From Hydrurus foetidus (lineage: Eukaryota): DNA of 64,000 nt. Positions 1 through 64,000 of the stretch are shown in pieces. The position numbers were made by a program, and so were the translations under genes. Numbering within the stretch: position 1 is the stretch's first letter; every line of letters starts with the position of its first letter. The DNA is taken from the NCBI GenBank assembly GCA_900617105.1, contig UYFQ01000842.1:62001-126000 (forward strand), in the 5' to 3' direction. The notes below the pieces were generated by a model. The model was not told the DNA's origin and ran no database searches. It was given only the letters and a program-made list of their open reading frames with translations.

Positions 1-1094
1 CCAAGATCATCGAGTCCCGTGCCCAAGCCGTGGCGCAGGACGCACAGCAAAGCGTGAAACAAACCACCGTGGCCATTGGCTTGGCGGTGGCGGTGGCCGC
101 GCTGACCATGACCCTGGCCGCCCTGTTGCTGGCACAGCATATGACGCGCCCCATGGCGCATGCCGTCAGCGTGGCCGCGCAGCTGGCCGATGGCGACCTG
201 ACCACCACCATCGTTCCCAGCGGCAACCACGAGACGGTGCAAATGCTGGAGTCCATGCAGCGCATGCTGGGCAGTTTTCAGACCATCGTGCGCAATGTGA
301 AATACAACGCACAGGCCGTGGAAAACGCCAGTACCGAAATTGCCCAGGGCAATAACGACCTGTCCGAGCGCACCGAACAGCAGGCCAGTGCGCTGCAGGA
401 AACCACCTCCTCGGTAGAGACCTTGAGTGAAGCCGTTCGCCAAAACGCCGACTCTGCCCAGCAGGCCAACCAGATGGCCATGAGCGCCTCCAGCGTGGCC
501 CACCAGGGCGGTACGGTGGTGGGCCATGTGGTGGAGACCATGCGCGGCATCAACGAATCGAGCCGCAAGATTGCCGACATCATCAGCGTGATCGACGGCA
601 TTGCGTTCCAGACCAACATCTTGGCCTTGAACGCCGCAGTGGAAGCCGCCCGCGCGGGCGAGCAAGGCCGCGGATTTGCCGTGGTAGCCAGCGAGGTGCG
701 CAGCCTGGCCAGCCGCAGCGCCGAAGCGGCCAAGGAAATCAAACACCTGATCTCCACCAGTGTGGAGCGCGTGGAGCAAGGCACACGGCAGGTAGACCAG
801 GCTGGTGCCACCATGGCCGAAGTGGTGGAGGCCATCCGCCGCGTCACCGGCATCATGCAAGAAATCAGCAGCGCCAGCAGCGCCCAGTCCGCCGTGGTGG
901 CGCAGGTGCGCGACGCGCTGTCGCAGCTGGACCGCGTGACCCAGCAAAACGCGGCGCTGGTGGAAGAGATCGCCGCCTCCGCGGTGGGCCTGCGCAACCA
1001 GGCCGGTGAGATGGTGCTGGCCACCACCGCCTTCCGCCTCGATGAAGCCACCCTGCTGAAGTCGCCCGCCACCGCCATGCTGTCGTTGGCCTAA
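1..1094 (+). CDS. Methyl-accepting chemotaxis protein (5' end outside window)
   Basis: TM + HAMP + signalling hairpin [30 protein letters not shown]; frame is open back to the window start. Confidence 0.95.
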
Positions 1095-1135
1095 CCATTT
1101 TTTTTGACTAACAAACCAATAAAAAGGAAAGCACC

Positions 1136-2203
1136 GTGCGTATCAATCGAAGAGTGATCGTCAGCGGCTTGCTGGCTGGACTGACCGGCCTGCCCACCGC
1201 GCGGGCGCAGCAAACCAAGGCCGAAGTCGGCCTGTCCATGCCCACCCTGGCCTTGCAACGTTGGGTGGTCGATGGGCTGGCTTTGGTGCGCTCGCTGGAC
1301 AAACTGGGCTACTCCTCGGACTTGCAGTTTGCCAACAACGAAGTGCCCACCCAGATTGCCCAGATCGACGCCATGTTGCAAAAAGGCGTGAAGCTGCTGA
1401 TCGTGGCGCCTATCGACGGCAGCACCCTGGGGCCCATCCTGAAGAAGGCGGCAGAGCAAAAGGTCAAGGTCATCTCCTACGACCGCCTGATCCGCAACAC
1501 GCCCCATGTGGACTACTACACCACGTTCGACAACTTCCAGGTCGGCGTGCAGCAGGGAAGCGAGATCGTCAAGCGACTGAAGCTTGAAGAGAACAAGGGG
1601 CCCTTCAACATCGAGCTTTTTGCGGGTTCGCCCGACGACAACAACGCGTTCTTCTTCTACGACGGCGCCATGTCGATACTCAAGCCGCACCTGGACAAGG
1701 GGCAGTTGGTGGTGGGCTCTGGCCAGATGGGCATGGACACCGTCTCCACCAAGGCCTGGAGCGGCGCCACGGCACGCCAGCGGTTTGAGAAACTACTGGA
1801 AAAGGTGTATGCCAAGCAGCGTCTGCACGCAGTGCTGTCGCCCAATGACGGCATTTCCATTGAACTGTTGGCCGCGCTGAAAAAGGCAGGCTATGGCACG
1901 GGCGGCATGCCCCTGCCCATCGTGAGCGGGCAGGACGCAGATTTACAGTCGGTGCGCTCCATCATTCGCCAGGAGCAGTCCTTCACCGTCTTCAAGGACA
2001 CGCGGGCGCTGGCCCAAGTGACGGCCACCATGGCCCAGGCCATTCTGACCAACAAGAAACCGCTGATCAACGACGAGAGAACCTACAACAACGGTGAGAA
2101 GGTGATCCAGTCCTACCTGCTCAAACCCGTGGTGGTGGACCTGAGCAACTGGCGCGAAGCCCTGGTGACTTCGGGCTACTACAAAGACTATTTGTTCCGT
2201 TAG
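1136..2203 (+). CDS. chvE: ChvE-like multiple monosaccharide-binding periplasmic protein
   Basis: GLSMPT..QRW, VISYDRLI, YYTTFDNFQVG, IELFAGSPDDNNAFFFYDGAM motifs; N-terminal RR-containing signal peptide. Confidence 0.85.
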   Translation: MRINRRVIVSGLLAGLTGLPTARAQQTKAEVGLSMPTLALQRWVVDGLALVRSLDKLGYSSDLQFANNEVPTQIAQIDAMLQKGVKLLIVAPIDGSTLGPILKKAAEQKVKVISYDRLIRNTPHVDYYTTFDNFQVGVQQGSEIVKRLKLEENKGPFNIELFAGSPDDNNAFFFYDGAMSILKPHLDKGQLVVGSGQMGMDTVSTKAWSGATARQRFEKLLEKVYAKQRLHAVLSPNDGISIELLAALKKAGYGTGGMPLPIVSGQDADLQSVRSIIRQEQSFTVFKDTRALAQVTATMAQAILTNKKPLINDERTYNNGEKVIQSYLLKPVVVDLSNWREALVTSGYYKDYLFR

Positions 2204-2234
2204 GCCGGCCTTGTCTGATCCAGGGTCGGTGCAA

Positions 2235-2259
2235 ATATATTGTTCGATCGACAAACTAT
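2235..2259. promoter_or_regulatory. Putative ROK-family XylR operator 1
   Basis: ATATATTGTT-CGATC-GACAAACTAT, a 25-bp imperfect palindrome resembling the Bacillus-type xyl operator, upstream of xylF. Confidence 0.55.
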
Positions 2260-2302
2260 GTCGGGTTTTCACTAATAGAATTCGCCGCATTCCTGCAGAC
2301 AA

Positions 2303-2327
2303 TTAGTTTGTCGCTCTAACTAACAAA
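2303..2327. promoter_or_regulatory. Putative ROK-family XylR operator 2
   Basis: TTAGTTTGTC-GCTCT-AACTAACAAA, matching the TTAGTTTGTT-N5-AACAAACTAA pattern. Confidence 0.65.
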
Positions 2328-2414
2328 GTCCCCAAAGGCCTGGTAGCAGCGATGACTCTTACGAGCCTCACACAACCCCAAAAGGCCTTCCATGGCCACT
2401 ATCCGGAGACAAGA

Positions 2415-3434
2415 ATGAAACTGAAGACAACCCTGACCGCCTTTGCCTTGAGCATGGCAGCTGCTGGTGCATTTGCCCAAGTCGTGGGCGTGAGCTGGTC
2501 CAACTTCCAGGAAGAACGCTGGAAGACCGACGAAACCGCCATCAAGGCGCAGTTGGCCAAGTCAGGCGCAAGCTACATCAGTGCTGACGCCGGCGGCTCC
2601 CCCGAAAAGCAATTGGCGGACATCGACAGCTTGATCGCCAAAGGCGCCAAGGCGCTGATCGTTCTGGCTATGGACAAGGACGCGATCCTGCCCGCCGTGA
2701 ACAAGGCTGCCCAGCAAAAAATCCCCGTGATCGCCTATGACCGCCTGATCGAAGCGCCCGGCGTGTTCTACATCACCTTCGACAACGTGGAAGTGGGCCG
2801 CATGCAGGCGCGCGCCATTTTGGCCGCCAAGCCCAAGGGCAACTACGTGATGATCAAGGGCTCCCCAACGGACCCCAATGCCGACTTCCTGCGCGGTGGC
2901 CAGCAAGAGATCATTGACGCTGCTGTGAAAAAGGGCGACATCAAGATCGTGGGCGAGGAATACACCGACGGCTGGAAGCCTGAAGTGGCCCAGAAAAACA
3001 TGGAACAGATCATCACCAAAACTGGCGGCAAGATTGACGCCGTGGTGGCCTCTAACGACGGTACCGCCGGTGGTGTCGTCGCTGCGTTGACTGCCAAGGG
3101 TATCAAGGGCATTCCAGTCTCCGGCCAGGATGGCGACCACGCTGCGCTGAACCGCGTGGCCCTGGGCAGCCAGACCGTGTCGGTGTGGAAAGATTCACGT
3201 GACCTGGGCCGGGATGCGGCGGCGGCTGCCGTGGCATTGGCAAACGGCAAAAAGGTCGCTGGCGCTGTGACCTGGAGCGGCGGTGCGAACAAGGTTGCTT
3301 TGCAAGCCCAATTCCTGAAACCCATTCCTGTGACCGCAGCCAACCTGGACCTGGTCGTGAAAGCCGGCTGGATCAAGAAGGATGATCTCTGCAAGGGTGT
3401 GGACGCCGCCAAAGGCCCCGCAGCTTGCAAGTAA
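2415..3434 (+). CDS. xylF: D-xylose ABC transporter substrate-binding protein
   Basis: [15 protein letters not shown] motif, signal peptide from MKLKTT, GGAG RBS upstream, xyl operon context. Confidence 0.92.
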
Positions 3435-3467
3435 TTCACACTTTAGTCTGAGTCAGTTGTAGCCCTT

Positions 3468-3501
3468 AAACCGCGGGCTGGGGTCGGCCCGCGGTTTTTT
3501 T
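3468..3501 (+). terminator. Intra-operon hairpin/terminator after xylF
   Basis: AAACCGCGGGCTG-GGGT-CGGCCCGCGGTTT followed by a T run. Confidence 0.75.
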
Positions 3502-3521
3502 ATGTCCTGCGGAGAACGCAT

Positions 3522-4712
3522 GTGAATCCCGTTTTGAATTCGCTCAAACAGGCTGCCATCGACTGGCGCCTGGTGATGATGAGCACGGTGCTGGCAGCCA
3601 TTGCCATCGTGTTCAACATCCTGTCCGGCGGACTGTTCCTGTCCCCCGAAAACCTCTACAACATTGCCCAACAAACCGCCGTCGTCGGTGTGGTGGCCAC
3701 CGTCGTGGTGCTGATCATCGTGGCGCGCCATATCGACCTCTCGGTAGGTTCTGTCATGGGCTTCGTGGGCGTGCTGATAGCCACCCTGATGTACACCGCC
3801 GGGTGGCACTGGGTGTCCGCTTCGCTGGTGGGCCTGGCTGTGGCCATTGCCGTGTCCATGTACCAAGGCGCACTGACGGCCATGTTGGGCGTGCCCTCCT
3901 TCGTTGTCACCCTGGGCGGCCTAATGTCGTTTCGCGGCGCTGCTTTTCTGGTGGCCGATGGCAAAACCCAACCGGTGAACGACCAGTTCTTTCAGCGCCT
4001 GGGCGGCGGCTTTGATGGCGCCATTGGTGTGAACGCCAGCTGGATGCTGGCCGGCGCGATTGTGCTGGCCCTGATCGTCCAGATGTGGGCGAACCGCCGC
4101 GCCAAGGCGTCGTACGACGTGCCCAACAACCCGCTGTGGCTGGACGCCGGCATTGTGTTGGTCCCCGTGGTCATCGTGCTCGCCTTTGTGGCCTCCATGA
4201 ATAGTTACCAAATTCTGAACAAAGACGCACCGCAGGGCGTGCCAATTCCCGTGCTGATCTGGGGCGCCGTGGCGCTAGTGCTGTCCTTTATCGTGCACCG
4301 CACCCGCTTTGGCCGCTACGTATTCGCCATGGGTGGCAACCCCGAAGCCGCCGCGCTCGTCGGCATTCCGGTTCGCCGTGTCACGCTGATGCTGTTTGCA
4401 CTGATGGGGGTGCTGATCACCATCGCCGCCATGGTGTCTATTGCCCGCCTGAACGCCGGCACCAACTCGCTCGGTACCAGCATGGAGCTGTATGTGATTG
4501 CAGCGGCCGTGATTGGTGGCACCGCACTGGCCGGTGGCAGCGGCTCGATCATGGGATCCGTGCTGGGCGCCCTCATCATGCAAAGTATTGACAGCGGCAT
4601 GCTGCTGCTCGATGTGTCCATCGGCGTGCGCTACGTGATCATTGGCCAGGTGCTGATTGCAGCGGTGGTGTTTGACGTGATTTACCGCCGCCTGACTGGA
4701 GACACGCTATGA
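3522..4712 (+). CDS. xylH: Xylose ABC transporter permease
   Basis: [28 protein letters not shown] motifs; hydrophobic. Confidence 0.92.
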
Positions 4713-5488
4713 GCGCCGTGAACGCAAAGCAAGCGCTGGTTGACATGCGCAACATCGGCAAGTCCTTCGGCGGCGTGCACGCCGTGGACGATGCGAGCAT
4801 CCAGCTCTACCCCGGTGAAGTGGTGGCCTTGCTGGGCCACAACGGCGCCGGCAAGTCCACGCTGATGAAGATGCTGGCGGGGGCCTACCCCATCGACAGC
4901 GGTGAAGTCTTCATTAACGGAGAGAAAGCGCATATCCGCACCCCCGTGGATGCGCAGCGCTGCGGCATAGAGTCCATTTACCAAACGCTGGCACTGGCCG
5001 ACAACCTGGACGCCGTGGCCAACCTGTTCCTGGGCCGCGAGCTGCTGACCCGCTGGAACACGCTGGACGACCACCGCATGGACGCGGACGCCCGCAAGGT
5101 GTTCCACCGCCTGAACAAGAACTTCAAGAACGTGCGCACACCGGTGCGTCGCCTCTCGGGCGGGCAGCGTCAGGTGGTGGCGATTTCCCGGGCGATTTAC
5201 TTCAATGCCAAGATCCTCATCATGGACGAACCCACGGCGGCCCTGGGCCCCGAGGAAACCGCGATGGTGGGCAATTTGGTGCGCCAGCTCAAGGCCGACG
5301 GCGTGGGAATTTTCCTGATCACCCACGACATGCCGGACGTGTTTGGACTCAGCGACCGCCTGGCGGTCATGAAAAACGGAAAAATGGTGGGTAGCTACCG
5401 CACCAGCGACGTCACCGAGGACGAAGTCCTTGGCATGATCATCGCTGGCAAACAACCTGAAGGCAAAGCGCAGACCCACAGCCAGTGA
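4709..5488 (+). CDS. xylG: Sugar ABC transporter ATP-binding protein (single domain)
   Basis: [28 protein letters not shown] overlap with xylH. Confidence 0.9.
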
Positions 5489-5509
5489 GTGCTGCGCCCC
5501 TCACCCACC

Positions 5510-6688
5510 ATGAAAACCACCGGCGACCAACAACTTGTCAAACGCATCAACCGCAGCGTGCTGCTGCGGCTGCTGCGCAGCCAGAGCGGGCTTTCTCGCG
5601 CGCAACTGGCTGTTGAAAGTGGCCTGACCAAGTCCACGGTCAGCCTGTTGGTGCGGGAGCTGATTGACGAAGGCTGGTTGACCGAAACCGACGTGACCGC
5701 CGCCCAAGGCCTGGGTCGCCCGTCCACCCCCTTGCAAATTGACGGCCGCAGCCGCGGCATGATCGGTGTGGAAGTGGCGGTGGAGGCCCTGCGCGTGGTC
5801 GGCGTCTCGCTCACTGGCCAGGTGCTCTGCGCCATGGAAGAGCCAATGGCCGGCACCCAGGTCGAAGAGGTGTGCCGACAGGTAGCGCGTCTGGTGGCGC
5901 GCACCCGCACGCAGCTCAAGCGACGTGGCGTGCAGCTCTCCGGCGTGGGCGTGGGCCTGCCCGGCGCGTTTGACGAAGCCACGGGCATGCTGCGCTTTGC
6001 CCCCAACCTGGGTTGGCGCAACGTGGACTTTGTGCCCCTGATCACCCAGGCACTGGCCCAGGCCGGCGTTCCCCCGGTGCCCGTGCATGTGCAGAACGAA
6101 GCCGACACCGCAGCACTGAGCGAATACGAGTTTTCCGAGGGCGACGCCAAAGACTCGCTGATTTTTGTGACCTGCGGCGTGGGTGTGGGCGCGGGCATTG
6201 TGCTCAACGACCGCCTGTTCACCGGCATCCAGGGCATGGCCGGCGAAATCGGCCACAGCATTTTGCAGATCGACGGGCCCTTGTGTTCCTGCGGTCGCAA
6301 GGGCTGCGCAGAGACCTTTTTTGGTGCCCGTACCCTGGGCAAGCTCAAGCAACCGGCCCAGGGTGGCCATTACCTGGGCGTGGTGTTGCAAAACCTGTGG
6401 ACCACCTTCAACCCCAGCGTGTTGGTGGTGGGTGGCCCTTCGTGCGAGCAGTACCCCGGCATTGTGGAGGTGGCCAAGGCCACGCTGCAAACCTATGCCG
6501 ACAGCGCCGGCATGGCGGCCCCTGCGGTGCGCACGGCGCGCTACGGCCTGCTGGCATCGGCCGTGGGCGCCGCAGCCCTGGTGCTGCACCACGACCTGCG
6601 CCCCATGCACACCCGCGCGCCCTCGTCGGTGGCCCAGGCCAGCGACACAAGCGATATGACTTCTTTCACCACCACAGAAACTGCATAA
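5510..6688 (+). CDS. xylR: ROK-family transcriptional repressor of the xylose operon
   Basis: N-terminal HTH (SRAQLAVESGLTKSTVS) + ROK motif GEIGH...CSCGRKGCAE. Confidence 0.88.
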   Translation: MKTTGDQQLVKRINRSVLLRLLRSQSGLSRAQLAVESGLTKSTVSLLVRELIDEGWLTETDVTAAQGLGRPSTPLQIDGRSRGMIGVEVAVEALRVVGVSLTGQVLCAMEEPMAGTQVEEVCRQVARLVARTRTQLKRRGVQLSGVGVGLPGAFDEATGMLRFAPNLGWRNVDFVPLITQALAQAGVPPVPVHVQNEADTAALSEYEFSEGDAKDSLIFVTCGVGVGAGIVLNDRLFTGIQGMAGEIGHSILQIDGPLCSCGRKGCAETFFGARTLGKLKQPAQGGHYLGVVLQNLWTTFNPSVLVVGGPSCEQYPGIVEVAKATLQTYADSAGMAAPAVRTARYGLLASAVGAAALVLHHDLRPMHTRAPSSVAQASDTSDMTSFTTTETA

Positions 6689-6690
6689 CC

Positions 6691-8139
6691 ATGTTTATCG
6701 GCATTGACATTGGCACCTCCGAAGTGAAGGTGCTGCTTCTGGCCCCCGACCACACCGTGGTCGGCTCGGTCGGCTCGGCCCTCACGGTGCAGCGCCCGCA
6801 CCCCGGCCATAGCGAGCAGAACCCGCACGACTGGTGGGCCGCCACCCAGTCCGCCCTCGCGCAACTGCGCGCCGCCCACCCCAAGGAATACGCCGCAGTA
6901 CAGGCCCTCGGCCTGTCGGGCCAGATGCACGGTGCCGTGCTGCTGGACGCGCAAGACCAGGTGCTGCGCCCCGCCATTTTGTGGAACGACACGCGCTGCG
7001 CTGCCGAGTGCGAAGAGATGATGGCCGCGCTGCCCACGCTGACCGAACTGGCCGGCAGCCTGGCCATGCCGGGCTTTACCGCGCCCAAGCTGCGCTGGGT
7101 GGCCAAGCACGAACCCGCCATCTTCAAGCAGGTCGCCAAGGTGCTGCTGCCCAAAGACTATGTGCGGCTGATGCTGACCGGCGAATACGTGAGCGATATG
7201 TCGGACGCCAGCGGCACGCTGTGGCTGGATGTACAAAAGCGCGCGTGGTCTGACGCCCTGCTGGCGCTGACGGGCCTGACGCAGGCGCACATGCCGCGCC
7301 TGGTGGAAGGCAGTGCACCCGGCGGCTATTTGAAAGCCGATGTGGCGCAGGCCCTGGGCCTGCCCACGGGCATCGTGGTGGCCGGTGGCGCGGGTGACAA
7401 CGCTGCCAGCGCTGTAGGCATGGGCGCGGTGGACGCGGGCCAGGGCTTTTTGTCGCTGGGCACCAGTGGCGTGCTGTTTGTCGTCACCCCCAGCTACCAG
7501 CCCAATGCGGCCAGCGCCACGCATGCGTTTTGCCACGCGGTGCCGGGGCGCTGGCACCAGATGAGCGTGATGCTCTCGGCCGCCAGCAGCCTGCAGTGGG
7601 TCACCGATCTGCTGGGTGCACCGAACGCCGGCGTGGTGGCGGGCAAAGCCGCCGACTTGTCGCTGGCCGACCGCGCTGCCTCTCCCCTGTTTTTGCCCTA
7701 CCTGGGCGGCGAGCGTACGCCGCACAACGACGCCAATGTGCGCGGTAGCTTTCACCAATTGAGCTTTGATACCGACGCGGCCCGCCTGGGCTACGCGGTC
7801 ATCGAAGGTGTGACCTTTGGTCTCAAGGACGGCCTGGCCGCGCTGAATGCTGCAGGCAGCAGCGTGACCCGCCTGTCCCTGGTGGGTGGCGGTGCGCGCA
7901 GTGCCTTTTGGGCCCAGCAGCTAGCGTCCGCCCTGGATGCCGAAGTGGTCACCCATGGCAGCTCAACCGTCGGCGGCGCCCTGGGTGCCGCCCGCCTGGG
8001 CTGGCTAGCCACCGGTGCCCCCCTTAGCGAGGTGTGCCTGAGCCCCGAGGTAGAAGCCCGCTACCACCCCAACCCCGCCGAACAAGACCTGCTGGCTGCG
8101 CGTTATGCGCAGTTCCGCAGCCTGTACCGCCCTGCGTAA
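6691..8139 (+). CDS. xylB: Xylulokinase
   Basis: [32 protein letters not shown] (FGGY kinase). Confidence 0.95.
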
Positions 8140-8182
8140 TCCGACCCCACCCCAACACCCCTCTTTTTATCCCGAGAACACC

Positions 8183-9496
8183 ATGAGTACCTACTTCTCC
8201 AACGTCTCCCCCATCGCCTTTGAAGGCCCCACCTCCAACAACCCCTTGGCATTCAAGTGGTATGACAAAGACCGCATCGTGCTGGGCAAGCGCATGGATG
8301 AACAGCTGCGCTTTGCCGTCTGCTACTGGCACAGCTTCTGCTGGAACGGCCTGGACCCGTTTGGTGGCGACACCTTCCAGCGCCCCTGGCAGCACATGGC
8401 CGACCCCATGGCCGCGGCCAAGGCCAAGGCCGATGTCGCGTTTGAATTCTTCGCCAAGCTGGGCGCGCCCTACTACTGTTTCCATGACCGCGACATCGCC
8501 CCTGAAGGCGCTACGCCGCGCGACAGCGTGAACAACTTCCGCGAGATGGTGGACGTGCTGGGCAACAAGCAGGCAACCACCGGCATGAAGCTGCTGTGGG
8601 GCACCGCCAACCTGTTCAGCCACCGCCGTTTCATGTCGGGCGCGGCCACCAACCCCAACCCCGAAATTTTTGCGCTGGGCGCGTTGCAGGTGAAAGAAGC
8701 CATGGACGCCACGCTGAAGCTGGGCGGCGCCAACTACGTGCTGTGGGGCGGCCGTGAAGGCTACGAGACCCTGCTCAACACCCGCATGGGCCACGAGCTG
8801 GACCAGATGGGCCGCTTCCTGAACATGGTGGTGGAGTACAAGCACAAAATCGGTTTCAAGGGCACCATCCTGCTCGAACCCAAGCCGCGTGAACCGTCCA
8901 AGCACCAGTACGACTTTGACAGCGCCACGGTGTACGGCTTCCTGTGCCGCTACGGCCTGGAAAAAGAAATCAAGGTCAACATCGAAGCCAACCACGCCAC
9001 GCTGGCCGGCCATAGCTTTGAGCATGAAATCGCCACGGCGGTGGACTTAGGGATCTTCGGCTCCATCGACATGAACCGCGGCGACATGCAGTGCGCATGG
9101 GACACCGACCAGTTCCCCAACAGCATTCCTGAAACTGCGCTGGCCATGTACCTGATCATGCAGGGCGGCGGCTTCGTCAACGGTGGCGTGAACTTTGACT
9201 CCAAGGTGCGCCGCCAGTCCATCGACCCCGAAGACATGTTCCACGGCCACATTGGTGGCATGGACGTGACCGCCCGCGCGCTGCTGATCGCCGAGAAGAT
9301 GATCAACGACGGCAAGCTGGCCAAGCTGGTGGACGACCGCTACGCAGGTTGGAACACCCCGTTTGCACAAAGCATGCTGAATGGAAAGATGAGCCTGGAC
9401 GCGGTGGCCGCCCATGTGGTGGGCCACAACACCGACACCCTGCCCGTGTCCGGCCGCCAGGAACTGCTGGAGAACCTGCTGAACAGCTATATCTAA
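8183..9496 (+). CDS. xylA: Xylose isomerase (class II)
   Basis: [39 protein letters not shown]. Confidence 0.98.
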
Positions 9497-9514
9497 GGCA
9501 GCGCTGCACAGGTC

Positions 9515-9540
9515 CCGTTCGGGCTGAGCCGGTCGAAGCC
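9515..9540 (+). repeat. REP-like half element CCGTTCGGGCTGAGCCGGTCGAAGCC
   Basis: Resembles the CCGTTCG..CTGAGC..GTCGAAG proteobacterial extragenic repeat (recalled pattern); single copy in this window. Confidence 0.45.
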
Positions 9541-9556
9541 TGCGTAAGATGCTGAA

Positions 9557-9591
9557 CGCCACTTCGCTCACGCGGGGTGGCGCTTTTTTTT
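9557..9591 (+). terminator. Rho-independent terminator after xylA
   Basis: CGCCACTTCGC-TCAC-GCGGGGTGGCG followed by C and T8. Confidence 0.8.
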
Positions 9592-9609
9592 GGACCCAGA
9601 CGAAACACC

Positions 9610-10986
9610 ATGGCCGCCCTACAAGATTTTTTGACCTCGTTTTTTAGCTACAAGGCCTACGTGATGCTGCCCATCATCATGTTCATCATCGCGCTGGTGG
9701 CCCGGGTGCCGCTGCGCCAGGCGGTGCTGAGCACCGTGGCACTGGCAGCCGGGTTTGCCGGCGTGTTCATCGCCTTCAACTTCTTTGTGGCCAATATCAG
9801 CCCGGCAGTGCAGCAGCTGTCAGCGGCCCGTGGGCTGGATTTCCCGGTGCTGGACGTGGGCTGGCTGCCGTTGGCGGCCATCACCTGGGCCTCGCCGCTG
9901 GCCGCCATCTCCATCCCGCTGGTGCTGGTGCTCAACCTGGTCATGCTGGCTACGGGCCTCACGCGCGCCATCTACATCGACATCTGGAACTACTGGCACT
10001 TCGCCATGATGGGTGCACTGGCCATGACGGTGTTTGACAGCTGGTGGGCGGGTATTTCGGCCACGCTGCTGCTAGCCGTTTACTGCTTCAAGATGACCGA
10101 GTGGAATGCCCCCGATGTGGAGCGCGAGATGGGGCTGAAAGGCATTGCCGTGTCGCCCGTATCGGTCAACGGCATCCTGCCCTATGTGGTGTGCATAGAC
10201 TGGCTGATGGACCGCATTCCCGGCCTGAATCGTGTGGTCTACAACCCGGAACACGCACATGCCAAGGCGCAGGGCGGCGAAGGCAACGGCCTGTTGGCCC
10301 TGGTGGGCGAACCCATGATGATCGGCCTGGCCATGGGCCTGCTGCTGGCCTGGGCCGCAGGCTATGGGCTGAAGGAAACCCTGGAGATGGGCGTGCACAT
10401 TGCCGCGGTGATGTTCCTGCTGCCCAAGAGCGCCGGCGTCATCGGCGAAGCCATGATTCCCATCACCAACGCATTGCGCAGCCGTGTGGAGCAGCGCTTT
10501 CCACAACGCAAGAATTTGGTGGTGGCCATGGACACCGGCTTCCTGATGCACCACAAATCCGTCATCATCACCGGCCTCTTGCTGATGGCGCTGGCCATTG
10601 GCATTGCGCTGGTGCTGCCTGGCAACAAGGTGCTTCCGCTGGGGGATTTGTCGAATCTGATTTCCGTCATGTCGCTCACCGTTCTGGTATTTCGCGGCAA
10701 TGTGTTTCGCGCGGTGCTGGCGGGCATTCCTGTAGTTATTACCTTCCTGCTCATCGCCTCCAGCATGGCACCGCTTTACACCGAACTGGCCCAGCACGCG
10801 CCGTCGTTCAAGGCCGAGGGTCTGGGCCAGATCACCTCGTTCACCGACGGTGGCAACCAGGTGCGCTACGTGTTGTATTCGCTGTACCAGGGCAACTTGT
10901 GGGCGGTGGGCGCGCTGCTGGCGTTGCTGGGTGGCATGGTGGTGGCCAAGCGGCGCTACACCGCCGCCATGGCGCAGAATTTATAA
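9610..10986 (+). CDS. gatC: PTS galactitol-family EIIC permease (orphan)
   Basis: LDVGW, IDIWNYWHF, PGNKVLPLGDL motifs of GatC; no IIA/IIB adjacent. Confidence 0.85.
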   Translation: MAALQDFLTSFFSYKAYVMLPIIMFIIALVARVPLRQAVLSTVALAAGFAGVFIAFNFFVANISPAVQQLSAARGLDFPVLDVGWLPLAAITWASPLAAISIPLVLVLNLVMLATGLTRAIYIDIWNYWHFAMMGALAMTVFDSWWAGISATLLLAVYCFKMTEWNAPDVEREMGLKGIAVSPVSVNGILPYVVCIDWLMDRIPGLNRVVYNPEHAHAKAQGGEGNGLLALVGEPMMIGLAMGLLLAWAAGYGLKETLEMGVHIAAVMFLLPKSAGVIGEAMIPITNALRSRVEQRFPQRKNLVVAMDTGFLMHHKSVIITGLLLMALAIGIALVLPGNKVLPLGDLSNLISVMSLTVLVFRGNVFRAVLAGIPVVITFLLIASSMAPLYTELAQHAPSFKAEGLGQITSFTDGGNQVRYVLYSLYQGNLWAVGALLALLGGMVVAKRRYTAAMAQNL

Positions 10987-11014
10987 GAAACTGGCCTCTA
11001 GCCCCCGTGGAATA
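10987..11014 (+). repeat. Intergenic repeat copy 1 (truncated at the left edge of the accessory tract)
   Basis: GAAACTGGCCTCTAGCCCCCGTGGAATA; fuller copies at 15445, 21652 and 48962. Confidence 0.85.
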
Positions 11015-11052
11015 ACACGTCCGGTTTCGCGTTACGGCACACCGCAATCGCG

Positions 11053-11610
11053 ATGGCTGCGTTGGTGCTTTTCTTACCCGATCTTGCAAGTGCGCAAGAT
11101 GGCGGTATCGGAATCAATGGCCAACTATCTATGGTCAACGATCCGCGGGAAGCGGACATGTACCCATGGCTGAAGATCAGCAAACTCTTTGACGCCAAAA
11201 ATCTCCGTGAAGCGAATGGAGAAGTTGTCTACAACCTTTGGCTCGACGGTGATCACACCTATACAGTCAACGGCTACGGGACACATTCCATCATTGGCGA
11301 TGGCGCGGCGTTGCGTGCGTCTGTTGAGCAGGGCCACATTGACCATGCGCAAGCCATGCACGTGATGCATTACTTGCAGTCCCATTCATGGAACATGCAT
11401 CTAGGCTCGTACTTGTCGAACCGGGTTTTCGGTTTGATCAATTCCGAGCGCCTCAATCGCTTCATCTACCCCACATTGGCTGGTCGTAAGACGCTGAGTT
11501 ATCGGGCCTTGACGGCCGGGATGTACACCGTTGGTCTTGTGGCCAGTCTGTTTGTGTCTACCTACCGAACAACGCATGAAAGTGTCATCGTGAGTGCTGC
11601 AACGGCTTGA
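11053..11610 (+). CDS. Chimeric/5'-truncated protein containing the C-terminal motifs of a Hint (intein-like) domain
   Basis: VYNLWLDGDHTYTVNGYGTHS resembles Hint blocks F/G; N-terminus resembles an unrelated signal peptide. Confidence 0.55.
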   Translation: MAALVLFLPDLASAQDGGIGINGQLSMVNDPREADMYPWLKISKLFDAKNLREANGEVVYNLWLDGDHTYTVNGYGTHSIIGDGAALRASVEQGHIDHAQAMHVMHYLQSHSWNMHLGSYLSNRVFGLINSERLNRFIYPTLAGRKTLSYRALTAGMYTVGLVASLFVSTYRTTHESVIVSAATA

Positions 11611-11629
11611 GATACATTTCCTACGTTTC

Positions 11630-11660
11630 AAAAGACCAACTTTCGAGTTGGTTTTTTTTT
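11630..11660 (+). terminator. Rho-independent terminator
   Basis: AAAAGACCAACT-TTCG-AGTTGG followed by T9. Confidence 0.85.
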
Positions 11661-12155
11661 GGATTTGACAACGCAAGACTTTATGCAAACATAGAGTTTT
11701 AACAAAGGACAAAGAATGAAAAAGACACTAATGGGTATTTTGCTTGTGGGAGCGCAGATGTTGCTTGGGGCAGCAATGGCCGCTGGATCAATCGGCATTG
11801 CAGACATCAAGGACGGCGCAGAGTTCTCTGCTGATACGGTGGATATGGGCTTTGGTCCACCCATCATGTTGCCAGCCGGTAAAAAATGGCAGGTTATCAA
11901 GCGGACGGAATTCGAGGCCTTTACAAAGAATTGGTCTATGGTACGGTTCACTTTGCTGAATGCATCTTCCACAGACACGCTTCAAATGGTCACCATTGCA
12001 ACCAATCGATCCCGTGTTGCTGTACCAGCACCGACTGCGGACAAGTGCATCAAAGTACCAGGAACGTTGACCCAAAATTATCGAAGCCTTGGGTCCCCCC
12101 TGTGTCAGACTAGTTGTCGCCTCTAACGAATTTAATCTTAGAGACTCAAACAACA

Positions 12156-12641
12156 ATGAAATCCCAATATTCAGAAGAATTTATCGAACAGGCGCTGGTC
12201 AAGCTGCTGTCCCGTGGGAGCCGATCGGTCAAGTCCGTAGCCCAAGAGTTGAACGTGAATTACCACACAGCGAAGAATTGGTTAAAGCCAGGATCGACAG
12301 TCAAAGCCGATTCGCCATCCGTAAAAGAGAGACGCCCGCAGGACTGGAATGCCCAAGATCAGCTCGTTGCACTGCATGAAACCCACGCCCTGTCTGGCGA
12401 CGCTTTGCAAGCCTGGTGTCGCGCGCGCGGGTTGTTTGCCCACCATCTGACGACCTGGCGGGTAGCTTTTTGCGAGACAGCCAAGGCCGGTCCTGGGGCT
12501 CGGGAACTGCGTACCCTGAAGGACGAGAACGATCAACTAAAGCGTGATCTGTTACGCAAAGAGAAAGCTTTGGCAGAGGCCGCAGCGCTACTGATTCTGC
12601 AAAAAAAGTTCCGTGCGCTGTGGGAGGACGAGGCCAAATGA
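12156..12641 (+). CDS. IS3-family transposase OrfA
   Basis: HTH N-terminus, coiled coil LLRKEKALAEAAALL; AAAAAAG slippery site near 12602-12608. Confidence 0.9.
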   Translation: MKSQYSEEFIEQALVKLLSRGSRSVKSVAQELNVNYHTAKNWLKPGSTVKADSPSVKERRPQDWNAQDQLVALHETHALSGDALQAWCRARGLFAHHLTTWRVAFCETAKAGPGARELRTLKDENDQLKRDLLRKEKALAEAAALLILQKKFRALWEDEAK

Positions 12642-13717
12642 GCACACTCACAGCGCGCAGCAACATCATCGCCCTTGTGGGCCAGGCCATCCAAGACGGG
12701 GCACGCCAAGACCGCGCCTGCGAGGTGATCTCCTTGAGCGAGCGCACTTTGCAGCGTTGGCAGCGCGACCAATCCCGGGGGGACCAACGGCCTATTCGCG
12801 TGCAGGAGCCAAAGAACGCGCTCAGTGCGCAGGAACGCCAGGCTGTTCTGGCAGTGGCTCAGTCGCAGGAGTTCGGGCATCTGTGCCCCAGTCAGATCGT
12901 TCCCCGCTTGGCCGACCAGGGGAACTACGTGGCCTCTGAATCGACGTTTTACCGCGTCCTCAAAGCAGCAAACCAGCTCCAGCACCGTGGGGCCGAGCGT
13001 CCCCGTACCAAGCGCAGCAAACCGCGTGCGCTGGTCGCTACAGCGCCCAGGCAGTTGTTCAGCTGGGACATTACGTACTTGCCCACGCGGGTGGTGGGGG
13101 GCTTCTTTTACCTGTACCTGTTTTTGGACATTTTTAGCCGCAAGATCGTGGGATGGCAGGTCTACGATTGCGAGAGCAGTGAGCTGGCCGGCGAGGTGAT
13201 GCGTGATATTTGCATGCGTGAAAACATCGCGCCCAACCAAGTGGTTCTGCATTCTGACAACGGCAGCCCGATGAAGGGCGCCACAATGCTGGCCACCTTG
13301 CAGGATCTGGGCGTGGTGCCAACGTTCAGTCGTCCCTCGGTGAGCAATGACAACCCGTTCTCGGAATCACTTTTTAAGACCCTGAAATACCGCCCCCATT
13401 ACCCTGCACGGGCGTTTGAGAGTCTTCTGGCTGCACGCCAATGGGTAGGCCAGTTCGTGCACTGGTACAACCGGGAACACCGCCACAGCGCAGTCCGCTT
13501 TGTAACGCCACACGAGCGCCATGAAGGTCTGGAGAATGGTCTGCTGCAGCGCAGAGATGACGTTTACGAAGCGGCCAAAGCAGCCAATCCACAGCGCTGG
13601 AGCGGGGCCACCAGGAACTGGCAGCCGGTGCGTGTTGTCCACCTGAATCCCGATCAGTCGAGTGTCAAGAAAATTCGTCGAAAGGAAGAACGCTCGGAAC
13701 TCAAAAAAGTCGCATAA
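12638..13717 (+). CDS. IS3-family transposase OrfB (DDE integrase core)
   Basis: SWDITY, LHSDNGS, NDNPFSESLFKTLK. Confidence 0.93.
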   Translation: MSTLTARSNIIALVGQAIQDGARQDRACEVISLSERTLQRWQRDQSRGDQRPIRVQEPKNALSAQERQAVLAVAQSQEFGHLCPSQIVPRLADQGNYVASESTFYRVLKAANQLQHRGAERPRTKRSKPRALVATAPRQLFSWDITYLPTRVVGGFFYLYLFLDIFSRKIVGWQVYDCESSELAGEVMRDICMRENIAPNQVVLHSDNGSPMKGATMLATLQDLGVVPTFSRPSVSNDNPFSESLFKTLKYRPHYPARAFESLLAARQWVGQFVHWYNREHRHSAVRFVTPHERHEGLENGLLQRRDDVYEAAKAANPQRWSGATRNWQPVRVVHLNPDQSSVKKIRRKEERSELKKVA

Positions 13718-14512
13718 CACTTACTCTTAGGCGACAACTAGCTTGACATCCTCCGGGTCCAATTTGTATGGTTGCTCAGCGCTACTGTCATTTCCCGACT
13801 TGAAGGCAACGCTTCCCGACATTATTGCTACGACTCTCGAAGATCAATCGTTGGGATTTCTCACCGGGCTACTCAAGCCACTCGCAACTAACTCTGCACT
13901 GTTTGAACGGATTGGTAGCAATCCACTGATCGCAAGCGATGTGATGTATCGGTTTGGAAAACAGAATACTTTCTATTCTGTAATTCTTCGAAACAACACT
14001 GCCTACTCGCCTAAGGCGGATCCTGCTTTGGACGTCAAACTGGATGCATGGGTACGGGACTTCTTTACGACGGCCCATTCGTATTTGAATGAAGATCCAG
14101 TTCTTAAAGTGGCTACGTTGCAAGTGCCTGACATGGGATCATTTGTGCCCACCGTTCAGGTGCCGAAACCGCCATCATCTGATACAGTGAAGATGCGGGC
14201 GCAAAATGGAACGGCACTTTGGATGCACGAAAAGTTTGCCCCACTGCCGAAGAACAACAGAATTCTCTTGGCGACAAAGGATCGAGTACGGTTACGTTGG
14301 TTGACCGGTGGGTGGTTGATGGATTTGATGATAGCTGGTGGAGTGACCTTCAGTTTCCCGAGGGAAGGACTCTACGAGTTCGTCATCATCAACGATGACG
14401 TTTACGAAAACTTCCCGACACAGATGGCCGATTGAGTCGTTCCGAGCCAGCAGTTGCCAATAGAGGCGATTGCTGGCTCCAATCGTTCCAGTCCTTGATA
14501 TTTTGATTCCGC

Positions 14513-15138
14513 TTAGCGGTTGACTGCCAATAGCAGCCTGGCACCAAGCCATCGGCTGATCAATTGGCCAGAGACGTTCTGAGCCTCCTCCAACGAAGTC
14601 TGATTACTGGACCAGCGATTTTCTGGAGAAATAACCATTTGTAGCCCGTTTTGTGCGGAGCGCAGGTGAGGCCACAAAATCGTAGATTCATAGCACCAGG
14701 AAATGTGCACCTGGTGCCCATCTATCACGACGGGCCGATTCGGCCAATTCATAGCGTAGTGCTCATACCGACGCCAAGGGTGCCACATCGTCGCTGGGAA
14801 CGTCACCGCTGCCCGAACACCCTTTAGCGCAGCAGCTATGCGCCGCGATTTTTCGCTGATCCCGAAGACCTGAACGGTGGCCACGTTTCCCAACCCATCG
14901 TCCGCGAGATCATTGGCGCCCACGATGAAGGTAACGTCTCGGTTTCCAATGGCCTGGTTCCACATTGCTTCGGTAAACTCGCTCCGGTCGTAGAGCAGTC
15001 CCTCTGCCAAAAACACTACTGAACCCTCTGGCAGATTGGGTACCGTCTCTGCCACTAGTGCCGGCAGTGCCACATTTCCCACCTGTAGGCGCGACTCCTC
15101 ATCCTTGCCGTTTTCACCAAAATTTGTATTTAGTGCAA
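14513..15138 (-). pseudogene. 5'-truncated TraB-like (Ti-plasmid type, CN-hydrolase/Lnt-like) conjugation gene fragment, copy 1
   Basis: C-terminus SWCYESTILWPHLRS...PENRW...SRWLGARLLLAVNR resembles Ti TraB (ICYEQL..WP..N.WW...W.RLF...A.N, recalled); fused to an IS91 fragment. Confidence 0.55.
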
Positions 15139-15310
15139 ACCATGCGCCGCGTGTTGCACAAGGGGCAGACGCCACGGCCTTTGCAGGAATAGGCCACAAA
15201 GTGTGTCGTACCCGCAGTCATCACACCAGGTCCGGGCAAAGCCGTGGGCAAAGATGCAGCATTCCAGATACTTGAGAAAGGCTTGGCGGACGTAGGGGTT
15301 GGGGGTGTGG
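15139..15310 (-). mobile_element. IS91/ISCR transposase Zn-binding domain remnant, copy 1
   Basis: Translates, with a frameshift, to PYVRQAFLKYLECCIFAHGFARTWCDDCG...VAYSCKGRGVCPLCNTRRMV. Confidence 0.85.
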
Positions 15311-15444
15311 CGGCGGGCATTCCGGTGGTCATCACCTTCCTGCTCATCGCCTCCAGCATGGCGCCGCTGTACCAGGGCAAGCTGTGGGCCTTGGGTGCGC
15401 TGCCCTAGCGGCGCTACACCGCCGCCATGGCGCAGAATTTATAA
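15311..15444 (+). repeat. Internally deleted copy of the gatC 3' end
   Basis: Matches 10719-10986 with ~108-bp and ~27-bp deletions; ends GCGCAGAATTTATAA as gatC does. Confidence 0.92.
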
Positions 15445-15500
15445 GAAACTGGTCGCTAGCCCCCGTGGAATATTCGCGAGCAGCTACTAAATATGTAGCA
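15445..15500 (+). repeat. Intergenic repeat copy 2
   Basis: GAAACTGGTCGCTAGCCCCCGTGGAATATTCGCGAGCAGCTACTAAATATGTAGCA. Confidence 0.85.
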
Positions 15501-15504
15501 TTCT

Positions 15505-15665
15505 CGCGCTAGACCACCACGCGGGTCACGCGCACCCCGGGCTGGGAGCCGTCTACTTTGTTGACAGCGATGGCGCAGATGGCGCTTTGGCAACGATAGC
15601 GCAGCTTGAAACCCGGCCAGTTGGCAGGCAGGCACGGCGCAAAGTGCAAGGCCCTCGCCTCCAAG
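15505..15665 (-). repeat. Internally deleted copy of the cgs 3' end
   Basis: Encodes LHFAPCLPANWPGFKLRYR...GVRV then a stop; matches 39268-39505 with an 81-bp deletion at CGCAC. Confidence 0.92.
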
Positions 15666-15699
15666 CTGCGCGTTCCGTTTAGTGTGCACCGTTTTGCCA

Positions 15700-16695
15700 T
15701 TACGGATTCAGTGTTTGCTGAATTCCAGACAGCACCCATCCGCTGTTTCCCTGGCGGGACTTCATCAAATGCCAGACCTCGTCAATAGCCTCATCCAGCG
15801 CGGTGGCATCGTCGCGGATCACGGCCTTGAAACGCACACTCACCAAATAGCGGTCGGCATCCTCATCTACTTCAATCACTTCAGCTTGCACACTGACTAC
15901 ATCCGTTTTTTGGCGCACTGTGCCGCGATCGGCCAATTCCAGCTTGATTTCGGCAAACATTTCTGGCGTGGTGAACTGGCGGATATCGTTCAGGTCTTCT
16001 GCATCATTGGCAGCTTGCAGACGAATAAAGTTCACCTTGGCATTGCGCTCAAAGCCCGCCGTGTCAAAGTCCGCGGGAATGCTGCTTGCAGGATGGCTGG
16101 TGCCACCTACAGAAGCCCCGATACCTGAACCAATCGCCGAGCCGATACCCGTGCCGATACTTGCTCCCGAGGCGCCGCTGCCCGACGCAGGCATATAGAC
16201 TTTGTATGCAGGGGCGCTATGTGAAGGGTTTTGATTGTCAGCGTCGCGGGCATTGCCTGCGTTCAATCGGGCGTACTGCATGCCAGGTGGAGCTACGGGG
16301 TTTGATTGCTGTGCCGCCGCGCGCTTGCGCATAAAAAAGCCAATTGCTGCGACAACTGCTGCGGCAAGCAAACCCATCATCACCATAGACGCCAATTCAT
16401 CACCAAACCCCATGTGGGACGCCAGCGCGGCTAAGCCCAAGCCCGCGGCGAGCCCGGCAATAGGGCCCATCCACGAACGCGATGGCGCTGCTGCAGCCGC
16501 ACCGGCTGCACCAGCGGCAGCCGGTGTGGTGGCTGCGGCTGGTGTTACTGTGGAGGAGGCTTTGTCAGGCGTGGCCTGGCGCTGTGTACCCATGGATTTA
16601 CCGGAGCCGATTCGCTTTGCAGCCTCAGCGTCCAGAGTTACCGTTGACAAGCCTATGGCAAAAGTCACGGCTAAAAGTGAAAGCAAGCGCTTCAT
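15700..16695 (-). CDS. Tim44-domain membrane/exported protein
   Basis: AEAAKRIGSGKSMG, SWMGPIAGLAAGLG, IPADFD..GF...FIRLQAA, EVWHL...W.LSGIQQ. Confidence 0.88.
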   Translation of the reverse strand: MKRLLSLLAVTFAIGLSTVTLDAEAAKRIGSGKSMGTQRQATPDKASSTVTPAAATTPAAAGAAGAAAAAPSRSWMGPIAGLAAGLGLAALASHMGFGDELASMVMMGLLAAAVVAAIGFFMRKRAAAQQSNPVAPPGMQYARLNAGNARDADNQNPSHSAPAYKVYMPASGSGASGASIGTGIGSAIGSGIGASVGGTSHPASSIPADFDTAGFERNAKVNFIRLQAANDAEDLNDIRQFTTPEMFAEIKLELADRGTVRQKTDVVSVQAEVIEVDEDADRYLVSVRFKAVIRDDATALDEAIDEVWHLMKSRQGNSGWVLSGIQQTLNP

Positions 16696-16740
16696 ATAAA
16701 TCTCCTAAAAGTGCAAAAAAAGAAACCGTTTGCTTGGGCT

Positions 16741-17265
16741 TTATTCCGCCGTTAAGCGTGCACGGCGCTTTAACGCCACGCGCAACCGCCAAATCAGCTT
16801 GACCCCGACATAGCCCAGAGCCGCGCCACCTACAGCAAACATCCCCATGCCCAAGACGGTGGGCCATCCAAACTCGGCAAGCCAAGTCGAAGCGCCGCCA
16901 CTGGCAGCAAGCGCCTGGGTCGCGGGTTCGCCCAATACCAGCGCGCCCGCTTGGTACGCCAACCAAAGCCAGAATCCGATCGTCAGAGGATTGGTCACCA
17001 TCGTCATCGCCGCAGCGGCGGGAATGTTGGCGCGCCACCAGGTGCAATGCGCGGCAGCCACCACGATTTGTGCAAACGGAATGACGAACGCCCAAAAAGT
17101 ACCCACGGCAACGCCACGTGCTACGGATTCATGTTGCAGCCGCCACAGCTGCGGATCAAGCAGTCGGCTGGCCACCGGCCTCAGCCACGGGTGTGCGGAC
17201 AAAGCGTCACGGTCGGGCAACGCGTTGTTGAGCCGATCTTTCCAAAGCTGGGGTTTTGCTGTCAT
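16741..17265 (-). CDS. DUF2062-family membrane protein
   Basis: LWRL..ESVARGVAVG, RANIP..TMVTNPLT. Confidence 0.8.
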   Translation of the reverse strand: MTAKPQLWKDRLNNALPDRDALSAHPWLRPVASRLLDPQLWRLQHESVARGVAVGTFWAFVIPFAQIVVAAAHCTWWRANIPAAAAMTMVTNPLTIGFWLWLAYQAGALVLGEPATQALAASGGASTWLAEFGWPTVLGMGMFAVGGAALGYVGVKLIWRLRVALKRRARLTAE

Positions 17266-17423
17266 CAGGCCGCACTCTCTATTAAGAACAGTCGTGATGG
17301 TGTCGTGCAAAGGCCCAATAAGACAGCATGCAAATGCGTGTGAATACTCTTGTTTTTACGAACTAAATATTTGAATTCATCAGTATAAAAATGGGTATAT
17401 TTCTTGTGGCGCGATCTGATGCA

Positions 17424-17482
17424 GTGCCGTCTTTCTGGCACACAGGCAACCGCAAATCGCATGGTTCTCTTCACAGAGTGCC
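17424..17482 (+). ncRNA. Candidate structured cis-regulatory RNA in the terC leader
   Basis: Hairpin GTGCCG/TGGCAC, then a three-way junction GGCA-[ACCGC AAATC GCATGGT]-T-[CTCT TCAC AGAG]-TGCC ending 26 nt before the ATG. Confidence 0.5.
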
Positions 17483-17508
17483 CAAATAACTTACGTTTCA
17501 CGGCTTTT

Positions 17509-18483
17509 ATGCAAACAATTGCTCCCCTGTGGCTCTGGGCCACCTTTGTCGCCATCGTGTTGGTGTCACTTTTTATCGATTTCGTGGTTTTGCGAAAGCA
17601 GGGGTCTCACGACATCAGTGTCAAAGAGGCACTGAATTGGTCCTTGGTCTGGATCGCACTGAGCTTTATGTTCAACGGTCTTTTCTGGTGGGCAGTCAAG
17701 GACACCACTGGCTCGGTGGAAATCGCCAATGCAAAATCCTTGGAATTTTTGACCGGTTACTTGATCGAGAAGTCTTTGGCGGTCGACAATATTTTTGTCT
17801 TCCTGCTGATCTTTACCTACTTCGCCGTGCCGACGCACTACCAAAAGCGGGTGCTGATGATCGGCATCATTGGTGCCATCGTCTTGCGCACCATCATGAT
17901 CTTGGTGGGCGGTTGGTTGTTGGCCGAGTTTCACTGGATCTTGTATGTGTTTGGTGCGTTTCTCATCCTCACGGGCATGAAGATGTGGTGGGCTGCGGGC
18001 AAAGAACCCGACCTGAACGACAACCCTGCGTTGAAGCTGTTGCGCAAGCTGCTGCCGGTAAGCAAAAACTACGATGCTGAGAATTTTTGGACGGTAGAAA
18101 ACGGCAAAAAAATAGCCACGCCCTTGCTGATGGTGATTTGCCTTATCGCGCTGACGGACGTCATTTTTGCAGTGGATTCGATCCCAGCCATTTTTGCGAT
18201 CACCAATGACCCGTTCATTGTCTTAACCAGCAACGTCTTTGCCATATTGGGTTTGCGCGCAATGTACTTTTTGCTGGCTGCGGTGGCCAATAAGTTCCAC
18301 CTGCTCAACTATGGCTTGGCTGTGATTCTGGTGTTTATCGGTACCAAGATGTGCCTTATCGATTTGTACAAAATCCCCGTGAGTGTGTCGCTGGGTGTGG
18401 TGGTCGGTATCTTGGCGTTGACCATGCTGCTGAGCGTGCGTACGGCCAAAAAACGTGATGTGCAATCAGAGGGCAGGCTTTAA
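17509..18483 (+). CDS. TerC/Alx-family membrane protein
   Basis: GYLIEKSLAVDNIFVF, DVIFAVDSIPAIFAIT, TSNVFAILGLRAMYF. Confidence 0.93.
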   Translation: MQTIAPLWLWATFVAIVLVSLFIDFVVLRKQGSHDISVKEALNWSLVWIALSFMFNGLFWWAVKDTTGSVEIANAKSLEFLTGYLIEKSLAVDNIFVFLLIFTYFAVPTHYQKRVLMIGIIGAIVLRTIMILVGGWLLAEFHWILYVFGAFLILTGMKMWWAAGKEPDLNDNPALKLLRKLLPVSKNYDAENFWTVENGKKIATPLLMVICLIALTDVIFAVDSIPAIFAITNDPFIVLTSNVFAILGLRAMYFLLAAVANKFHLLNYGLAVILVFIGTKMCLIDLYKIPVSVSLGVVVGILALTMLLSVRTAKKRDVQSEGRL

Positions 18484-19350
18484 AAGGCGCAGTACAAGTG
18501 GATGCTGCACTTTCTTTTCGGTACCAATCGCAAAGAAGTGCTCTTTCACACCCTCGCAGTGCCCCAGTCGTTTGACGGCGTAGTGGGTCAGCAAGTCTTC
18601 ATGCACCCACTCTGCGGCCGGAAAAATACCCATCCCGTTGGCCCCAAAAGTCTTCAATAGAGCGCTGTCTTCAAACTCGCCCACGATTCGGGGGCGTATC
18701 GCGTGTTGCTCGAACCATTGGTCTAGCCGCGCGCGAACAGCGGTGTGTGCGGTGGGCAGCAACAAAGGCAGTTGCGCGAGGCATTGGGGGTAGTTTTTCC
18801 CCGCCGCTTTGACCAACGCCGCCGCGCCGTACCAGCCCACCGCCGATGAACCCAAATTGTGGCTATACAGCTTGATATTGGGATTCACGGGTGCAGGGCG
18901 GTCTGACAACACCACATCCAGGCGGTGCAGCGCCAAATCCCCCAGCAGGTCGTCCAACTCTCCTTCGTGGCACATCAGCCGCAAGTTGGGCTCATCTATC
19001 ACGGGTTGCATCAGCCGGTGCACCACCAGCTTGGGTAACCCGTCGCAAATACCCACTGCCAGACGCACGGTGGGCGCGCTCACGGCGTCTCGCACCAAGG
19101 CAGGCAGTTCCTCACCGAGTTGAAAAATCTGGTCGGCTTGCTGCAGTGCGGCCAAGCCTGCATCGGTCAAAACCAAGCCGCGCCCGGCTGGCTTCAGTAG
19201 CGCGTAGCCCAAAGAGCGCTCCAGCTCGCGCACCTGGGCGCTCACGGTTTGCACCGCCATATCCAGCTTGCCAGCTGCCCGGGTGATACCTCCTTCTTTG
19301 GCCACTACCCAAAAGTAATACAGGTGCTTGTAGTTAAAGGGTGTACTCAT
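18466..19350 (-). CDS. NhaR-like LysR-family regulator
   Basis: FNYKHLYYFWVVAKEGGITRAA, GEFEDSALLKTFG. Confidence 0.9.
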   Translation of the reverse strand: MSTPFNYKHLYYFWVVAKEGGITRAAGKLDMAVQTVSAQVRELERSLGYALLKPAGRGLVLTDAGLAALQQADQIFQLGEELPALVRDAVSAPTVRLAVGICDGLPKLVVHRLMQPVIDEPNLRLMCHEGELDDLLGDLALHRLDVVLSDRPAPVNPNIKLYSHNLGSSAVGWYGAAALVKAAGKNYPQCLAQLPLLLPTAHTAVRARLDQWFEQHAIRPRIVGEFEDSALLKTFGANGMGIFPAAEWVHEDLLTHYAVKRLGHCEGVKEHFFAIGTEKKVQHPLVLRLLKPAL

Positions 19351-19450
19351 ATGTAGGTTTTTCGGGACTATGGGTAAGAAATTATCTGCTTTTTTAGGAT
19401 CTACATAGGCTCTATCGTCAAGCCTTGTTTTACCTACCGGAGACATTGCA

Positions 19451-19792
19451 ATGCAAATCATTTTTGAATCCCGTGACGCCGATGGCATCCAGATGCGCGA
19501 GGCATCGATGGAGCGTGTTCGCTTCACGCTGCGCCGCCTCAAAACACTGGTTCCGCGCGCCAAAGTGCAGTTCACAGATGTGAACGGCCCCAGAGGCGGC
19601 GTCGACAAGCGATGCCAGGTTGAATTGAGCACCGAGACCGCGGGTACGGTAGTGGTTTCCGGCCTGGCGCGCGACTGGCGCACGGCCCTGGACCAGTGCC
19701 TGAGACGCGCCACGCGCATGCTCACTCGCGGCCTGCAACGCCAACAAAAGCCCGTGCGCGGCCGCAGCGCCCGGCTCGCCCTCGATAGTTGA
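19451..19792 (+). CDS. HPF/RaiA-family ribosome-associated-like protein
   Basis: DVNGPRGGVDKRCQVEL motif; GGAG RBS; divergent from the LysR gene. Confidence 0.78.
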   Translation: MQIIFESRDADGIQMREASMERVRFTLRRLKTLVPRAKVQFTDVNGPRGGVDKRCQVELSTETAGTVVVSGLARDWRTALDQCLRRATRMLTRGLQRQQKPVRGRSARLALDS

Positions 19793-19881
19793 ATCTGGCA
19801 CTCGACCGTATACGTACACCATGAATTTTTTCTACTTGCCCTTTATCGCCGCGATCTTGAACCGCCATCAAGGTGATTCCA

Positions 19882-20052
19882 ATGAGTGAACTAGCCGTCC
19901 CAGACATTGCCATCGGCGCACTGACATTGGCCGCTGCCGTTCTGTATGCCGCCTGGCACGAATACGCTACCAAGAATCATCGCGATGCCAAATTGCTGGC
20001 GGCTGTCGGTGCATTCAGTCTGGTTGGCGGTGCGGCGGCTTGGATTTGGTGA
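19882..20052 (+). CDS. Small 56-aa two-TM membrane protein (absent from the ORF track)
   Basis: MSELAVPDIAIGALTLAAAVLYAAWHEYATKNHRDAKLLAAVGAFSLVGGAAAWIW; AAGGTGA RBS. Confidence 0.6.
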   Translation: MSELAVPDIAIGALTLAAAVLYAAWHEYATKNHRDAKLLAAVGAFSLVGGAAAWIW

Positions 20053-20117
20053 TTTCCCATGGATGGGCACATGGTTACGTGGTGCTCTCCCTTAAAACGC
20101 AACTGTGAAAACTCCCT

Positions 20118-20387
20118 ATGAAATGCCCTAACTGCCCCGATTCCACCATGGTCATGACTGATCGACAAGGTGTCGAAATTGACTATTGCCCGACGTGCCG
20201 CGGTATCTGGCTCGATCGTGGTGAGCTTGATAAATTGCTAGAGCGAGCGGCTTCAGCGTCTGCACCACAGCGGGCAGAAGTGCAACAAAGCCGCAAACAA
20301 TCCGACTATGAGAACTCGGACTACCTTGGTGGTCAGCGTCACCCGCAGCAGCGCAGGAAGTCTTGGCTCAATGATATTTTTGACTGA
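20118..20387 (+). CDS. zf-TFIIB-type zinc-ribbon protein
   Basis: MKCPNC...GVEIDYCPTCRGIWLDRGELDKL...KSWLNDIFD. Confidence 0.88.
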   Translation: MKCPNCPDSTMVMTDRQGVEIDYCPTCRGIWLDRGELDKLLERAASASAPQRAEVQQSRKQSDYENSDYLGGQRHPQQRRKSWLNDIFD

Positions 20388-20485
20388 GCCGCAAATGTGG
20401 CTCACGTGATCTTGAAGACGGTCCGCTCCGTTTTTTCGCCCAAAATTTGCTCATGCACCCCCAGTGTTCAATGCCCTTCACCAGT

Positions 20486-20888
20486 CACTACTGTCCGGTT
20501 AATTCAGAGCCCATCGTCCGCAAAGCCAATATCAATGCGGGTTTGGGCAGGTTTTCGGGTGTCCACGATTTGAATTTGGAAAAAACAGAATGATAAGAAC
20601 CAATTTTTTTACTAATTTCATTGTTTTTGTTCTCGCATTCATCTAGCCCGATTCGCGCTTTTGCGTTGCTCGCAGGTTTGTACTACCTGGGGCACCACAT
20701 GAACACCGGCAAGACGCTTTTTGCGCAAGTCATGGAACACGCGCCATGGAAAACATTTGGTCGCATCAATGAACGCCACAACGGCGACGCTGGCGTTCGC
20801 ACGCTCAGTTGTGCCGATGTGTTTCGCGTCATGGCGTTTACGCGCTGGACTCCACCACCATCGACTTGTGTTTGAGCCTGTTTGATTG
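20486..20888 (+). mobile_element. IS4-family (DUF4372-type) remnant, internally deleted
   Basis: Terminal-repeat-like CACTACTGTCCGGTTAATTC; MNTGKTLFAQVM...FRVMAF joined to the VYALDSTTIDLCLSLFDW DDE motif. Confidence 0.8.
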
Positions 20889-21358
20889 AGCCTCTTCCTG
20901 CGTGGTCCGATTGCTGGACCATCGATTTTCTGGAGAAAAAACCATTTGTAGCCGGCTTGGTGCGGAGCGCAGGTGAGGCCACAAAATCGCAGATTCATAG
21001 CACCAAGAAATGTGAACCTGGCGCCCATCTAGCACGCTGGGTCGATTCGACCAATTCATGGAGTAGTGCTCATACCGACACCACGGATGCCACATAGTCG
21101 CCGGAAAAGTTACCGCGGCCTGGGCATCTTTGTTCGCCCCGGCGATGAACGTGACATCGCGGTCACCGATAGCTTGATCCCACATCGCATCAGTAAACGC
21201 GCTTCGATCGTAGATCAGCCCCTCTGCCAAAAACACGACTGAGCCATCAGGCAGTGTCGGTACCCTTGCGGCGACGAGCGCTGGCAATTCCACATTTCCT
21301 ACCCGAAGGCGAAATTCTTCGTCCTTGCCGTTTTCACCTAAATTTGTATTTAGTGCAA
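20887..21358 (-). pseudogene. TraB-like fragment, copy 2 (internally deleted, truncated)
   Basis: Homologous to 14580-15138; lacks the LADDGLGNV...KGV segment. Confidence 0.75.
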
Positions 21359-21574
21359 ACCATGCGCCGCGTGTTACACGAGGGGCAGACGCCACGGCCT
21401 TTCCAGGAATAGGCGACGATATAGTCGCACCCGCAGTCGTCACACCAGGCCCAAGCAAAGCCGTGGGCAAAGATGCCGCATTCCAGATACTTGCGAAAGG
21501 CTTGGCGGAAGTAGGGCTTGGGGTGTGGTGCTCGGCTATGGCGTTGGTAGCGCAGAGTCCGCTCGGGGTGGCGC
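21359..21574 (-). mobile_element. IS91/ISCR transposase remnant, copy 2
   Basis: RHPERTLRYQ...IAEHHTP..RQAFRKYLECGIFAHGFA..CDDCG...GRGVCPSCNTRRMV. Confidence 0.85.
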
Positions 21575-21651
21575 CGCTGTTCACCAACGGTGGCAACCAG
21601 GTGCGCTGCCCAAGCGGCGCTACACCGCAGTCATAGCGCATGAAGTTATAA
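21569..21651 (+). repeat. Second internally deleted copy of the gatC 3' end
   Basis: TGGCGCCGCTGT|TCACCAACGGTGGCAACCAGGTGCGCT|GCCCAAGCGGCGCTACACCGC...TTATAA. Confidence 0.9.
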
Positions 21652-21707
21652 GAAACTAGCCTCTAGCCCCCGTGGAATATGCGCCAGCAGCTATAAAATC
21701 AGTAGCG
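21652..21707 (+). repeat. Intergenic repeat copy 3
   Basis: GAAACTAGCCTCTAGCCCCCGTGGAATATGCGCCAGCAGCTATAAAATCAGTAGCG. Confidence 0.85.
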
Positions 21708-21794
21708 CGGCGCATGGCAAGACTCCGGATTTTCAATTGCCTTGCAGCGTCGACACGCCGACTTTTAGACCTTGCCAAGCCGACGCAATGGACA

Positions 21795-24356
21795 TCACTC
21801 AGGCTTCTGCCACACTGCCCGCCAGTCTCCCAAATCGTATTCCGACAACCCAGCTTGATCAAAGCGCCACAGGTGCAGCCACCGGTTGTCCAACAACTGC
21901 CGCACGACAGCATGCTTGCGTATGACAGCTTCTATGGTCTGCTGCGGCGCATCGATAACTACTGTCAGACGCAGGGGTTCATGGACCCAGCGCTTTCCAT
22001 CATGCAGCGATTGGCGTGCCAAGCCGATGCGCAGGTCGCCTCCGTTACCCTCAAATACGCCAATGTGCCCGCCCACAACGTTGTGCAGCACCTTATTGCC
22101 ACTGCCCAGAGTAAGGGGGTCAGAAGTGGACGCGTGGTACTGCCAGTTGATCCAGTGGGTTACCAGCATGGGTGCTGTCATCAGCAACTCCAAAACGCTG
22201 CCGTCGGTATCTTGACCCGCATCGTAGTCGTGCAGAAAGCTGCGGCCGTCCAGAACCAGCCCTCGGGTACGGTCACGCGGTGCGATGATGAACGCGGCAT
22301 TGCCCGCCAGACCCCACTCAGGGCGGGTTTGCGCGCCATCGTTGGCTCGGCGGTGCAGCTGATCGAGCAATTCAGCGTGGGTTGCGCTGGGGTCCAGCCC
22401 TAGCGCTGGCGCTCGCTCGCGGCGGACCTGATCGCAAGCATGGGCAAAGACATCTTGCAATCGGTCCCAGCGTGCGCGTGCAGCAGGCGGTAGTAAGTCG
22501 AGATCAAAACCCTCTATTTCGTCTATGGTGGTGTTGTGAAGTGCCGCCACGAACGCAGTTTCTTCAGGCACGCTGATTCCGATTGCCTGCAGGCCTTGAC
22601 GCACCGTTGCCTGGTTGAGCAATTGCGCCAGGCTGCGGGCATTGACTTCGCCGGTTTGGCCACAGCACGCACCACAGTCCAGTGCGGCAGCGTGGGCGTT
22701 GTTGCTGGTTTGGGCGCCGTGACCGACCAGTAGAACCAAGGGTGCGAGCTTGCGGTCCAGCCCCATAGCATGCAAAACCCCAGCAGCCAGCGAGACTTTC
22801 GCATCCAGAGCCAGCCCCGTAATCTGCGGCCGGCACACCGACCGGTAGCGCGTAGGTAGGCCGTCCAGGTCATCGCGCGCCCTGGTAGCGTGAGCAGGCT
22901 TGAGCCATTGCGCAAGTTTGCCAAGATATCCCACGCCAGCCGCTTCCACAAACGAGAAGGCCGCGCCAGGCCAACGGCTCGCCGCTAACCATTGGTCCGT
23001 CAAGCCAAAACGGTCGTGCCTGGCTTGTCGGGCACTGTTCTGCAAAACGTCATCGGTACTTTCATCGACGCTTGCACTGAGCACGATCCGGTCAGCCACC
23101 TCAATGCCGGGCGCAAGCAGTCCGGGCAACTGGGGCCGTGATGCCTGCGTTGCAAATGGAGTGTAGGCCGCAGGCAGGCCGAAAAAACCTGCAAAGCCGA
23201 TAGTCTGAACGGCAGGCCATACCGATTCAAGCGCACGTCGCAAGGGCTCACTGCGCACATCAATACAAAAAGCAGCCTGCACCTCGAACTCCGGCACCGC
23301 CGCGCCGGGACCGTCGGCATGGGTCAGTTGCAAGGCCAACTTCCGTTGGTAGCCCGCCTCCAGTGCGAGTTGCCAAACCTCGTCCACCAGCAGACCCTCT
23401 TCTGTCTGTTTCAAAACTGCAGGCGCACGGCTCCACTCGGTTTGCAAGGCGCTGAACGCCGGCAGATGGGTTGCCTGCTCCTTACATTCCAGCAAAATTA
23501 CCCCCCACGCCAGTCGGATGGCCAGCAACTCTCGCAAATGTGGGTCTGTGCGGCCCTCCAGGCGAGCCTGCCAGCCCAGATAGGCGCACCAGGAAGCCCA
23601 GCCGTTGACGGTGAGCAGCACAGACTCGAGATAGTCGGCCCAAACCGCCTGCGGCAGCCCCAGACGCTGCAATACCCAGCGCTCTGCTTCCTGCCAACTG
23701 GTCGGTAGCGCCTCCAGCGCGTGGCCAAGACGGGGCAGCCCCATCAACGTCCCGATGCCATGGTCATGCTTCACGGTGTCCCGCCAGAACGCATACAGGC
23801 CCAGGGAACGCTCGGGTTGCCAGTCTGCCTGGTGTTCATCGAAGTAAGCAGCGCAGGTCTGGCTCACTTGGTGCGTAATTGCCTGGCGCCAGGACAGCCG
23901 GGTTTGGCGCTCTGGGTCGTCGTCCAGAACATCAATCAACAGCGGCAATTGGCTACGCTGAGGTACGCTGCGCAGTGCCTCGAGGCATTGGGCCGGTGTC
24001 AGTGCCGGTTCCGACGTGAGGGCGAGCTTGGCCAGGGCGTACTCGAGGTCATCTGCGCCAATGCGGCCAGCTAACCAGGCCTCGTGTTGGCTCTCACGCG
24101 TGGGAAACACTTGTATGCCGCCCAGCACGGCCATCCGAGCTGCTACCCGTCGCAGCGGCAATCCAACGCGCGACCAATGCGGATTGACTGCAATCGCCCG
24201 ATCCAGCGGCCAAGCCGGTGCGATGGCCTGGCAGGCCCGCTCGCATGCCGCATTTAACTCGCTCGCCCAATCAACGGATACCTCTGTTTTTGCGTGGGGC
24301 GAGGCAGTAGCAAACTGTTCTAGCGAGCGCGCAGTGACGGATTCAGATGTTTTCAT
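21795..24356 (-). CDS. dabA: Inorganic carbon transporter catalytic subunit (DUF2309/UPF0753, MpsB-like)
   Basis: IAPAWPLDRAIAVNP; Zn ligands in FCIDVRSE, GHG and LDCGAC; RPEWGLAGN, INWQY, HEPLRL. Confidence 0.93.
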   Translation of the reverse strand: MKTSESVTARSLEQFATASPHAKTEVSVDWASELNAACERACQAIAPAWPLDRAIAVNPHWSRVGLPLRRVAARMAVLGGIQVFPTRESQHEAWLAGRIGADDLEYALAKLALTSEPALTPAQCLEALRSVPQRSQLPLLIDVLDDDPERQTRLSWRQAITHQVSQTCAAYFDEHQADWQPERSLGLYAFWRDTVKHDHGIGTLMGLPRLGHALEALPTSWQEAERWVLQRLGLPQAVWADYLESVLLTVNGWASWCAYLGWQARLEGRTDPHLRELLAIRLAWGVILLECKEQATHLPAFSALQTEWSRAPAVLKQTEEGLLVDEVWQLALEAGYQRKLALQLTHADGPGAAVPEFEVQAAFCIDVRSEPLRRALESVWPAVQTIGFAGFFGLPAAYTPFATQASRPQLPGLLAPGIEVADRIVLSASVDESTDDVLQNSARQARHDRFGLTDQWLAASRWPGAAFSFVEAAGVGYLGKLAQWLKPAHATRARDDLDGLPTRYRSVCRPQITGLALDAKVSLAAGVLHAMGLDRKLAPLVLLVGHGAQTSNNAHAAALDCGACCGQTGEVNARSLAQLLNQATVRQGLQAIGISVPEETAFVAALHNTTIDEIEGFDLDLLPPAARARWDRLQDVFAHACDQVRRERAPALGLDPSATHAELLDQLHRRANDGAQTRPEWGLAGNAAFIIAPRDRTRGLVLDGRSFLHDYDAGQDTDGSVLELLMTAPMLVTHWINWQYHASTSDPLTLGSGNKVLHNVVGGHIGVFEGNGGDLRIGLARQSLHDGKRWVHEPLRLTVVIDAPQQTIEAVIRKHAVVRQLLDNRWLHLWRFDQAGLSEYDLGDWRAVWQKPE

Positions 24357-24371
24357 GGTTCTTTCCTGGTG

Positions 24372-25940
24372 TTAGGTTTGCGTGCGCTCGTCTGAAGCCG
24401 GGGCGTTTGGTAGGGACTTGTCACGGTATCGCGTGCTAGGAGTCCAGCGTCCGGGCCAGAGCTTGAGTGCTAAGCGGGTGTACACCTCGTCTAAATAAAA
24501 GCCGGCATAACTCCACCTTCGCCAAGCGTGCAGGGCTTGCGGCTGCAGCTGCAAAACCACCAGCCACATGTACAGCGCGGCCAGGCCCAGCAGCGTGACC
24601 AGGCCCATGGTGTGATCGGGGACATCTTGAATACCCAGGGGCAGTGCGTGTGCCGTCAGTGCCGCAACGGTCAGGCCGGCGATCATCAGCACGCCAGACA
24701 TGAGCGGCAATGCGAACCCGCGCACCCCACTTCGATGAGACGACAGCCACAGCATGGGTGCCCACGCCAAGCCCATGACTGCGCTCCACCACCAGGGCCA
24801 AGTTGCAACAGCCACCGCTTTCTGGGTAAGGACTACAACAGCGACGGCCACCGCAGGGGCCAACAGCAGGCTCAACGGTGCAGGTGTCGAGCTACCCCGC
24901 AAAAACTGCAAGCGTGTGTCTCGCACCACCGTGGAAGCGGATAAAAATGCATGGGCTTTGTACAGCGAGTGCCCGATCAGGTGCAATGCAGCGAGGGTAT
25001 AGAGACCTAAGCCACATTCAAGCAGCATGAAACCCATTTGTGCAACGGTGGACCAAGCCAGCCGAACTTTGATACTGACACGCGTCAGCATGACCATACC
25101 GGCCAGCACGGCTGTACCGAGGCCGAAGGTGATCAACAAGATGCGTGCCGTCGTAGCCTGCTCTAAAAGCGGCGCAAAGCGGATCAGTACAAATCCACCC
25201 AAATTCACCACACCCGCATGGAGCAGCGCAGAAACGGGAGTTGGCGCTTCCATAACCTGAATTAGCCAGCCATGCACCGGCAGCAGGGCAGTGCGCAGAA
25301 TCACGGCCATCACAAGACAGACCGCGCTTGCGTGCAATGCTGTGGACATGCCCTCACGCGCCAAGTACGTCCACAAATCGGCAAATGAACCGCTGCCCAC
25401 AGTGCTCCAGGCCAGGGCTGCGGCGGCCAGGAGCAATACATCGGCGGCCCGGTCAGCGATACGTTTTTTATGAGCTGCCAGTTGGGCAAACGGACGGTCC
25501 GGGTAAAAACACAGAAGATGTTGCAGTGCCACTCCGACCAAGGCCCACGCGACAATCAATACCGCCCAGTGGTCAGCCAGTAGCAGCAGGTGGACCGCGG
25601 CCAAAACGCCTGCCAGAGCAGTGACGTACCGCTGCTGCCCGGATTCACCCTCCAGATAGCGGGATGAAAAGGCGCCAATCACCGTGCCCAACAACTGAAC
25701 CAGTAGAGCCAGAACGCCCGCCAGGGGTGTTGGATGCAGCCATGGCTCAAGCGTGCGTGCGGGGATCGGCAACAGAACGGACAGCAGCGTACAAACCAGA
25801 GCCACCAAAGACAACATGGTGAAGGTGCTCCAAGAGGCAGCGGAGCGTGCGGCCGGGCGCTGTGGCGGCAACATAGCCAGAAGCATCAGAGCAACTGGCA
25901 AACAAACGCTGGCAGTGGCAAGCACTTGTATGGATGTCAT
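24372..25940 (-). CDS. dabB: Inorganic carbon transporter membrane subunit (NuoL/ND5-like, MpsA-like)
   Basis: HGWLIQVMEAPTPVSALLHAGVVN, STVAQMGFM, HSLYKAHAFL; directly upstream of dabA. Confidence 0.92.
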   Translation of the reverse strand: MTSIQVLATASVCLPVALMLLAMLPPQRPAARSAASWSTFTMLSLVALVCTLLSVLLPIPARTLEPWLHPTPLAGVLALLVQLLGTVIGAFSSRYLEGESGQQRYVTALAGVLAAVHLLLLADHWAVLIVAWALVGVALQHLLCFYPDRPFAQLAAHKKRIADRAADVLLLAAAALAWSTVGSGSFADLWTYLAREGMSTALHASAVCLVMAVILRTALLPVHGWLIQVMEAPTPVSALLHAGVVNLGGFVLIRFAPLLEQATTARILLITFGLGTAVLAGMVMLTRVSIKVRLAWSTVAQMGFMLLECGLGLYTLAALHLIGHSLYKAHAFLSASTVVRDTRLQFLRGSSTPAPLSLLLAPAVAVAVVVLTQKAVAVATWPWWWSAVMGLAWAPMLWLSSHRSGVRGFALPLMSGVLMIAGLTVAALTAHALPLGIQDVPDHTMGLVTLLGLAALYMWLVVLQLQPQALHAWRRWSYAGFYLDEVYTRLALKLWPGRWTPSTRYRDKSLPNAPASDERTQT

Positions 25941-26037
25941 GAAAAACCCTTTTATTCAAACTTGGCGCAATGGTCTTGCTTTTCTAACGTTCTGTAAAAT
26001 ACATATATAGTTAATTTTTAATATTAAAAACAGATCA

Positions 26038-26973
26038 ATGAACCTTGAGCAACTGAACTTCCACCATTTGTTTTACTTCTGGCGCGTTGCAAAGCTGGGG
26101 CACTTGACCCGCGCAGCGCAAGACCTGCATACCTCACAGTCGGCGCTCTCTGCGCAGATACGCCAGTTGGAAGACCGCATTGGCGAGGACTTGTTCTCGA
26201 GGAAGGGGCGTCGTCTGGTTTTGACGGACACCGGGCAACTCGTTCTCTCCTATGCAGAAAACATTTTTGGCCTCGGGCAGGAGATGCTGGGCCGTTTGCA
26301 AGGGCAAAGCCAAGGCATCACGCGGTTGCGGGTGGGCAGTGTGGCTACGCTCTCGCGCAACTACCAGGAAAACTGGATTCGCCCTCTGCTTGCCGATCCG
26401 TCTGTTGTGCTCACGCTTGAGTCGGGCATGCTGGAAGGTCTGCTGTCACGTCTGGTGCAACACCAGTTGGATGTCGTGTTGGCGAATGAAACGGTACCAA
26501 CGAACCCCGATCGGCCCTTGCATTCCTTCTTTCTCGGCAGCCAGCCGGTTTCACTTGTGGGACCGAGCACAGTCTGGAAAGCGAATAGCTTGCGCTTACC
26601 GCAGGACTTACAGGGAGTGGATGTAGCTGTGCCAGGGCCAAGGCACGCCGTCCGGGCCCAATTCGATGCCTTGTGCGCTGCAGCGGGTATCACTCCGCGC
26701 CTGCGTGCTGAGGTGGACGACATGGCCATGCTGCGCCTGATTGCGCGGGACAGCGGCTGGTTGACAGTGTTGCCGGAGGTTGTCGTTCAGGATGAACTGC
26801 GTTCTGGTGTTCTCGTCTCGGTTGGTCGCTCAAACGCTCTGCAGGAGCGCTTTTATGCCATCACAACTCCGCACCGCCATCGCATTGCATTGTTGGAACA
26901 GTTGCTATCTGAAGAACCCGGGAAAGTGGGCATTGCGCTGAACACCGAAGTCGCCAACGGCGCGCCAGCCTAG
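26038..26973 (+). CDS. NhaR-like LysR regulator divergent from dabBA
   Basis: LNFHHLFYFWRVAK HTH; AEVDDMAMLRL. Confidence 0.9.
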   Translation: MNLEQLNFHHLFYFWRVAKLGHLTRAAQDLHTSQSALSAQIRQLEDRIGEDLFSRKGRRLVLTDTGQLVLSYAENIFGLGQEMLGRLQGQSQGITRLRVGSVATLSRNYQENWIRPLLADPSVVLTLESGMLEGLLSRLVQHQLDVVLANETVPTNPDRPLHSFFLGSQPVSLVGPSTVWKANSLRLPQDLQGVDVAVPGPRHAVRAQFDALCAAAGITPRLRAEVDDMAMLRLIARDSGWLTVLPEVVVQDELRSGVLVSVGRSNALQERFYAITTPHRHRIALLEQLLSEEPGKVGIALNTEVANGAPA

Positions 26974-27005
26974 CGCAAAATCAGCATGTGAACGGATAAC
27001 GGATA

Positions 27006-27640
27006 CGGATAAGACATTCAATCGTCTCAAGGCCAGCATCGCAGCTTCGATTGGCCACCACCCCCGCCGCAAAAACCTTCTTCATTCTCACTACAGCGTG
27101 ATTCCTGGGCGGGCCATCATCAAAATTCGCCTGACGACAGGGGCATTTGCGGTGGGCCGCGCAGGCCTGGCCAGCGGCAAGTCAACGTCGCCGCCTCAGC
27201 CATTCGTCTGCGCATCACTACAGTCATCCCACAACGGTGGCCCGCGCCCCGGGCACAGCAACGGGAACACTTCGGAGATGCGGGCGATCAGCACTGCCCA
27301 CAGGTAATGTGCCTTCGACCGTTTGGGTGTCCGCGGCGGCGGCACCAGGGCGGCGCCCTCTTTGCGAAGGCGCGCAATCGCTTCGGGACAGAGCGCACCC
27401 ACCGGCGCACTGGCAGGCACACCACGCCCTGGCAAAGCCGTGGACAAAGATGCCGCATTCCAGATACTTGCGAAAGGCTTGGCGGACGTAAGGCTTGGGG
27501 GTGTGGTGCTCGGCTATGGCGTTGGTAGCGCAGAGTCCGCTCGGGGTGGCGCGGGTTGTAGAGCTTGGGCTTTGCACCCGCTGGCCCGCTTCCATGAGAA
27601 TGCGCTTGCGTTGGTCGCGGATTTTCTGAGCCGCGGACCA
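27006..27640 (-). mobile_element. Miniature, internally deleted IS91/ISCR-type element with a degenerate oriIS-like end
   Basis: Pieces PKLYNPRHPERTLRYQ / KPYVRQAFRKYLECG / LVPPPRT / AHYLWAVLIARI.EVFPLLCP / RGPPLWDDC; minus-strand ACGATTGAATGTCTTATCCG at 27025-27006. Confidence 0.8.
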
Positions 27641-27793
27641 ACACGTCGTCCTTGGGAGCGCTTGCCATAGTCGTGCCAACGCACAGGCATTTCAACGACA
27701 CGAGGCCAAGTATCGGCCCTTGGAATAGCCCTCAGATTCCAATCACTAGCCGCGTCTCAGCGCTAGTGCCCAATCTCGTGTTGGCCGATTGGA

Positions 27794-29143
27794 TCAATCG
27801 CCCACGGCCATTGACCGGTTGGCACGCAATGCCAGCAAGGTACACGCTGCGCCAGAAATCAGGTAGACGCTGACCGAAACCAAACCAAAGCGTGTCGATA
27901 GGCCCAGCGCGACCAGCGGGGCGAAGGCGGCGCCTATCAGCCATGCCAAATCAGCCGTCAGCGCGGCTCCGGTGTAGCGCAAGTGGGGTAGAAAATTGGA
28001 CGTCACCGCGCCCGCAGCCTGACCGTAGGACAAGCCCAGCAAGACAAAACCGACCAAAATAAAGGTGTCTTGTCCCAGCGTGCCGCTACCCAGCAACAGT
28101 GGCGCAAACAGGCCGAACACGCCGATCAGCACCGCAAGCAGACCAAGCGTACTGCGTCTTCCTATGCGGTCGGCCAGCAAGCCGGACAGTGGCATGGCGG
28201 CAGCTGCCAGCAGTGCGCCCACGATCTGCACCGCCAAAAATTCACCAATCACCTGCTGTGAGTACAGCATCACCCACGACAGCGGAAACACCGTGACGAT
28301 GTGAAACAAGGCAAAACTGGCCAATGCGGCGAAGGCGCCTATGAACAGGTTGCTGCCCTGGGTGCTGACCAGTTCGCGCACGCTGCAGGGTTGTAGCTCG
28401 TTAGCGTCGAGCTCACGTTCGTATTCTCGGGTAACTACCAGGCGCAGGCGCGCAAACAAGGCCACCACATTAATGGCAAACGCGGCAAAAAACGGGTAGC
28501 GCCAACCCCAGTCCAGGAACTCCTGGCTGCTCAGATTGCCCCACAGGTAGGCAAACAGGCTGCACGCGATCAAGAAACCCAGCGGTGCCCCCAACTGGCC
28601 CAGCATGGCGTACCAGCCGCGGCGCTTTTCAGGTGCATTCAAAGCCAGTAATGAGGGTAGTCCGTCCCAGGAGCCGCCAAGCGCCAGCCCTTGACCGATG
28701 CGGCAAGCAGCCAGTAAGACAATTGCGCCTGCGCCCAGCACTTGGTAGCTCGGCAACAAAGCCATGCCTGCGGTGGCGCAACCCAGCAAGAGCAGGGCAA
28801 GGCTCAGTTTGGCGCTGCGGCCATAGCGACGTTGTAACCACATGCCGACCACAGTGCCGAGTGGGCGCACCAGAAACGCCAGCGAAAACACGACAAAGGC
28901 ATACAGCGTGCCCTGCAGGCGGTCAACAAACGGAAAGAACACCGCAGGAAAGACCAGCACGCAGGCAATACCGAAAACAAAAAAATCGAAATACTCTGAA
29001 GCGCGGCCTATCACCACGCCAACAGCGATGTCGCCTGGGGCGACGTTCTCATTTGCGTGCGCCGGGCTGTCGCGCGTGGGACTACGAGAGCCGATAGAAC
29101 CGGTGGGGTAAAGCGCCGTAGTGGGGTTTGAGGGGGGTGGCAT
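27794..29143 (-). CDS. MFS transporter (metabolite:H+ symporter family) divergent from cyoA
   Basis: EYFDFFVFG, GQGLALGGSWDG, WGWRYPF, LADRIGRR. Confidence 0.9.
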   Translation of the reverse strand: MPPPSNPTTALYPTGSIGSRSPTRDSPAHANENVAPGDIAVGVVIGRASEYFDFFVFGIACVLVFPAVFFPFVDRLQGTLYAFVVFSLAFLVRPLGTVVGMWLQRRYGRSAKLSLALLLLGCATAGMALLPSYQVLGAGAIVLLAACRIGQGLALGGSWDGLPSLLALNAPEKRRGWYAMLGQLGAPLGFLIACSLFAYLWGNLSSQEFLDWGWRYPFFAAFAINVVALFARLRLVVTREYERELDANELQPCSVRELVSTQGSNLFIGAFAALASFALFHIVTVFPLSWVMLYSQQVIGEFLAVQIVGALLAAAAMPLSGLLADRIGRRSTLGLLAVLIGVFGLFAPLLLGSGTLGQDTFILVGFVLLGLSYGQAAGAVTSNFLPHLRYTGAALTADLAWLIGAAFAPLVALGLSTRFGLVSVSVYLISGAACTLLALRANRSMAVGD

Positions 29144-29174
29144 GGTGGAACTCGGTTGGTTTGTGAGAGCGGCC

Positions 29175-29191
29175 TTGGACAATATGTCCAA
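29175..29191. promoter_or_regulatory. Perfect 7-3-7 palindrome (candidate response-regulator site)
   Basis: TTGGACA-ATA-TGTCCAA in the MFS/cyoA divergent region. Confidence 0.6.
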
Positions 29192-29194
29192 TCG

Positions 29195-29208
29195 TTGATT
29201 TACATCAA
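29195..29208. promoter_or_regulatory. FNR/Anr box
   Basis: TTGAT-TTAC-ATCAA, perfect consensus, upstream of cyoA. Confidence 0.8.
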
Positions 29209-29268
29209 TCAAGCTAGAGTCTGGCCTAAGTCGCAATTAGCGTTAACCCTTGTATCTGGTCGCCACAA

Positions 29269-30324
29269 ATGTCACTCGCTCCCGCCAGCTCCCGAATCCT
29301 GTCACGCGCAACTGTGTTACTTGCAAGTTTGCCACTGGCGGCTTGCAACACGATTGTGATGAAGCCATTTGGTGATATTGCGCAACAACAGTCCCAGTTG
29401 ATTGTTACCGCTGTGGTGTTGATGTTGTTGATCGTAGTCCCGGTGATTGTCTTGACCTTGTTGTTTGCATGGCGCTACAGGAGCGCCAATACCGCCGCCA
29501 CCTACACACCGCAATGGGACCACTCGACGCGTTTGGAGTTGTTAATTTGGGGTGCCCCCCTGCTGATCATCATTGCGCTGGGCGCGGTCACCTGGATCAG
29601 CACCCACAAGTTAGATCCTTACCGGCCGCTGGAGCGGATCGACGCGCACCGGCCACTGGCTGCAGACGTCCAACCGTTCGTAGTCCAAGTGGTGGCGCTG
29701 GATTGGAAATGGTTGTTCTTTTACCCCGAGCTGGGTATTGCCACGGTGAATGAATTGGCAGCCCCCGTGGATCGGCCCATTGAATTCAAAATTACGGCGT
29801 CCTCCGTCATGAATTCTTTTTACATCCCTGCGTTGGCAGGTCAAATTTATGCCATGCCGGGAATGCAAACCCAGCTGCATGCCGTGATTAACACCGCAGG
29901 TGTCTACGACGGGTTCTCTGCCAATTACAGCGGTGCGGGCTTCTCACACATGCGTTTCAAGTTTTTGGGGTTAACCCCGGCAGACTTTGCGCAGTGGGTA
30001 CGGACCACGAAAAATGATGGCGGTACGCTGGGCCGCAACGACTACCTGCAACTTGAGCAGCCCAGCGAGCGTGAGCCCGTCAGGCGCTACGCCACGGTGG
30101 ACGCGGGCTTGTACCAAGCTATTTTGAACCGCTGCGTCGACAGCAGCAAGATGTGTATGGGCCAAATGATGGCGATTGATGCCGCGGGTGGCTCGGGTAA
30201 GGGCGGCATTGGCGGCTTATTCGCAAAACCCTCGCGTGATGCGCTGCGGACCTATGTGGCAGCCCTGTGTACGCCCAGCAACATCAACGGCGAAATCCCC
30301 GTGGACCAGCGCCCAGCACCCTGA
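29269..30324 (+). CDS. cyoA: Cytochrome bo3 ubiquinol oxidase subunit II
   Basis: Lipobox LAAC; VALDWKWLF, SVMNSFYIP, SANYSGAGFS. Confidence 0.95.
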   Translation: MSLAPASSRILSRATVLLASLPLAACNTIVMKPFGDIAQQQSQLIVTAVVLMLLIVVPVIVLTLLFAWRYRSANTAATYTPQWDHSTRLELLIWGAPLLIIIALGAVTWISTHKLDPYRPLERIDAHRPLAADVQPFVVQVVALDWKWLFFYPELGIATVNELAAPVDRPIEFKITASSVMNSFYIPALAGQIYAMPGMQTQLHAVINTAGVYDGFSANYSGAGFSHMRFKFLGLTPADFAQWVRTTKNDGGTLGRNDYLQLEQPSEREPVRRYATVDAGLYQAILNRCVDSSKMCMGQMMAIDAAGGSGKGGIGGLFAKPSRDALRTYVAALCTPSNINGEIPVDQRPAP

Positions 30325-30365
30325 CGGTTTAACCGCGGCCCACTAAGAAATTATTGAGATCACAC

Positions 30366-32366
30366 ATGTTCAACATTCAAGCTATGTCCCAGCTCGTGTT
30401 CGGCCGCCTTGGTCTGGACGCAATCCCGCAAGATCCAATCGTCCTCGTCACCTTGGTCATGGTGATGTTGGGCGGTAGCGCATTGTTTGCAGCAATGACT
30501 TACTACCGTGCCTGGGGAACGCTATGGAACAACTGGATTACCAGCATTGACCACAAAAAAATCGGCATCATGTACATCATCCTGGGGCTGGTGATGCTGT
30601 TCCGCGGCTTCGTTGATGCCCTCTTAATGCGCGCCCACCAAGCCGCGTCCTTTGGGGACAACAGCGGGTTCTTGCCGCCACACCATTACGACCAAATTTT
30701 TACCGCCCACGGCGTACTGATGATTTTTTTCGTCGCCATGCCGCTGGTTACTGGCTTCATGAATTTCGTGGTGCCCTTGCAAATTGGCGCGCGGGATGTG
30801 GCGTTCCCGTTTCTCAATAACTTCAGTTTCTGGATGACTGCCAGCGGCGCGGTGTTGATGATGGTGTCCTTGTTTGTGGGTGAGTTCGCGGCCACAGGCT
30901 GGTTGGCTTATCCGCCGCTGTCTGGCATTTTGCAAAGCCCGGGCGTGGGGGTGGATTACTACATATGGGCCCTGCAGATTGCGGGGGTGGGCACGTCGCT
31001 GTCCGGGATTAATTTGATCGCGACCATCATCAAAATGCGCGCACCCGGCATGACCATGATGAAAATGCCGGTTTTCACCTGGACCGCCCTGTGTACCAAC
31101 GTGCTGATCGTGGCCGCATTCCCGGTACTTACGGCAGTGTTGACTCTACTGGCACTGGACCGCACGGTGGGCACCAACTTTTTCACCAACGACCTCGGCG
31201 GCAACGCCATGATGTATGTCAACCTGATCTGGATTTGGGGCCACCCAGAGGTCTACATTCTTATCTTGCCGGCCTTTGGAATTTTTTCAGAGGTGGTTTC
31301 AACCTTCAGCCACAAGCGGCTCTTTGGCTACGCCTCCATGGTCTACGCCACCGTGGTGATTACCGTACTGTCTTATGTGGTGTGGTTACACCATTTTTTC
31401 ACCATGGGTTCAGGGGCCAGCGTGAATGCTTTTTTTGGCATCACCACCATGATCATTTCCATCCCCACGGGGGCAAAGATCTTCAACTGGCTGTTCACCA
31501 TGTACCGTGGCCGCATTGTGTTTGATGTGCCGATGCTGTGGACGATTGGTTTCATGGTCACGTTTGTGATTGGCGGCATGACCGGTGTGTTGCTGGCGGT
31601 GCCTGCAGCCGACTTCGTGCTGCACAACAGCTTGTTTCTGATTGCCCACTTCCACAATGTGATCATTGGCGGCGTGCTGTTTGGCATGTTTGCCGGAATT
31701 AACTACTGGTTCCCCAAGGCGTTTGGTTACAAGTTGGATGCTTTTTGGGGCAAGTGCTCTTTCTGGTTCTGGCTGGTTGGGTTTTACCTGGCCTTCATGC
31801 CGCTGTATGTGCTGGGCTTAATGGGCGTGACCCGCCGCATGAGCCACTTCGACGATCCCTCGCTGCAGATCTGGTTTCAGGTAGCCGCCTTTGGCGCAGT
31901 GCTGATTGCAATTGGCCTGGCTTGCTTCGTGATCCAACTGGTGGTGAGTTTTCGCAACCGGGAGCAGCTGCGCGACGTAACGGGTGACCCGTGGGATGGC
32001 CGCACACTGGAGTGGTCTACCGCTTCGCCACCGCCCGACTACAACTTTGCATTCACCCCCATCGTGCATGAACTGGATGCCTGGCATGACATGAAGCAGC
32101 GCGGCCATCAGCGTCCGGTGGAGGGTTTCAAGGCCATCCATATACCAAAAAACACGGCGGCTGGTTTCATTATTTCAATGCTGTGCGCCGTGGTGGGCTT
32201 TGCGGTTATCTGGCACATGTGGTTGGTTGCAGCACTGGCGTTTGCAGTGACATTGGCGACTGTGGTGGCACACACCTTTAACTACAAGCGCGACTTTTAC
32301 ATCCCGGCAGACGAGGTTCAACAAACCGAGAACCAGCGTACGCGGGCCCTAGCTGCCCAAGCCTGA
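30366..32366 (+). CDS. cyoB: Cytochrome bo3 ubiquinol oxidase subunit I
   Basis: [41 protein letters not shown]. Confidence 0.98.
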
Positions 32367-32393
32367 ACTTTACCCTTTGAAGCATTAATCACC

Positions 32394-33017
32394 ATGCAGA
32401 CTTCTACCACCTTGGCGGCCGCTAACCCGGTGCGCTTCTATGACAACGGCGATCACCACCCCCAGCAAGGCACCTTGCTCGGGTTCTGGATCTACCTGAT
32501 GAGCGACTGCCTGATCTTCGCGGTGCTGTTTGCGGTGTATGCCGTGCTGGGGCGCGGGTATGCGGCGGGGCCTTCGGGTGCCGACCTCTTCAACCTGCCG
32601 CTGGTTGCAGCCAACACCGCCTTGTTGCTGTTTTCCTCGGTGACCTATGGCCTTGCCATGATTGGCATGCAGCACGGCCACAAGAAAGCAGTGCTTAGCT
32701 GGCTGGCCATCACGGGTGTGTTGGGCTTGGGCTTTCTGAGTTTGGAACTGTACGAGTTTTCGCACCTGATCCACGAAGGTGCAGGCCCGCAGCGCAGCGC
32801 GTTTCTCTCGTCATTTTTCACCCTGGTCGGTACGCACGGTCTGCATGTGACCTTTGGCACGATTTGGCTGGTCACCCTGATGTTTCAGGTAAGTCGATTT
32901 GGACTGACCACCGCAAACAAACGCCGACTGATGTGTCTGTCCATGTTCTGGCACTTTCTGGACGTGATCTGGATTGGTGTTTTCACCTTTGTTTACTTGA
33001 TGGGAGTGCTGCCATGA
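32394..33017 (+). CDS. cyoC: Cytochrome bo3 oxidase subunit III
   Basis: [24 protein letters not shown]. Confidence 0.96.
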
Positions 33018-33385
33018 GCGAGCATCTGAACGCGACCGACGACCAAGGCGGCTACCACGCCAGCGTAAAAGGGTATTTGACGGGATTTTTGTTATCGGTT
33101 GTGCTGACCGCCATCCCATTTTGGCTGGTCATGGCCAAGGTACTGCCTAGCTCCGGCATCACCGCCCTGGTAGTTTTGGGCTTTGCGGCGGTGCAAATCG
33201 TGGTGCACATGGTTTACTTTTTACACATGAACACGCGGGTCGAGGGCGGCTGGTCCATGCTTGCGTTGTTGTTCACTGGCGTGCTGGTGCTGATCATGTT
33301 GTCGGGCTCCATTTGGGTGATGTACCACCTGAACACCAACATGATGCCGGTGCACGACATGACCGAAATGCGTAACATGCCCTGA
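33014..33385 (+). CDS. cyoD: Cytochrome bo3 oxidase subunit IV
   Basis: [29 protein letters not shown]. Confidence 0.95.
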
Positions 33386-33388
33386 ACC

Positions 33389-34195
33389 ATGTCTGATGAC
33401 ACTGACGATCTCCCATTACCCGCCAAGCCCGCGCTGCTGCTGGCTCTGTTGGTTTTAGGGAGCGTCATCTTTGTGGGCTTGCTAGCGCTAGGGGTCTGGC
33501 AGGTGCAGCGTCTGCAGTGGAAGCAGGCCCTGATTGCACGGGTCGAACAACGGGTGCATGCCGCACCAGTGGCGGCACCGGGTCCGGCGCAGTGGGCTGC
33601 CATCAATCGGGCGTCGAACGAATACAGCCGGGTTCAAGTGGCCGGGCATTTTGACCACACGCGGGAAACCTTGGTGCGCGCCAGCACCGAGCTTGGCAGC
33701 GGCTTCTGGGTCATGACGCCAATGCAGACCAGCGCTGGCTTTTGGGTTCTGGTGAATCGCGGGTTCGTCTCGGCGGCGTTGCGTGCGCAGGGTTCGCGTC
33801 CCGATAGCGGTGACTTGCAGGTCATCAGCGGCTTGCTGCGGCTTAGCGAGCCAGGTGGCAGTTGGCTGCAGTCCAACGATGCGGCGTCTGGTCGCTGGTA
33901 TTCGCGCGATGTGCAGGCCATAGCGGCCAGCGTGGCCCTGGACGCGCAACCCGACGCGCGCGGTACGACTCAGGTGGCACCCTACTTTATTGACGCTGGC
34001 GCATCGCAAGATGCTGCAGCCTGGCCGCGCAGGGGTCTTACGGTGCTCAGTTTCAATAACAACCACGCCGTGTACGCCTTGACCTGGTTTGTACTGGCCG
34101 CCATGGTGGCGGCCGCCATGGCGTATCTTGTACATTCCGAACGGCAACTGCGCAGGGTGCCGGTGACTGGTAAGCGGACGACCTTCCATGCGTGA
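33389..34195 (+). CDS. SURF1-family protein
   Basis: LGVWQVQRLQWK, VLVNRGFV, NNHAVYALTWF. Confidence 0.92.
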   Translation: MSDDTDDLPLPAKPALLLALLVLGSVIFVGLLALGVWQVQRLQWKQALIARVEQRVHAAPVAAPGPAQWAAINRASNEYSRVQVAGHFDHTRETLVRASTELGSGFWVMTPMQTSAGFWVLVNRGFVSAALRAQGSRPDSGDLQVISGLLRLSEPGGSWLQSNDAASGRWYSRDVQAIAASVALDAQPDARGTTQVAPYFIDAGASQDAAAWPRRGLTVLSFNNNHAVYALTWFVLAAMVAAAMAYLVHSERQLRRVPVTGKRTTFHA

Positions 34196-35543
34196 CCCGT
34201 TGCAATTGTTGCCGCTGTATGCCGCCGACGATGGCCTGACCGGCGGCGGCGTCACCACTGAAATTCTGGCAGGACGTAATAACCTGCTGCAGCTGGTCCA
34301 ACTACGTTGGCTGGCCGTGGGTGGCCAGTTGGCGACGATTCTGGGCGTGCAGTTTGTATTGGGTGCGCAGCTCCCGCTGGCAGAAATGTTGTCGCTGGTG
34401 GCGGTGCTCTGTCTTTTTAACTTGATTAGCTGGCTGCGCTTTCGCATGGCTTCGGGCGATATTGCCAACGTCGAGTTATTCACGGGCCTGCTGGTCGATG
34501 TGGGGCTGCTTAGTGCGTTGCTCTACTACAGCGGTGGCATCGCCAACCCGTTTATATTTTTGTATCTGTTGCAAGTCGCGGTGGGCGCGGTGCTACTCAA
34601 GCCGCGCTACATCTGGGCGATGGTGGTGTTGACCAGCCTGTGCTTTGTCCTGCTGACCCTCTGGAACCGCCCCCTGATCCTGCCGGATCTGGTGAGCCCG
34701 ACACTGTCGGTGCACTACATCAGCGGCTTGCTGGTGTGCTTCACGCTCAATGCGGCTCTGCTGGTGATCTTTATACACCGCATTGGCAGCAACCTGCGCC
34801 AGCGCGATGCCCGGCTGGCCGATCTGCGCCAGCGCGCGGCAGAACAAGAGCATATCGTTCGCATGGGCCTGCTGGCTTCGGGCGCGGCACATGAGCTGGG
34901 CACGCCGCTGGCCACCTTGTCCGTGATCTTGGGTGACTGGGTCCACAGCGTGCCCCTGTCCCAAGATCCAGTGATGCTGGATGAAATCAAGATGATGCAG
35001 CTGCAATTGCAGCGCTGCAAGACCATCGTTAGCGGTATCTTGATGTCGGCGGGCGAGGCGCGGGCAGAAGCTCCCGTGGCGACAACCTTGCACCTGTTTT
35101 TGGACCAGCTGGTGGACGAATGGCGCAGCGCCCGTCCGCTGCAGATACTGCAGTACGCGCGCAGCGGCTTCACAGATCGGCCGATCATCTCGGACTCTGC
35201 GCTCAAGCAGATGGTGGGCAATCTGCTGGACAACGGCGTAGATGCAGCGCCGGCCCAGCCCTTGCAGCTGCGTGTTGAGTGCACCAACAACTGGCTCATC
35301 TTGAGTGTCCGCGACGCTGGTGCGGGCTTTAGCGCTGAAATGTTGAATAATTTTGCAAAACCCTACCATTCCACTAAGGGTCGCCCTGGCAGCGGCTTGG
35401 GGCTTTTTCTGTCGGTCAATGTGGCGCGCACGCTGGGCGGCAGGATTGACGCCAGCAACATGGCAGGTGGAGGGGCAGAAGTGGTGGTCAGACTGCCACT
35501 GGCTGCGCTCACCCTGCGTGAAAGGAACGTACGTGGAAGCTGA
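34188..35543 (+). CDS. RegB/PrrB-like sensor histidine kinase
   Basis: LRWLAV.GQ, GGIANPF, AAHELGTPL, GSGLGLFL. Confidence 0.88.
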   Translation: MRDPLQLLPLYAADDGLTGGGVTTEILAGRNNLLQLVQLRWLAVGGQLATILGVQFVLGAQLPLAEMLSLVAVLCLFNLISWLRFRMASGDIANVELFTGLLVDVGLLSALLYYSGGIANPFIFLYLLQVAVGAVLLKPRYIWAMVVLTSLCFVLLTLWNRPLILPDLVSPTLSVHYISGLLVCFTLNAALLVIFIHRIGSNLRQRDARLADLRQRAAEQEHIVRMGLLASGAAHELGTPLATLSVILGDWVHSVPLSQDPVMLDEIKMMQLQLQRCKTIVSGILMSAGEARAEAPVATTLHLFLDQLVDEWRSARPLQILQYARSGFTDRPIISDSALKQMVGNLLDNGVDAAPAQPLQLRVECTNNWLILSVRDAGAGFSAEMLNNFAKPYHSTKGRPGSGLGLFLSVNVARTLGGRIDASNMAGGGAEVVVRLPLAALTLRERNVRGS

Positions 35544-36069
35544 TCGGCGTTTGCTCATTGTCGAAGACGACGATGCTTTTGCCACGACCCTGAGCCGTTC
35601 GTTCGCAAAGCGTGGCTATAAGGTTCAACGCGCTGCAGGTCTGGCCGAGGTTCCGGCCCTGCTTTTGACGCACCGTCCCCATTACGCGGTGGTTGATTTG
35701 AAGCTGGCAGCTGGTGCCTCTGGCCTGAGTTGTGTCCAGGTGCTGCACGCGTACGATCCGTTGATGATGATCGTGGTGCTGACCGGCTATGCCAGCATCG
35801 CGACTGCGGTTGAGGCGATCAAGCTGGGTGCGCGGCATTACTTGGCCAAGCCCGCCAACACCGACGATATCGAAGAGGCTTTTTCCCGCGCCGAGGGTGA
35901 TGCGGCAGTGGGGCTGACGTCGCGCACCACCTCCATCAAGACGCTGGAGTGGGAGCACATTCACGAAGCCATGGCGGCCGCTGACTTTAATATTTCAGAG
36001 ACCGCCCGGCGCCTGGGTATGCATCGCCGCACCTTGGCGCGCAAGCTGGAGAAGCAGCGCATCAAATAG
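35533..36069 (+). CDS. RegA/PrrA-like response regulator
   Basis: LTGYASIATAVEAIKLGA, LEWEHI, NISETARRLGMHRRTL. Confidence 0.9.
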   Translation: MEADRRLLIVEDDDAFATTLSRSFAKRGYKVQRAAGLAEVPALLLTHRPHYAVVDLKLAAGASGLSCVQVLHAYDPLMMIVVLTGYASIATAVEAIKLGARHYLAKPANTDDIEEAFSRAEGDAAVGLTSRTTSIKTLEWEHIHEAMAAADFNISETARRLGMHRRTLARKLEKQRIK

Positions 36070-36218
36070 CCCTGTAAATTTAGCGATGGCCGGCGCCAGC
36101 ACATGCACCAGCGAATACATCAGCAATCGGCAATTAAGGCCACCAGCAGTCCAGCTTTCAGGACAGTCCACAGCGCAAGCGCCGCGAGGAGATAAGAGGC
36201 TGCGACCGGTGCTGTCAA

Positions 36219-36244
36219 TTTTGCGGATGTGCTCATCCGCAAAA
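36219..36244. terminator. Bidirectional hairpin between convergent cassettes
   Basis: TTTTGCGGATG-TGCT-CATCCGCAAAA. Confidence 0.7.
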
Positions 36245-36248
36245 TGCA

Positions 36249-37820
36249 TCAAGTGCCCACGGCCGGCAGCGTCAGGGTCACTTGCGTCCCTACGCCCAGT
36301 TGGCTGATTACCGCGACCTGTCCCCCATGCAATTCCACAATGCGTTTAACAATGGCTAAGCCCAGGCCTTTTCCGCCTTCGCCGGTGGCGGGCGCAACGC
36401 TTTGGCGGCTTTGGTAGAAACGGTCAAACAGATGTGGCAGATCGGCGGCCGCAATGCCGGGCCCGGTGTCACCTACCCGCACCTGCACGTGTGCGCCAGT
36501 GCTCACGGCTTCCAGTGTGATGGTGGCCCCTGCGGAGCAGAATTTCAAGGCGTTGTCGACCAAATTGGCAATCGCCCGCTCAAACAACTCCACATCGACC
36601 GCCGCCAACGGGGTGGTCTGTGCAGACATGACCGAATGAATCCGAACGCCTGCCTTGGCCGCACGCGCGGTGAAGCGCAGCGCCACGTCGTCCAGCAATT
36701 CCGAGACATCCATGAGTTCTGGGTGCAGTTTGAATTCGGGTTCGTCCAACTGCGCCAGGTCGCCCATGGACTGCACCAACCGCGCCGCGTTCTGGGTGTT
36801 GCGCAGCGCGACCTCCACCAACTGGCGGTCACCGTCGCGCGCCGCATCTCCCACCCAGCGGTTTTCCAACGTTTCCAGGCAGGCGGTGGTGGCAGTCAAG
36901 GGGGAGCGCAGGTCGTGAGACAGGTTGCTGACGCCTTCGCGCCGGAAATGGTCCAGGTGGCGCAGCGCACTCCATTGCGCGCGCAAGGTGTCCAACATGG
37001 CACGGACGCCGCTGGTCAGTTGACCGAATTCGTCAGGCTGGGTCTTCGCAGTCGCTTCAAAAATAGCGGGCTGCGTGCTGGAGGCCGCATATTCCTGCAA
37101 GCCGTGGCGCGACACGGTGGCCACCGCTTCCGTGAGCTGGGCCAAGGGGCGGGTGACGGCGGCCGTGACCCAGGCGGCCAACAACGTAGTAAGCCCCACC
37201 ACCAGTAAAATAAGGATGAGGGTTGGCTGCGCAAAAGTGCTTTGCAGCGCTGCTAGGCCGCCCTGTGGCAAGGTGCCTTTATGGCATACCAAGTACAGGT
37301 AACCGTCCACCTTGCTGTCGTTGCGGATGATGCTGCGCCGCAAGGGCCGCGCGGCAATTACCGCGTTGCTGTCCATGCGCTCCGGGTCGTCGCCCATCAC
37401 ATACGGCATGGGCGGGGTGGCGACGGCTTCGAGTACAGGTGCCAAGGCCACTTTGAAGCCCTTGGGTAGTGGCACGTCGCCGGTGGACGCTACTACGGTG
37501 CCGTGGCTGTCCAGTAAATACAGCTGGGTGTCCGGCTCAAACAGCACCAGGGTTTTCAGGAAATCAACGAACTCGTCCGCGTAGCGCTCCTGCATCTCGA
37601 AAATATCCGGGTGGAGTGCAACCACCCGCTCCAGAAAAGCGCTCGATCGGTAGTAGGTGGCCTCGTGCTCCAAGCGTTGAAACGCGAGCAGCACTGTGGC
37701 GATGACGCCCACCGCGGTGAGCAAACCGGTCAGAAAAATGGTCAAGGCAATCTTGAGGCGGACGGACACAGGCGTGGTTCTTTCAGCGGGGTGCGTCACG
37801 CATCTTGTAGCCGGCACCAC
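36249..37820 (-). CDS. HAMP-containing sensor histidine kinase (start uncertain, possibly GTG at 37769)
   Basis: SHDLRSPL, NLVDNALKF, DTGPGI, GLGLAIVKRIVELHGG. Confidence 0.9.
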   Translation of the reverse strand: MVPATRCVTHPAERTTPVSVRLKIALTIFLTGLLTAVGVIATVLLAFQRLEHEATYYRSSAFLERVVALHPDIFEMQERYADEFVDFLKTLVLFEPDTQLYLLDSHGTVVASTGDVPLPKGFKVALAPVLEAVATPPMPYVMGDDPERMDSNAVIAARPLRRSIIRNDSKVDGYLYLVCHKGTLPQGGLAALQSTFAQPTLILILLVVGLTTLLAAWVTAAVTRPLAQLTEAVATVSRHGLQEYAASSTQPAIFEATAKTQPDEFGQLTSGVRAMLDTLRAQWSALRHLDHFRREGVSNLSHDLRSPLTATTACLETLENRWVGDAARDGDRQLVEVALRNTQNAARLVQSMGDLAQLDEPEFKLHPELMDVSELLDDVALRFTARAAKAGVRIHSVMSAQTTPLAAVDVELFERAIANLVDNALKFCSAGATITLEAVSTGAHVQVRVGDTGPGIAAADLPHLFDRFYQSRQSVAPATGEGGKGLGLAIVKRIVELHGGQVAVISQLGVGTQVTLTLPAVGT

Positions 37821-38499
37821 GCACCGTCAAAATCAACTCCGGGCGCAGCGGGTCGGTTTCCAGCTTGGCGCGCAGGCGGTTGATGTGGGTGGTGACCGTG
37901 TGTTCGTAGCCGTCGTGGGTGTAGCCCCACACGCCATTCAACAGTTGTCCCCTTGAGAAAACCCGACCCGGATGCTGTGCGAAATACAGCAGTAAATCAA
38001 ACTCCAGCGCGGTGAAGTCCAGCGCCTTGCCCCGCATCAGGACCTCGCGTCGCACCGGCAATATCTCCAGCGCACCATTGATGAGCACCGTGGACTGGGT
38101 GTGCGCATTCAGCTGCGCGGTATGCAGCAGCTCGGCCCGGCGCAGCAAGGCTTTGACGCGCGCCAACAGTTCTGCCAACGAGAAGGGTTTGGTTAGGTAG
38201 TCGTCGGCGCCCAATTCCAGGCCCAGCACCCGGTCCAGCTCGGTGGACTTGGCGGTCAGCATCAGGATGGGCGTGCTGTTACCCCGGGCGCGCAACGCTT
38301 TGCACACCTCCAGACCATCCAGGCCTGGCATCATCAAATCCAGAATCAATACATCGTGGGCGCGCTCGGTTTCGGCCGCCAGGGCCGCCAGGCCGTCACC
38401 CACTTCGGTGACCTCATACCCCGCGCTTTGCAGGTTGAGCACCAACAAATTGCGGATATCTACTTGGTCATCGGCGACCAGGATTCTTTTCATGTCCAT
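37783..38499 (-). CDS. OmpR-family response regulator
   Basis: LDLMMPGLDG, GADDYLTKPF, HINRLRAKLE, TVRGAGY. Confidence 0.93.
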   Translation of the reverse strand: MDMKRILVADDQVDIRNLLVLNLQSAGYEVTEVGDGLAALAAETERAHDVLILDLMMPGLDGLEVCKALRARGNSTPILMLTAKSTELDRVLGLELGADDYLTKPFSLAELLARVKALLRRAELLHTAQLNAHTQSTVLINGALEILPVRREVLMRGKALDFTALEFDLLLYFAQHPGRVFSRGQLLNGVWGYTHDGYEHTVTTHINRLRAKLETDPLRPELILTVRGAGYKMRDAPR

Positions 38500-38621
38500 A
38501 CCTTCTGTCCGTCTCGGGCCGAGTTTCTTACAGAAATGTTATCTGATTGTTATGTTTCGAGAGGGTGGCGTGAGCTTGGACTGCCAAAGTCTACCTAACG
38601 ACTTTTCCACGAAAGCTTGCC

Positions 38622-39152
38622 ATGATGACCGCCACCCAAATCACCCCGATTGACTCCACCGTCTCCGCCGTCGTGTGGAGCGACATGGTGGCACATCGCA
38701 ACTATCTGGTGCGCTTTGCCCGGCGCAAGCTGCACGATCCCACACTGGCGGAAGACGTTGTGCACGACGTCTTCGAGGCAGTGATGGTAGGGCGGGCTGC
38801 ATTTGCCGGGCGTTCGGCTCTGCGCAGCTGGTTGACGGCCATTTTGAAAAACAAGATTGTGGATGTAATCCGCCAGCGGGCCCGCTACGACAGCCTGGAC
38901 GATGAATCGGACGAGGATGGGGCCGTGCAAGCAGAGAGCCCCTTTGCCCGGCCTGACGAGCTGGCCGAGCAGCGCCAGAAGCTGTACCAGACCATGCAAC
39001 GCATCGGCACTTTGCCCCAGGGCCTGCGCGATGTGATGGAGTTTCGGGTGCTGCAGGACGAGTCATCTCAAGAGGTGTGTGAGCGCCTGCAGATCAGCGA
39101 AGCCAGCCTGTTTGTGCGGCTGCACCGCGCCCGCAAACAGCTGATGTGCTGA
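38622..39152 (+). CDS. ECF sigma-70 family factor
   Basis: AEDVVHDVF, LRSWLTAILKNK, VRLHRARKQL. Confidence 0.88.
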   Translation: MMTATQITPIDSTVSAVVWSDMVAHRNYLVRFARRKLHDPTLAEDVVHDVFEAVMVGRAAFAGRSALRSWLTAILKNKIVDVIRQRARYDSLDDESDEDGAVQAESPFARPDELAEQRQKLYQTMQRIGTLPQGLRDVMEFRVLQDESSQEVCERLQISEASLFVRLHRARKQLMC

Positions 39153-39178
39153 GGAGCTGAATCAAAGGGAGCACAAAA

Positions 39179-39229
39179 ATGCGAGTATTGCTAATAATCG
39201 ACGCGGACAACTTCGATGCCCCAGCCTGA
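39179..39229 (+). pseudogene. Possible N-terminal stub of a NYN/PIN-like gene
   Basis: MRVLLIIDADNFDAPA* after a GGGAG RBS, at the right edge of the accessory tract. Confidence 0.35.
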
Positions 39230-39267
39230 TCAGCAGGTTGTCAAAAAATAACCCCCACATCCTTGCG

Positions 39268-42200
39268 CTAAGCCACCCTGCGGCTTACGCGCACTTCCAC
39301 CGTGTGGTCCTGCAGGTCGTCCACCAGCGGCACCGCGGCGGTAGCCTGTTCCCCGCCATCCAGCCACACCCGCACCCCGGCCTGGTTGCCCTCCACCTGG
39401 TTGACCGCAATGGCGTAGGTGGTGGCCTGGAAGCGGTAGCGCAGCTTGAAGCCTGGCCAGTTGGCTGGCAGGCACGGCGCAAAGTGCAAGGTACCCGCCT
39501 CCAGGCGCACACCCAGCAGCGACTCCAGCACCAGCCGGTACATCCAGCTGGCCGACCCGGTGTACCAGGTCCAGCCCCCGCGGCCCCGGTGCGGGTCCAC
39601 CGCGTACACGTCGGCGGCCACCACATAGGGCTCCACCTTGTAGGTGGCGATGGCCGCCGCCGAGCTGCCGTGGTGCACGGGGTTGATCAAGTTAAAGCAT
39701 TCCCATGCACGGCGCGCGTCGCCGGACGCGGCAAACGCCATAACCGCCCAGATGGCCGCATGGGTGTACTGCCCGCCGTTTTCCCGCACACCGGGCACAT
39801 AGCCTTTGATGTAGCCCGGTTCCAGCTCTGAGGTGTCAAACGGCGGCGTGAGCAGCTGGATCAAGGCGTCGTCGCGGCGGACCAGGCGCCGGTCCATGGC
39901 ATCCATGGCCATGCGCGTGCGCGTGGGGTCACCGGCCCCCGATAGCACGGACCAGCTCTGTGCCACGGCGTCGATCTGGCATTCGGTATTTTGTGCGGAG
40001 CCCAAGGGCGTGCCGTCGTCAAAGTAGGCGCGCCGGTACCAGCCCCCGTCCCAACCGTGCTGGTCAATAGCGTGGCGCAGTCGCTCGGCTTCTGTCGTGC
40101 ACTCTTGCGCAAAAGCCTGGTCGCCATGTTCGCGCGCCAGGGTGCTAAAGCGCACCAGCGTGTCGTACTGGAAGAAGGCCAGCCACACGCTCTCCCCCTT
40201 GCCCTGGTGGCCCACCATGTTCATGCCATCGTTCCAGTCGCCCGTGCCCATCAGGGGCAAGCCGCGCTCGCCCCGGGGCAAGCCCCGGCGGATGGCGCGC
40301 ACACAGTGTTCGTACAGCGTGCCCACCGTGGCCGATGGGGTTGGCAGGTCGTAGTAGGACTCATCCTCGGGATTCACCGGGCGGCCTTCGATGAAGGGAA
40401 TGCGCTCGTGCAACACCTGGCGCTCGCCGGTGGCCAGCACATAGCGGCACGTCGCCTGCGCCAGCCACAAGAAGTCATCGGAGCAATGGGTGCGCACGCC
40501 GCGCCCTTGTGGCGGATGCCACCAGTGCTGCACATCGCCATCCACAAACTGGTGGGCTGCACTGCGCAAAATGTGCTCGCGCAGCAGCTGCGGCTGGGTG
40601 TGCACCAGGGCCATGCAGTCCTGCAACTGGTCACGAAAGCCGAAGGCCCCGCCCGACTGGTAATAGCCACTGCGCGCCCACAGGCGACACGCCATGGTCT
40701 GGTACACCAGCCAGCCGTTGGCCAGCACGTTCAACGCAGCGTCTGGCGTCTCGACCTGCACCGCGCCCAGCGTGTGCGCCCAGTAGGTGTGCACCGCATC
40801 CAGGGCGCCATGGATTGCCTGCGGTTCACGCAGGTGCTGAGCCATGGCCGTGGCGTCATCCGAACCACGCCGCCCGGTGGCCCCGAGGCGAAAAACAATC
40901 TCGCGCTCCTGGCCATCCACCAGCTCAAACGGCACTTGCAGCGCCGCACACGGGTCCAGCCCCGCACCCACCCGGTTGGACAGCTGGACGCGTCCCATGG
41001 CGGCAGGATTCTTGAGCGTGCGGTTGCGGCCCAGAAACTCACGGCGGTCGCCCGTGTAGGTAACGTTGGCACTGCGCGTGGCGCCGTTGGCATCGAAAAA
41101 TGCCACCCGGTCGCCAAAGTCCGGGTTGTAGGGATTGCGGGCCAGAATGGCACCGGTGTTGGGGTCCACCTCTGTGCTGATGTACATGGCGGCCTTGGAT
41201 CGCAGGTCGCCCATCACCCACTCCACATAGCCGGTGGCCGACAGCTTGCGCGCCCGGCCAGACTGGTTGCGCACCTTCAGCACGGAGAACTTGATGGCCG
41301 CCTCCAGATCCACGAACACGGTCAGCTCGCTATGGATGCCGTCTTCTTCGTGCTCGAACACGCTGTAGCCAAAGCCATGGCGTGTGACATAGGGCGTGGG
41401 GCCGCCGCAGGGCAGCAGCGTGGGGGACCAGAAGGCCCCGGTTTCCTCATCCCGCAGGTACAAGGCCTCGCCGCTGCCGTCGCCCACAGCATCATTGGCC
41501 CACGGGGTGAAGCGGAACTCATGCGCGTTCTCGCTCCAGGTGTAGGCCGAGCCGCTTTCCGAGATCACCGTGCCAAAGCGGGCGTTGGCAATCACGTTCA
41601 CCCACGGTGCCGGCGTCGTCGCTCCGCGGCACGAGGTGATGACGTACTCGCGCCCATCCGCAGAGAAGCCACCCAGGCCGTTAAAGAACTGGCGCTCGCC
41701 TGCGGTTGCCTTCTGCAACAACGTCGGCTCGGTGCGGCGGACGCGGCTGGAGGGCAAGCGAACCAAAGGCGCCTCGCGCTGCTCCTTGGCACTGCGCCGG
41801 TTCACCTGGTCTGCCAGCGACCCGCGGGTATCGGTGATGACCACACGGGCCACGGTCTGGAACAGGATGCGGTCTTCGCCAGAAATTTGCTCGGCGGCGC
41901 GCACAAATATGCCCCCCGGCCGGTCGGTGAAGTTGGCCTCCATGCCGGCCGCAATCAAACCCATGATCTGCTCCTGCAGCAGCTGGCGGTAGCCGGCGTG
42001 GTCCTCGTTCCAGATGACCAGGTCCACCACCAGCCCCTTGAGCCGCCAGTAGGCATGGGCCTGCACCAGCTGGCGCACCAGCTCGATGTTGGCCTGGCTG
42101 CCAATCTGCAGCAACACAATGGGCAGGTCGCCCGAAATGCCATAGCCCCACAAGCCGGACTGACCGCGGCGGTTGCGCGCCTGCACGACCGCTTCTGCGC

Positions 42201-45200
42201 GCTGGGTGGGGTTGACGTAAATCACCGAGCTGGCCAGGCGCGCATACAGCTGCGCGTCGGATTCAGAGGCATTGATCTGCTGCAGGTTCACCCAGCTGTG
42301 CGTCCAGGCCAAGTCAAACACGCGGTCAGCCAAGTGCCGGTCGCGGTACTTGCCAATCAACGCCTGCACAGCATCGCGCGTGTCCCCCACGCCAATCACC
42401 ATGTCAATCGTCACGGTCTGCTGCGGCTCCAGCATGATCTGTTTGCGAATGGCCACGCAAGGGTCCAACACGGCGCCCTGGCTATTGGAAAGTGCGGCCA
42501 TGGCTTCCATGGCCTGGGGTGCGTCTACACCGCGCGTGCGCCCCACAAAGCGCATGCGGTCCGTCTCGTACGACGCGGCGCCAGAGTCGGCGCCGTGCAC
42601 GGCCATCAGATGGAACATCCACGGCGCATGTTCGCCGTTGGAACGCGGGCGCCGGTTGCACAGGATCGCCTGCTGGTCCGACAGGATCTCCGTCTGCACA
42701 AACAGGTTGCTGAATGCCGGGTGGACGGTGTCAGCCGCCGCAGCGCCCAGCACCACTTCAGCATAGCTGGTGACTTCAATGAACCGGCGGGTGCGCGACC
42801 GGTTGGTGATGCGCAGGCGCCGCAGCTCCATGTCATCTTCGGGCGACACCGCGATTTCGGTGTGCGTCTCAAAGTCATGGTCACGCCGGCGGAACTCGGC
42901 CCGCCCTTCAGAAAAAATGGCTTCGTAGGCGTCGGCTTTTTCCAGCGTGGGTTGGTGCGCAGTGGACCAGAATTCACCCGTGCCCACATCGCGCAGGTAG
43001 CAAAAGTTGCCCCAGTGGTCGGTGGTGCCATCTTCGCGCCAGCGGGTGACCGCCAGGTCTTTCCAGCGGCTGTAGCCCCCGCCCGCCTGGCTCACCATCA
43101 CGTGGTAGCGCCCGTTGGACAACAGCTGCACCTCGGGGATGGCGGTGTCGGTGTTGCGCAGCACGCGCATGGGCATCTCCGGGCCGGTGGTCGGCGTGCG
43201 CACATCGGCGATTTCAGGGTTGCGCACATGGAAGGCCACGGCACCCGGCGCACGCTCCTGCAGCAGCAGGTCGGTGGCGCGGAACATCGGGTCGGACTGG
43301 AAGCGTTGTTGCATCGGCTGGTCCAGCAGCACATAGGCCATGGCCAGAAAGCCCATGCCCTGGTGGTGCACCATGAAGGACCGCACCACCGCACTGGTTT
43401 GTCCGCGCGGCAAGCGGGCGGCGGTAAAGTCCACGGCCTCGTACAAGCCATAGTCGCCCTTGAAGCCCATGGCCGTCAGGCGCTCCAGGTTTTGGCAAGC
43501 CGCTTGCGGGTTCACCATCAGCGCCATGGCGGAGGCATAGGGTGCGATCACCAGGTCTTCCGCCAACCCGCGCTTGAGGCCCAAGCCTGGTACGCCAAAG
43601 GCACGGTACTGGTAGTTCAGCGCCGCATCCACGGCGCTGTAGCCCGACTCGGAAATGCCCCATGGCACGCCGCGCGCGTTGGCGTAAGCCATTTGCCGCT
43701 TCACCACCGCCAGGCAGGTCTGGTCCAGCAAGGTATTGGCGTAGGTGGGCATCACCAGCATCGGCATCAGGTACTCGAACATGGAGCCGCTCCACGACAG
43801 CAGGGTTGGCTCGCCACCCGACACCGTCAACAGGCGCCCGAGCGCAAACCAGTTGTCTTGCGGAATGTCGCCCTGGGCGATGGCCAAGAAGCTGCACAGC
43901 CGCGCTTCGGACGCCAGCAAGTCGTAGTGCGAAGCGTCACGCCGGTGCTCGTCCACGTTGTAGCCGATGGTGAGCAGGTGACGGCCTGTGTCGTAGAGCA
44001 AGGCGTAGTTGGCACGCGCCAGGGCCGCCGCCTGTACAGAGAGGACATTCAGGCTGGCGATGCGTTCCTGGGCACGCTGGCTGGCCAGCGCAACCTGGGG
44101 CAACAGGTCGGCCACCAGCGCGTCTTGCGGCTGTGACGGCGGAGCCCCGGTGAGCGGGTCGCGCTGCTGGTCCAGGGCATGGTTCAGTTGGTCCTGCAAG
44201 GCGGCCAACTCGCGCAGCGTAGCCATGCCGCTCAGGCCAGGCAAGGCCTGCAGCCAGCTGGGTAGCACCGGCAACGCCTTCCAGGGGGCCAGGAAATTCA
44301 GTTCCGCCAGATGCGCCTCGCAATCCCCCTGCACGCTGGTTGCCCATGCGGCCAGGTCTGCGCTCACCAGCCCGGCTGAGGGGTGGCTCAGCGCCCGCTG
44401 CAACGCCTGACAGGACGCCACAATGGCCTCCAAAAACCGCTTGGCCGATGCGACGTTGGCGGGCTTGGCATCGCAAGCAGACTCGATGTCGTTCTGCAAC
44501 TGCGCCACCGCCTGCGTCAGCTCAAAGTGCACGTCCGTGCTCAGTGACTCGCGCAGGTTCGCCAGTGTGTGCCCCAGCCCGTCGAACAGGCGGGGGTTCA
44601 GGATGGGGTGGTCAGCCAACCCGTTGAGGCCGGCCCGCAAGGTCAGCAAATGGCCGGAAAGATTGCCGCTGTCCACCGACGAGATATAGCGCGGTGCCAA
44701 CGCGTTCAGCGTCTGGGTGTCGTACCAGTTGTAGAAATGGCCCTCATGGCGCTCCAGGGTCTGCATGGTCCGCAGGGCATCGGCTGTGCGCGTGAGCAGC
44801 CCGCCCGTAGGGATGTAGCCAAAGTCATACGCCGCCAAGTTGGCCAGCAGGGCCAACCCCATGTTGGTGGGCGAGGTGCGGTGGGCCACCACGGCCACGG
44901 GGTGTTCCTGAAAGTTGTCGGGTGGCAGCCAGTTTTCTTCGGCGGTCACAAAGGTGTGAAAGTAGCGCCAGGTTTTGCGTGCCAGCGTGTGCAGAAACTG
45001 CGCCTGCTCGGGTTTGAAGCGCGCGGACCGCTCTGGCAGCGGCCGACTCAGCCACCAGGCCAGAGCCGGAGAAACAAACCACAACACCAGCACCGGCGCA
45101 GCCAGCCACAGGGCCGTGGCTTGGATATTTACCAACAAGGCCGTGATACACACCGCCAGCACCGGCCCCACCCACATGGTGGCCCAGGTCTGCGCGAGAT

Positions 45201-48084
45201 CGCGCACGCCACCCGGCGCGCGCGCCAGGCCACTCGACCGCAAGCTGGGGGATGCACCCGACGGGCTCCACTCCAGCAACTGGCGGTGCGTGAACAGCAT
45301 GCGTGCGGTGGTGCGGACGATGGCGTCGAGGCTGAAATAGGCCTCGTACGGCAGCGTGGCCAGCGTGAGCGTGGCCTGCGCCACCCGGCGCAGCGCCGAT
45401 TGCAACACCGCCATGGCGTGCTGCCCCATGGACAGGCCCTTGGGTTTGCGCACCAGACTGACGGCCGTGCTCAAGGCCGGCTCGAAAAACAGAATGCCCA
45501 GAAGCGCGGCGGTCCACATCCCCACTGCCGCCATCTGCGTCCACCCCAGCACCAGCAAGCCGACCACACTCAGGGGCACCAGACTGCGGCGCAAGTTGTC
45601 CATGATCTTCCATTGCGACAGCCGGGACAGCGGATTGCGCACCCGCTGGGCACCCGGCCCCGGCACCTTGGACAGCAGCCAGGCGGCGATCTGCCAGTCG
45701 CCGCGCGTCCAGCGGTGGCGGCGCTGCATGTCCGCGTCATAGCGCGTGGGGTAGTCATCGTAGAGCTGCACGTCGCTGAGCAGGCCGGCACGGGCGTAGC
45801 AGCCTTCCAGCAGGTCATGGCTCAGGATGCGGTTCTCGGGAAAACGGCCTTTGAGTGCACGCTCGAACGCATCCACGTCGTAAATACCCTTGCCAATGAA
45901 AGAGCCTTCATGGAACAGGTCCTGGTACACATCCGACACCGCGCGGGTGTAGGGGTCCATGCCGGGGTCATTGCCATTGAGCTGTGCGTAGCGCGAGCGG
46001 TTGGTGCCCGGCAGGCTCACCGCCATGCGCGGCTGCAGAATGCCGTAGCCCTCGGTCACACGCTGCAGGGCAACGTCAAAATGCGGCCGGTTCAGCGGGT
46101 GGGCCAGGGTGCCGGCAAAAGCGCGGGCCGAATCGCGCGGCAGTTGCGTGTCGGTGTCCAGCGTGATGACGTACTGCACCTGTTGCAACAGTGTCACGTC
46201 GCCCACGATGTGAGAGAACGCCTGCGCCGAGCCCCCGCGCAGCAGGGCGTTCAGCACGGCGAGCTTGCCGCGCTTGCGCTCATAGCCCATCCAGAGGTGT
46301 TCCTGCGCGTTCCAGCGGCGGGGCCGATGGAACAGAAAAAACGTGTCGTTGCCAGGTCGGGGGTACTTGGCATTGAGGGCTTCCACGCCCTGCACCGCAT
46401 GCGCCTCCAGCACCGCGTCGCTGGCCAACGACTCCTGCGCCGCATCCAGCAGATCGGTCAACAGCCCGAAGTGCAGACACGCGTCCTGGTTCGCCAGGTA
46501 GCGCACCTCCAGGTCCTGCAGCAACGCGTCAATGCTCTCGCGGCTGCTCAGCATGGTGGGCACCACCACCAGCGTGCGGGACGTGGGCGCAATGCCCTTG
46601 GAAAAATCCATGCGCGGCAAAGTCTGCGGCACCGTGGCGAGTGCAGCCAGCCAGTTCACCAGCGTGACGGCGAGTTGGCTGGTGGCCAGCAAAGTTGCCA
46701 GCCCCACCCCAGCCAACATCCAGAGTGGCAGGCCCTGCCCGTAGGCACGTGCCAGCAGGCTCCAGGTAAACCACGCCGTGAGCAAGCCAATTCCCCCCAG
46801 ATAGGCGGGCACCGGAAACCGGCGCACCAGCCGCACCAGGCTTTCGCCGAACGCCAGCGGCGCCTGCGATGCACGCTCCAGCTGGGCCAAGCCCTTATCC
46901 ACCAAAAAATAGCCCACATGGCTGCGGCGCACATCGCACGAGGCATGGGAGGTGATGGGCTGGTGGGCCAGCTGAATCGCCTTGCGTGCCACATCGGTTT
47001 CCGACAAATGGGTGCGGCGGGCGATTTTTTCTACCGCGTGGCGGTAGCGGTCGCGGGTGTGAAAGTCCATCTGCGCGTAGACCCCACCGGGGTCTTCGCG
47101 CAACTTGTGCTCCACCATGCTCATGGACTCGACGAACTCACGCCAATCCAGAGCCCCCAAAAACCGCAGGCTGCCAATCGTGTTGCTTATGCACACCTGG
47201 TTAATGGCCTGGTTCTGGGTTTCGGCGTGCACCATTTGCTCGGTGGTCTGGCCCGACTCGTACAGGCGCTGCTCTATCCAGGTGAGTGGCAAGGCCAGCG
47301 CCGAGCTGTGCCCCTGCAAGCGGCGCGCCAGCTCGGCCACAAAGGCATTCACCAGGGGCGGTTTGGACCTCGCCATGTCTGCAATCACCAGGATCAGGCT
47401 GGTGGGGTCGCGCTCGGCCACCTCTATCATTTGCTCGGCCCAAGTGGCTGCCAGGTTGCGCTCCACCATGGACTGCGCCACCCTGGCACTGATGCGGCGC
47501 AGGTTCTCGATCAACGCGAGACGCAGCATGATGGGAATGGCCCACAACTCGCCCAGCTTGAGCACCGAGCTCTTTTGGTAGGCGGCCACAAAACGGTTCA
47601 GGTTCTCGGGGTCCACACGCCCGTCGCCGTGGGAGATGACTTCCAGCGCGATGTCGTACACGCGTGGCAAGCCTTTGGACGGCCCATTGGCCAATAAGGG
47701 CAGGCCGCGGCTGTAGCCCTTGGGAAAGTGACCGCGCGCGGTCAGCATCTGCTCTTCAATCAGGTAGAAGTTGTCCAGCAGCCACTCACCTGCCGGTGTG
47801 ATGCGCCGGCCCGTCTTGACCGCCTCCATCAGCAAGTCGCAGGCATCGTGCAGCACGTTGTCGTTGTCATCCAGACGGTCCAGCAGTTGCTCGCGCCCGC
47901 GGCCACGCTGCAAGGTGTGGTTGGCGGCCAAGGTTTTGCCGTGGCGCTCCATTTGCTCGGCATTGAACAGTTCAGCCCGCAGGGGCGCCTCGGCGGCCAC
48001 GGTGTTGCGCTCGCCTGCCAGGGTGCGCAGGTGGGCAATGGCGCGCGCAAGGGCGGCATGCATGTCCGAATAACTTGCTTTCAA
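39268..48084 (-). CDS. cgs: Cyclic beta-1,2-glucan synthase (GT84 + GH94 phosphorylase domain; Cgs/NdvB/ChvB)
   Basis: 2938 aa; EWLLDNFY, ERKRGKL, ITLDTDT, SHDLLEG, RRHRWTRGDWQ, QSGGAFGFRDQLQD, GDWNDG, RENGGQYTH. Confidence 0.93.
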   Translation of the reverse strand: MKASYSDMHAALARAIAHLRTLAGERNTVAAEAPLRAELFNAEQMERHGKTLAANHTLQRGRGREQLLDRLDDNDNVLHDACDLLMEAVKTGRRITPAGEWLLDNFYLIEEQMLTARGHFPKGYSRGLPLLANGPSKGLPRVYDIALEVISHGDGRVDPENLNRFVAAYQKSSVLKLGELWAIPIMLRLALIENLRRISARVAQSMVERNLAATWAEQMIEVAERDPTSLILVIADMARSKPPLVNAFVAELARRLQGHSSALALPLTWIEQRLYESGQTTEQMVHAETQNQAINQVCISNTIGSLRFLGALDWREFVESMSMVEHKLREDPGGVYAQMDFHTRDRYRHAVEKIARRTHLSETDVARKAIQLAHQPITSHASCDVRRSHVGYFLVDKGLAQLERASQAPLAFGESLVRLVRRFPVPAYLGGIGLLTAWFTWSLLARAYGQGLPLWMLAGVGLATLLATSQLAVTLVNWLAALATVPQTLPRMDFSKGIAPTSRTLVVVPTMLSSRESIDALLQDLEVRYLANQDACLHFGLLTDLLDAAQESLASDAVLEAHAVQGVEALNAKYPRPGNDTFFLFHRPRRWNAQEHLWMGYERKRGKLAVLNALLRGGSAQAFSHIVGDVTLLQQVQYVITLDTDTQLPRDSARAFAGTLAHPLNRPHFDVALQRVTEGYGILQPRMAVSLPGTNRSRYAQLNGNDPGMDPYTRAVSDVYQDLFHEGSFIGKGIYDVDAFERALKGRFPENRILSHDLLEGCYARAGLLSDVQLYDDYPTRYDADMQRRHRWTRGDWQIAAWLLSKVPGPGAQRVRNPLSRLSQWKIMDNLRRSLVPLSVVGLLVLGWTQMAAVGMWTAALLGILFFEPALSTAVSLVRKPKGLSMGQHAMAVLQSALRRVAQATLTLATLPYEAYFSLDAIVRTTARMLFTHRQLLEWSPSGASPSLRSSGLARAPGGVRDLAQTWATMWVGPVLAVCITALLVNIQATALWLAAPVLVLWFVSPALAWWLSRPLPERSARFKPEQAQFLHTLARKTWRYFHTFVTAEENWLPPDNFQEHPVAVVAHRTSPTNMGLALLANLAAYDFGYIPTGGLLTRTADALRTMQTLERHEGHFYNWYDTQTLNALAPRYISSVDSGNLSGHLLTLRAGLNGLADHPILNPRLFDGLGHTLANLRESLSTDVHFELTQAVAQLQNDIESACDAKPANVASAKRFLEAIVASCQALQRALSHPSAGLVSADLAAWATSVQGDCEAHLAELNFLAPWKALPVLPSWLQALPGLSGMATLRELAALQDQLNHALDQQRDPLTGAPPSQPQDALVADLLPQVALASQRAQERIASLNVLSVQAAALARANYALLYDTGRHLLTIGYNVDEHRRDASHYDLLASEARLCSFLAIAQGDIPQDNWFALGRLLTVSGGEPTLLSWSGSMFEYLMPMLVMPTYANTLLDQTCLAVVKRQMAYANARGVPWGISESGYSAVDAALNYQYRAFGVPGLGLKRGLAEDLVIAPYASAMALMVNPQAACQNLERLTAMGFKGDYGLYEAVDFTAARLPRGQTSAVVRSFMVHHQGMGFLAMAYVLLDQPMQQRFQSDPMFRATDLLLQERAPGAVAFHVRNPEIADVRTPTTGPEMPMRVLRNTDTAIPEVQLLSNGRYHVMVSQAGGGYSRWKDLAVTRWREDGTTDHWGNFCYLRDVGTGEFWSTAHQPTLEKADAYEAIFSEGRAEFRRRDHDFETHTEIAVSPEDDMELRRLRITNRSRTRRFIEVTSYAEVVLGAAAADTVHPAFSNLFVQTEILSDQQAILCNRRPRSNGEHAPWMFHLMAVHGADSGAASYETDRMRFVGRTRGVDAPQAMEAMAALSNSQGAVLDPCVAIRKQIMLEPQQTVTIDMVIGVGDTRDAVQALIGKYRDRHLADRVFDLAWTHSWVNLQQINASESDAQLYARLASSVIYVNPTQRAEAVVQARNRRGQSGLWGYGISGDLPIVLLQIGSQANIELVRQLVQAHAYWRLKGLVVDLVIWNEDHAGYRQLLQEQIMGLIAAGMEANFTDRPGGIFVRAAEQISGEDRILFQTVARVVITDTRGSLADQVNRRSAKEQREAPLVRLPSSRVRRTEPTLLQKATAGERQFFNGLGGFSADGREYVITSCRGATTPAPWVNVIANARFGTVISESGSAYTWSENAHEFRFTPWANDAVGDGSGEALYLRDEETGAFWSPTLLPCGGPTPYVTRHGFGYSVFEHEEDGIHSELTVFVDLEAAIKFSVLKVRNQSGRARKLSATGYVEWVMGDLRSKAAMYISTEVDPNTGAILARNPYNPDFGDRVAFFDANGATRSANVTYTGDRREFLGRNRTLKNPAAMGRVQLSNRVGAGLDPCAALQVPFELVDGQEREIVFRLGATGRRGSDDATAMAQHLREPQAIHGALDAVHTYWAHTLGAVQVETPDAALNVLANGWLVYQTMACRLWARSGYYQSGGAFGFRDQLQDCMALVHTQPQLLREHILRSAAHQFVDGDVQHWWHPPQGRGVRTHCSDDFLWLAQATCRYVLATGERQVLHERIPFIEGRPVNPEDESYYDLPTPSATVGTLYEHCVRAIRRGLPRGERGLPLMGTGDWNDGMNMVGHQGKGESVWLAFFQYDTLVRFSTLAREHGDQAFAQECTTEAERLRHAIDQHGWDGGWYRRAYFDDGTPLGSAQNTECQIDAVAQSWSVLSGAGDPTRTRMAMDAMDRRLVRRDDALIQLLTPPFDTSELEPGYIKGYVPGVRENGGQYTHAAIWAVMAFAASGDARRAWECFNLINPVHHGSSAAAIATYKVEPYVVAADVYAVDPHRGRGGWTWYTGSASWMYRLVLESLLGVRLEAGTLHFAPCLPANWPGFKLRYRFQATTYAIAVNQVEGNQAGVRVWLDGGEQATAAVPLVDDLQDHTVEVRVSRRVA

Positions 48085-48184
48085 GGGTCAGGGCCTCTCA
48101 CGGATAGACCGCCGGTTGGCCTGCGTGGACATCACGTCAGGGCCGGTTTCAGTCTTCGGATTAGCGTAAGGGGGGCCCGCTCTG

Positions 48185-48210
48185 GCGTCTGTGCGTACAC
48201 GCACAGACGC
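48185..48210. promoter_or_regulatory. Perfect palindrome upstream of cgs (CRP/FNR-family-like geometry)
   Basis: GCGTCTGTGCG-TACA-CGCACAGACGC; core TGTGC-N6-GCACA. Confidence 0.6.
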
Positions 48211-48393
48211 TACCTTTGACAGCGCGGACAGTCTGGGCTGTCGGCGCCGATTTGACAATGGGCTCCCGGGGTGGCGGTAGATCAGGTGTGCACTTAGCCC
48301 CAGGTGGGCAGACGCCGCGTGGTGGCGAGCTGGCGATGGTGCAGGGTCTGGGCATTTGCCCAGCGGGCGTTTGCCCAGCGGGCGGGCTAAGGC

Positions 48394-48906
48394 CTAGCCG
48401 TAAGACGCCACTGGCGTCGGCAGGGCATCGTCCAGGTACAGCTCGTACTCGTCCCACTCGCCGGCACCAAAGTTCTCGTCGCACTGCTGGGCGGTGTCGT
48501 CAAAGGAGGTGAACTCGGTGCAAAACATCAGCGTGCTGAACACCCGGCTGAAGGCACGTCCCGCTTCGTCATGCAAATCGCCCTTGGGGTTCAACACGAG
48601 CTGGCAGCAATGCACCCAGACGTATTGGCCCGCCAGCGCGTTTTCCACTTCCCACGCGCCGTGCGCGTCCTCGTCTTCTGTCGAATCCGTGTCGGACCGG
48701 CTCAGGCGGTAGGTCCGGCCATGGCAGGGGTGGCTGGGGTCCAGCTCCAGGTCGACGGTCTGCCAGTCCAGGGAGATCTGGTCCGCCACTTCCCTCAGCT
48801 CCTGCTGGGTGATGTCGCCCTCCCAGTACACGTCGGTGATGTGGATGGACGTGCCTACGTCTCCAAACCAGAGACTGGCCTTGTGCTTCATGGTGTCAGG
48901 GTGCAT
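48394..48906 (-). CDS. Acidic hypothetical protein
   Basis: 170 aa ORF, GGAG RBS, D/E-rich; no family recognised. Confidence 0.65.
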   Translation of the reverse strand: MHPDTMKHKASLWFGDVGTSIHITDVYWEGDITQQELREVADQISLDWQTVDLELDPSHPCHGRTYRLSRSDTDSTEDEDAHGAWEVENALAGQYVWVHCCQLVLNPKGDLHDEAGRAFSRVFSTLMFCTEFTSFDDTAQQCDENFGAGEWDEYELYLDDALPTPVASYG

Positions 48907-48961
48907 GTCGGGGCTCCAAAGTGCGTGACCACACTGTAACCCGCAATGACATGCTTTTTAT

Positions 48962-49010
48962 GCCTCTAGCCCGCATGTAGTTTGCGCGAACAGCTACCAA
49001 AACCATAGCG
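48962..49010 (+). repeat. Intergenic repeat copy 4
   Basis: GCCTCTAGCCCGCATGTAGTTTGCGCGAACAGCTACCAAAACCATAGCG, beside the MCP stop codon. Confidence 0.7.
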
Positions 49011-49013
49011 CCT

Positions 49014-50570
49014 TCAGCTGGGCATGACCTTGAACACCCGCACCGTGGTGGACAAACGGGCCGACAGATGCTGCAGCGTCTCGGTGGTGGCGGCGGATTC
49101 CTCGGCCAGCGCCGCGTTTTGCTGGGTCAGGTCGTTCATCTGGGTGACGCTTTCGTTCACCTTGGCAATGCCATCGCTCTGCTCGCCCGAGGCGCGCGCA
49201 ATGCTGGAGATGATGTCGGACACCGCCTTGATGCTGCTGACGATCTCCTGCATCGTGGTTCCGGTTTCGTTGACGTATTTGGAACCCATGGCCACGCGCG
49301 CGACCGAATCGCCAATCAGCACCTTGATCTCTTTGGCGGCGGCGGCGCTGCGCTGCGCCAGTACCCGCACTTCGGTGGCCACCACGGCAAAGCCGCGGCC
49401 CTGCTCACCCGCACGTGCCGCTTCCACCGCGGCGTTGAGCGCCAGGATGTTGGTCTGGAACGCAATGCTATCGATCACGCTGGTGATGTCCACAATCTTG
49501 CTGGAGCTTTGGTCCACCAGGTTCATGGTGGCCATGGCCTGCTCCACCACGCTGCCGCCCTTGACGGCCACCTCGGTCGCCTTCTGCGCCAGCTGGTTGG
49601 CCGTCAGCGCGTTCTGGGCGTTGTCTTTGGCGGTGGTGGTGAAACGCGTGAGCATGGACGAGGTTTCTTCCAGCGAGCTGGCCTGGCTCTCGGTGCGACG
49701 CGACAGGTCCAGGTTGCCCGACGCCAGGCTGGTGGCGTAGGTGGCGATCGAATCGGAGCCCTCCCGTACTTCGCCCACGATGTGCGACAGGTTCTCGTTC
49801 ATCTGCCGCAGCGCCCCCATGAGCTTGCCGATTTCATTGGTGGAGGTGACCTCGATGTCGCTGGACAAATCCCCGGCGGCCACCAGCTCGGCAATCCTTA
49901 CCGACCGTTTGAGCGAGCGCGTGATGGTGCGGCCCAGCGTGATGGACACCACCACACCCAGGCTGGCGGCAACGGCCACAAAGATCAGCAACAGCTTGGA
50001 GGCCGAATCCACCAGCGACTGGATGCCATAGGTGCGCGTGATGTTGCTGGAGGCGGAATACTCCAGCAACCGGGACAGCGCCTGGGCCAGCGGCTTGTCG
50101 CCGTCGTAGCCAAGGTCGTCCACATCCTCAAGCTTGTCGCCCTTCTTCTTGGCGGCGGCCACCTGCGTCATGGTGCTTTTGTATTTCTCGATGCTGGCCG
50201 TCACGTTTTGCAGCAGCTGGTCTTCGTCAGGACGGACTTCTTCCAGCGCGCGGTAGCTCACCACCAGCTTCTCGATCGCCTCCACATTGGCGGCGAACTC
50301 CTGGTCGTAGTTCTCGCCCCGAATGATCACGTTCTTGAAGTTGCGAATCGCGTCGCCCAGGTGCACATAGCTCTTGTTCACCGCATCCTTCTTGGCCATG
50401 GCGACCAACTGGTAGTTTTCCCACTGGGTTTTGAAGCGGCCCATCACCACCGCCGAGAACGCGCCGATGGACACGATGGCAATGGTGAGCACCGACAAAC
50501 CTACCACCAGCTTGGTGCGCAGTTTGACGTTGTTGAACCAGGCACGGAGGGCCATGTTTTTTATTTTCAT
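49014..50570 (-). CDS. Methyl-accepting chemotaxis protein
   Basis: Two TMs, helical periplasmic domain, [25 protein letters not shown]. Confidence 0.95.
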   Translation of the reverse strand: MKIKNMALRAWFNNVKLRTKLVVGLSVLTIAIVSIGAFSAVVMGRFKTQWENYQLVAMAKKDAVNKSYVHLGDAIRNFKNVIIRGENYDQEFAANVEAIEKLVVSYRALEEVRPDEDQLLQNVTASIEKYKSTMTQVAAAKKKGDKLEDVDDLGYDGDKPLAQALSRLLEYSASSNITRTYGIQSLVDSASKLLLIFVAVAASLGVVVSITLGRTITRSLKRSVRIAELVAAGDLSSDIEVTSTNEIGKLMGALRQMNENLSHIVGEVREGSDSIATYATSLASGNLDLSRRTESQASSLEETSSMLTRFTTTAKDNAQNALTANQLAQKATEVAVKGGSVVEQAMATMNLVDQSSSKIVDITSVIDSIAFQTNILALNAAVEAARAGEQGRGFAVVATEVRVLAQRSAAAAKEIKVLIGDSVARVAMGSKYVNETGTTMQEIVSSIKAVSDIISSIARASGEQSDGIAKVNESVTQMNDLTQQNAALAEESAATTETLQHLSARLSTTVRVFKVMPS

Positions 50571-50579
50571 ATGGCTGAT

Positions 50580-52016
50580 TTATTCCAAGGCTTTTCCCAT
50601 GTCTTCCACCACCTTCTTGGCGTCGCCAAACACCATCATGGTTTTGTCCATGTAGAAGAGTTCGTTGTCCAGCCCGGCATAGCCCGCCGCCATGGAGCGC
50701 TTGTTCACAATGACGGTCTTGGCCTTGTAGGCCTCCAGAATCGGCATGCCGTAAATGGGGCTGCCCTTGGTGTGGGCGGCAGGGTTCACCACATCGTTGG
50801 CGCCCAAAATGATGGCCACATCGACCTGGCCAAACTCGCCGTTGATGTCTTCCATCTCAAACACCTGGTCATAGGGCACCTCGGCCTCGGCCAGCAGCAC
50901 GTTCATGTGCCCGGGCATGCGCCCAGCTACGGGGTGAATGGCGTACTTCACGGTGATGCCCTTTTCGGTCAGCTTGGCGGCCAGCTCTTTCACTGCATGC
51001 TGGGCCCGGGCCACGGCCAGGCCGTAACCCGGAACAATCACCACGGTCTCGGCGTTGCCCAGCACAAAGGCGGCGTCATCGGCACTGCCGGTCTTGACGG
51101 GCCGCTGCAACGCTGCGCCGCTTGTAGCTGCGGTGGCATTGCCACCAAACCCGCCCAGAATCACGTTGAAGAACGAGCGATTCATGGCCTTGCACATGAT
51201 GTAGCTCAGGATGGCCCCGCTAGAGCCCACCAGCGAACCCGCAATGATCAACATGCTGTTGTTCAGGCTGAAGCCAATGCCGGCCGCCGCCCAGCCCGAG
51301 TAGCTGTTGAGCATGGACACCACCACCGGCATGTCGGCCCCGCCAATGGGGATGATGATGAGCACGCCCATCGCAAAGCCCAGGGCCAGCACCAGGCCGA
51401 AGTCCATGGCGCTTTGCGAATGCCAGAAACCAAAGATGAAGAACACCGACGCCAGACCCAGCACCAGGTTCAGCTTGTGCTGACCGGCGAACTGCACCGG
51501 CGCGCCCTGGAACAGGCGAAACTTGTATTTGCCGGACAGCTTGCCAAACGCGATGACCGAGCCGCTGAAGGTGACAGCCCCGATGAAGGCACCCAGCGCC
51601 AGCTCAATACGGTTGCCGCCAGGAATCTCAGACCCCTTGGCCGCGATGCTGAAGGCCCAGGGCTCGGCCACGGCCGCCACGGCGATGAACACAGCGGCAA
51701 GGCCAATCATGCTGTGCATGAAAGCGACCAGCTCGGGCATCTTGGTCATCTCCACGCGCTTGGCCATCAGGGTGCCGGCCGTGCCACCCACCAGCAACGC
51801 ACCCAACACCCAGCCCAGGCCAGCCATGCCGTCCTGGCCCAATTGGCTCGCCAGCTTGAAGATCAGCGCAGCGGTGGTGAGCACGGCTACGGCCATACCC
51901 ACCATGCCAAACAGGTTGCCACGGAGAGAGGTGGTCGGGTGCGACAGGCCTTTGAGCGCCTGGATGAAGCAGACGCTGGCAAACAAATACAGCAGGGTGA
52001 CGAGGTTCAGGCTCAT
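50580..52016 (-). CDS. pntB: NAD(P) transhydrogenase beta subunit
   Basis: IGGADMPVVVSMLNSYSG, HPVAGRMPGHMNVLLAEA, GANDVVNP. Confidence 0.97.
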   Translation of the reverse strand: MSLNLVTLLYLFASVCFIQALKGLSHPTTSLRGNLFGMVGMAVAVLTTAALIFKLASQLGQDGMAGLGWVLGALLVGGTAGTLMAKRVEMTKMPELVAFMHSMIGLAAVFIAVAAVAEPWAFSIAAKGSEIPGGNRIELALGAFIGAVTFSGSVIAFGKLSGKYKFRLFQGAPVQFAGQHKLNLVLGLASVFFIFGFWHSQSAMDFGLVLALGFAMGVLIIIPIGGADMPVVVSMLNSYSGWAAAGIGFSLNNSMLIIAGSLVGSSGAILSYIMCKAMNRSFFNVILGGFGGNATAATSGAALQRPVKTGSADDAAFVLGNAETVVIVPGYGLAVARAQHAVKELAAKLTEKGITVKYAIHPVAGRMPGHMNVLLAEAEVPYDQVFEMEDINGEFGQVDVAIILGANDVVNPAAHTKGSPIYGMPILEAYKAKTVIVNKRSMAAGYAGLDNELFYMDKTMMVFGDAKKVVEDMGKALE

Positions 52017-52333
52017 TCCTTCACTCCTGCGGTGGACGCCTTCTTGTCCTTTTTGCGGAACATCTCCAGCATGCGCCGGGTGACCATGAAGCCGCCAAAG
52101 ACGTTGACCGCCGCCAGGGCTACGGCCAACACGCCCATGGACTTGCCCAGCGTGGTTTCGGTGAGCGCTGCGGCCAGCATGGCACCCACGATGACGATGG
52201 CAGAAATCGCATTGGTCACCGCCATCAGCGGGGTGTGCAGGGCGGGGGTGACGGTCCAGACCACGTGGTAACCCACGTAGATGGCCAGCACAAAGATGAT
52301 GAGGTTGAGGATGGTGGGGGATACCAGTTCCAT
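52013..52333 (-). CDS. pntAB: NAD(P) transhydrogenase alpha-2 subunit
   Basis: VTPALHTPLMAVTNAIS, NVFGGFMVTRRML. Confidence 0.95.
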   Translation of the reverse strand: MELVSPTILNLIIFVLAIYVGYHVVWTVTPALHTPLMAVTNAISAIVIVGAMLAAALTETTLGKSMGVLAVALAAVNVFGGFMVTRRMLEMFRKKDKKASTAGVKE

Positions 52334-52358
52334 GGTGTTCTTCTTGTTGTAGAGGTTG

Positions 52359-53501
52359 TTACTTGCGGCGCACTTCGCCGCCGTGCGTCACCAGGCAGGC
52401 GGCCACGATGTCGTCTTCCAGGTCTACGTGCAGGGCACCTTCCTGGTTGATCACGAGCTTGAGAAAGTCCAGCACGTTGCGGGCGTACAGCGACGACGCG
52501 TCCGCCGCCACCAGGGCCGGCAGGTTGGTTTCACCGATCAGCGTGACGCCGTGTTTGACGACGGTCTTGTCCGCCTCCGACAGCGGACAGTTGCCGCCGC
52601 CCGAACCATGCGGGCCTATCGGGCCTTTGCCAGCCGCAATGTCCACGATGACCGAGCCGGGCTTCATGGACTTGACCATGTCCTCGGTGATCAGCGTGGG
52701 TGCCGGGCGGCCGGGAATGAGGGCGGTGCTGATGACGATGTCAGCCAGGGCCACGCGTTTGGCCACCTCCAGCTTCTGCCGGTCCATCCAGCTTTTCGGC
52801 ATGGGTTTGGCGTAGCCGCCTACACCCACGGCGGCGTCTCTTTCTTCATCGGTGTCATACGGCACATCGATGAACTTGCCACCCAAGGACTCCACTTGCT
52901 CCTTTACGCTGGGGCGTACGTCTGACGCTTCGATGACCGCCCCCAGTCGCTTGGCGGTGGCAATAGCTTGCAGGCCCGCCACGCCCACCCCCAGAACGAC
53001 AACCCGCGCGGCCTTGACGGTGCCCGCGGCGGTCATCAGCATGGGGAAGAAGCGCTGGTAGGTATTCGATGCCAGTAGGACGGCCTTGTAGCCCGCGATG
53101 TTGGCTTGGCTGGAGAGCACGTCCATGCTCTGCGCACGCGTGGTGCGGGGTGCGGCTTCCAGGGCATAAGCCGTCAGCCCCGCCTTGGCCAGGCGTTGCA
53201 AGCCATCGGCATCAAAGGGGTTGAGCATGCCCACCAACGTGGCGCCCGATGGCATCTGGGCGACCTCGGCATCCGATGGCGCGCGGACCTTGAGCACCAG
53301 GCCGCAGCCCAACGCGCCTGCGGCATCGGTGAGGTCCGCACCAGCTGCCACATAGGCCTGGTCAGTCACGCTGGCGGCGACGCCTGCGCCGGATTGCACA
53401 CGCACCGTGTGGCCCAAAGCGGTCAATTTCCTCACCGTCTCCGGGGTCGCGGCGACGCGGGTCTCGCCCACCGTGGTCTCGGTGGGTACGCCTATTTGCA
53501 T
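52359..53501 (-). CDS. pntAA: NAD(P) transhydrogenase alpha-1 subunit
   Basis: ETRVAATPE, RAQSMDVLSSQANIAGYKAV, GVGVAGLQA. Confidence 0.96.
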   Translation of the reverse strand: MQIGVPTETTVGETRVAATPETVRKLTALGHTVRVQSGAGVAASVTDQAYVAAGADLTDAAGALGCGLVLKVRAPSDAEVAQMPSGATLVGMLNPFDADGLQRLAKAGLTAYALEAAPRTTRAQSMDVLSSQANIAGYKAVLLASNTYQRFFPMLMTAAGTVKAARVVVLGVGVAGLQAIATAKRLGAVIEASDVRPSVKEQVESLGGKFIDVPYDTDEERDAAVGVGGYAKPMPKSWMDRQKLEVAKRVALADIVISTALIPGRPAPTLITEDMVKSMKPGSVIVDIAAGKGPIGPHGSGGGNCPLSEADKTVVKHGVTLIGETNLPALVAADASSLYARNVLDFLKLVINQEGALHVDLEDDIVAACLVTHGGEVRRK

Positions 53502-53584
53502 AGTCTTGTCCTTGAAGAATAAAAAATCCCGCCGATGGGCGACGGGAGGCCCCGAACGCGCGTTAACCTGAAAAAGACAACGGG

Positions 53585-55090
53585 TTAGCGGTTGCTGGGA
53601 AAACTGAAGGCAGCGCCTTCGCGCACGCCGGCCGAAGGCCAGCGTTGCGAGATGGTTTTGCGCTTGGTGTAGAAGCGCACGGCGTCGGGGCCATAGGCAC
53701 CCAGGTCGCCAAACAGCGAACGCTTCCAGCCACCAAACGAGTGGTAGGCCACGGGCACGGGCAAGGGCACGTTCACGCCCACCATGCCCACCAAGATGTT
53801 GTCGGTGAAGTAGCGTGCTGCTTCGCCATCGCGGGTGAAGATGCAGGTGCCGTTGCCGTACTCGTGTGCGTCAATAAGGTCCATCGCTTCTTGCAAGCTC
53901 TTGACCCGCACCACGCCCAGCACCGGGCCAAAGATTTCTTCCTGGTAGATCACCATGCCTGGCTTGACGTTGTCAAAGAGGCAAGGGCCAAGAAAGTAGC
54001 CATCTTCGTGGCCCGGCACCACGGCAGCACGGCCGTCCACCACCAGGGTGGCGCCCTCCTTCACACCCTGGTCCACATAGCCCTTGACCTTCTCGCGGTG
54101 CGCCTTTGTCACCAGCGGCCCCATGTCGCTGGTGGCTTGGGTGCCAGGGCCCACGCGCATCTTGGCAATCTCAACTTTCAGGCCCGCCACTACCGCATCG
54201 GCCGTGGCATCCCCCACGGCCACCACCAACGGGATGGCCATGCAGCGCTCCCCGCAAGAGCCATAGGCCGCGCCCATCAGCGCGGTCACGGCATTGGCAA
54301 TGTCTGCATCGGGCATGACTACCGCGTGATTTTTGGCACCACCCAAAGCCTGCACGCGCTTGCCGTTAGCGCAACCGGTGGCATAGATGTATTCGGCAAT
54401 GGGGGTGGAGCCGACAAAGCTGATGGCATGCACGCGCTTGTCGGCCAGCAAGGCGTCCACCGCCTCTTTGTCACCATGAACCACGTTGAGCACACCTGGC
54501 GGCAAGCCGGCCTGCAGCGCCAGCTGGGCGACCAACAAAGCACTGCTGGGGTCGCGCTCAGAGGGCTTCAGAATGAAGGTGTTGCCGCAGGCCACGGCCA
54601 TGGGCCACATCCACAGGGGCACCATCACCGGAAAGTTGAACGGGGTGATGCCGGCTGTCACACCCAGGGGCTGAAACTCGCTCCAGGAGTCGATGCTGGG
54701 GCCCGCATTTTTGCTGTGCTCGCCCTTGAGCAGTTCGGGGGCGTAGCTGGCGTATTCCACGTTCTCAATGCCCCGCTGCAGCTCGCCCATGGCGTCCGCC
54801 AACACCTTGCCATGCTCGGCCGTCACCAGCGCACAGATGCTGGCCGCGTTTTCTTCCAACAGGACTTTGAGCTTACTCATGACGCGTGCGCGCTTAAGTG
54901 GTGACGTGGCGCGCCACGCCGGGTAAGCCGATTGCGCGCTGGCAATGGCCCGCTCCACCGTGGCGGTGTCGGCCAACAGCAGGGTTTTCTGCACCTGGCC
55001 GGTGGCAGGGTTGTAGACCGGCTGGGTGCGGCTGCCGCCCGCCACGAGGTCGCCGTGGATCAGGTGCTGGATAACGGGAAGGGTTGACAT
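53585..55090 (-). CDS. iolA: CoA-acylating (methyl)malonate-semialdehyde dehydrogenase
   Basis: GITPFNFP, ALGGAKNH, GERCMA, EEIFGP, GVNVPLPVP; iolC nearby. Confidence 0.9.
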   Translation of the reverse strand: MSTLPVIQHLIHGDLVAGGSRTQPVYNPATGQVQKTLLLADTATVERAIASAQSAYPAWRATSPLKRARVMSKLKVLLEENAASICALVTAEHGKVLADAMGELQRGIENVEYASYAPELLKGEHSKNAGPSIDSWSEFQPLGVTAGITPFNFPVMVPLWMWPMAVACGNTFILKPSERDPSSALLVAQLALQAGLPPGVLNVVHGDKEAVDALLADKRVHAISFVGSTPIAEYIYATGCANGKRVQALGGAKNHAVVMPDADIANAVTALMGAAYGSCGERCMAIPLVVAVGDATADAVVAGLKVEIAKMRVGPGTQATSDMGPLVTKAHREKVKGYVDQGVKEGATLVVDGRAAVVPGHEDGYFLGPCLFDNVKPGMVIYQEEIFGPVLGVVRVKSLQEAMDLIDAHEYGNGTCIFTRDGEAARYFTDNILVGMVGVNVPLPVPVAYHSFGGWKRSLFGDLGAYGPDAVRFYTKRKTISQRWPSAGVREGAAFSFPSNR

Positions 55091-55130
55091 CAAAGTGGGT
55101 TCGCTGGTGGTGAAGTGGATGGATGGCGGT

Positions 55131-55751
55131 TCAGCGCTGGGGTGCCAAAGCACCGAGGTAGGCGCGTACGCGCTCGTCGTTGGTCAGCGTGGTGAAGTCC
55201 GGTGCCTGGGTGACGACGCCCTTTTGCACAAAGACAAAGCTGTCGCACTGCTCCCGCAGGATGTCGATGTGGAAGAGCTCATTGGGGTGCATGCACAGGA
55301 ACACGAGTTTTCCGCTGTGCTTGAGGCGTGTAAAAAAGTCCAGCATGAAGCCGATGTAGCCGTCCTGGGTGTTGAACTGGGGTTCGTCAAACAGGTGGAT
55401 CAGCGGCGACTTCTCGGTGGCATGCGAGAGCATGAAGTCGGGTTTCTTTTTCTGGAACGACCGCACCTGGTAGGACTGGTGGTAGTGCACCGCCATGCGG
55501 TCACGCTGAAGCGTCTTCACCTCATGGATGTCTTGCCCGTTGACGATCACACGGCCACTGGTGGGCAGGTTGCTGCCCGTGATCAGCTCGAACAGTGTGG
55601 TCTTGCCCGAGCCATTGGGGCCCATGACGCCTACAACGCCAGGTTTGGCAATCTCGAAATTCGCATTCAGCGAAAAGGTGGTGGTTTTCTTGAAAACGCC
55701 GCGCTGGTATTGCTTGGCCAAGTTTTCCACACGTAAAAGTGGCTGGTTCAT
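55131..55751 (-). CDS. Atypical short ABC ATPase lacking the LSGGQ signature subdomain
   Basis: Walker A GPNGSGKT, Q-loop, Walker B HLFDEP, H-loop CMH; no signature motif. Confidence 0.75.
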   Translation of the reverse strand: MNQPLLRVENLAKQYQRGVFKKTTTFSLNANFEIAKPGVVGVMGPNGSGKTTLFELITGSNLPTSGRVIVNGQDIHEVKTLQRDRMAVHYHQSYQVRSFQKKKPDFMLSHATEKSPLIHLFDEPQFNTQDGYIGFMLDFFTRLKHSGKLVFLCMHPNELFHIDILREQCDSFVFVQKGVVTQAPDFTTLTNDERVRAYLGALAPQR

Positions 55752-55756
55752 GCTGA

Positions 55757-56488
55757 CTAGACTCCCAAAAGCTGTTGGCGCAACGCAGGGTCGTTGCGTA
55801 CATCGGCCGCAGGGCCTTCGTGAATAACTTTGCCCAGGTTCATGACGTACACCCGGTCGGCCACGGCCAGTGCGCTTTGCACGTTTTGCTCCACCACCAG
55901 CACGGCAATGCCTTCGGACTTGAGCCGGGTGATGGTCTTCATCACGTCCTGCACCACCTTGGGCGCCAGGCCCTGGCTGGGCTCGTCAAACAGCACCAGG
56001 CCGGGCGAACCCAGCAGCGCGCGAGATATCGCCACCATCTGCATCTCGCCGCCCGACAGGTTTTCGCACTCGCGCTCCATCAGGTACTCCATGGCGCTAA
56101 AGATCTCGAAACACTCTTTTTCGTTCCATTGGCGAAAGCGCGTTTGCTTGCGTGCAATGGCCAGGTTGCGTGCCACGGTGAGCGTGGGGAAGATGCGCCG
56201 GTCATCGGGCACCCAGCCCAGGCCGGCCTTGGCAATCTCGTGGGTGGGCGTGCGGGTGATGTCTTTGCCATCAAACGCAATGGCACCCTTGCGCGGTGGG
56301 GTCAGCCCCAAAATGGACCGCAGCGTGGTGGTCTTGCCCGCGCCGTTGGGGCCCAACAGGGCCACGACTTCGCCAGGGCCGACCTGCAACGACACATCGA
56401 ACAAGACCTGGGTCTCACCGTAAAAGGTGTCGATATGGTCGATGGACAGCATGGGTGCGGGTGCGACAGATGTCAGAACAGCGCTCAT
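55757..56488 (-). CDS. HAAT-family ABC ATP-binding protein (LivF-like)
   Basis: GPNGAGKTT, LSGGEMQM, FDEPSQGLAP. Confidence 0.92.
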   Translation of the reverse strand: MSAVLTSVAPAPMLSIDHIDTFYGETQVLFDVSLQVGPGEVVALLGPNGAGKTTTLRSILGLTPPRKGAIAFDGKDITRTPTHEIAKAGLGWVPDDRRIFPTLTVARNLAIARKQTRFRQWNEKECFEIFSAMEYLMERECENLSGGEMQMVAISRALLGSPGLVLFDEPSQGLAPKVVQDVMKTITRLKSEGIAVLVVEQNVQSALAVADRVYVMNLGKVIHEGPAADVRNDPALRQQLLGV

Positions 56489-57228
56489 GCGAGGGCTCCC
56501 AGGTTGGAGCGGCGAACCCACTCGTTTTGACGCAGCGCATCGGGCGTGCCCTGGGCTATCACCTGGCCCCAATGGATGACGGAAATCTGGTCGGCCAGAC
56601 TGAAAAGGAAGTTCATATCGTGCTCGATGATCACAATGGTGAGTTGGCGTTTCAGGGTCTTCACCAGCTCAGCCAGGCGGGCCGTGCCTTCGGCGCCCAG
56701 GCCTGCGGTGGGTTCGTCCAGAAACAACATACGGGGTTCTGCGGCTAGCGCCACACCAATCTCCAGCGCACGGCGCTCGCCGTACGACAGGCTGCTGGCC
56801 AGCACACGCTCCTTGCCCTTCAGGCCCACGCGCTCCAGCACGGCGGCGGCCAGGTCTTGCGCAACGCGGTCAGCACCCAGGTCGCGCCAGGGGTTAAAGC
56901 CCTGTTTGCGCACATGGGGCGTGGCCATCAGCACGTTGTCCAGCGCGGTGTAGCTGTCAAACAGATTCATGATCTGGAACGAGCGCGAAATGCCCTTGCA
57001 AGCAATCTCGCGCGGCGACAGGCCGGTGATGTCTTCACCCGCAAAGGTGACACTGCCGCGGTCGGGCTTGTAGCGACCCGTGAGCACGTTGAAGCAGGTG
57101 GTTTTGCCGGCCCCGTTCGGTCCCATGATGCCGTTGAGGTGCCCCTCTTCAAACCCCAGGGTGATGTCTTGCAACACCACCTGGGCGCCAAAACGTTTGG
57201 ACAGGCCAGTGGCTTCGAATAGCTTCAC
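56485..57228 (-). CDS. HAAT-family ABC ATP-binding protein (LivG-like)
   Basis: GPNGAGKTT, LSYGERRALE, LDEPTAG, IEHDM. Confidence 0.92.
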   Translation of the reverse strand: MKLFEATGLSKRFGAQVVLQDITLGFEEGHLNGIMGPNGAGKTTCFNVLTGRYKPDRGSVTFAGEDITGLSPREIACKGISRSFQIMNLFDSYTALDNVLMATPHVRKQGFNPWRDLGADRVAQDLAAAVLERVGLKGKERVLASSLSYGERRALEIGVALAAEPRMLFLDEPTAGLGAEGTARLAELVKTLKRQLTIVIIEHDMNFLFSLADQISVIHWGQVIAQGTPDALRQNEWVRRSNLGALA

Positions 57229-58235
57229 AGGGCACCTCCTGTCGCGGCGGCAGCGGCGACCGACTTGCGGGGTCGGTTGCGCCAGGCTTGCCATGCACCG
57301 GCAATGCCTTCAGGTTTGAAGATCACCATGGCCATGAAGATCAGGCCATACCAGAGCAACCAGGTCTCGGTATAAGCGCCCAACAAATCGCGCGCCAGGA
57401 TAAAGAAGGTCGCACCAATCAGCGGACCCCAAAAGCTCACCAGGCCACCGCCAATGAGCACCATCATCACCACAAAGCCGGAGGTTTGCAGGCTCATCAC
57501 ATTGGGGTAAGCCGACTGCTGGGCCATGGCAAACATGGCCCCTGCGAGGCCCGCCACGGCGGTAGAAATGGTGAACGCCAGCCACTTGTAGATCCACACG
57601 TTGTAGCCCACAAAAGACGCCCGGGTTTCGTTCTGCTTGATGGCACTGAAGATGCGCCCCATCGGGGAATGAATCAGACGCCACAGCCCCACCAGCACCA
57701 GCGCAAACAGCACCAGGCAAAAGAAGAACAACGCGTCATTGCTGGCCAGATCGAACGAGACAAATCCGAAATCTGCCGGCAGGCGCTTGATGCTGAGCAG
57801 GCCGTCTTCCCCACCGGTCACGCTGCTCCATTTGTTGGCGATGAACCAGAACACCTGGCCAAAGGCGATGGTGAGCAAGGCGTAGTAGATGCCGCGGCGG
57901 TGCGAGATGAACAGCGCCACCAACCCGCCCAGCACCGCGGTCACCAGCACCGCGCCTGCGAGGTCAAACCACAGGTTGGACCAGATCTTGTGCTGCAGCA
58001 GGCCAAAGGCGTAGGCGCCAATGCCAAAGAACGCACCGTGGCCAAACGACGGCAGCCCGGTGAAGCCCAGCAACAGGTTGTAGCCCATGGCAAACAGCAC
58101 CCAGATCATGATTTCAAGCGCCAGGTACTGGTAAAGGCCCACCCGGGTGATCCAGAGCGGGGTCGATAAGAAGACTGCCACTGCAAGCAGCATGGGCAGA
58201 GGGAACAGTGGCGCACGGCCTGAAGCAAGTTGCAT
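57225..58235 (-). CDS. HAAT-family ABC permease (LivM-like)
   Basis: LLLGFTGLPSFGHGAFFGIGAY, TGGEDG, IGGG..FWGP. Confidence 0.9.
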   Translation of the reverse strand: MQLASGRAPLFPLPMLLAVAVFLSTPLWITRVGLYQYLALEIMIWVLFAMGYNLLLGFTGLPSFGHGAFFGIGAYAFGLLQHKIWSNLWFDLAGAVLVTAVLGGLVALFISHRRGIYYALLTIAFGQVFWFIANKWSSVTGGEDGLLSIKRLPADFGFVSFDLASNDALFFFCLVLFALVLVGLWRLIHSPMGRIFSAIKQNETRASFVGYNVWIYKWLAFTISTAVAGLAGAMFAMAQQSAYPNVMSLQTSGFVVMMVLIGGGLVSFWGPLIGATFFILARDLLGAYTETWLLWYGLIFMAMVIFKPEGIAGAWQAWRNRPRKSVAAAAATGGAL

Positions 58236-58261
58236 GGAGGAGATGTCTCTGTTTTAGGTTT

Positions 58262-58338
58262 GAAATAAATGTTCCGAAAAGATCTGGACAAAACAGAATA
58301 TACGTTCTATTATTCAAACATGCAAGAACATTTGTTCT
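58262..58338. promoter_or_regulatory. Three putative IolR/RpiR operators
   Basis: GAAATAAATGTTCC (58262), AGAATATACGTTCT (58295), AGAACATTTGTTCT (58325) in the divergent intergenic region. Confidence 0.65.
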
Positions 58339-58354
58339 ATTTTTGAGAAGCGAT

Positions 58355-59233
58355 ATGGACCCAGTAACCACCTACGAAGAATTGAAGGACCTGATTGGCC
58401 GGACCTACCCGGACATGTCCAAACAATTGCAGCGTATTGCCCGCTTTGCGCTGGAGCAACCCAACGATCTGGCACTAGGCACCGTGGCCACCGTGGCCGA
58501 GGCGACCGAGGTGCAGCCCTCCGCCATGATCCGCTTTGCCAACGCGCTGGGCTACAAGGGTTTCTCTGAAATGCAGCAGGTGTTCCGCGGCCACTTGCTG
58601 GAGCGCTCTGACAGCTACCGTGAACGCATTGACCAGATGCGCAGCAAGAAGACCCGGGGTGCCCGCGCACCCGCTGGCGTGCTGCACGAACTGGTCAGCG
58701 AGTCCGTGGCCGAGCTGGGCCAGTTGGAAGAATCGATTCTGCAGACCGACCTGAAGGCTGCCGTCAAACTGATCTCGGCGGCACCCCGCATTTTTGTGCT
58801 GGCACAGAGGCGCGCTTTTCCGGTGGCGGGCTACCTGGCCTACGCGCTAAGCCAACTGGAGCTGCGCACCCATCTGCTGGACGGTAGCGGCGGCATGCTG
58901 CGCGAAAGCCTGCGCTCCATGTCCAAGGGCGATGTGCTGATTGCCTCCAGCTTTCGCAACTACTCACCCGAAGTGATTGATGTGGCCGCCAAGGCCCGCG
59001 CGCTCGGCGTGCTGGTGATCGTCATTACCGACGGCCCGCTCTCTCCCCTCAAACCGTCTGCCCATGTGAGCCTGGAGCTGGCGGACGACTCTTCCAAACC
59101 CTTCCGCTCGCTGGTGGCTCCGCTGTGCCTGGCCCAGGCCCTGGTCGTCAGCGTGGGACACCAACTTGCCGAAAAACCAACCACGACAACGACAACGGGA
59201 CGCAGCGCGCCCCGCAAAAAGGGAACCCCATGA
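58355..59233 (+). CDS. iolR: RpiR/MurR-family regulator (IolR-like)
   Basis: VQPSAMIRFANALGYKGFSEMQ HTH + SIS domain (ITDGPLSPL). Confidence 0.82.
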   Translation: MDPVTTYEELKDLIGRTYPDMSKQLQRIARFALEQPNDLALGTVATVAEATEVQPSAMIRFANALGYKGFSEMQQVFRGHLLERSDSYRERIDQMRSKKTRGARAPAGVLHELVSESVAELGQLEESILQTDLKAAVKLISAAPRIFVLAQRRAFPVAGYLAYALSQLELRTHLLDGSGGMLRESLRSMSKGDVLIASSFRNYSPEVIDVAAKARALGVLVIVITDGPLSPLKPSAHVSLELADDSSKPFRSLVAPLCLAQALVVSVGHQLAEKPTTTTTTGRSAPRKKGTP

Positions 59234-61161
59234 GCCGAAAACTGGATGTGATTTGCATGGGCCGCGCCGCGGTCGATCTGTACGGAGAACAGATCGGAGG
59301 GCGTCTGGAGGACATGCTCACCTTCACCAAATACATGGGCGGCTCACCGGCCAACACCGCCGTGGGCATGGCCCGTCTGGGCTTGAAGTCCGCCATGCTG
59401 ACCCGCGTGGGCGACGAACACCACGGGCGCTTTGTGCGCGAAACGCTGCAGGCCGAAGGCGTCGATGTGAGCCATGTGACCACCGACCCCAAGCGCCTGA
59501 CTGCGCTAGTGTTTTTGGGCATCCAGGACCGCGACACCTTTCCGCTGATCTTCTACCGTGACAACTGTGCCGACATGGCCATCAGCGAAGACGACTTTGA
59601 CGCCGCCTACATTGCCTCCAGCAAGGCGCTGCTGCTCTCTGGCACCCACCTGTCACAGCCCCACACCTACACCAGCTGCATCAAGGCCATTGCGCTGGCC
59701 AAGACCGCAGGCACCCGCGTGGTGCTGGACATTGACTACCGCCCCGTGCTCTGGGGCCTGACCAGCCCAGGCATGGGCGAGCAGCGCTTTGTGCCCTCTG
59801 CCGAAGTCAGCGCCCGTGTGCAAACCGTCATCAGCGCCTGCGACCTGGTGGTCGGCACTGAGGAAGAGATCCACATTGCCGGTGGCAGCACCGACACCCT
59901 GGTGGCCTTGCGCCGCCTGCGTGAACTGAGCACGGCCACGCTGGTCGTCAAGCGTGGTCCCATGGGCTGCGTAGTGTTTGAAGGCGCCATTCCCGACGAC
60001 ATCGACAAGGGCCTGAAAGGCCCCGGCTTCCCGGTAGACGTGTACAACGTATTGGGCGCGGGCGATGCCTTCATGGCCGGCTTTCTGCGCGGCTGGGTTC
60101 GCGATGAGGCGTTGACCCGCTGCTGCGCGTATGCCAACGCCTGCGGTGCGCTGGTGGTGTCGCGCCACGGCTGCGCACCGGCCATGCCCAGCTGGGAAGA
60201 GCTGCAGTTCTTCCTCGACCACGGCTCCAACACCCGGCGCCTGCGCGAAGATGTGCAGCTGGAACACCTGCACCGCGTCACCACGCGCACCCGCCGCTGG
60301 GATGAGCTGGTCATCCTCGCGTTTGACCACCGCATGCAGCTGGAAGAACTGGCCGACCGCCACGGTGCCGACCACGCACGCATCAATGCCTTCAAACTGT
60401 TGATTGCTGAAGGCGCACGCCAGGGCGCAGGCAAGCGCTCGGGCGTGGGCATCATTGTGGACGGCCGCTTTGGCGAAGACGTGTTCCCGCCCATGACCGG
60501 TACCGGCTGGTGGGTGGCCCGCCCCGTGGAGTTGCCAAGCTCGCGGCCGCTGCAGTTTGAAGCCGGTTCACACCTCGCTACGGTCATGCGCACCTGGCCC
60601 GGCGAGCATGTGGCCAAGTGTTTGGTGAGCTACCACCCGCACGATGTCGCCCCCATGCGCGAAGCCCAGCTCGCGCGCCTGACCGAGCTGCAAAAAGCCA
60701 GCGTGGACACCTTCCACGAGTTTTTGATCGAGGTGATCCCGCCGCGCGAGATGCCGTCGGACGAAACCACCCTGGCCCAAGCGCTGGAGCAAATCTACCG
60801 CGCAGGCATTTACCCGGACTGGTGGAAGCTGCCTCCAGCGGCCTCAGCCGCAGAGTGGGAGCGTATTGCCGCCGTGATTGCACGCCACGACCCGCATTGC
60901 CGCGGCGTGCTGGTGCTGGGCCTGGAAGCCAGTGAAGACAAACTGGAACGCAGCTTCCAGATGGCGGCGCCCCACTCCGTCTGCCGCGGCTTTGCCGTAG
61001 GCCGCTCCATCTTCGCCGACGCGGCCACCAGCTGGTTCTCCAACCAGATGGGTGACGCCGACGTCGTCAAAGACATTGCAGCGCGCTACGCCCGCCTGAT
61101 CACGCTCTGGGATGCCGCACGGACGCCCCAGTCCGTCGAAGCCCCCGCAGCCACCGTTTGA
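59230..61161 (+). CDS. iolC: 5-dehydro-2-deoxygluconokinase fused to a DUF2090 (aldolase-like) domain
   Basis: GRAAVDLYGEQIG, DIDYRPVLWGL, NVLGAGDAF, AFDHR, PDWWKL, GFAVGRSIF. Confidence 0.93.
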   Translation: MSRKLDVICMGRAAVDLYGEQIGGRLEDMLTFTKYMGGSPANTAVGMARLGLKSAMLTRVGDEHHGRFVRETLQAEGVDVSHVTTDPKRLTALVFLGIQDRDTFPLIFYRDNCADMAISEDDFDAAYIASSKALLLSGTHLSQPHTYTSCIKAIALAKTAGTRVVLDIDYRPVLWGLTSPGMGEQRFVPSAEVSARVQTVISACDLVVGTEEEIHIAGGSTDTLVALRRLRELSTATLVVKRGPMGCVVFEGAIPDDIDKGLKGPGFPVDVYNVLGAGDAFMAGFLRGWVRDEALTRCCAYANACGALVVSRHGCAPAMPSWEELQFFLDHGSNTRRLREDVQLEHLHRVTTRTRRWDELVILAFDHRMQLEELADRHGADHARINAFKLLIAEGARQGAGKRSGVGIIVDGRFGEDVFPPMTGTGWWVARPVELPSSRPLQFEAGSHLATVMRTWPGEHVAKCLVSYHPHDVAPMREAQLARLTELQKASVDTFHEFLIEVIPPREMPSDETTLAQALEQIYRAGIYPDWWKLPPAASAAEWERIAAVIARHDPHCRGVLVLGLEASEDKLERSFQMAAPHSVCRGFAVGRSIFADAATSWFSNQMGDADVVKDIAARYARLITLWDAARTPQSVEAPAATV

Positions 61162-61178
61162 ACGAACCAAGGAACCCC

Positions 61179-62081
61179 ATGACACCAAAAATCGGATTTA
61201 TCGGCATCGGCATGATGGGCCACGGCATGGCCAAAAACCTGCTGGCCAAAGGCTTCCCATTGACCTTCAAGGTCAACCGCAACCGCGACAACCTGGACGA
61301 CCTGATCGCCGCAGGTGCAAAAGAAGCCAATACCAATGCCGAGTGCGCGCAAGCCTCGGACATCGTGTTCATCTGCGTGACCGGCTCGCCGCAGGTAGAG
61401 CAAATTGTCTATGGCCCTGAAGGCCTGCTGGAGTGCGGCCGCACCGGCCTGATCGTGGTGGACACCTCTACTGCAGAGCCCTCGTCGAGCACCCGCATCC
61501 GCAATGACCTGGCCGCCAAGGGTATCAAGCTGGTGGACGCGCCGCTGGCGCGCACCCCCAAGGAAGCCGAGGAAGGCCGCCTGAACACCATGGTGGGCGC
61601 CGACCCTGAAGACTTCAAAACCCTGGAGCCCGTACTCAAGGCGTTCTGCGAAAACATCTTCCACGTGGGCCCGCCCGGCCACGGCCATGTGCTCAAGCTG
61701 GTCAACAACATGATGGCCATGACGTTTGCCGCCGCCATTGCCGAAGCCTTTGCAGTGGCCGCCAAGAGCGGGCTGGACCTGAACCGCCTGTACGACGTGA
61801 TCACCGTCGGTGGCGTGAACTGCGGCATTTTCCAGATGATGGCGACCAAGACCCTCAAGGAAGGCGACGTGACCGGCTTCAAGTTCGGCATCTCCAACGC
61901 GCAGAAGGACTTGCGCTACTACACCCACCTGGCCGAGATGCTGCCCGTGGCCAGCCTGATGGGCGAGGCCACACACCAAAGCCTGATTCAGGCCAGCAAT
62001 GCCGGCTTTGGCGACAAGCTGATCGCCTCCCTTTTCGAAGCCCAAGAAAAATTAAACGACGTGAAGATCGTTCCCCGTTAA
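61179..62081 (+). CDS. NAD(P)-dependent beta-hydroxyacid dehydrogenase (3-hydroxyisobutyrate DH family)
   Basis: GFIGIGMMGHGMA, VDAPLAR, LKLVNN, KDL. Confidence 0.88.
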   Translation: MTPKIGFIGIGMMGHGMAKNLLAKGFPLTFKVNRNRDNLDDLIAAGAKEANTNAECAQASDIVFICVTGSPQVEQIVYGPEGLLECGRTGLIVVDTSTAEPSSSTRIRNDLAAKGIKLVDAPLARTPKEAEEGRLNTMVGADPEDFKTLEPVLKAFCENIFHVGPPGHGHVLKLVNNMMAMTFAAAIAEAFAVAAKSGLDLNRLYDVITVGGVNCGIFQMMATKTLKEGDVTGFKFGISNAQKDLRYYTHLAEMLPVASLMGEATHQSLIQASNAGFGDKLIASLFEAQEKLNDVKIVPR

Positions 62082-62117
62082 CCGGTTCCCTATCCCTCAA
62101 CCCTGCAGGAGACAAAC

Positions 62118-63461
62118 ATGAGCGAATCCAAAAACAAAACCACCACCCAACCCGAGAGCGTTTCGGCTTCCCGCCGTTCGCTGCTCAAGCACACCAGCCT
62201 GGCCGTTGCAGGCGTGGGCCTGTATGGCGCGGCGCCCTTCATGGGCCCCTGGAAGCACAACACCGTGTGGGCCCAGGCCGCGCAAAAGAAACCGCTGACC
62301 ATTGGTCTGACCATGGACGCCTCGGGCCTGTATGCGGCCTCTGGTGGCATGGAACGCCTTGGCGCCATGATGGCCATCAAGGAATTCAATGACAAGGGCG
62401 GCGTGCTGGGCCGTCGCATTGAAGCCATCCACATCGACACCGAAACTACGCCCGCCACCGGCTCGCGCGTAGCCGAACGCATGATCACGCGCAACGAAGC
62501 GGCCTTCCTGATTGGTGCGGTGCACTCCGGCGTGTCCAACGCCATCTCGCAAGTCGCGCAAAAGTACGGCACGATCTTTTTGAACACCAACTCCAGCTCG
62601 CCCACCGAAGCCGGCAAGGACTGCCACCGCACCAAGTTTGTCTGGGACGGCAATGGCACCAACTTCAACAACGCCATCGTTAAGAACGCCATCAAGCACA
62701 GCGGCAAAAACTGGGTGCTGCTGACCAACGACTACGTGTGGGGCCGCACCACCGCAGCCGCCACCCGCGCCATTGTGGAAGCCAACGGCGGCAAGATCGT
62801 TGAAGAACTGCTGGTGCCGCAAAACACCCGTGACTTCTCGGCCTACCTGCTCAAGCTGCAACAGCTCAAGCCCCAGGTGGTGGCCACGGCGGTGGGCGGC
62901 GACGACATCAAGGCGCTGCGCCAACAGGTCGTGCAACTGAAGATGAACCAGACCATGGCCTGGGTCAACAACCAGCAGGACTGGCCCGATGTCTATGGCC
63001 TGGGCCCAGAGCAGATCTTCGGTGTGTTTGGCACCAACTGGTACTGGCACCTGCAGTTGCCCGGCGTGAAGGAATTCGTGGCGGCCTACCAAAAGCAATA
63101 CCCCGGCATGGCGATCCGCGTGCCCGGCAATGTGTACTACAACGGCTACATGGCCACGCGTGAACTGCTGCGTTGCGTGGAAGAAGCCGGCACGACCAAC
63201 AACATCGCAGTGATCAAGAAGCTCGAAGGCCGCAAGATGTCCGCCGTGGACCGCATGCAGCACTTTGACGCCTGGATGGACCCGGTCACCCACCAGTGCC
63301 AGCAAACCATCTACATGGCAACCTACAACGACCAACCGGCCGAGAAGGACGACATCTACAAAATCCTGACGCAGTCCGAACCCAAGGACGTGCAGGACAA
63401 GGATGCGCAAGGCGCGTGCAAGCTGGAAAGCTACGAGACCACGCCCACCTACGAAGTCTAA
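62118..63461 (+). CDS. HAAT-family substrate-binding protein with Tat signal
   Basis: SRRSLLK twin-arginine motif; GGVLGRRIE, DYVWGR. Confidence 0.88.
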   Translation: MSESKNKTTTQPESVSASRRSLLKHTSLAVAGVGLYGAAPFMGPWKHNTVWAQAAQKKPLTIGLTMDASGLYAASGGMERLGAMMAIKEFNDKGGVLGRRIEAIHIDTETTPATGSRVAERMITRNEAAFLIGAVHSGVSNAISQVAQKYGTIFLNTNSSSPTEAGKDCHRTKFVWDGNGTNFNNAIVKNAIKHSGKNWVLLTNDYVWGRTTAAATRAIVEANGGKIVEELLVPQNTRDFSAYLLKLQQLKPQVVATAVGGDDIKALRQQVVQLKMNQTMAWVNNQQDWPDVYGLGPEQIFGVFGTNWYWHLQLPGVKEFVAAYQKQYPGMAIRVPGNVYYNGYMATRELLRCVEEAGTTNNIAVIKKLEGRKMSAVDRMQHFDAWMDPVTHQCQQTIYMATYNDQPAEKDDIYKILTQSEPKDVQDKDAQGACKLESYETTPTYEV

Positions 63462-63472
63462 GCAGCACGGCC

Positions 63473-64000
63473 ATGACCACCACCACCACCTCCGTGCAGC
63501 GGCGGCGGCTGATCCAGGGCGCCGGCGCGACAGCGCTGGGCTTCCTGGGCCCCTGGAATGTGCACCGCGCCTGGGCGCAGTCCGGTGCCAAAAAGCCCTT
63601 GTTGATTGGGCTGTCCACCGACGACACGGGACCGTACGCGTCCAGCGGGCAAGACGAGCAGCGCGGCATCCTCATGGCGATCAATGAGGTGAACGCGCGC
63701 GGCGGGGTGTTGGGCAGGCGCATTGAAACCATCCACGCGGACACTGGCGGTGATGCTGTGCAGGCGGCGGCGGTCGCGCAGACCATGTTGGCGCAAAAAG
63801 AGGTGGCCTTCCTTTTGGGTGGCGTGCACTCGGGGGCGGCCAACGCCATCTCGCAAGTGGCGCAAAAGTACGGCTGCATCTACTTCAACACCAACTCCAG
63901 CTCGCCCAGCGAGGCCGGAAAAGACTGCCACCGCACCAAATTTGTCTGGGACGGCAATGGCACCAATTTTTCCACCTCGGTGGTGAAGGGCGCCATGACC
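63473..64000 (+). CDS. Second, paralogous HAAT substrate-binding protein (runs off window)
   Basis: MTTTTTSVQRRRLIQG... open to the window end; shares NTNSSSP.EAGKDCHRTKFVWDGNGTNF with the upstream protein. Confidence 0.85.
   Translation, partial: MTTTTTSVQRRRLIQGAGATALGFLGPWNVHRAWAQSGAKKPLLIGLSTDDTGPYASSGQDEQRGILMAINEVNARGGVLGRRIETIHADTGGDAVQAAAVAQTMLAQKEVAFLLGGVHSGAANAISQVAQKYGCIYFNTNSSSPSEAGKDCHRTKFVWDGNGTNFSTSVVKGAMT

Follow-up and report, generated by a model that had tools for sequence, protein, structure and literature searches.

The window analysed here, a stretch of 64,000 nucleotides, belongs to a Rhodoferax-like bacterium and holds, between a gatC-like gene and the glucan synthase-type gene cgs, a strain-variable stack of modules imported at a repeat (Table 1). 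Reading along the plus strand, gatC and one half of this repeat are followed by module A and by junction 1, a composite of traB, IS91 and gatC fragments with the repeat and a fragment of cgs; module B then leads into junction 2, in which an IS4 fragment precedes traB, IS91 and gatC fragments and the repeat; beyond it lie the dab genes, a miniature IS91 element set between two ori ends (junction 3), the cyo module and cgs itself.

Table 1. Features of the gatC-cgs interval and its anchors, with positions in the window
Feature	Position	Strand	Remarks
gatC-like PTS IIC gene, end of a xylose-type sugar cluster, left anchor	9577..10986	+	EIIC-GAT Pfam; 95% aa to L012
REP-like repeat, left half, cut off at start of imported DNA	10993..11015	+	whole behind gatC in L012
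Module A: two genes of no known family (185 aa; second gene split by IS3), low GC	11053..14435	+	
IS3-family element, intact, terminal inverted repeats, CTAG duplication, within cargo gene	12114..13737	+	NCBIfam 193.9 bits, cut-off 160
Junction 1: traB C-terminal half, open to its stop codon	14513..15139	-	
Junction 1: ISPps1-like IS91 transposase codons about 47-102, frameshifted, no ori end	15139..15313	-	
Junction 1: gatC 3' end, three pieces (two internal deletions), 90% to window gatC	15306..15444	+	
Junction 1: whole REP-like repeat	15451..15501	+	
Junction 1: cgs 3' end copy, internally deleted, 81%	about 15510..15666	-	
Module B: Tim44-like, DUF2062, TerC/Alx, NhaR-like LysR, S30AE-like and zinc-ribbon genes	15700..20487		
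IS4-type remnant (DUF4372), deleted, fused to junction 2	20488..20886	+	
Junction 2: traB half, 87-bp in-frame deletion; about 21084-21320 the counterpart of the highly diverged allele tract	20887..21359	-	
Junction 2: ISPps1-like transposase codons about 13-102, internal deletion in common with junction 3	21359..21573	-	
Junction 2: gatC 3' pieces and whole REP-like repeat	21571..21706	+	
Module C: dabA, dabB (inorganic-carbon transporter), LysR regulator	21795..26973		
Junction 3: miniature ISPps1-like element, collinear transposase pieces of both ends, well-kept oriIS end at 27005	27005..27617	-	
Solo degenerate oriIS end, second IS91 subtype	27679..27735	-	
Module D: MFS transporter, cyoABCD, SURF1, two two-component pairs, ECF sigma factor	27794..39152		
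cgs, cyclic beta-1,2-glucan synthase-type gene (GH94), right anchor	39268..48084	-	

The preliminary description of this DNA had reported neither an integrase nor a tRNA at the island and, as its sole intact transposase, that of an IS3 element within a cargo gene, and both observations are borne out. Integrase families had no match among the 65 main open reading frames of the window, nor was an integrase or remnant found among 97 stop-free frames taken from the gaps; an Rfam scan of 9500-49500 gave no match, and the one ARAGORN call (43350-43448) falls within the cgs coding frame, outside the island. The further suggestion of an integron-like array, taken in the sense of defined cassettes and sites, is not supported: nothing integron-specific was found, the reading frames and gap frames of the window having no match to an integrase family and the window self-comparison revealing no attC-like repeat family. 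In contrast to the single-gene cassettes of integrons, the modules are multigene and have regulators of their own. The locus behaves instead as an additive flexible genomic island, the same site carrying different module sets in relatives; the sets vary, as had been proposed, among genus genomes and read runs.

Repeated 3' ends of one gene at the borders are also the usual sign of tandem integration, by which an integrase, lost or encoded elsewhere, would have used the gatC 3' end or the repeat as att and left the gatC copies as displaced att arms. Integrase-driven movement of an ISCR-related unit has been shown experimentally for GIsul2, on the account given in PMC9376610, and the integrase search covered the window only, so that an integrase acting in trans is possible. 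Such tandem islands are nevertheless improbable: the gatC copies start at differing points, extend into the gene by about 270 bp and adjoin coding sequence of the transposase rather than a constant core; their comparison revealed no constant att core at the module borders of a window without integrase or remnant in its 65 + 97 frames; junction 3 has no gatC piece; and no displaced copy was found at other gatC loci of the genus.

The repeat itself is present at the junctions, as described earlier, but it is more than a local intergenic repeat, being a genome-wide REP-like element (39/43 matches in G001); its folding yielded weak hairpins, with z between -1.1 and -2.6 in the whole copies and +0.2 in the half copy. 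Native gatC keeps its left half only; L012 and junctions 1 and 2 have it whole. On the other side, cgs is missing from the corresponding place in L012, and the adjacency of repeat and cgs, seen in G015, at junction 1 and in a contig of read run X1 that joins the repeat to the cgs end without module D (the 44-base repeat piece at this joint being multicopy), is old. Among the modules, the first stands out by its GC of 0.50-0.55 against 0.62; its proteins had no family match and no plasmid match, with the 185-aa protein blank in the Atlas, and a plasmid origin is suggested only by GC and adjacency. The IS3 within it is a late insertion, present at about 4-fold depth in run X8 and skipped by an X1 contig, X1 having module A without it. 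Module B, which stands at 98% in X1, recurs in the same gene order elsewhere in the genus, and the dab module is 99.2% identical over 4780 bp to that of G077, another genus member, where it lies in a different neighbourhood. On its cgs side, module D has neither an IS91 scar nor a repeat scar.

Self-BLAST, the self-comparison recommended earlier, recovers the repeats at junctions 1 and 2 (14580-14813 = 20887-21120 at 86%; 14923-15499 = 21143-21706 at 79%), which carry the same ordered unit as first described, i.e., a TraB C-terminal half, an IS91 zinc-finger piece (Zn_Tnp_IS91), gatC 3' pieces and the repeat. The copies are about 83% alike, differing at 17% of sites. Their reported offset of 6220 bp holds at the joint and is 6307 at the left end and about 6207 at the right, because each copy carries its own deletions. 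Similarly, the 35-bp joint of TraB and IS91 is identical in both (15121-15155 and 21341-21375), but as a conserved recombination site it was rejected: in 5000 shuffles of an 83%-identical repeat the longest run was at least 35 bp in 15.6% (P=0.16), a run not beyond chance, and P0001 and P0003 differ there. The two scars share the fusion point of traB and transposase and, from gatC deletions that otherwise form a different set in junction 2, one of 27 bp; given these shared derived deletions, they come from one ancestral scar. An origin of the junction 1 gatC piece from the L012 lineage was rejected, all pieces together being 90% identical to the window gatC versus 84% to L012, with the first piece alone closer to L012. 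Overlooked in the preliminary description were the cgs 3' piece of junction 1, the IS4-type remnant and both oriIS ends. Lacking oriIS and the catalytic domain, junctions 1 and 2 are thus fossils, which could serve as homology only.

That assembly created these repeats, the outcome which would have undone the earlier reading, is scarcely credible. No single X8 contig spans the stretch, the contigs breaking at shared repeats, but unique X8 contigs at depth 36-42 and with 0-1 differences cover 13726-15149, 15423-21369 and 21665-27089, the copies are too diverged from each other, and a diverged allele of junction 1 occurs independently in X1; as X8 possibly comes from the very source of the window, it checks the assembly only. 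Runs were compared as assembled contigs only: the X1 pieces are separate short contigs put in one strain by similar depth alone (15-22), missing coverage of the dab and cyo modules in runs X1 and X3 was not counted as absence, and runs X4-X7, with small word shares, were left out for habitat.

The traB component matches TraB (PRK13825) over its C-terminal half only (134 bits versus a cut-off of 500), short of the full length of about 400 aa; full-length relatives stand at 68%, and the strongest relatives are mostly full-length. Between the traB copies of the two junctions, a tract of 75 codons has a pS of 0.73, against 0.12 and 0.22 in its flanks (0/500 permutations as extreme), a divergence like that between two functional alleles; in the IS91 part the substitutions look neutral (pS 0.16, pN 0.08, p=0.21). 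One scar thus carries a tract of another functional traB allele and has recombined with foreign DNA; that cargo entered by way of the scars, or that scars only about 83% alike are still in use, would be a further supposition. Selection on the traB half as a functional truncated gene, with the repeats kept for that reason, would agree with a frame open over the joint in junction 1 (228 aa), junction 2 (267 aa) and P0001/P0003, and with an overall dN/dS of 0.12. It is very unlikely, however, since the synonymous excess is confined mainly to the one tract and the pN of 0.08-0.10 is that of the dead IS91 part; moreover, junction 2 is short of 29 residues internally and of about 20 at a terminus, positions conserved elsewhere are altered in both copies, and the strongest relatives are of the full-length kind. 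The fused scar was seen in this lineage only (P0001, P0003), in 0/159 genus genomes and in neither of two metagenome scans, and therefore an intermediate in which an intact IS91 is fused to gatC did not come to light. TraB P0002 had one weak, partial match only (E 4e-4) in the 159 genomes; in metagenome contigs, the TraB alignment gave 596 pattern matches with 0 confirmed and the gatC-end pattern gave 0.

All IS91 remnants of the locus are of the ISPps1 family (81-87% DNA identity to annotated ISPps1-type transposases, over fragments only), with the matched zinc-binding domain being that found N-terminally in Y2/HUH transposases. They are dead and 10-17% diverged: the window has no intact IS91 and no complete catalytic transposase in cis, and what is left of the gene are collinear stretches broken by deletions and frameshifts. 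The four remnants lie in one orientation, ori side toward the module on their left. The third derivative reported between the dab and cyo modules was found, and could at most be mobile with a transposase supplied in trans. In an oriIS profile of the 64-kb window the top two matches, at 27042 (36.2) and 27716 (17.1), are both on the strand of the transposase remnants, with the best unrelated site at -3.8; the scan found no oriIS end at junctions 1 and 2. Across the genus the motif occurs in 31/159 genomes (reversed control 0), 32 ori ends reveal no preferred target apart from the terminal GT of the element, and IS91 debris and solo ori ends are common (57/159 genomes), so that some remnants could be passengers. 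In G013, an IS91 5' fragment lies 7.3 kb downstream of gatC; having neither a gatC piece nor the repeat nor traB with it, it was judged unrelated. At junctions 1 and 2, though not at junction 3, 5' pieces of the transposase run directly into the gatC 3' end and the repeat, i.e., the terminator side consists of captured host DNA and a direct repeat closes the cargo block, as in ISCR-type arrays.

On balance, the likely way in which the stack grew is capture of the ISCR type with subsequent homologous rescue, the route known from ISCR1 complex class 1 integrons. Transposition of an ISPps1-like IS91 element would have continued past its terminator into the gatC 3' end and the repeat, so that element and host DNA moved together next to new genes; ordinary homologous recombination would then have brought the captured unit back into the site, the gatC 3' end taking the part of conserved segment. 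The first circle may have comprised the gatC end, half repeat, module A, traB and IS91 and recombined into gatC, leaving the half repeat on the left and the gatC end, whole repeat and cgs on the right; later rounds would add modules B-D, and short-homology deletions would wear the elements down, one of them fusing traB to the transposase and removing oriIS. The half repeat at gatC, together with the gatC end, whole repeat and cgs end at junction 1, is the layout predicted for capture then rescue, and a 13.9-kb X1 contig has an ori-like piece, the repeat and the cgs end in the predicted order and orientation. Seeding by ISCR rolling-circle capture, as suggested earlier, fits the orientation, the oriIS ends and the half repeat. 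Junction 2, like junction 1 without oriIS, is therefore not itself a rolling-circle product, and its duplication needs another route. Other points against capture are the lack of an intact IS91 in the window, the missing scar on the cgs side of module D, the frequency of IS91 debris in the genus and the failure of an intermediate to turn up; nor do the 32 ori ends lend support to a putative cryptic terminator at the half repeat.

Less probably, though still a possibility to be reckoned with, the site is an additive hot spot, where foreign DNA enters a tolerated intergenic site by homology-anchored and illegitimate recombination, the scar having arisen once and been duplicated by unequal exchange or IS4 insertion, with the other IS91 pieces as passengers. 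This accommodates the descent of junctions 1 and 2 from one ancestor, their lack of ori, the start of junction 2 within the IS4 remnant, the departure of an X1 contig from the window exactly at 20488, the about single-copy X1 depth over the traB half and the abundance of deleted IS91 pieces in the genus; additive islands with near-identical cassettes across species are also well described in the account of PMC4898812. It predicts neither four remnants in one orientation with ori toward the cargo nor a half repeat on the left with gatC end, whole repeat and cgs end on the right.

Growth by capture and rescue has published parallels. ISCR1 complex class 1 integrons, as presented in PMC7707992 and PMC3575428, repeat the order conserved segment, IS91-like element, ori, cargo, conserved segment, and are built by read-through rolling-circle capture and homologous rescue with no target duplication; this locus resembles them in that order, in the lack of a target duplication and in its presumed capture-then-rescue history. 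Unlike in ISCR1, the part of conserved segment falls to a chromosomal gatC 3' end with a REP-like repeat rather than to qacEdelta1/sul1; moreover, neither IntI nor attC was found, the element belongs with ISPps1, the genes carried are metabolic and none of the IS91 copies, all of them diverged, is alive. In the sdpA cluster of Sphingobium herbicidovorans MH, going by PMC5737581, IS91 built imperfect tandem repeats, a circle was observed, cargo was proposed to enter by one-ended transposition and the genome has an ISPps1-like element. The environmental host and the imperfect tandem repeats bounded by IS91 pieces are common to both, whereas the elements of that cluster are intact and plasmid-borne and those found here are fossils in the chromosome, joined to traB and to the ends of host genes. 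With additive flexible genomic islands, as portrayed in PMC4898812, the locus shares a fixed site, variable module number, partial anchor repeats and near-identical modules across species (e.g., dab); those islands mostly use tRNA/tmRNA, whereas here the anchor is a protein gene with a repeat and the borders are IS91 remnants. Like the GIsul2/CR2-sul2 unit of PMC9376610, an ISCR-related unit lies in an island downstream of a housekeeping gene, but the integrase and att cores described there as needed were not found here. The architecture is not new in kind, matching the ISCR1 model as set out in PMC7707992; what would be new is the chromosomal setting and metabolic cargo of a known capture mechanism.

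It is a more doubtful proposition that the dead chimeric scars are standing multi-purpose landing pads, each entry leaving a new pad. In that case the plasmid half would serve to catch conjugative elements that have diverged, the IS91 half to catch circles of ISPps1 and the host half to fix the chromosomal address, the site growing without a recombinase of its own; if true, carbon-uptake and oxidase modules would move between Rhodoferax species in this manner. The foreign traB tract in a dead scar is a rare direct record of debris still recombining with incoming DNA. Island finders keyed on integrases or tRNA ends would overlook such loci. Complex arrays made by the ISCR route have been known chiefly on resistance plasmids; if growth by capture and rescue holds, this route also builds chromosomal islands in environmental bacteria, with an ordinary gene end and a REP-like repeat serving as the conserved segment and core-like physiology (e.g., DabAB carbon uptake, bo3 oxidase, TerC/Alx) as the cargo.

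The two repeated junctions (see table) and the 35 bases identical between them are borne out by a self-comparison of the window, and the names that the preliminary description gave to their parts agree with the family and homology matches. The TraB half matches the TraB of a Rhodoferax ferrireducens plasmid at 41%, with full-length relatives of 404–411 aa at 40–68% identity. The host itself is Rhodoferax-like, the closest GatC (95% identical) being that of Rhodoferax sp. TS-BS-61-7. The artefact of assembly which that description had itself raised is excluded by contigs from sequencing run X8, which are unique, of single-copy depth and cover both junctions, breaking at the shared repeats; X8 may be the window's own source, so this check is not independent, and we give the artefact almost no credence.

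Features of the gatC–cgs locus and its surroundings (window positions)
Feature	Position	Description
gatC	9577–10986	left anchor; galactitol-type PTS IIC gene ending a xylose-type ABC/kinase/isomerase cluster
Module A	11053–14435	low-GC genes 11053–11610 and 11716–14435, the second split in frame by IS3
Junction 1	~14513–15666	C-terminal half of conjugative TraB (NCBIfam PRK13825), ISPps1-like IS91 transposase pieces, gatC 3' pieces, repeat
Module B	15700–20487
Junction 2	~20887–21706	parts and order as in junction 1
Module C	21795–26973	dab
Tandem copies	26990–27012	short copies of the oriIS end's own last bases, following that end (also at locus L088)
Junction 3	27005–27617	miniature IS91; collinear pieces from both transposase ends
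X8 match	27251–27306	contigs of summed depth ~1100, continuing into undeleted transposase-like sequence
Module D	27794–39152	cyo
Short frame	39178–39230	very short, between ECF sigma gene and cgs end; presumably resembles the start of an NYN-type gene; possible further remnant at the module D border
cgs	39268–48084	right anchor
tRNA-Gly call	43350–43448	ARAGORN; within cgs reading frame, probably spurious because Rfam gives no support
Direct repeat	62237–62665, 63541–63969	72% identical; in adjacent periplasmic-binding-protein-type genes that are probably ancient paralogs

Junctions 1 and 2 are identical at 677 of the 817 bases aligned. Although their further deletions differ, they have in common both the point of fusion and a deletion of 27 bp in gatC, which indicates descent from one ancestral scar. 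At the native gatC the repeat's left half alone lies 3' of the gene, whereas the whole repeat is found in the TS-BS-61-7 locus and at junctions 1 and 2. Beyond the repeat, junction 1 runs on into the cgs 3' end, copied with a deletion, and therefore contains a gatC–repeat–cgs empty site in full copy; the repeat also adjoins cgs in genus genome G015 and in one contig of metagenome run X1. The 35-bp joint had been proposed as a special site, but an identical run of at least 35 bases arises in 15.6% of 5000 shuffles and P0001 and P0003, database proteins that carry this fusion too, show three residue differences around it, so that the joint is a single inherited deletion endpoint rather than a conserved site. 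The intergenic repeat is indeed present at the junctions but is not specific to the site: with 40 of 322 candidates scored in genus genome G001, it makes up at least 39 of the 43 matches of the region, which marks it as a REP-like element spread genome-wide, "REP" being a descriptive label drawn from no library, and an Rfam search returned no family for it.

Between the traB halves of the two junctions dN/dS is 0.12 over 154 codons, unlike what a duplicated pseudogene would show, a value that might speak for a truncated TraB that still functions. However, the synonymous excess is local: pS reaches 0.73 within a tract of 75 codons but is 0.12 beside the joint and 0.22 past the tract, with the best segment matched in none of 500 permutations; pN stays at 0.03–0.10, and the IS91 part appears to evolve neutrally. 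On the simplest reading, one scar took up a tract of a different functional traB allele, with crossovers in conserved stretches on either side, while function in the truncated protein is very improbable. Judged from its protein sequence, P0003 likewise mixes residues like those of junction 1 with residues like those of junction 2. A scar has thus recombined with foreign DNA; that cargo entered alongside the tract does not follow, a two-sided tract being the trace left by gene conversion.

That the content of the site varies among relatives was correctly anticipated. In the TS-BS-61-7 locus, ompA, BON, Crp-like and PAS-kinase genes lie between gatC and the chemoreceptor (window 49021), with no cgs at the corresponding place, and the variable interval is therefore ~38 kb at that distance. 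The X1 contigs, which are separate and assigned to one strain by depth (15–22) alone, match gatC, cgs and module B at 96–98% identity but differ in three respects: one joins 12090 to 13765, so that the second module A gene there lacks the IS3; one exits module B where the IS4 remnant begins on the left, at 20488; and one of 13.9 kb runs leftwards from cgs into the repeat, whose 44-base piece there is multicopy, and an ori-like piece, replacing module D. The same run carries module A and, diverged by 8–12%, an allele of junction 1. Neither module A gene is matched in Pfam, in NCBIfam or among plasmids; the gene order of module B recurs in several genus genomes at 73–77%, and the start of module D in 11 of 159 at only 68–72%. 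The dab module is 99.2% identical to DNA of genus genome G077 (40 differences in 4780 bases; 21801–26580 against L189:13438–18217), where it occupies another part of the chromosome, next to an M13 peptidase gene on whose side there is no scar, and homology ends within the last codons of dabA, which points to recent transfer of this dabAB-LysR inorganic-carbon transporter module. The anchor gatC, detected in only 14 of the 159 genomes, is itself patchy.

An end motif is conserved downstream of the IS91-type transposases in 31 of the 159 genomes (none for the reversed control) and is read as a putative oriIS because its position matches the ~160–170 bp past the stop codon described in PMC5737581. 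In the window, a profile of the motif picks out two sites, one at junction 3 and the other immediately to the right of it, each on the strand of the transposase. Junction 3 DNA is matched in 57 of the 159 genomes, and the genus commonly carries solo ori ends and derivatives with internal deletions, so that junction 3 is ordinary by itself. Miniature derivatives with several internal deletions recur across the genus beside an ori end (L120, L129, L137, L140, L141) and may constitute a non-autonomous class; at locus L142 (~1500–1575) the ori end is duplicated over 47 bp, and the ISPps1-like family apparently leaves its ori ends stacked or solo. Another mini-element, 97% similar to junction 3, occurs in run X8, whose high-depth transposase-like sequence is a possible candidate source of IS91 transposase in trans.

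In the ISCR1 model, replication from oriIS passes the terminator and a second round gives a circle with new cargo, which enters by homologous recombination at a shared segment, once or repeatedly (PMC7707992, PMC3575428). Were the gatC end and repeat to serve as this segment, the model would predict, from left to right, half repeat, cargo, ori-IS91, and gatC end, whole repeat and cgs, in a single orientation throughout; such an order and orientation are seen in the window and an X1 contig. We lean, by a little, towards an array built by ISCR-type capture and homologous rescue, its steps being inferred. Its weak points are three: the scar copied at junction 2 was by then without an ori, which demands another route of duplication; module D is not closed off by a scar; and no intact IS91-gatC intermediate was found in the 159 genomes or in metagenome contig searches. 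A plain additive hot spot with IS debris as passengers, which does not predict this order and orientation, is rather unlikely. An integrase acting in trans has a parallel in GIsul2, an ISCR-related unit described as moved by an integrase (PMC9376610); as the preliminary description held, no integrase family is matched by any of the window's 65 main ORFs or by the 97 frames taken from its gaps, and we regard this route as improbable.

Described parallels to the locus include the IS91-built tandem clusters of an environmental sphingomonad (PMC5737581) and, in Alteromonas, additive islands whose cassettes are shared (PMC4898812); for ISPps1 itself there is a record from a catabolic plasmid (PMC1713258). 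Listings of the mostly open-access literature on Rhodoferax with IS91, on ISPps1 and on related terms yielded neither a description of the locus nor a host gene end as chromosomal common segment. The mechanism is already known, and in place of the integron-like array first proposed, the locus works like an ISCR complex array, being neither an integron nor an active element.
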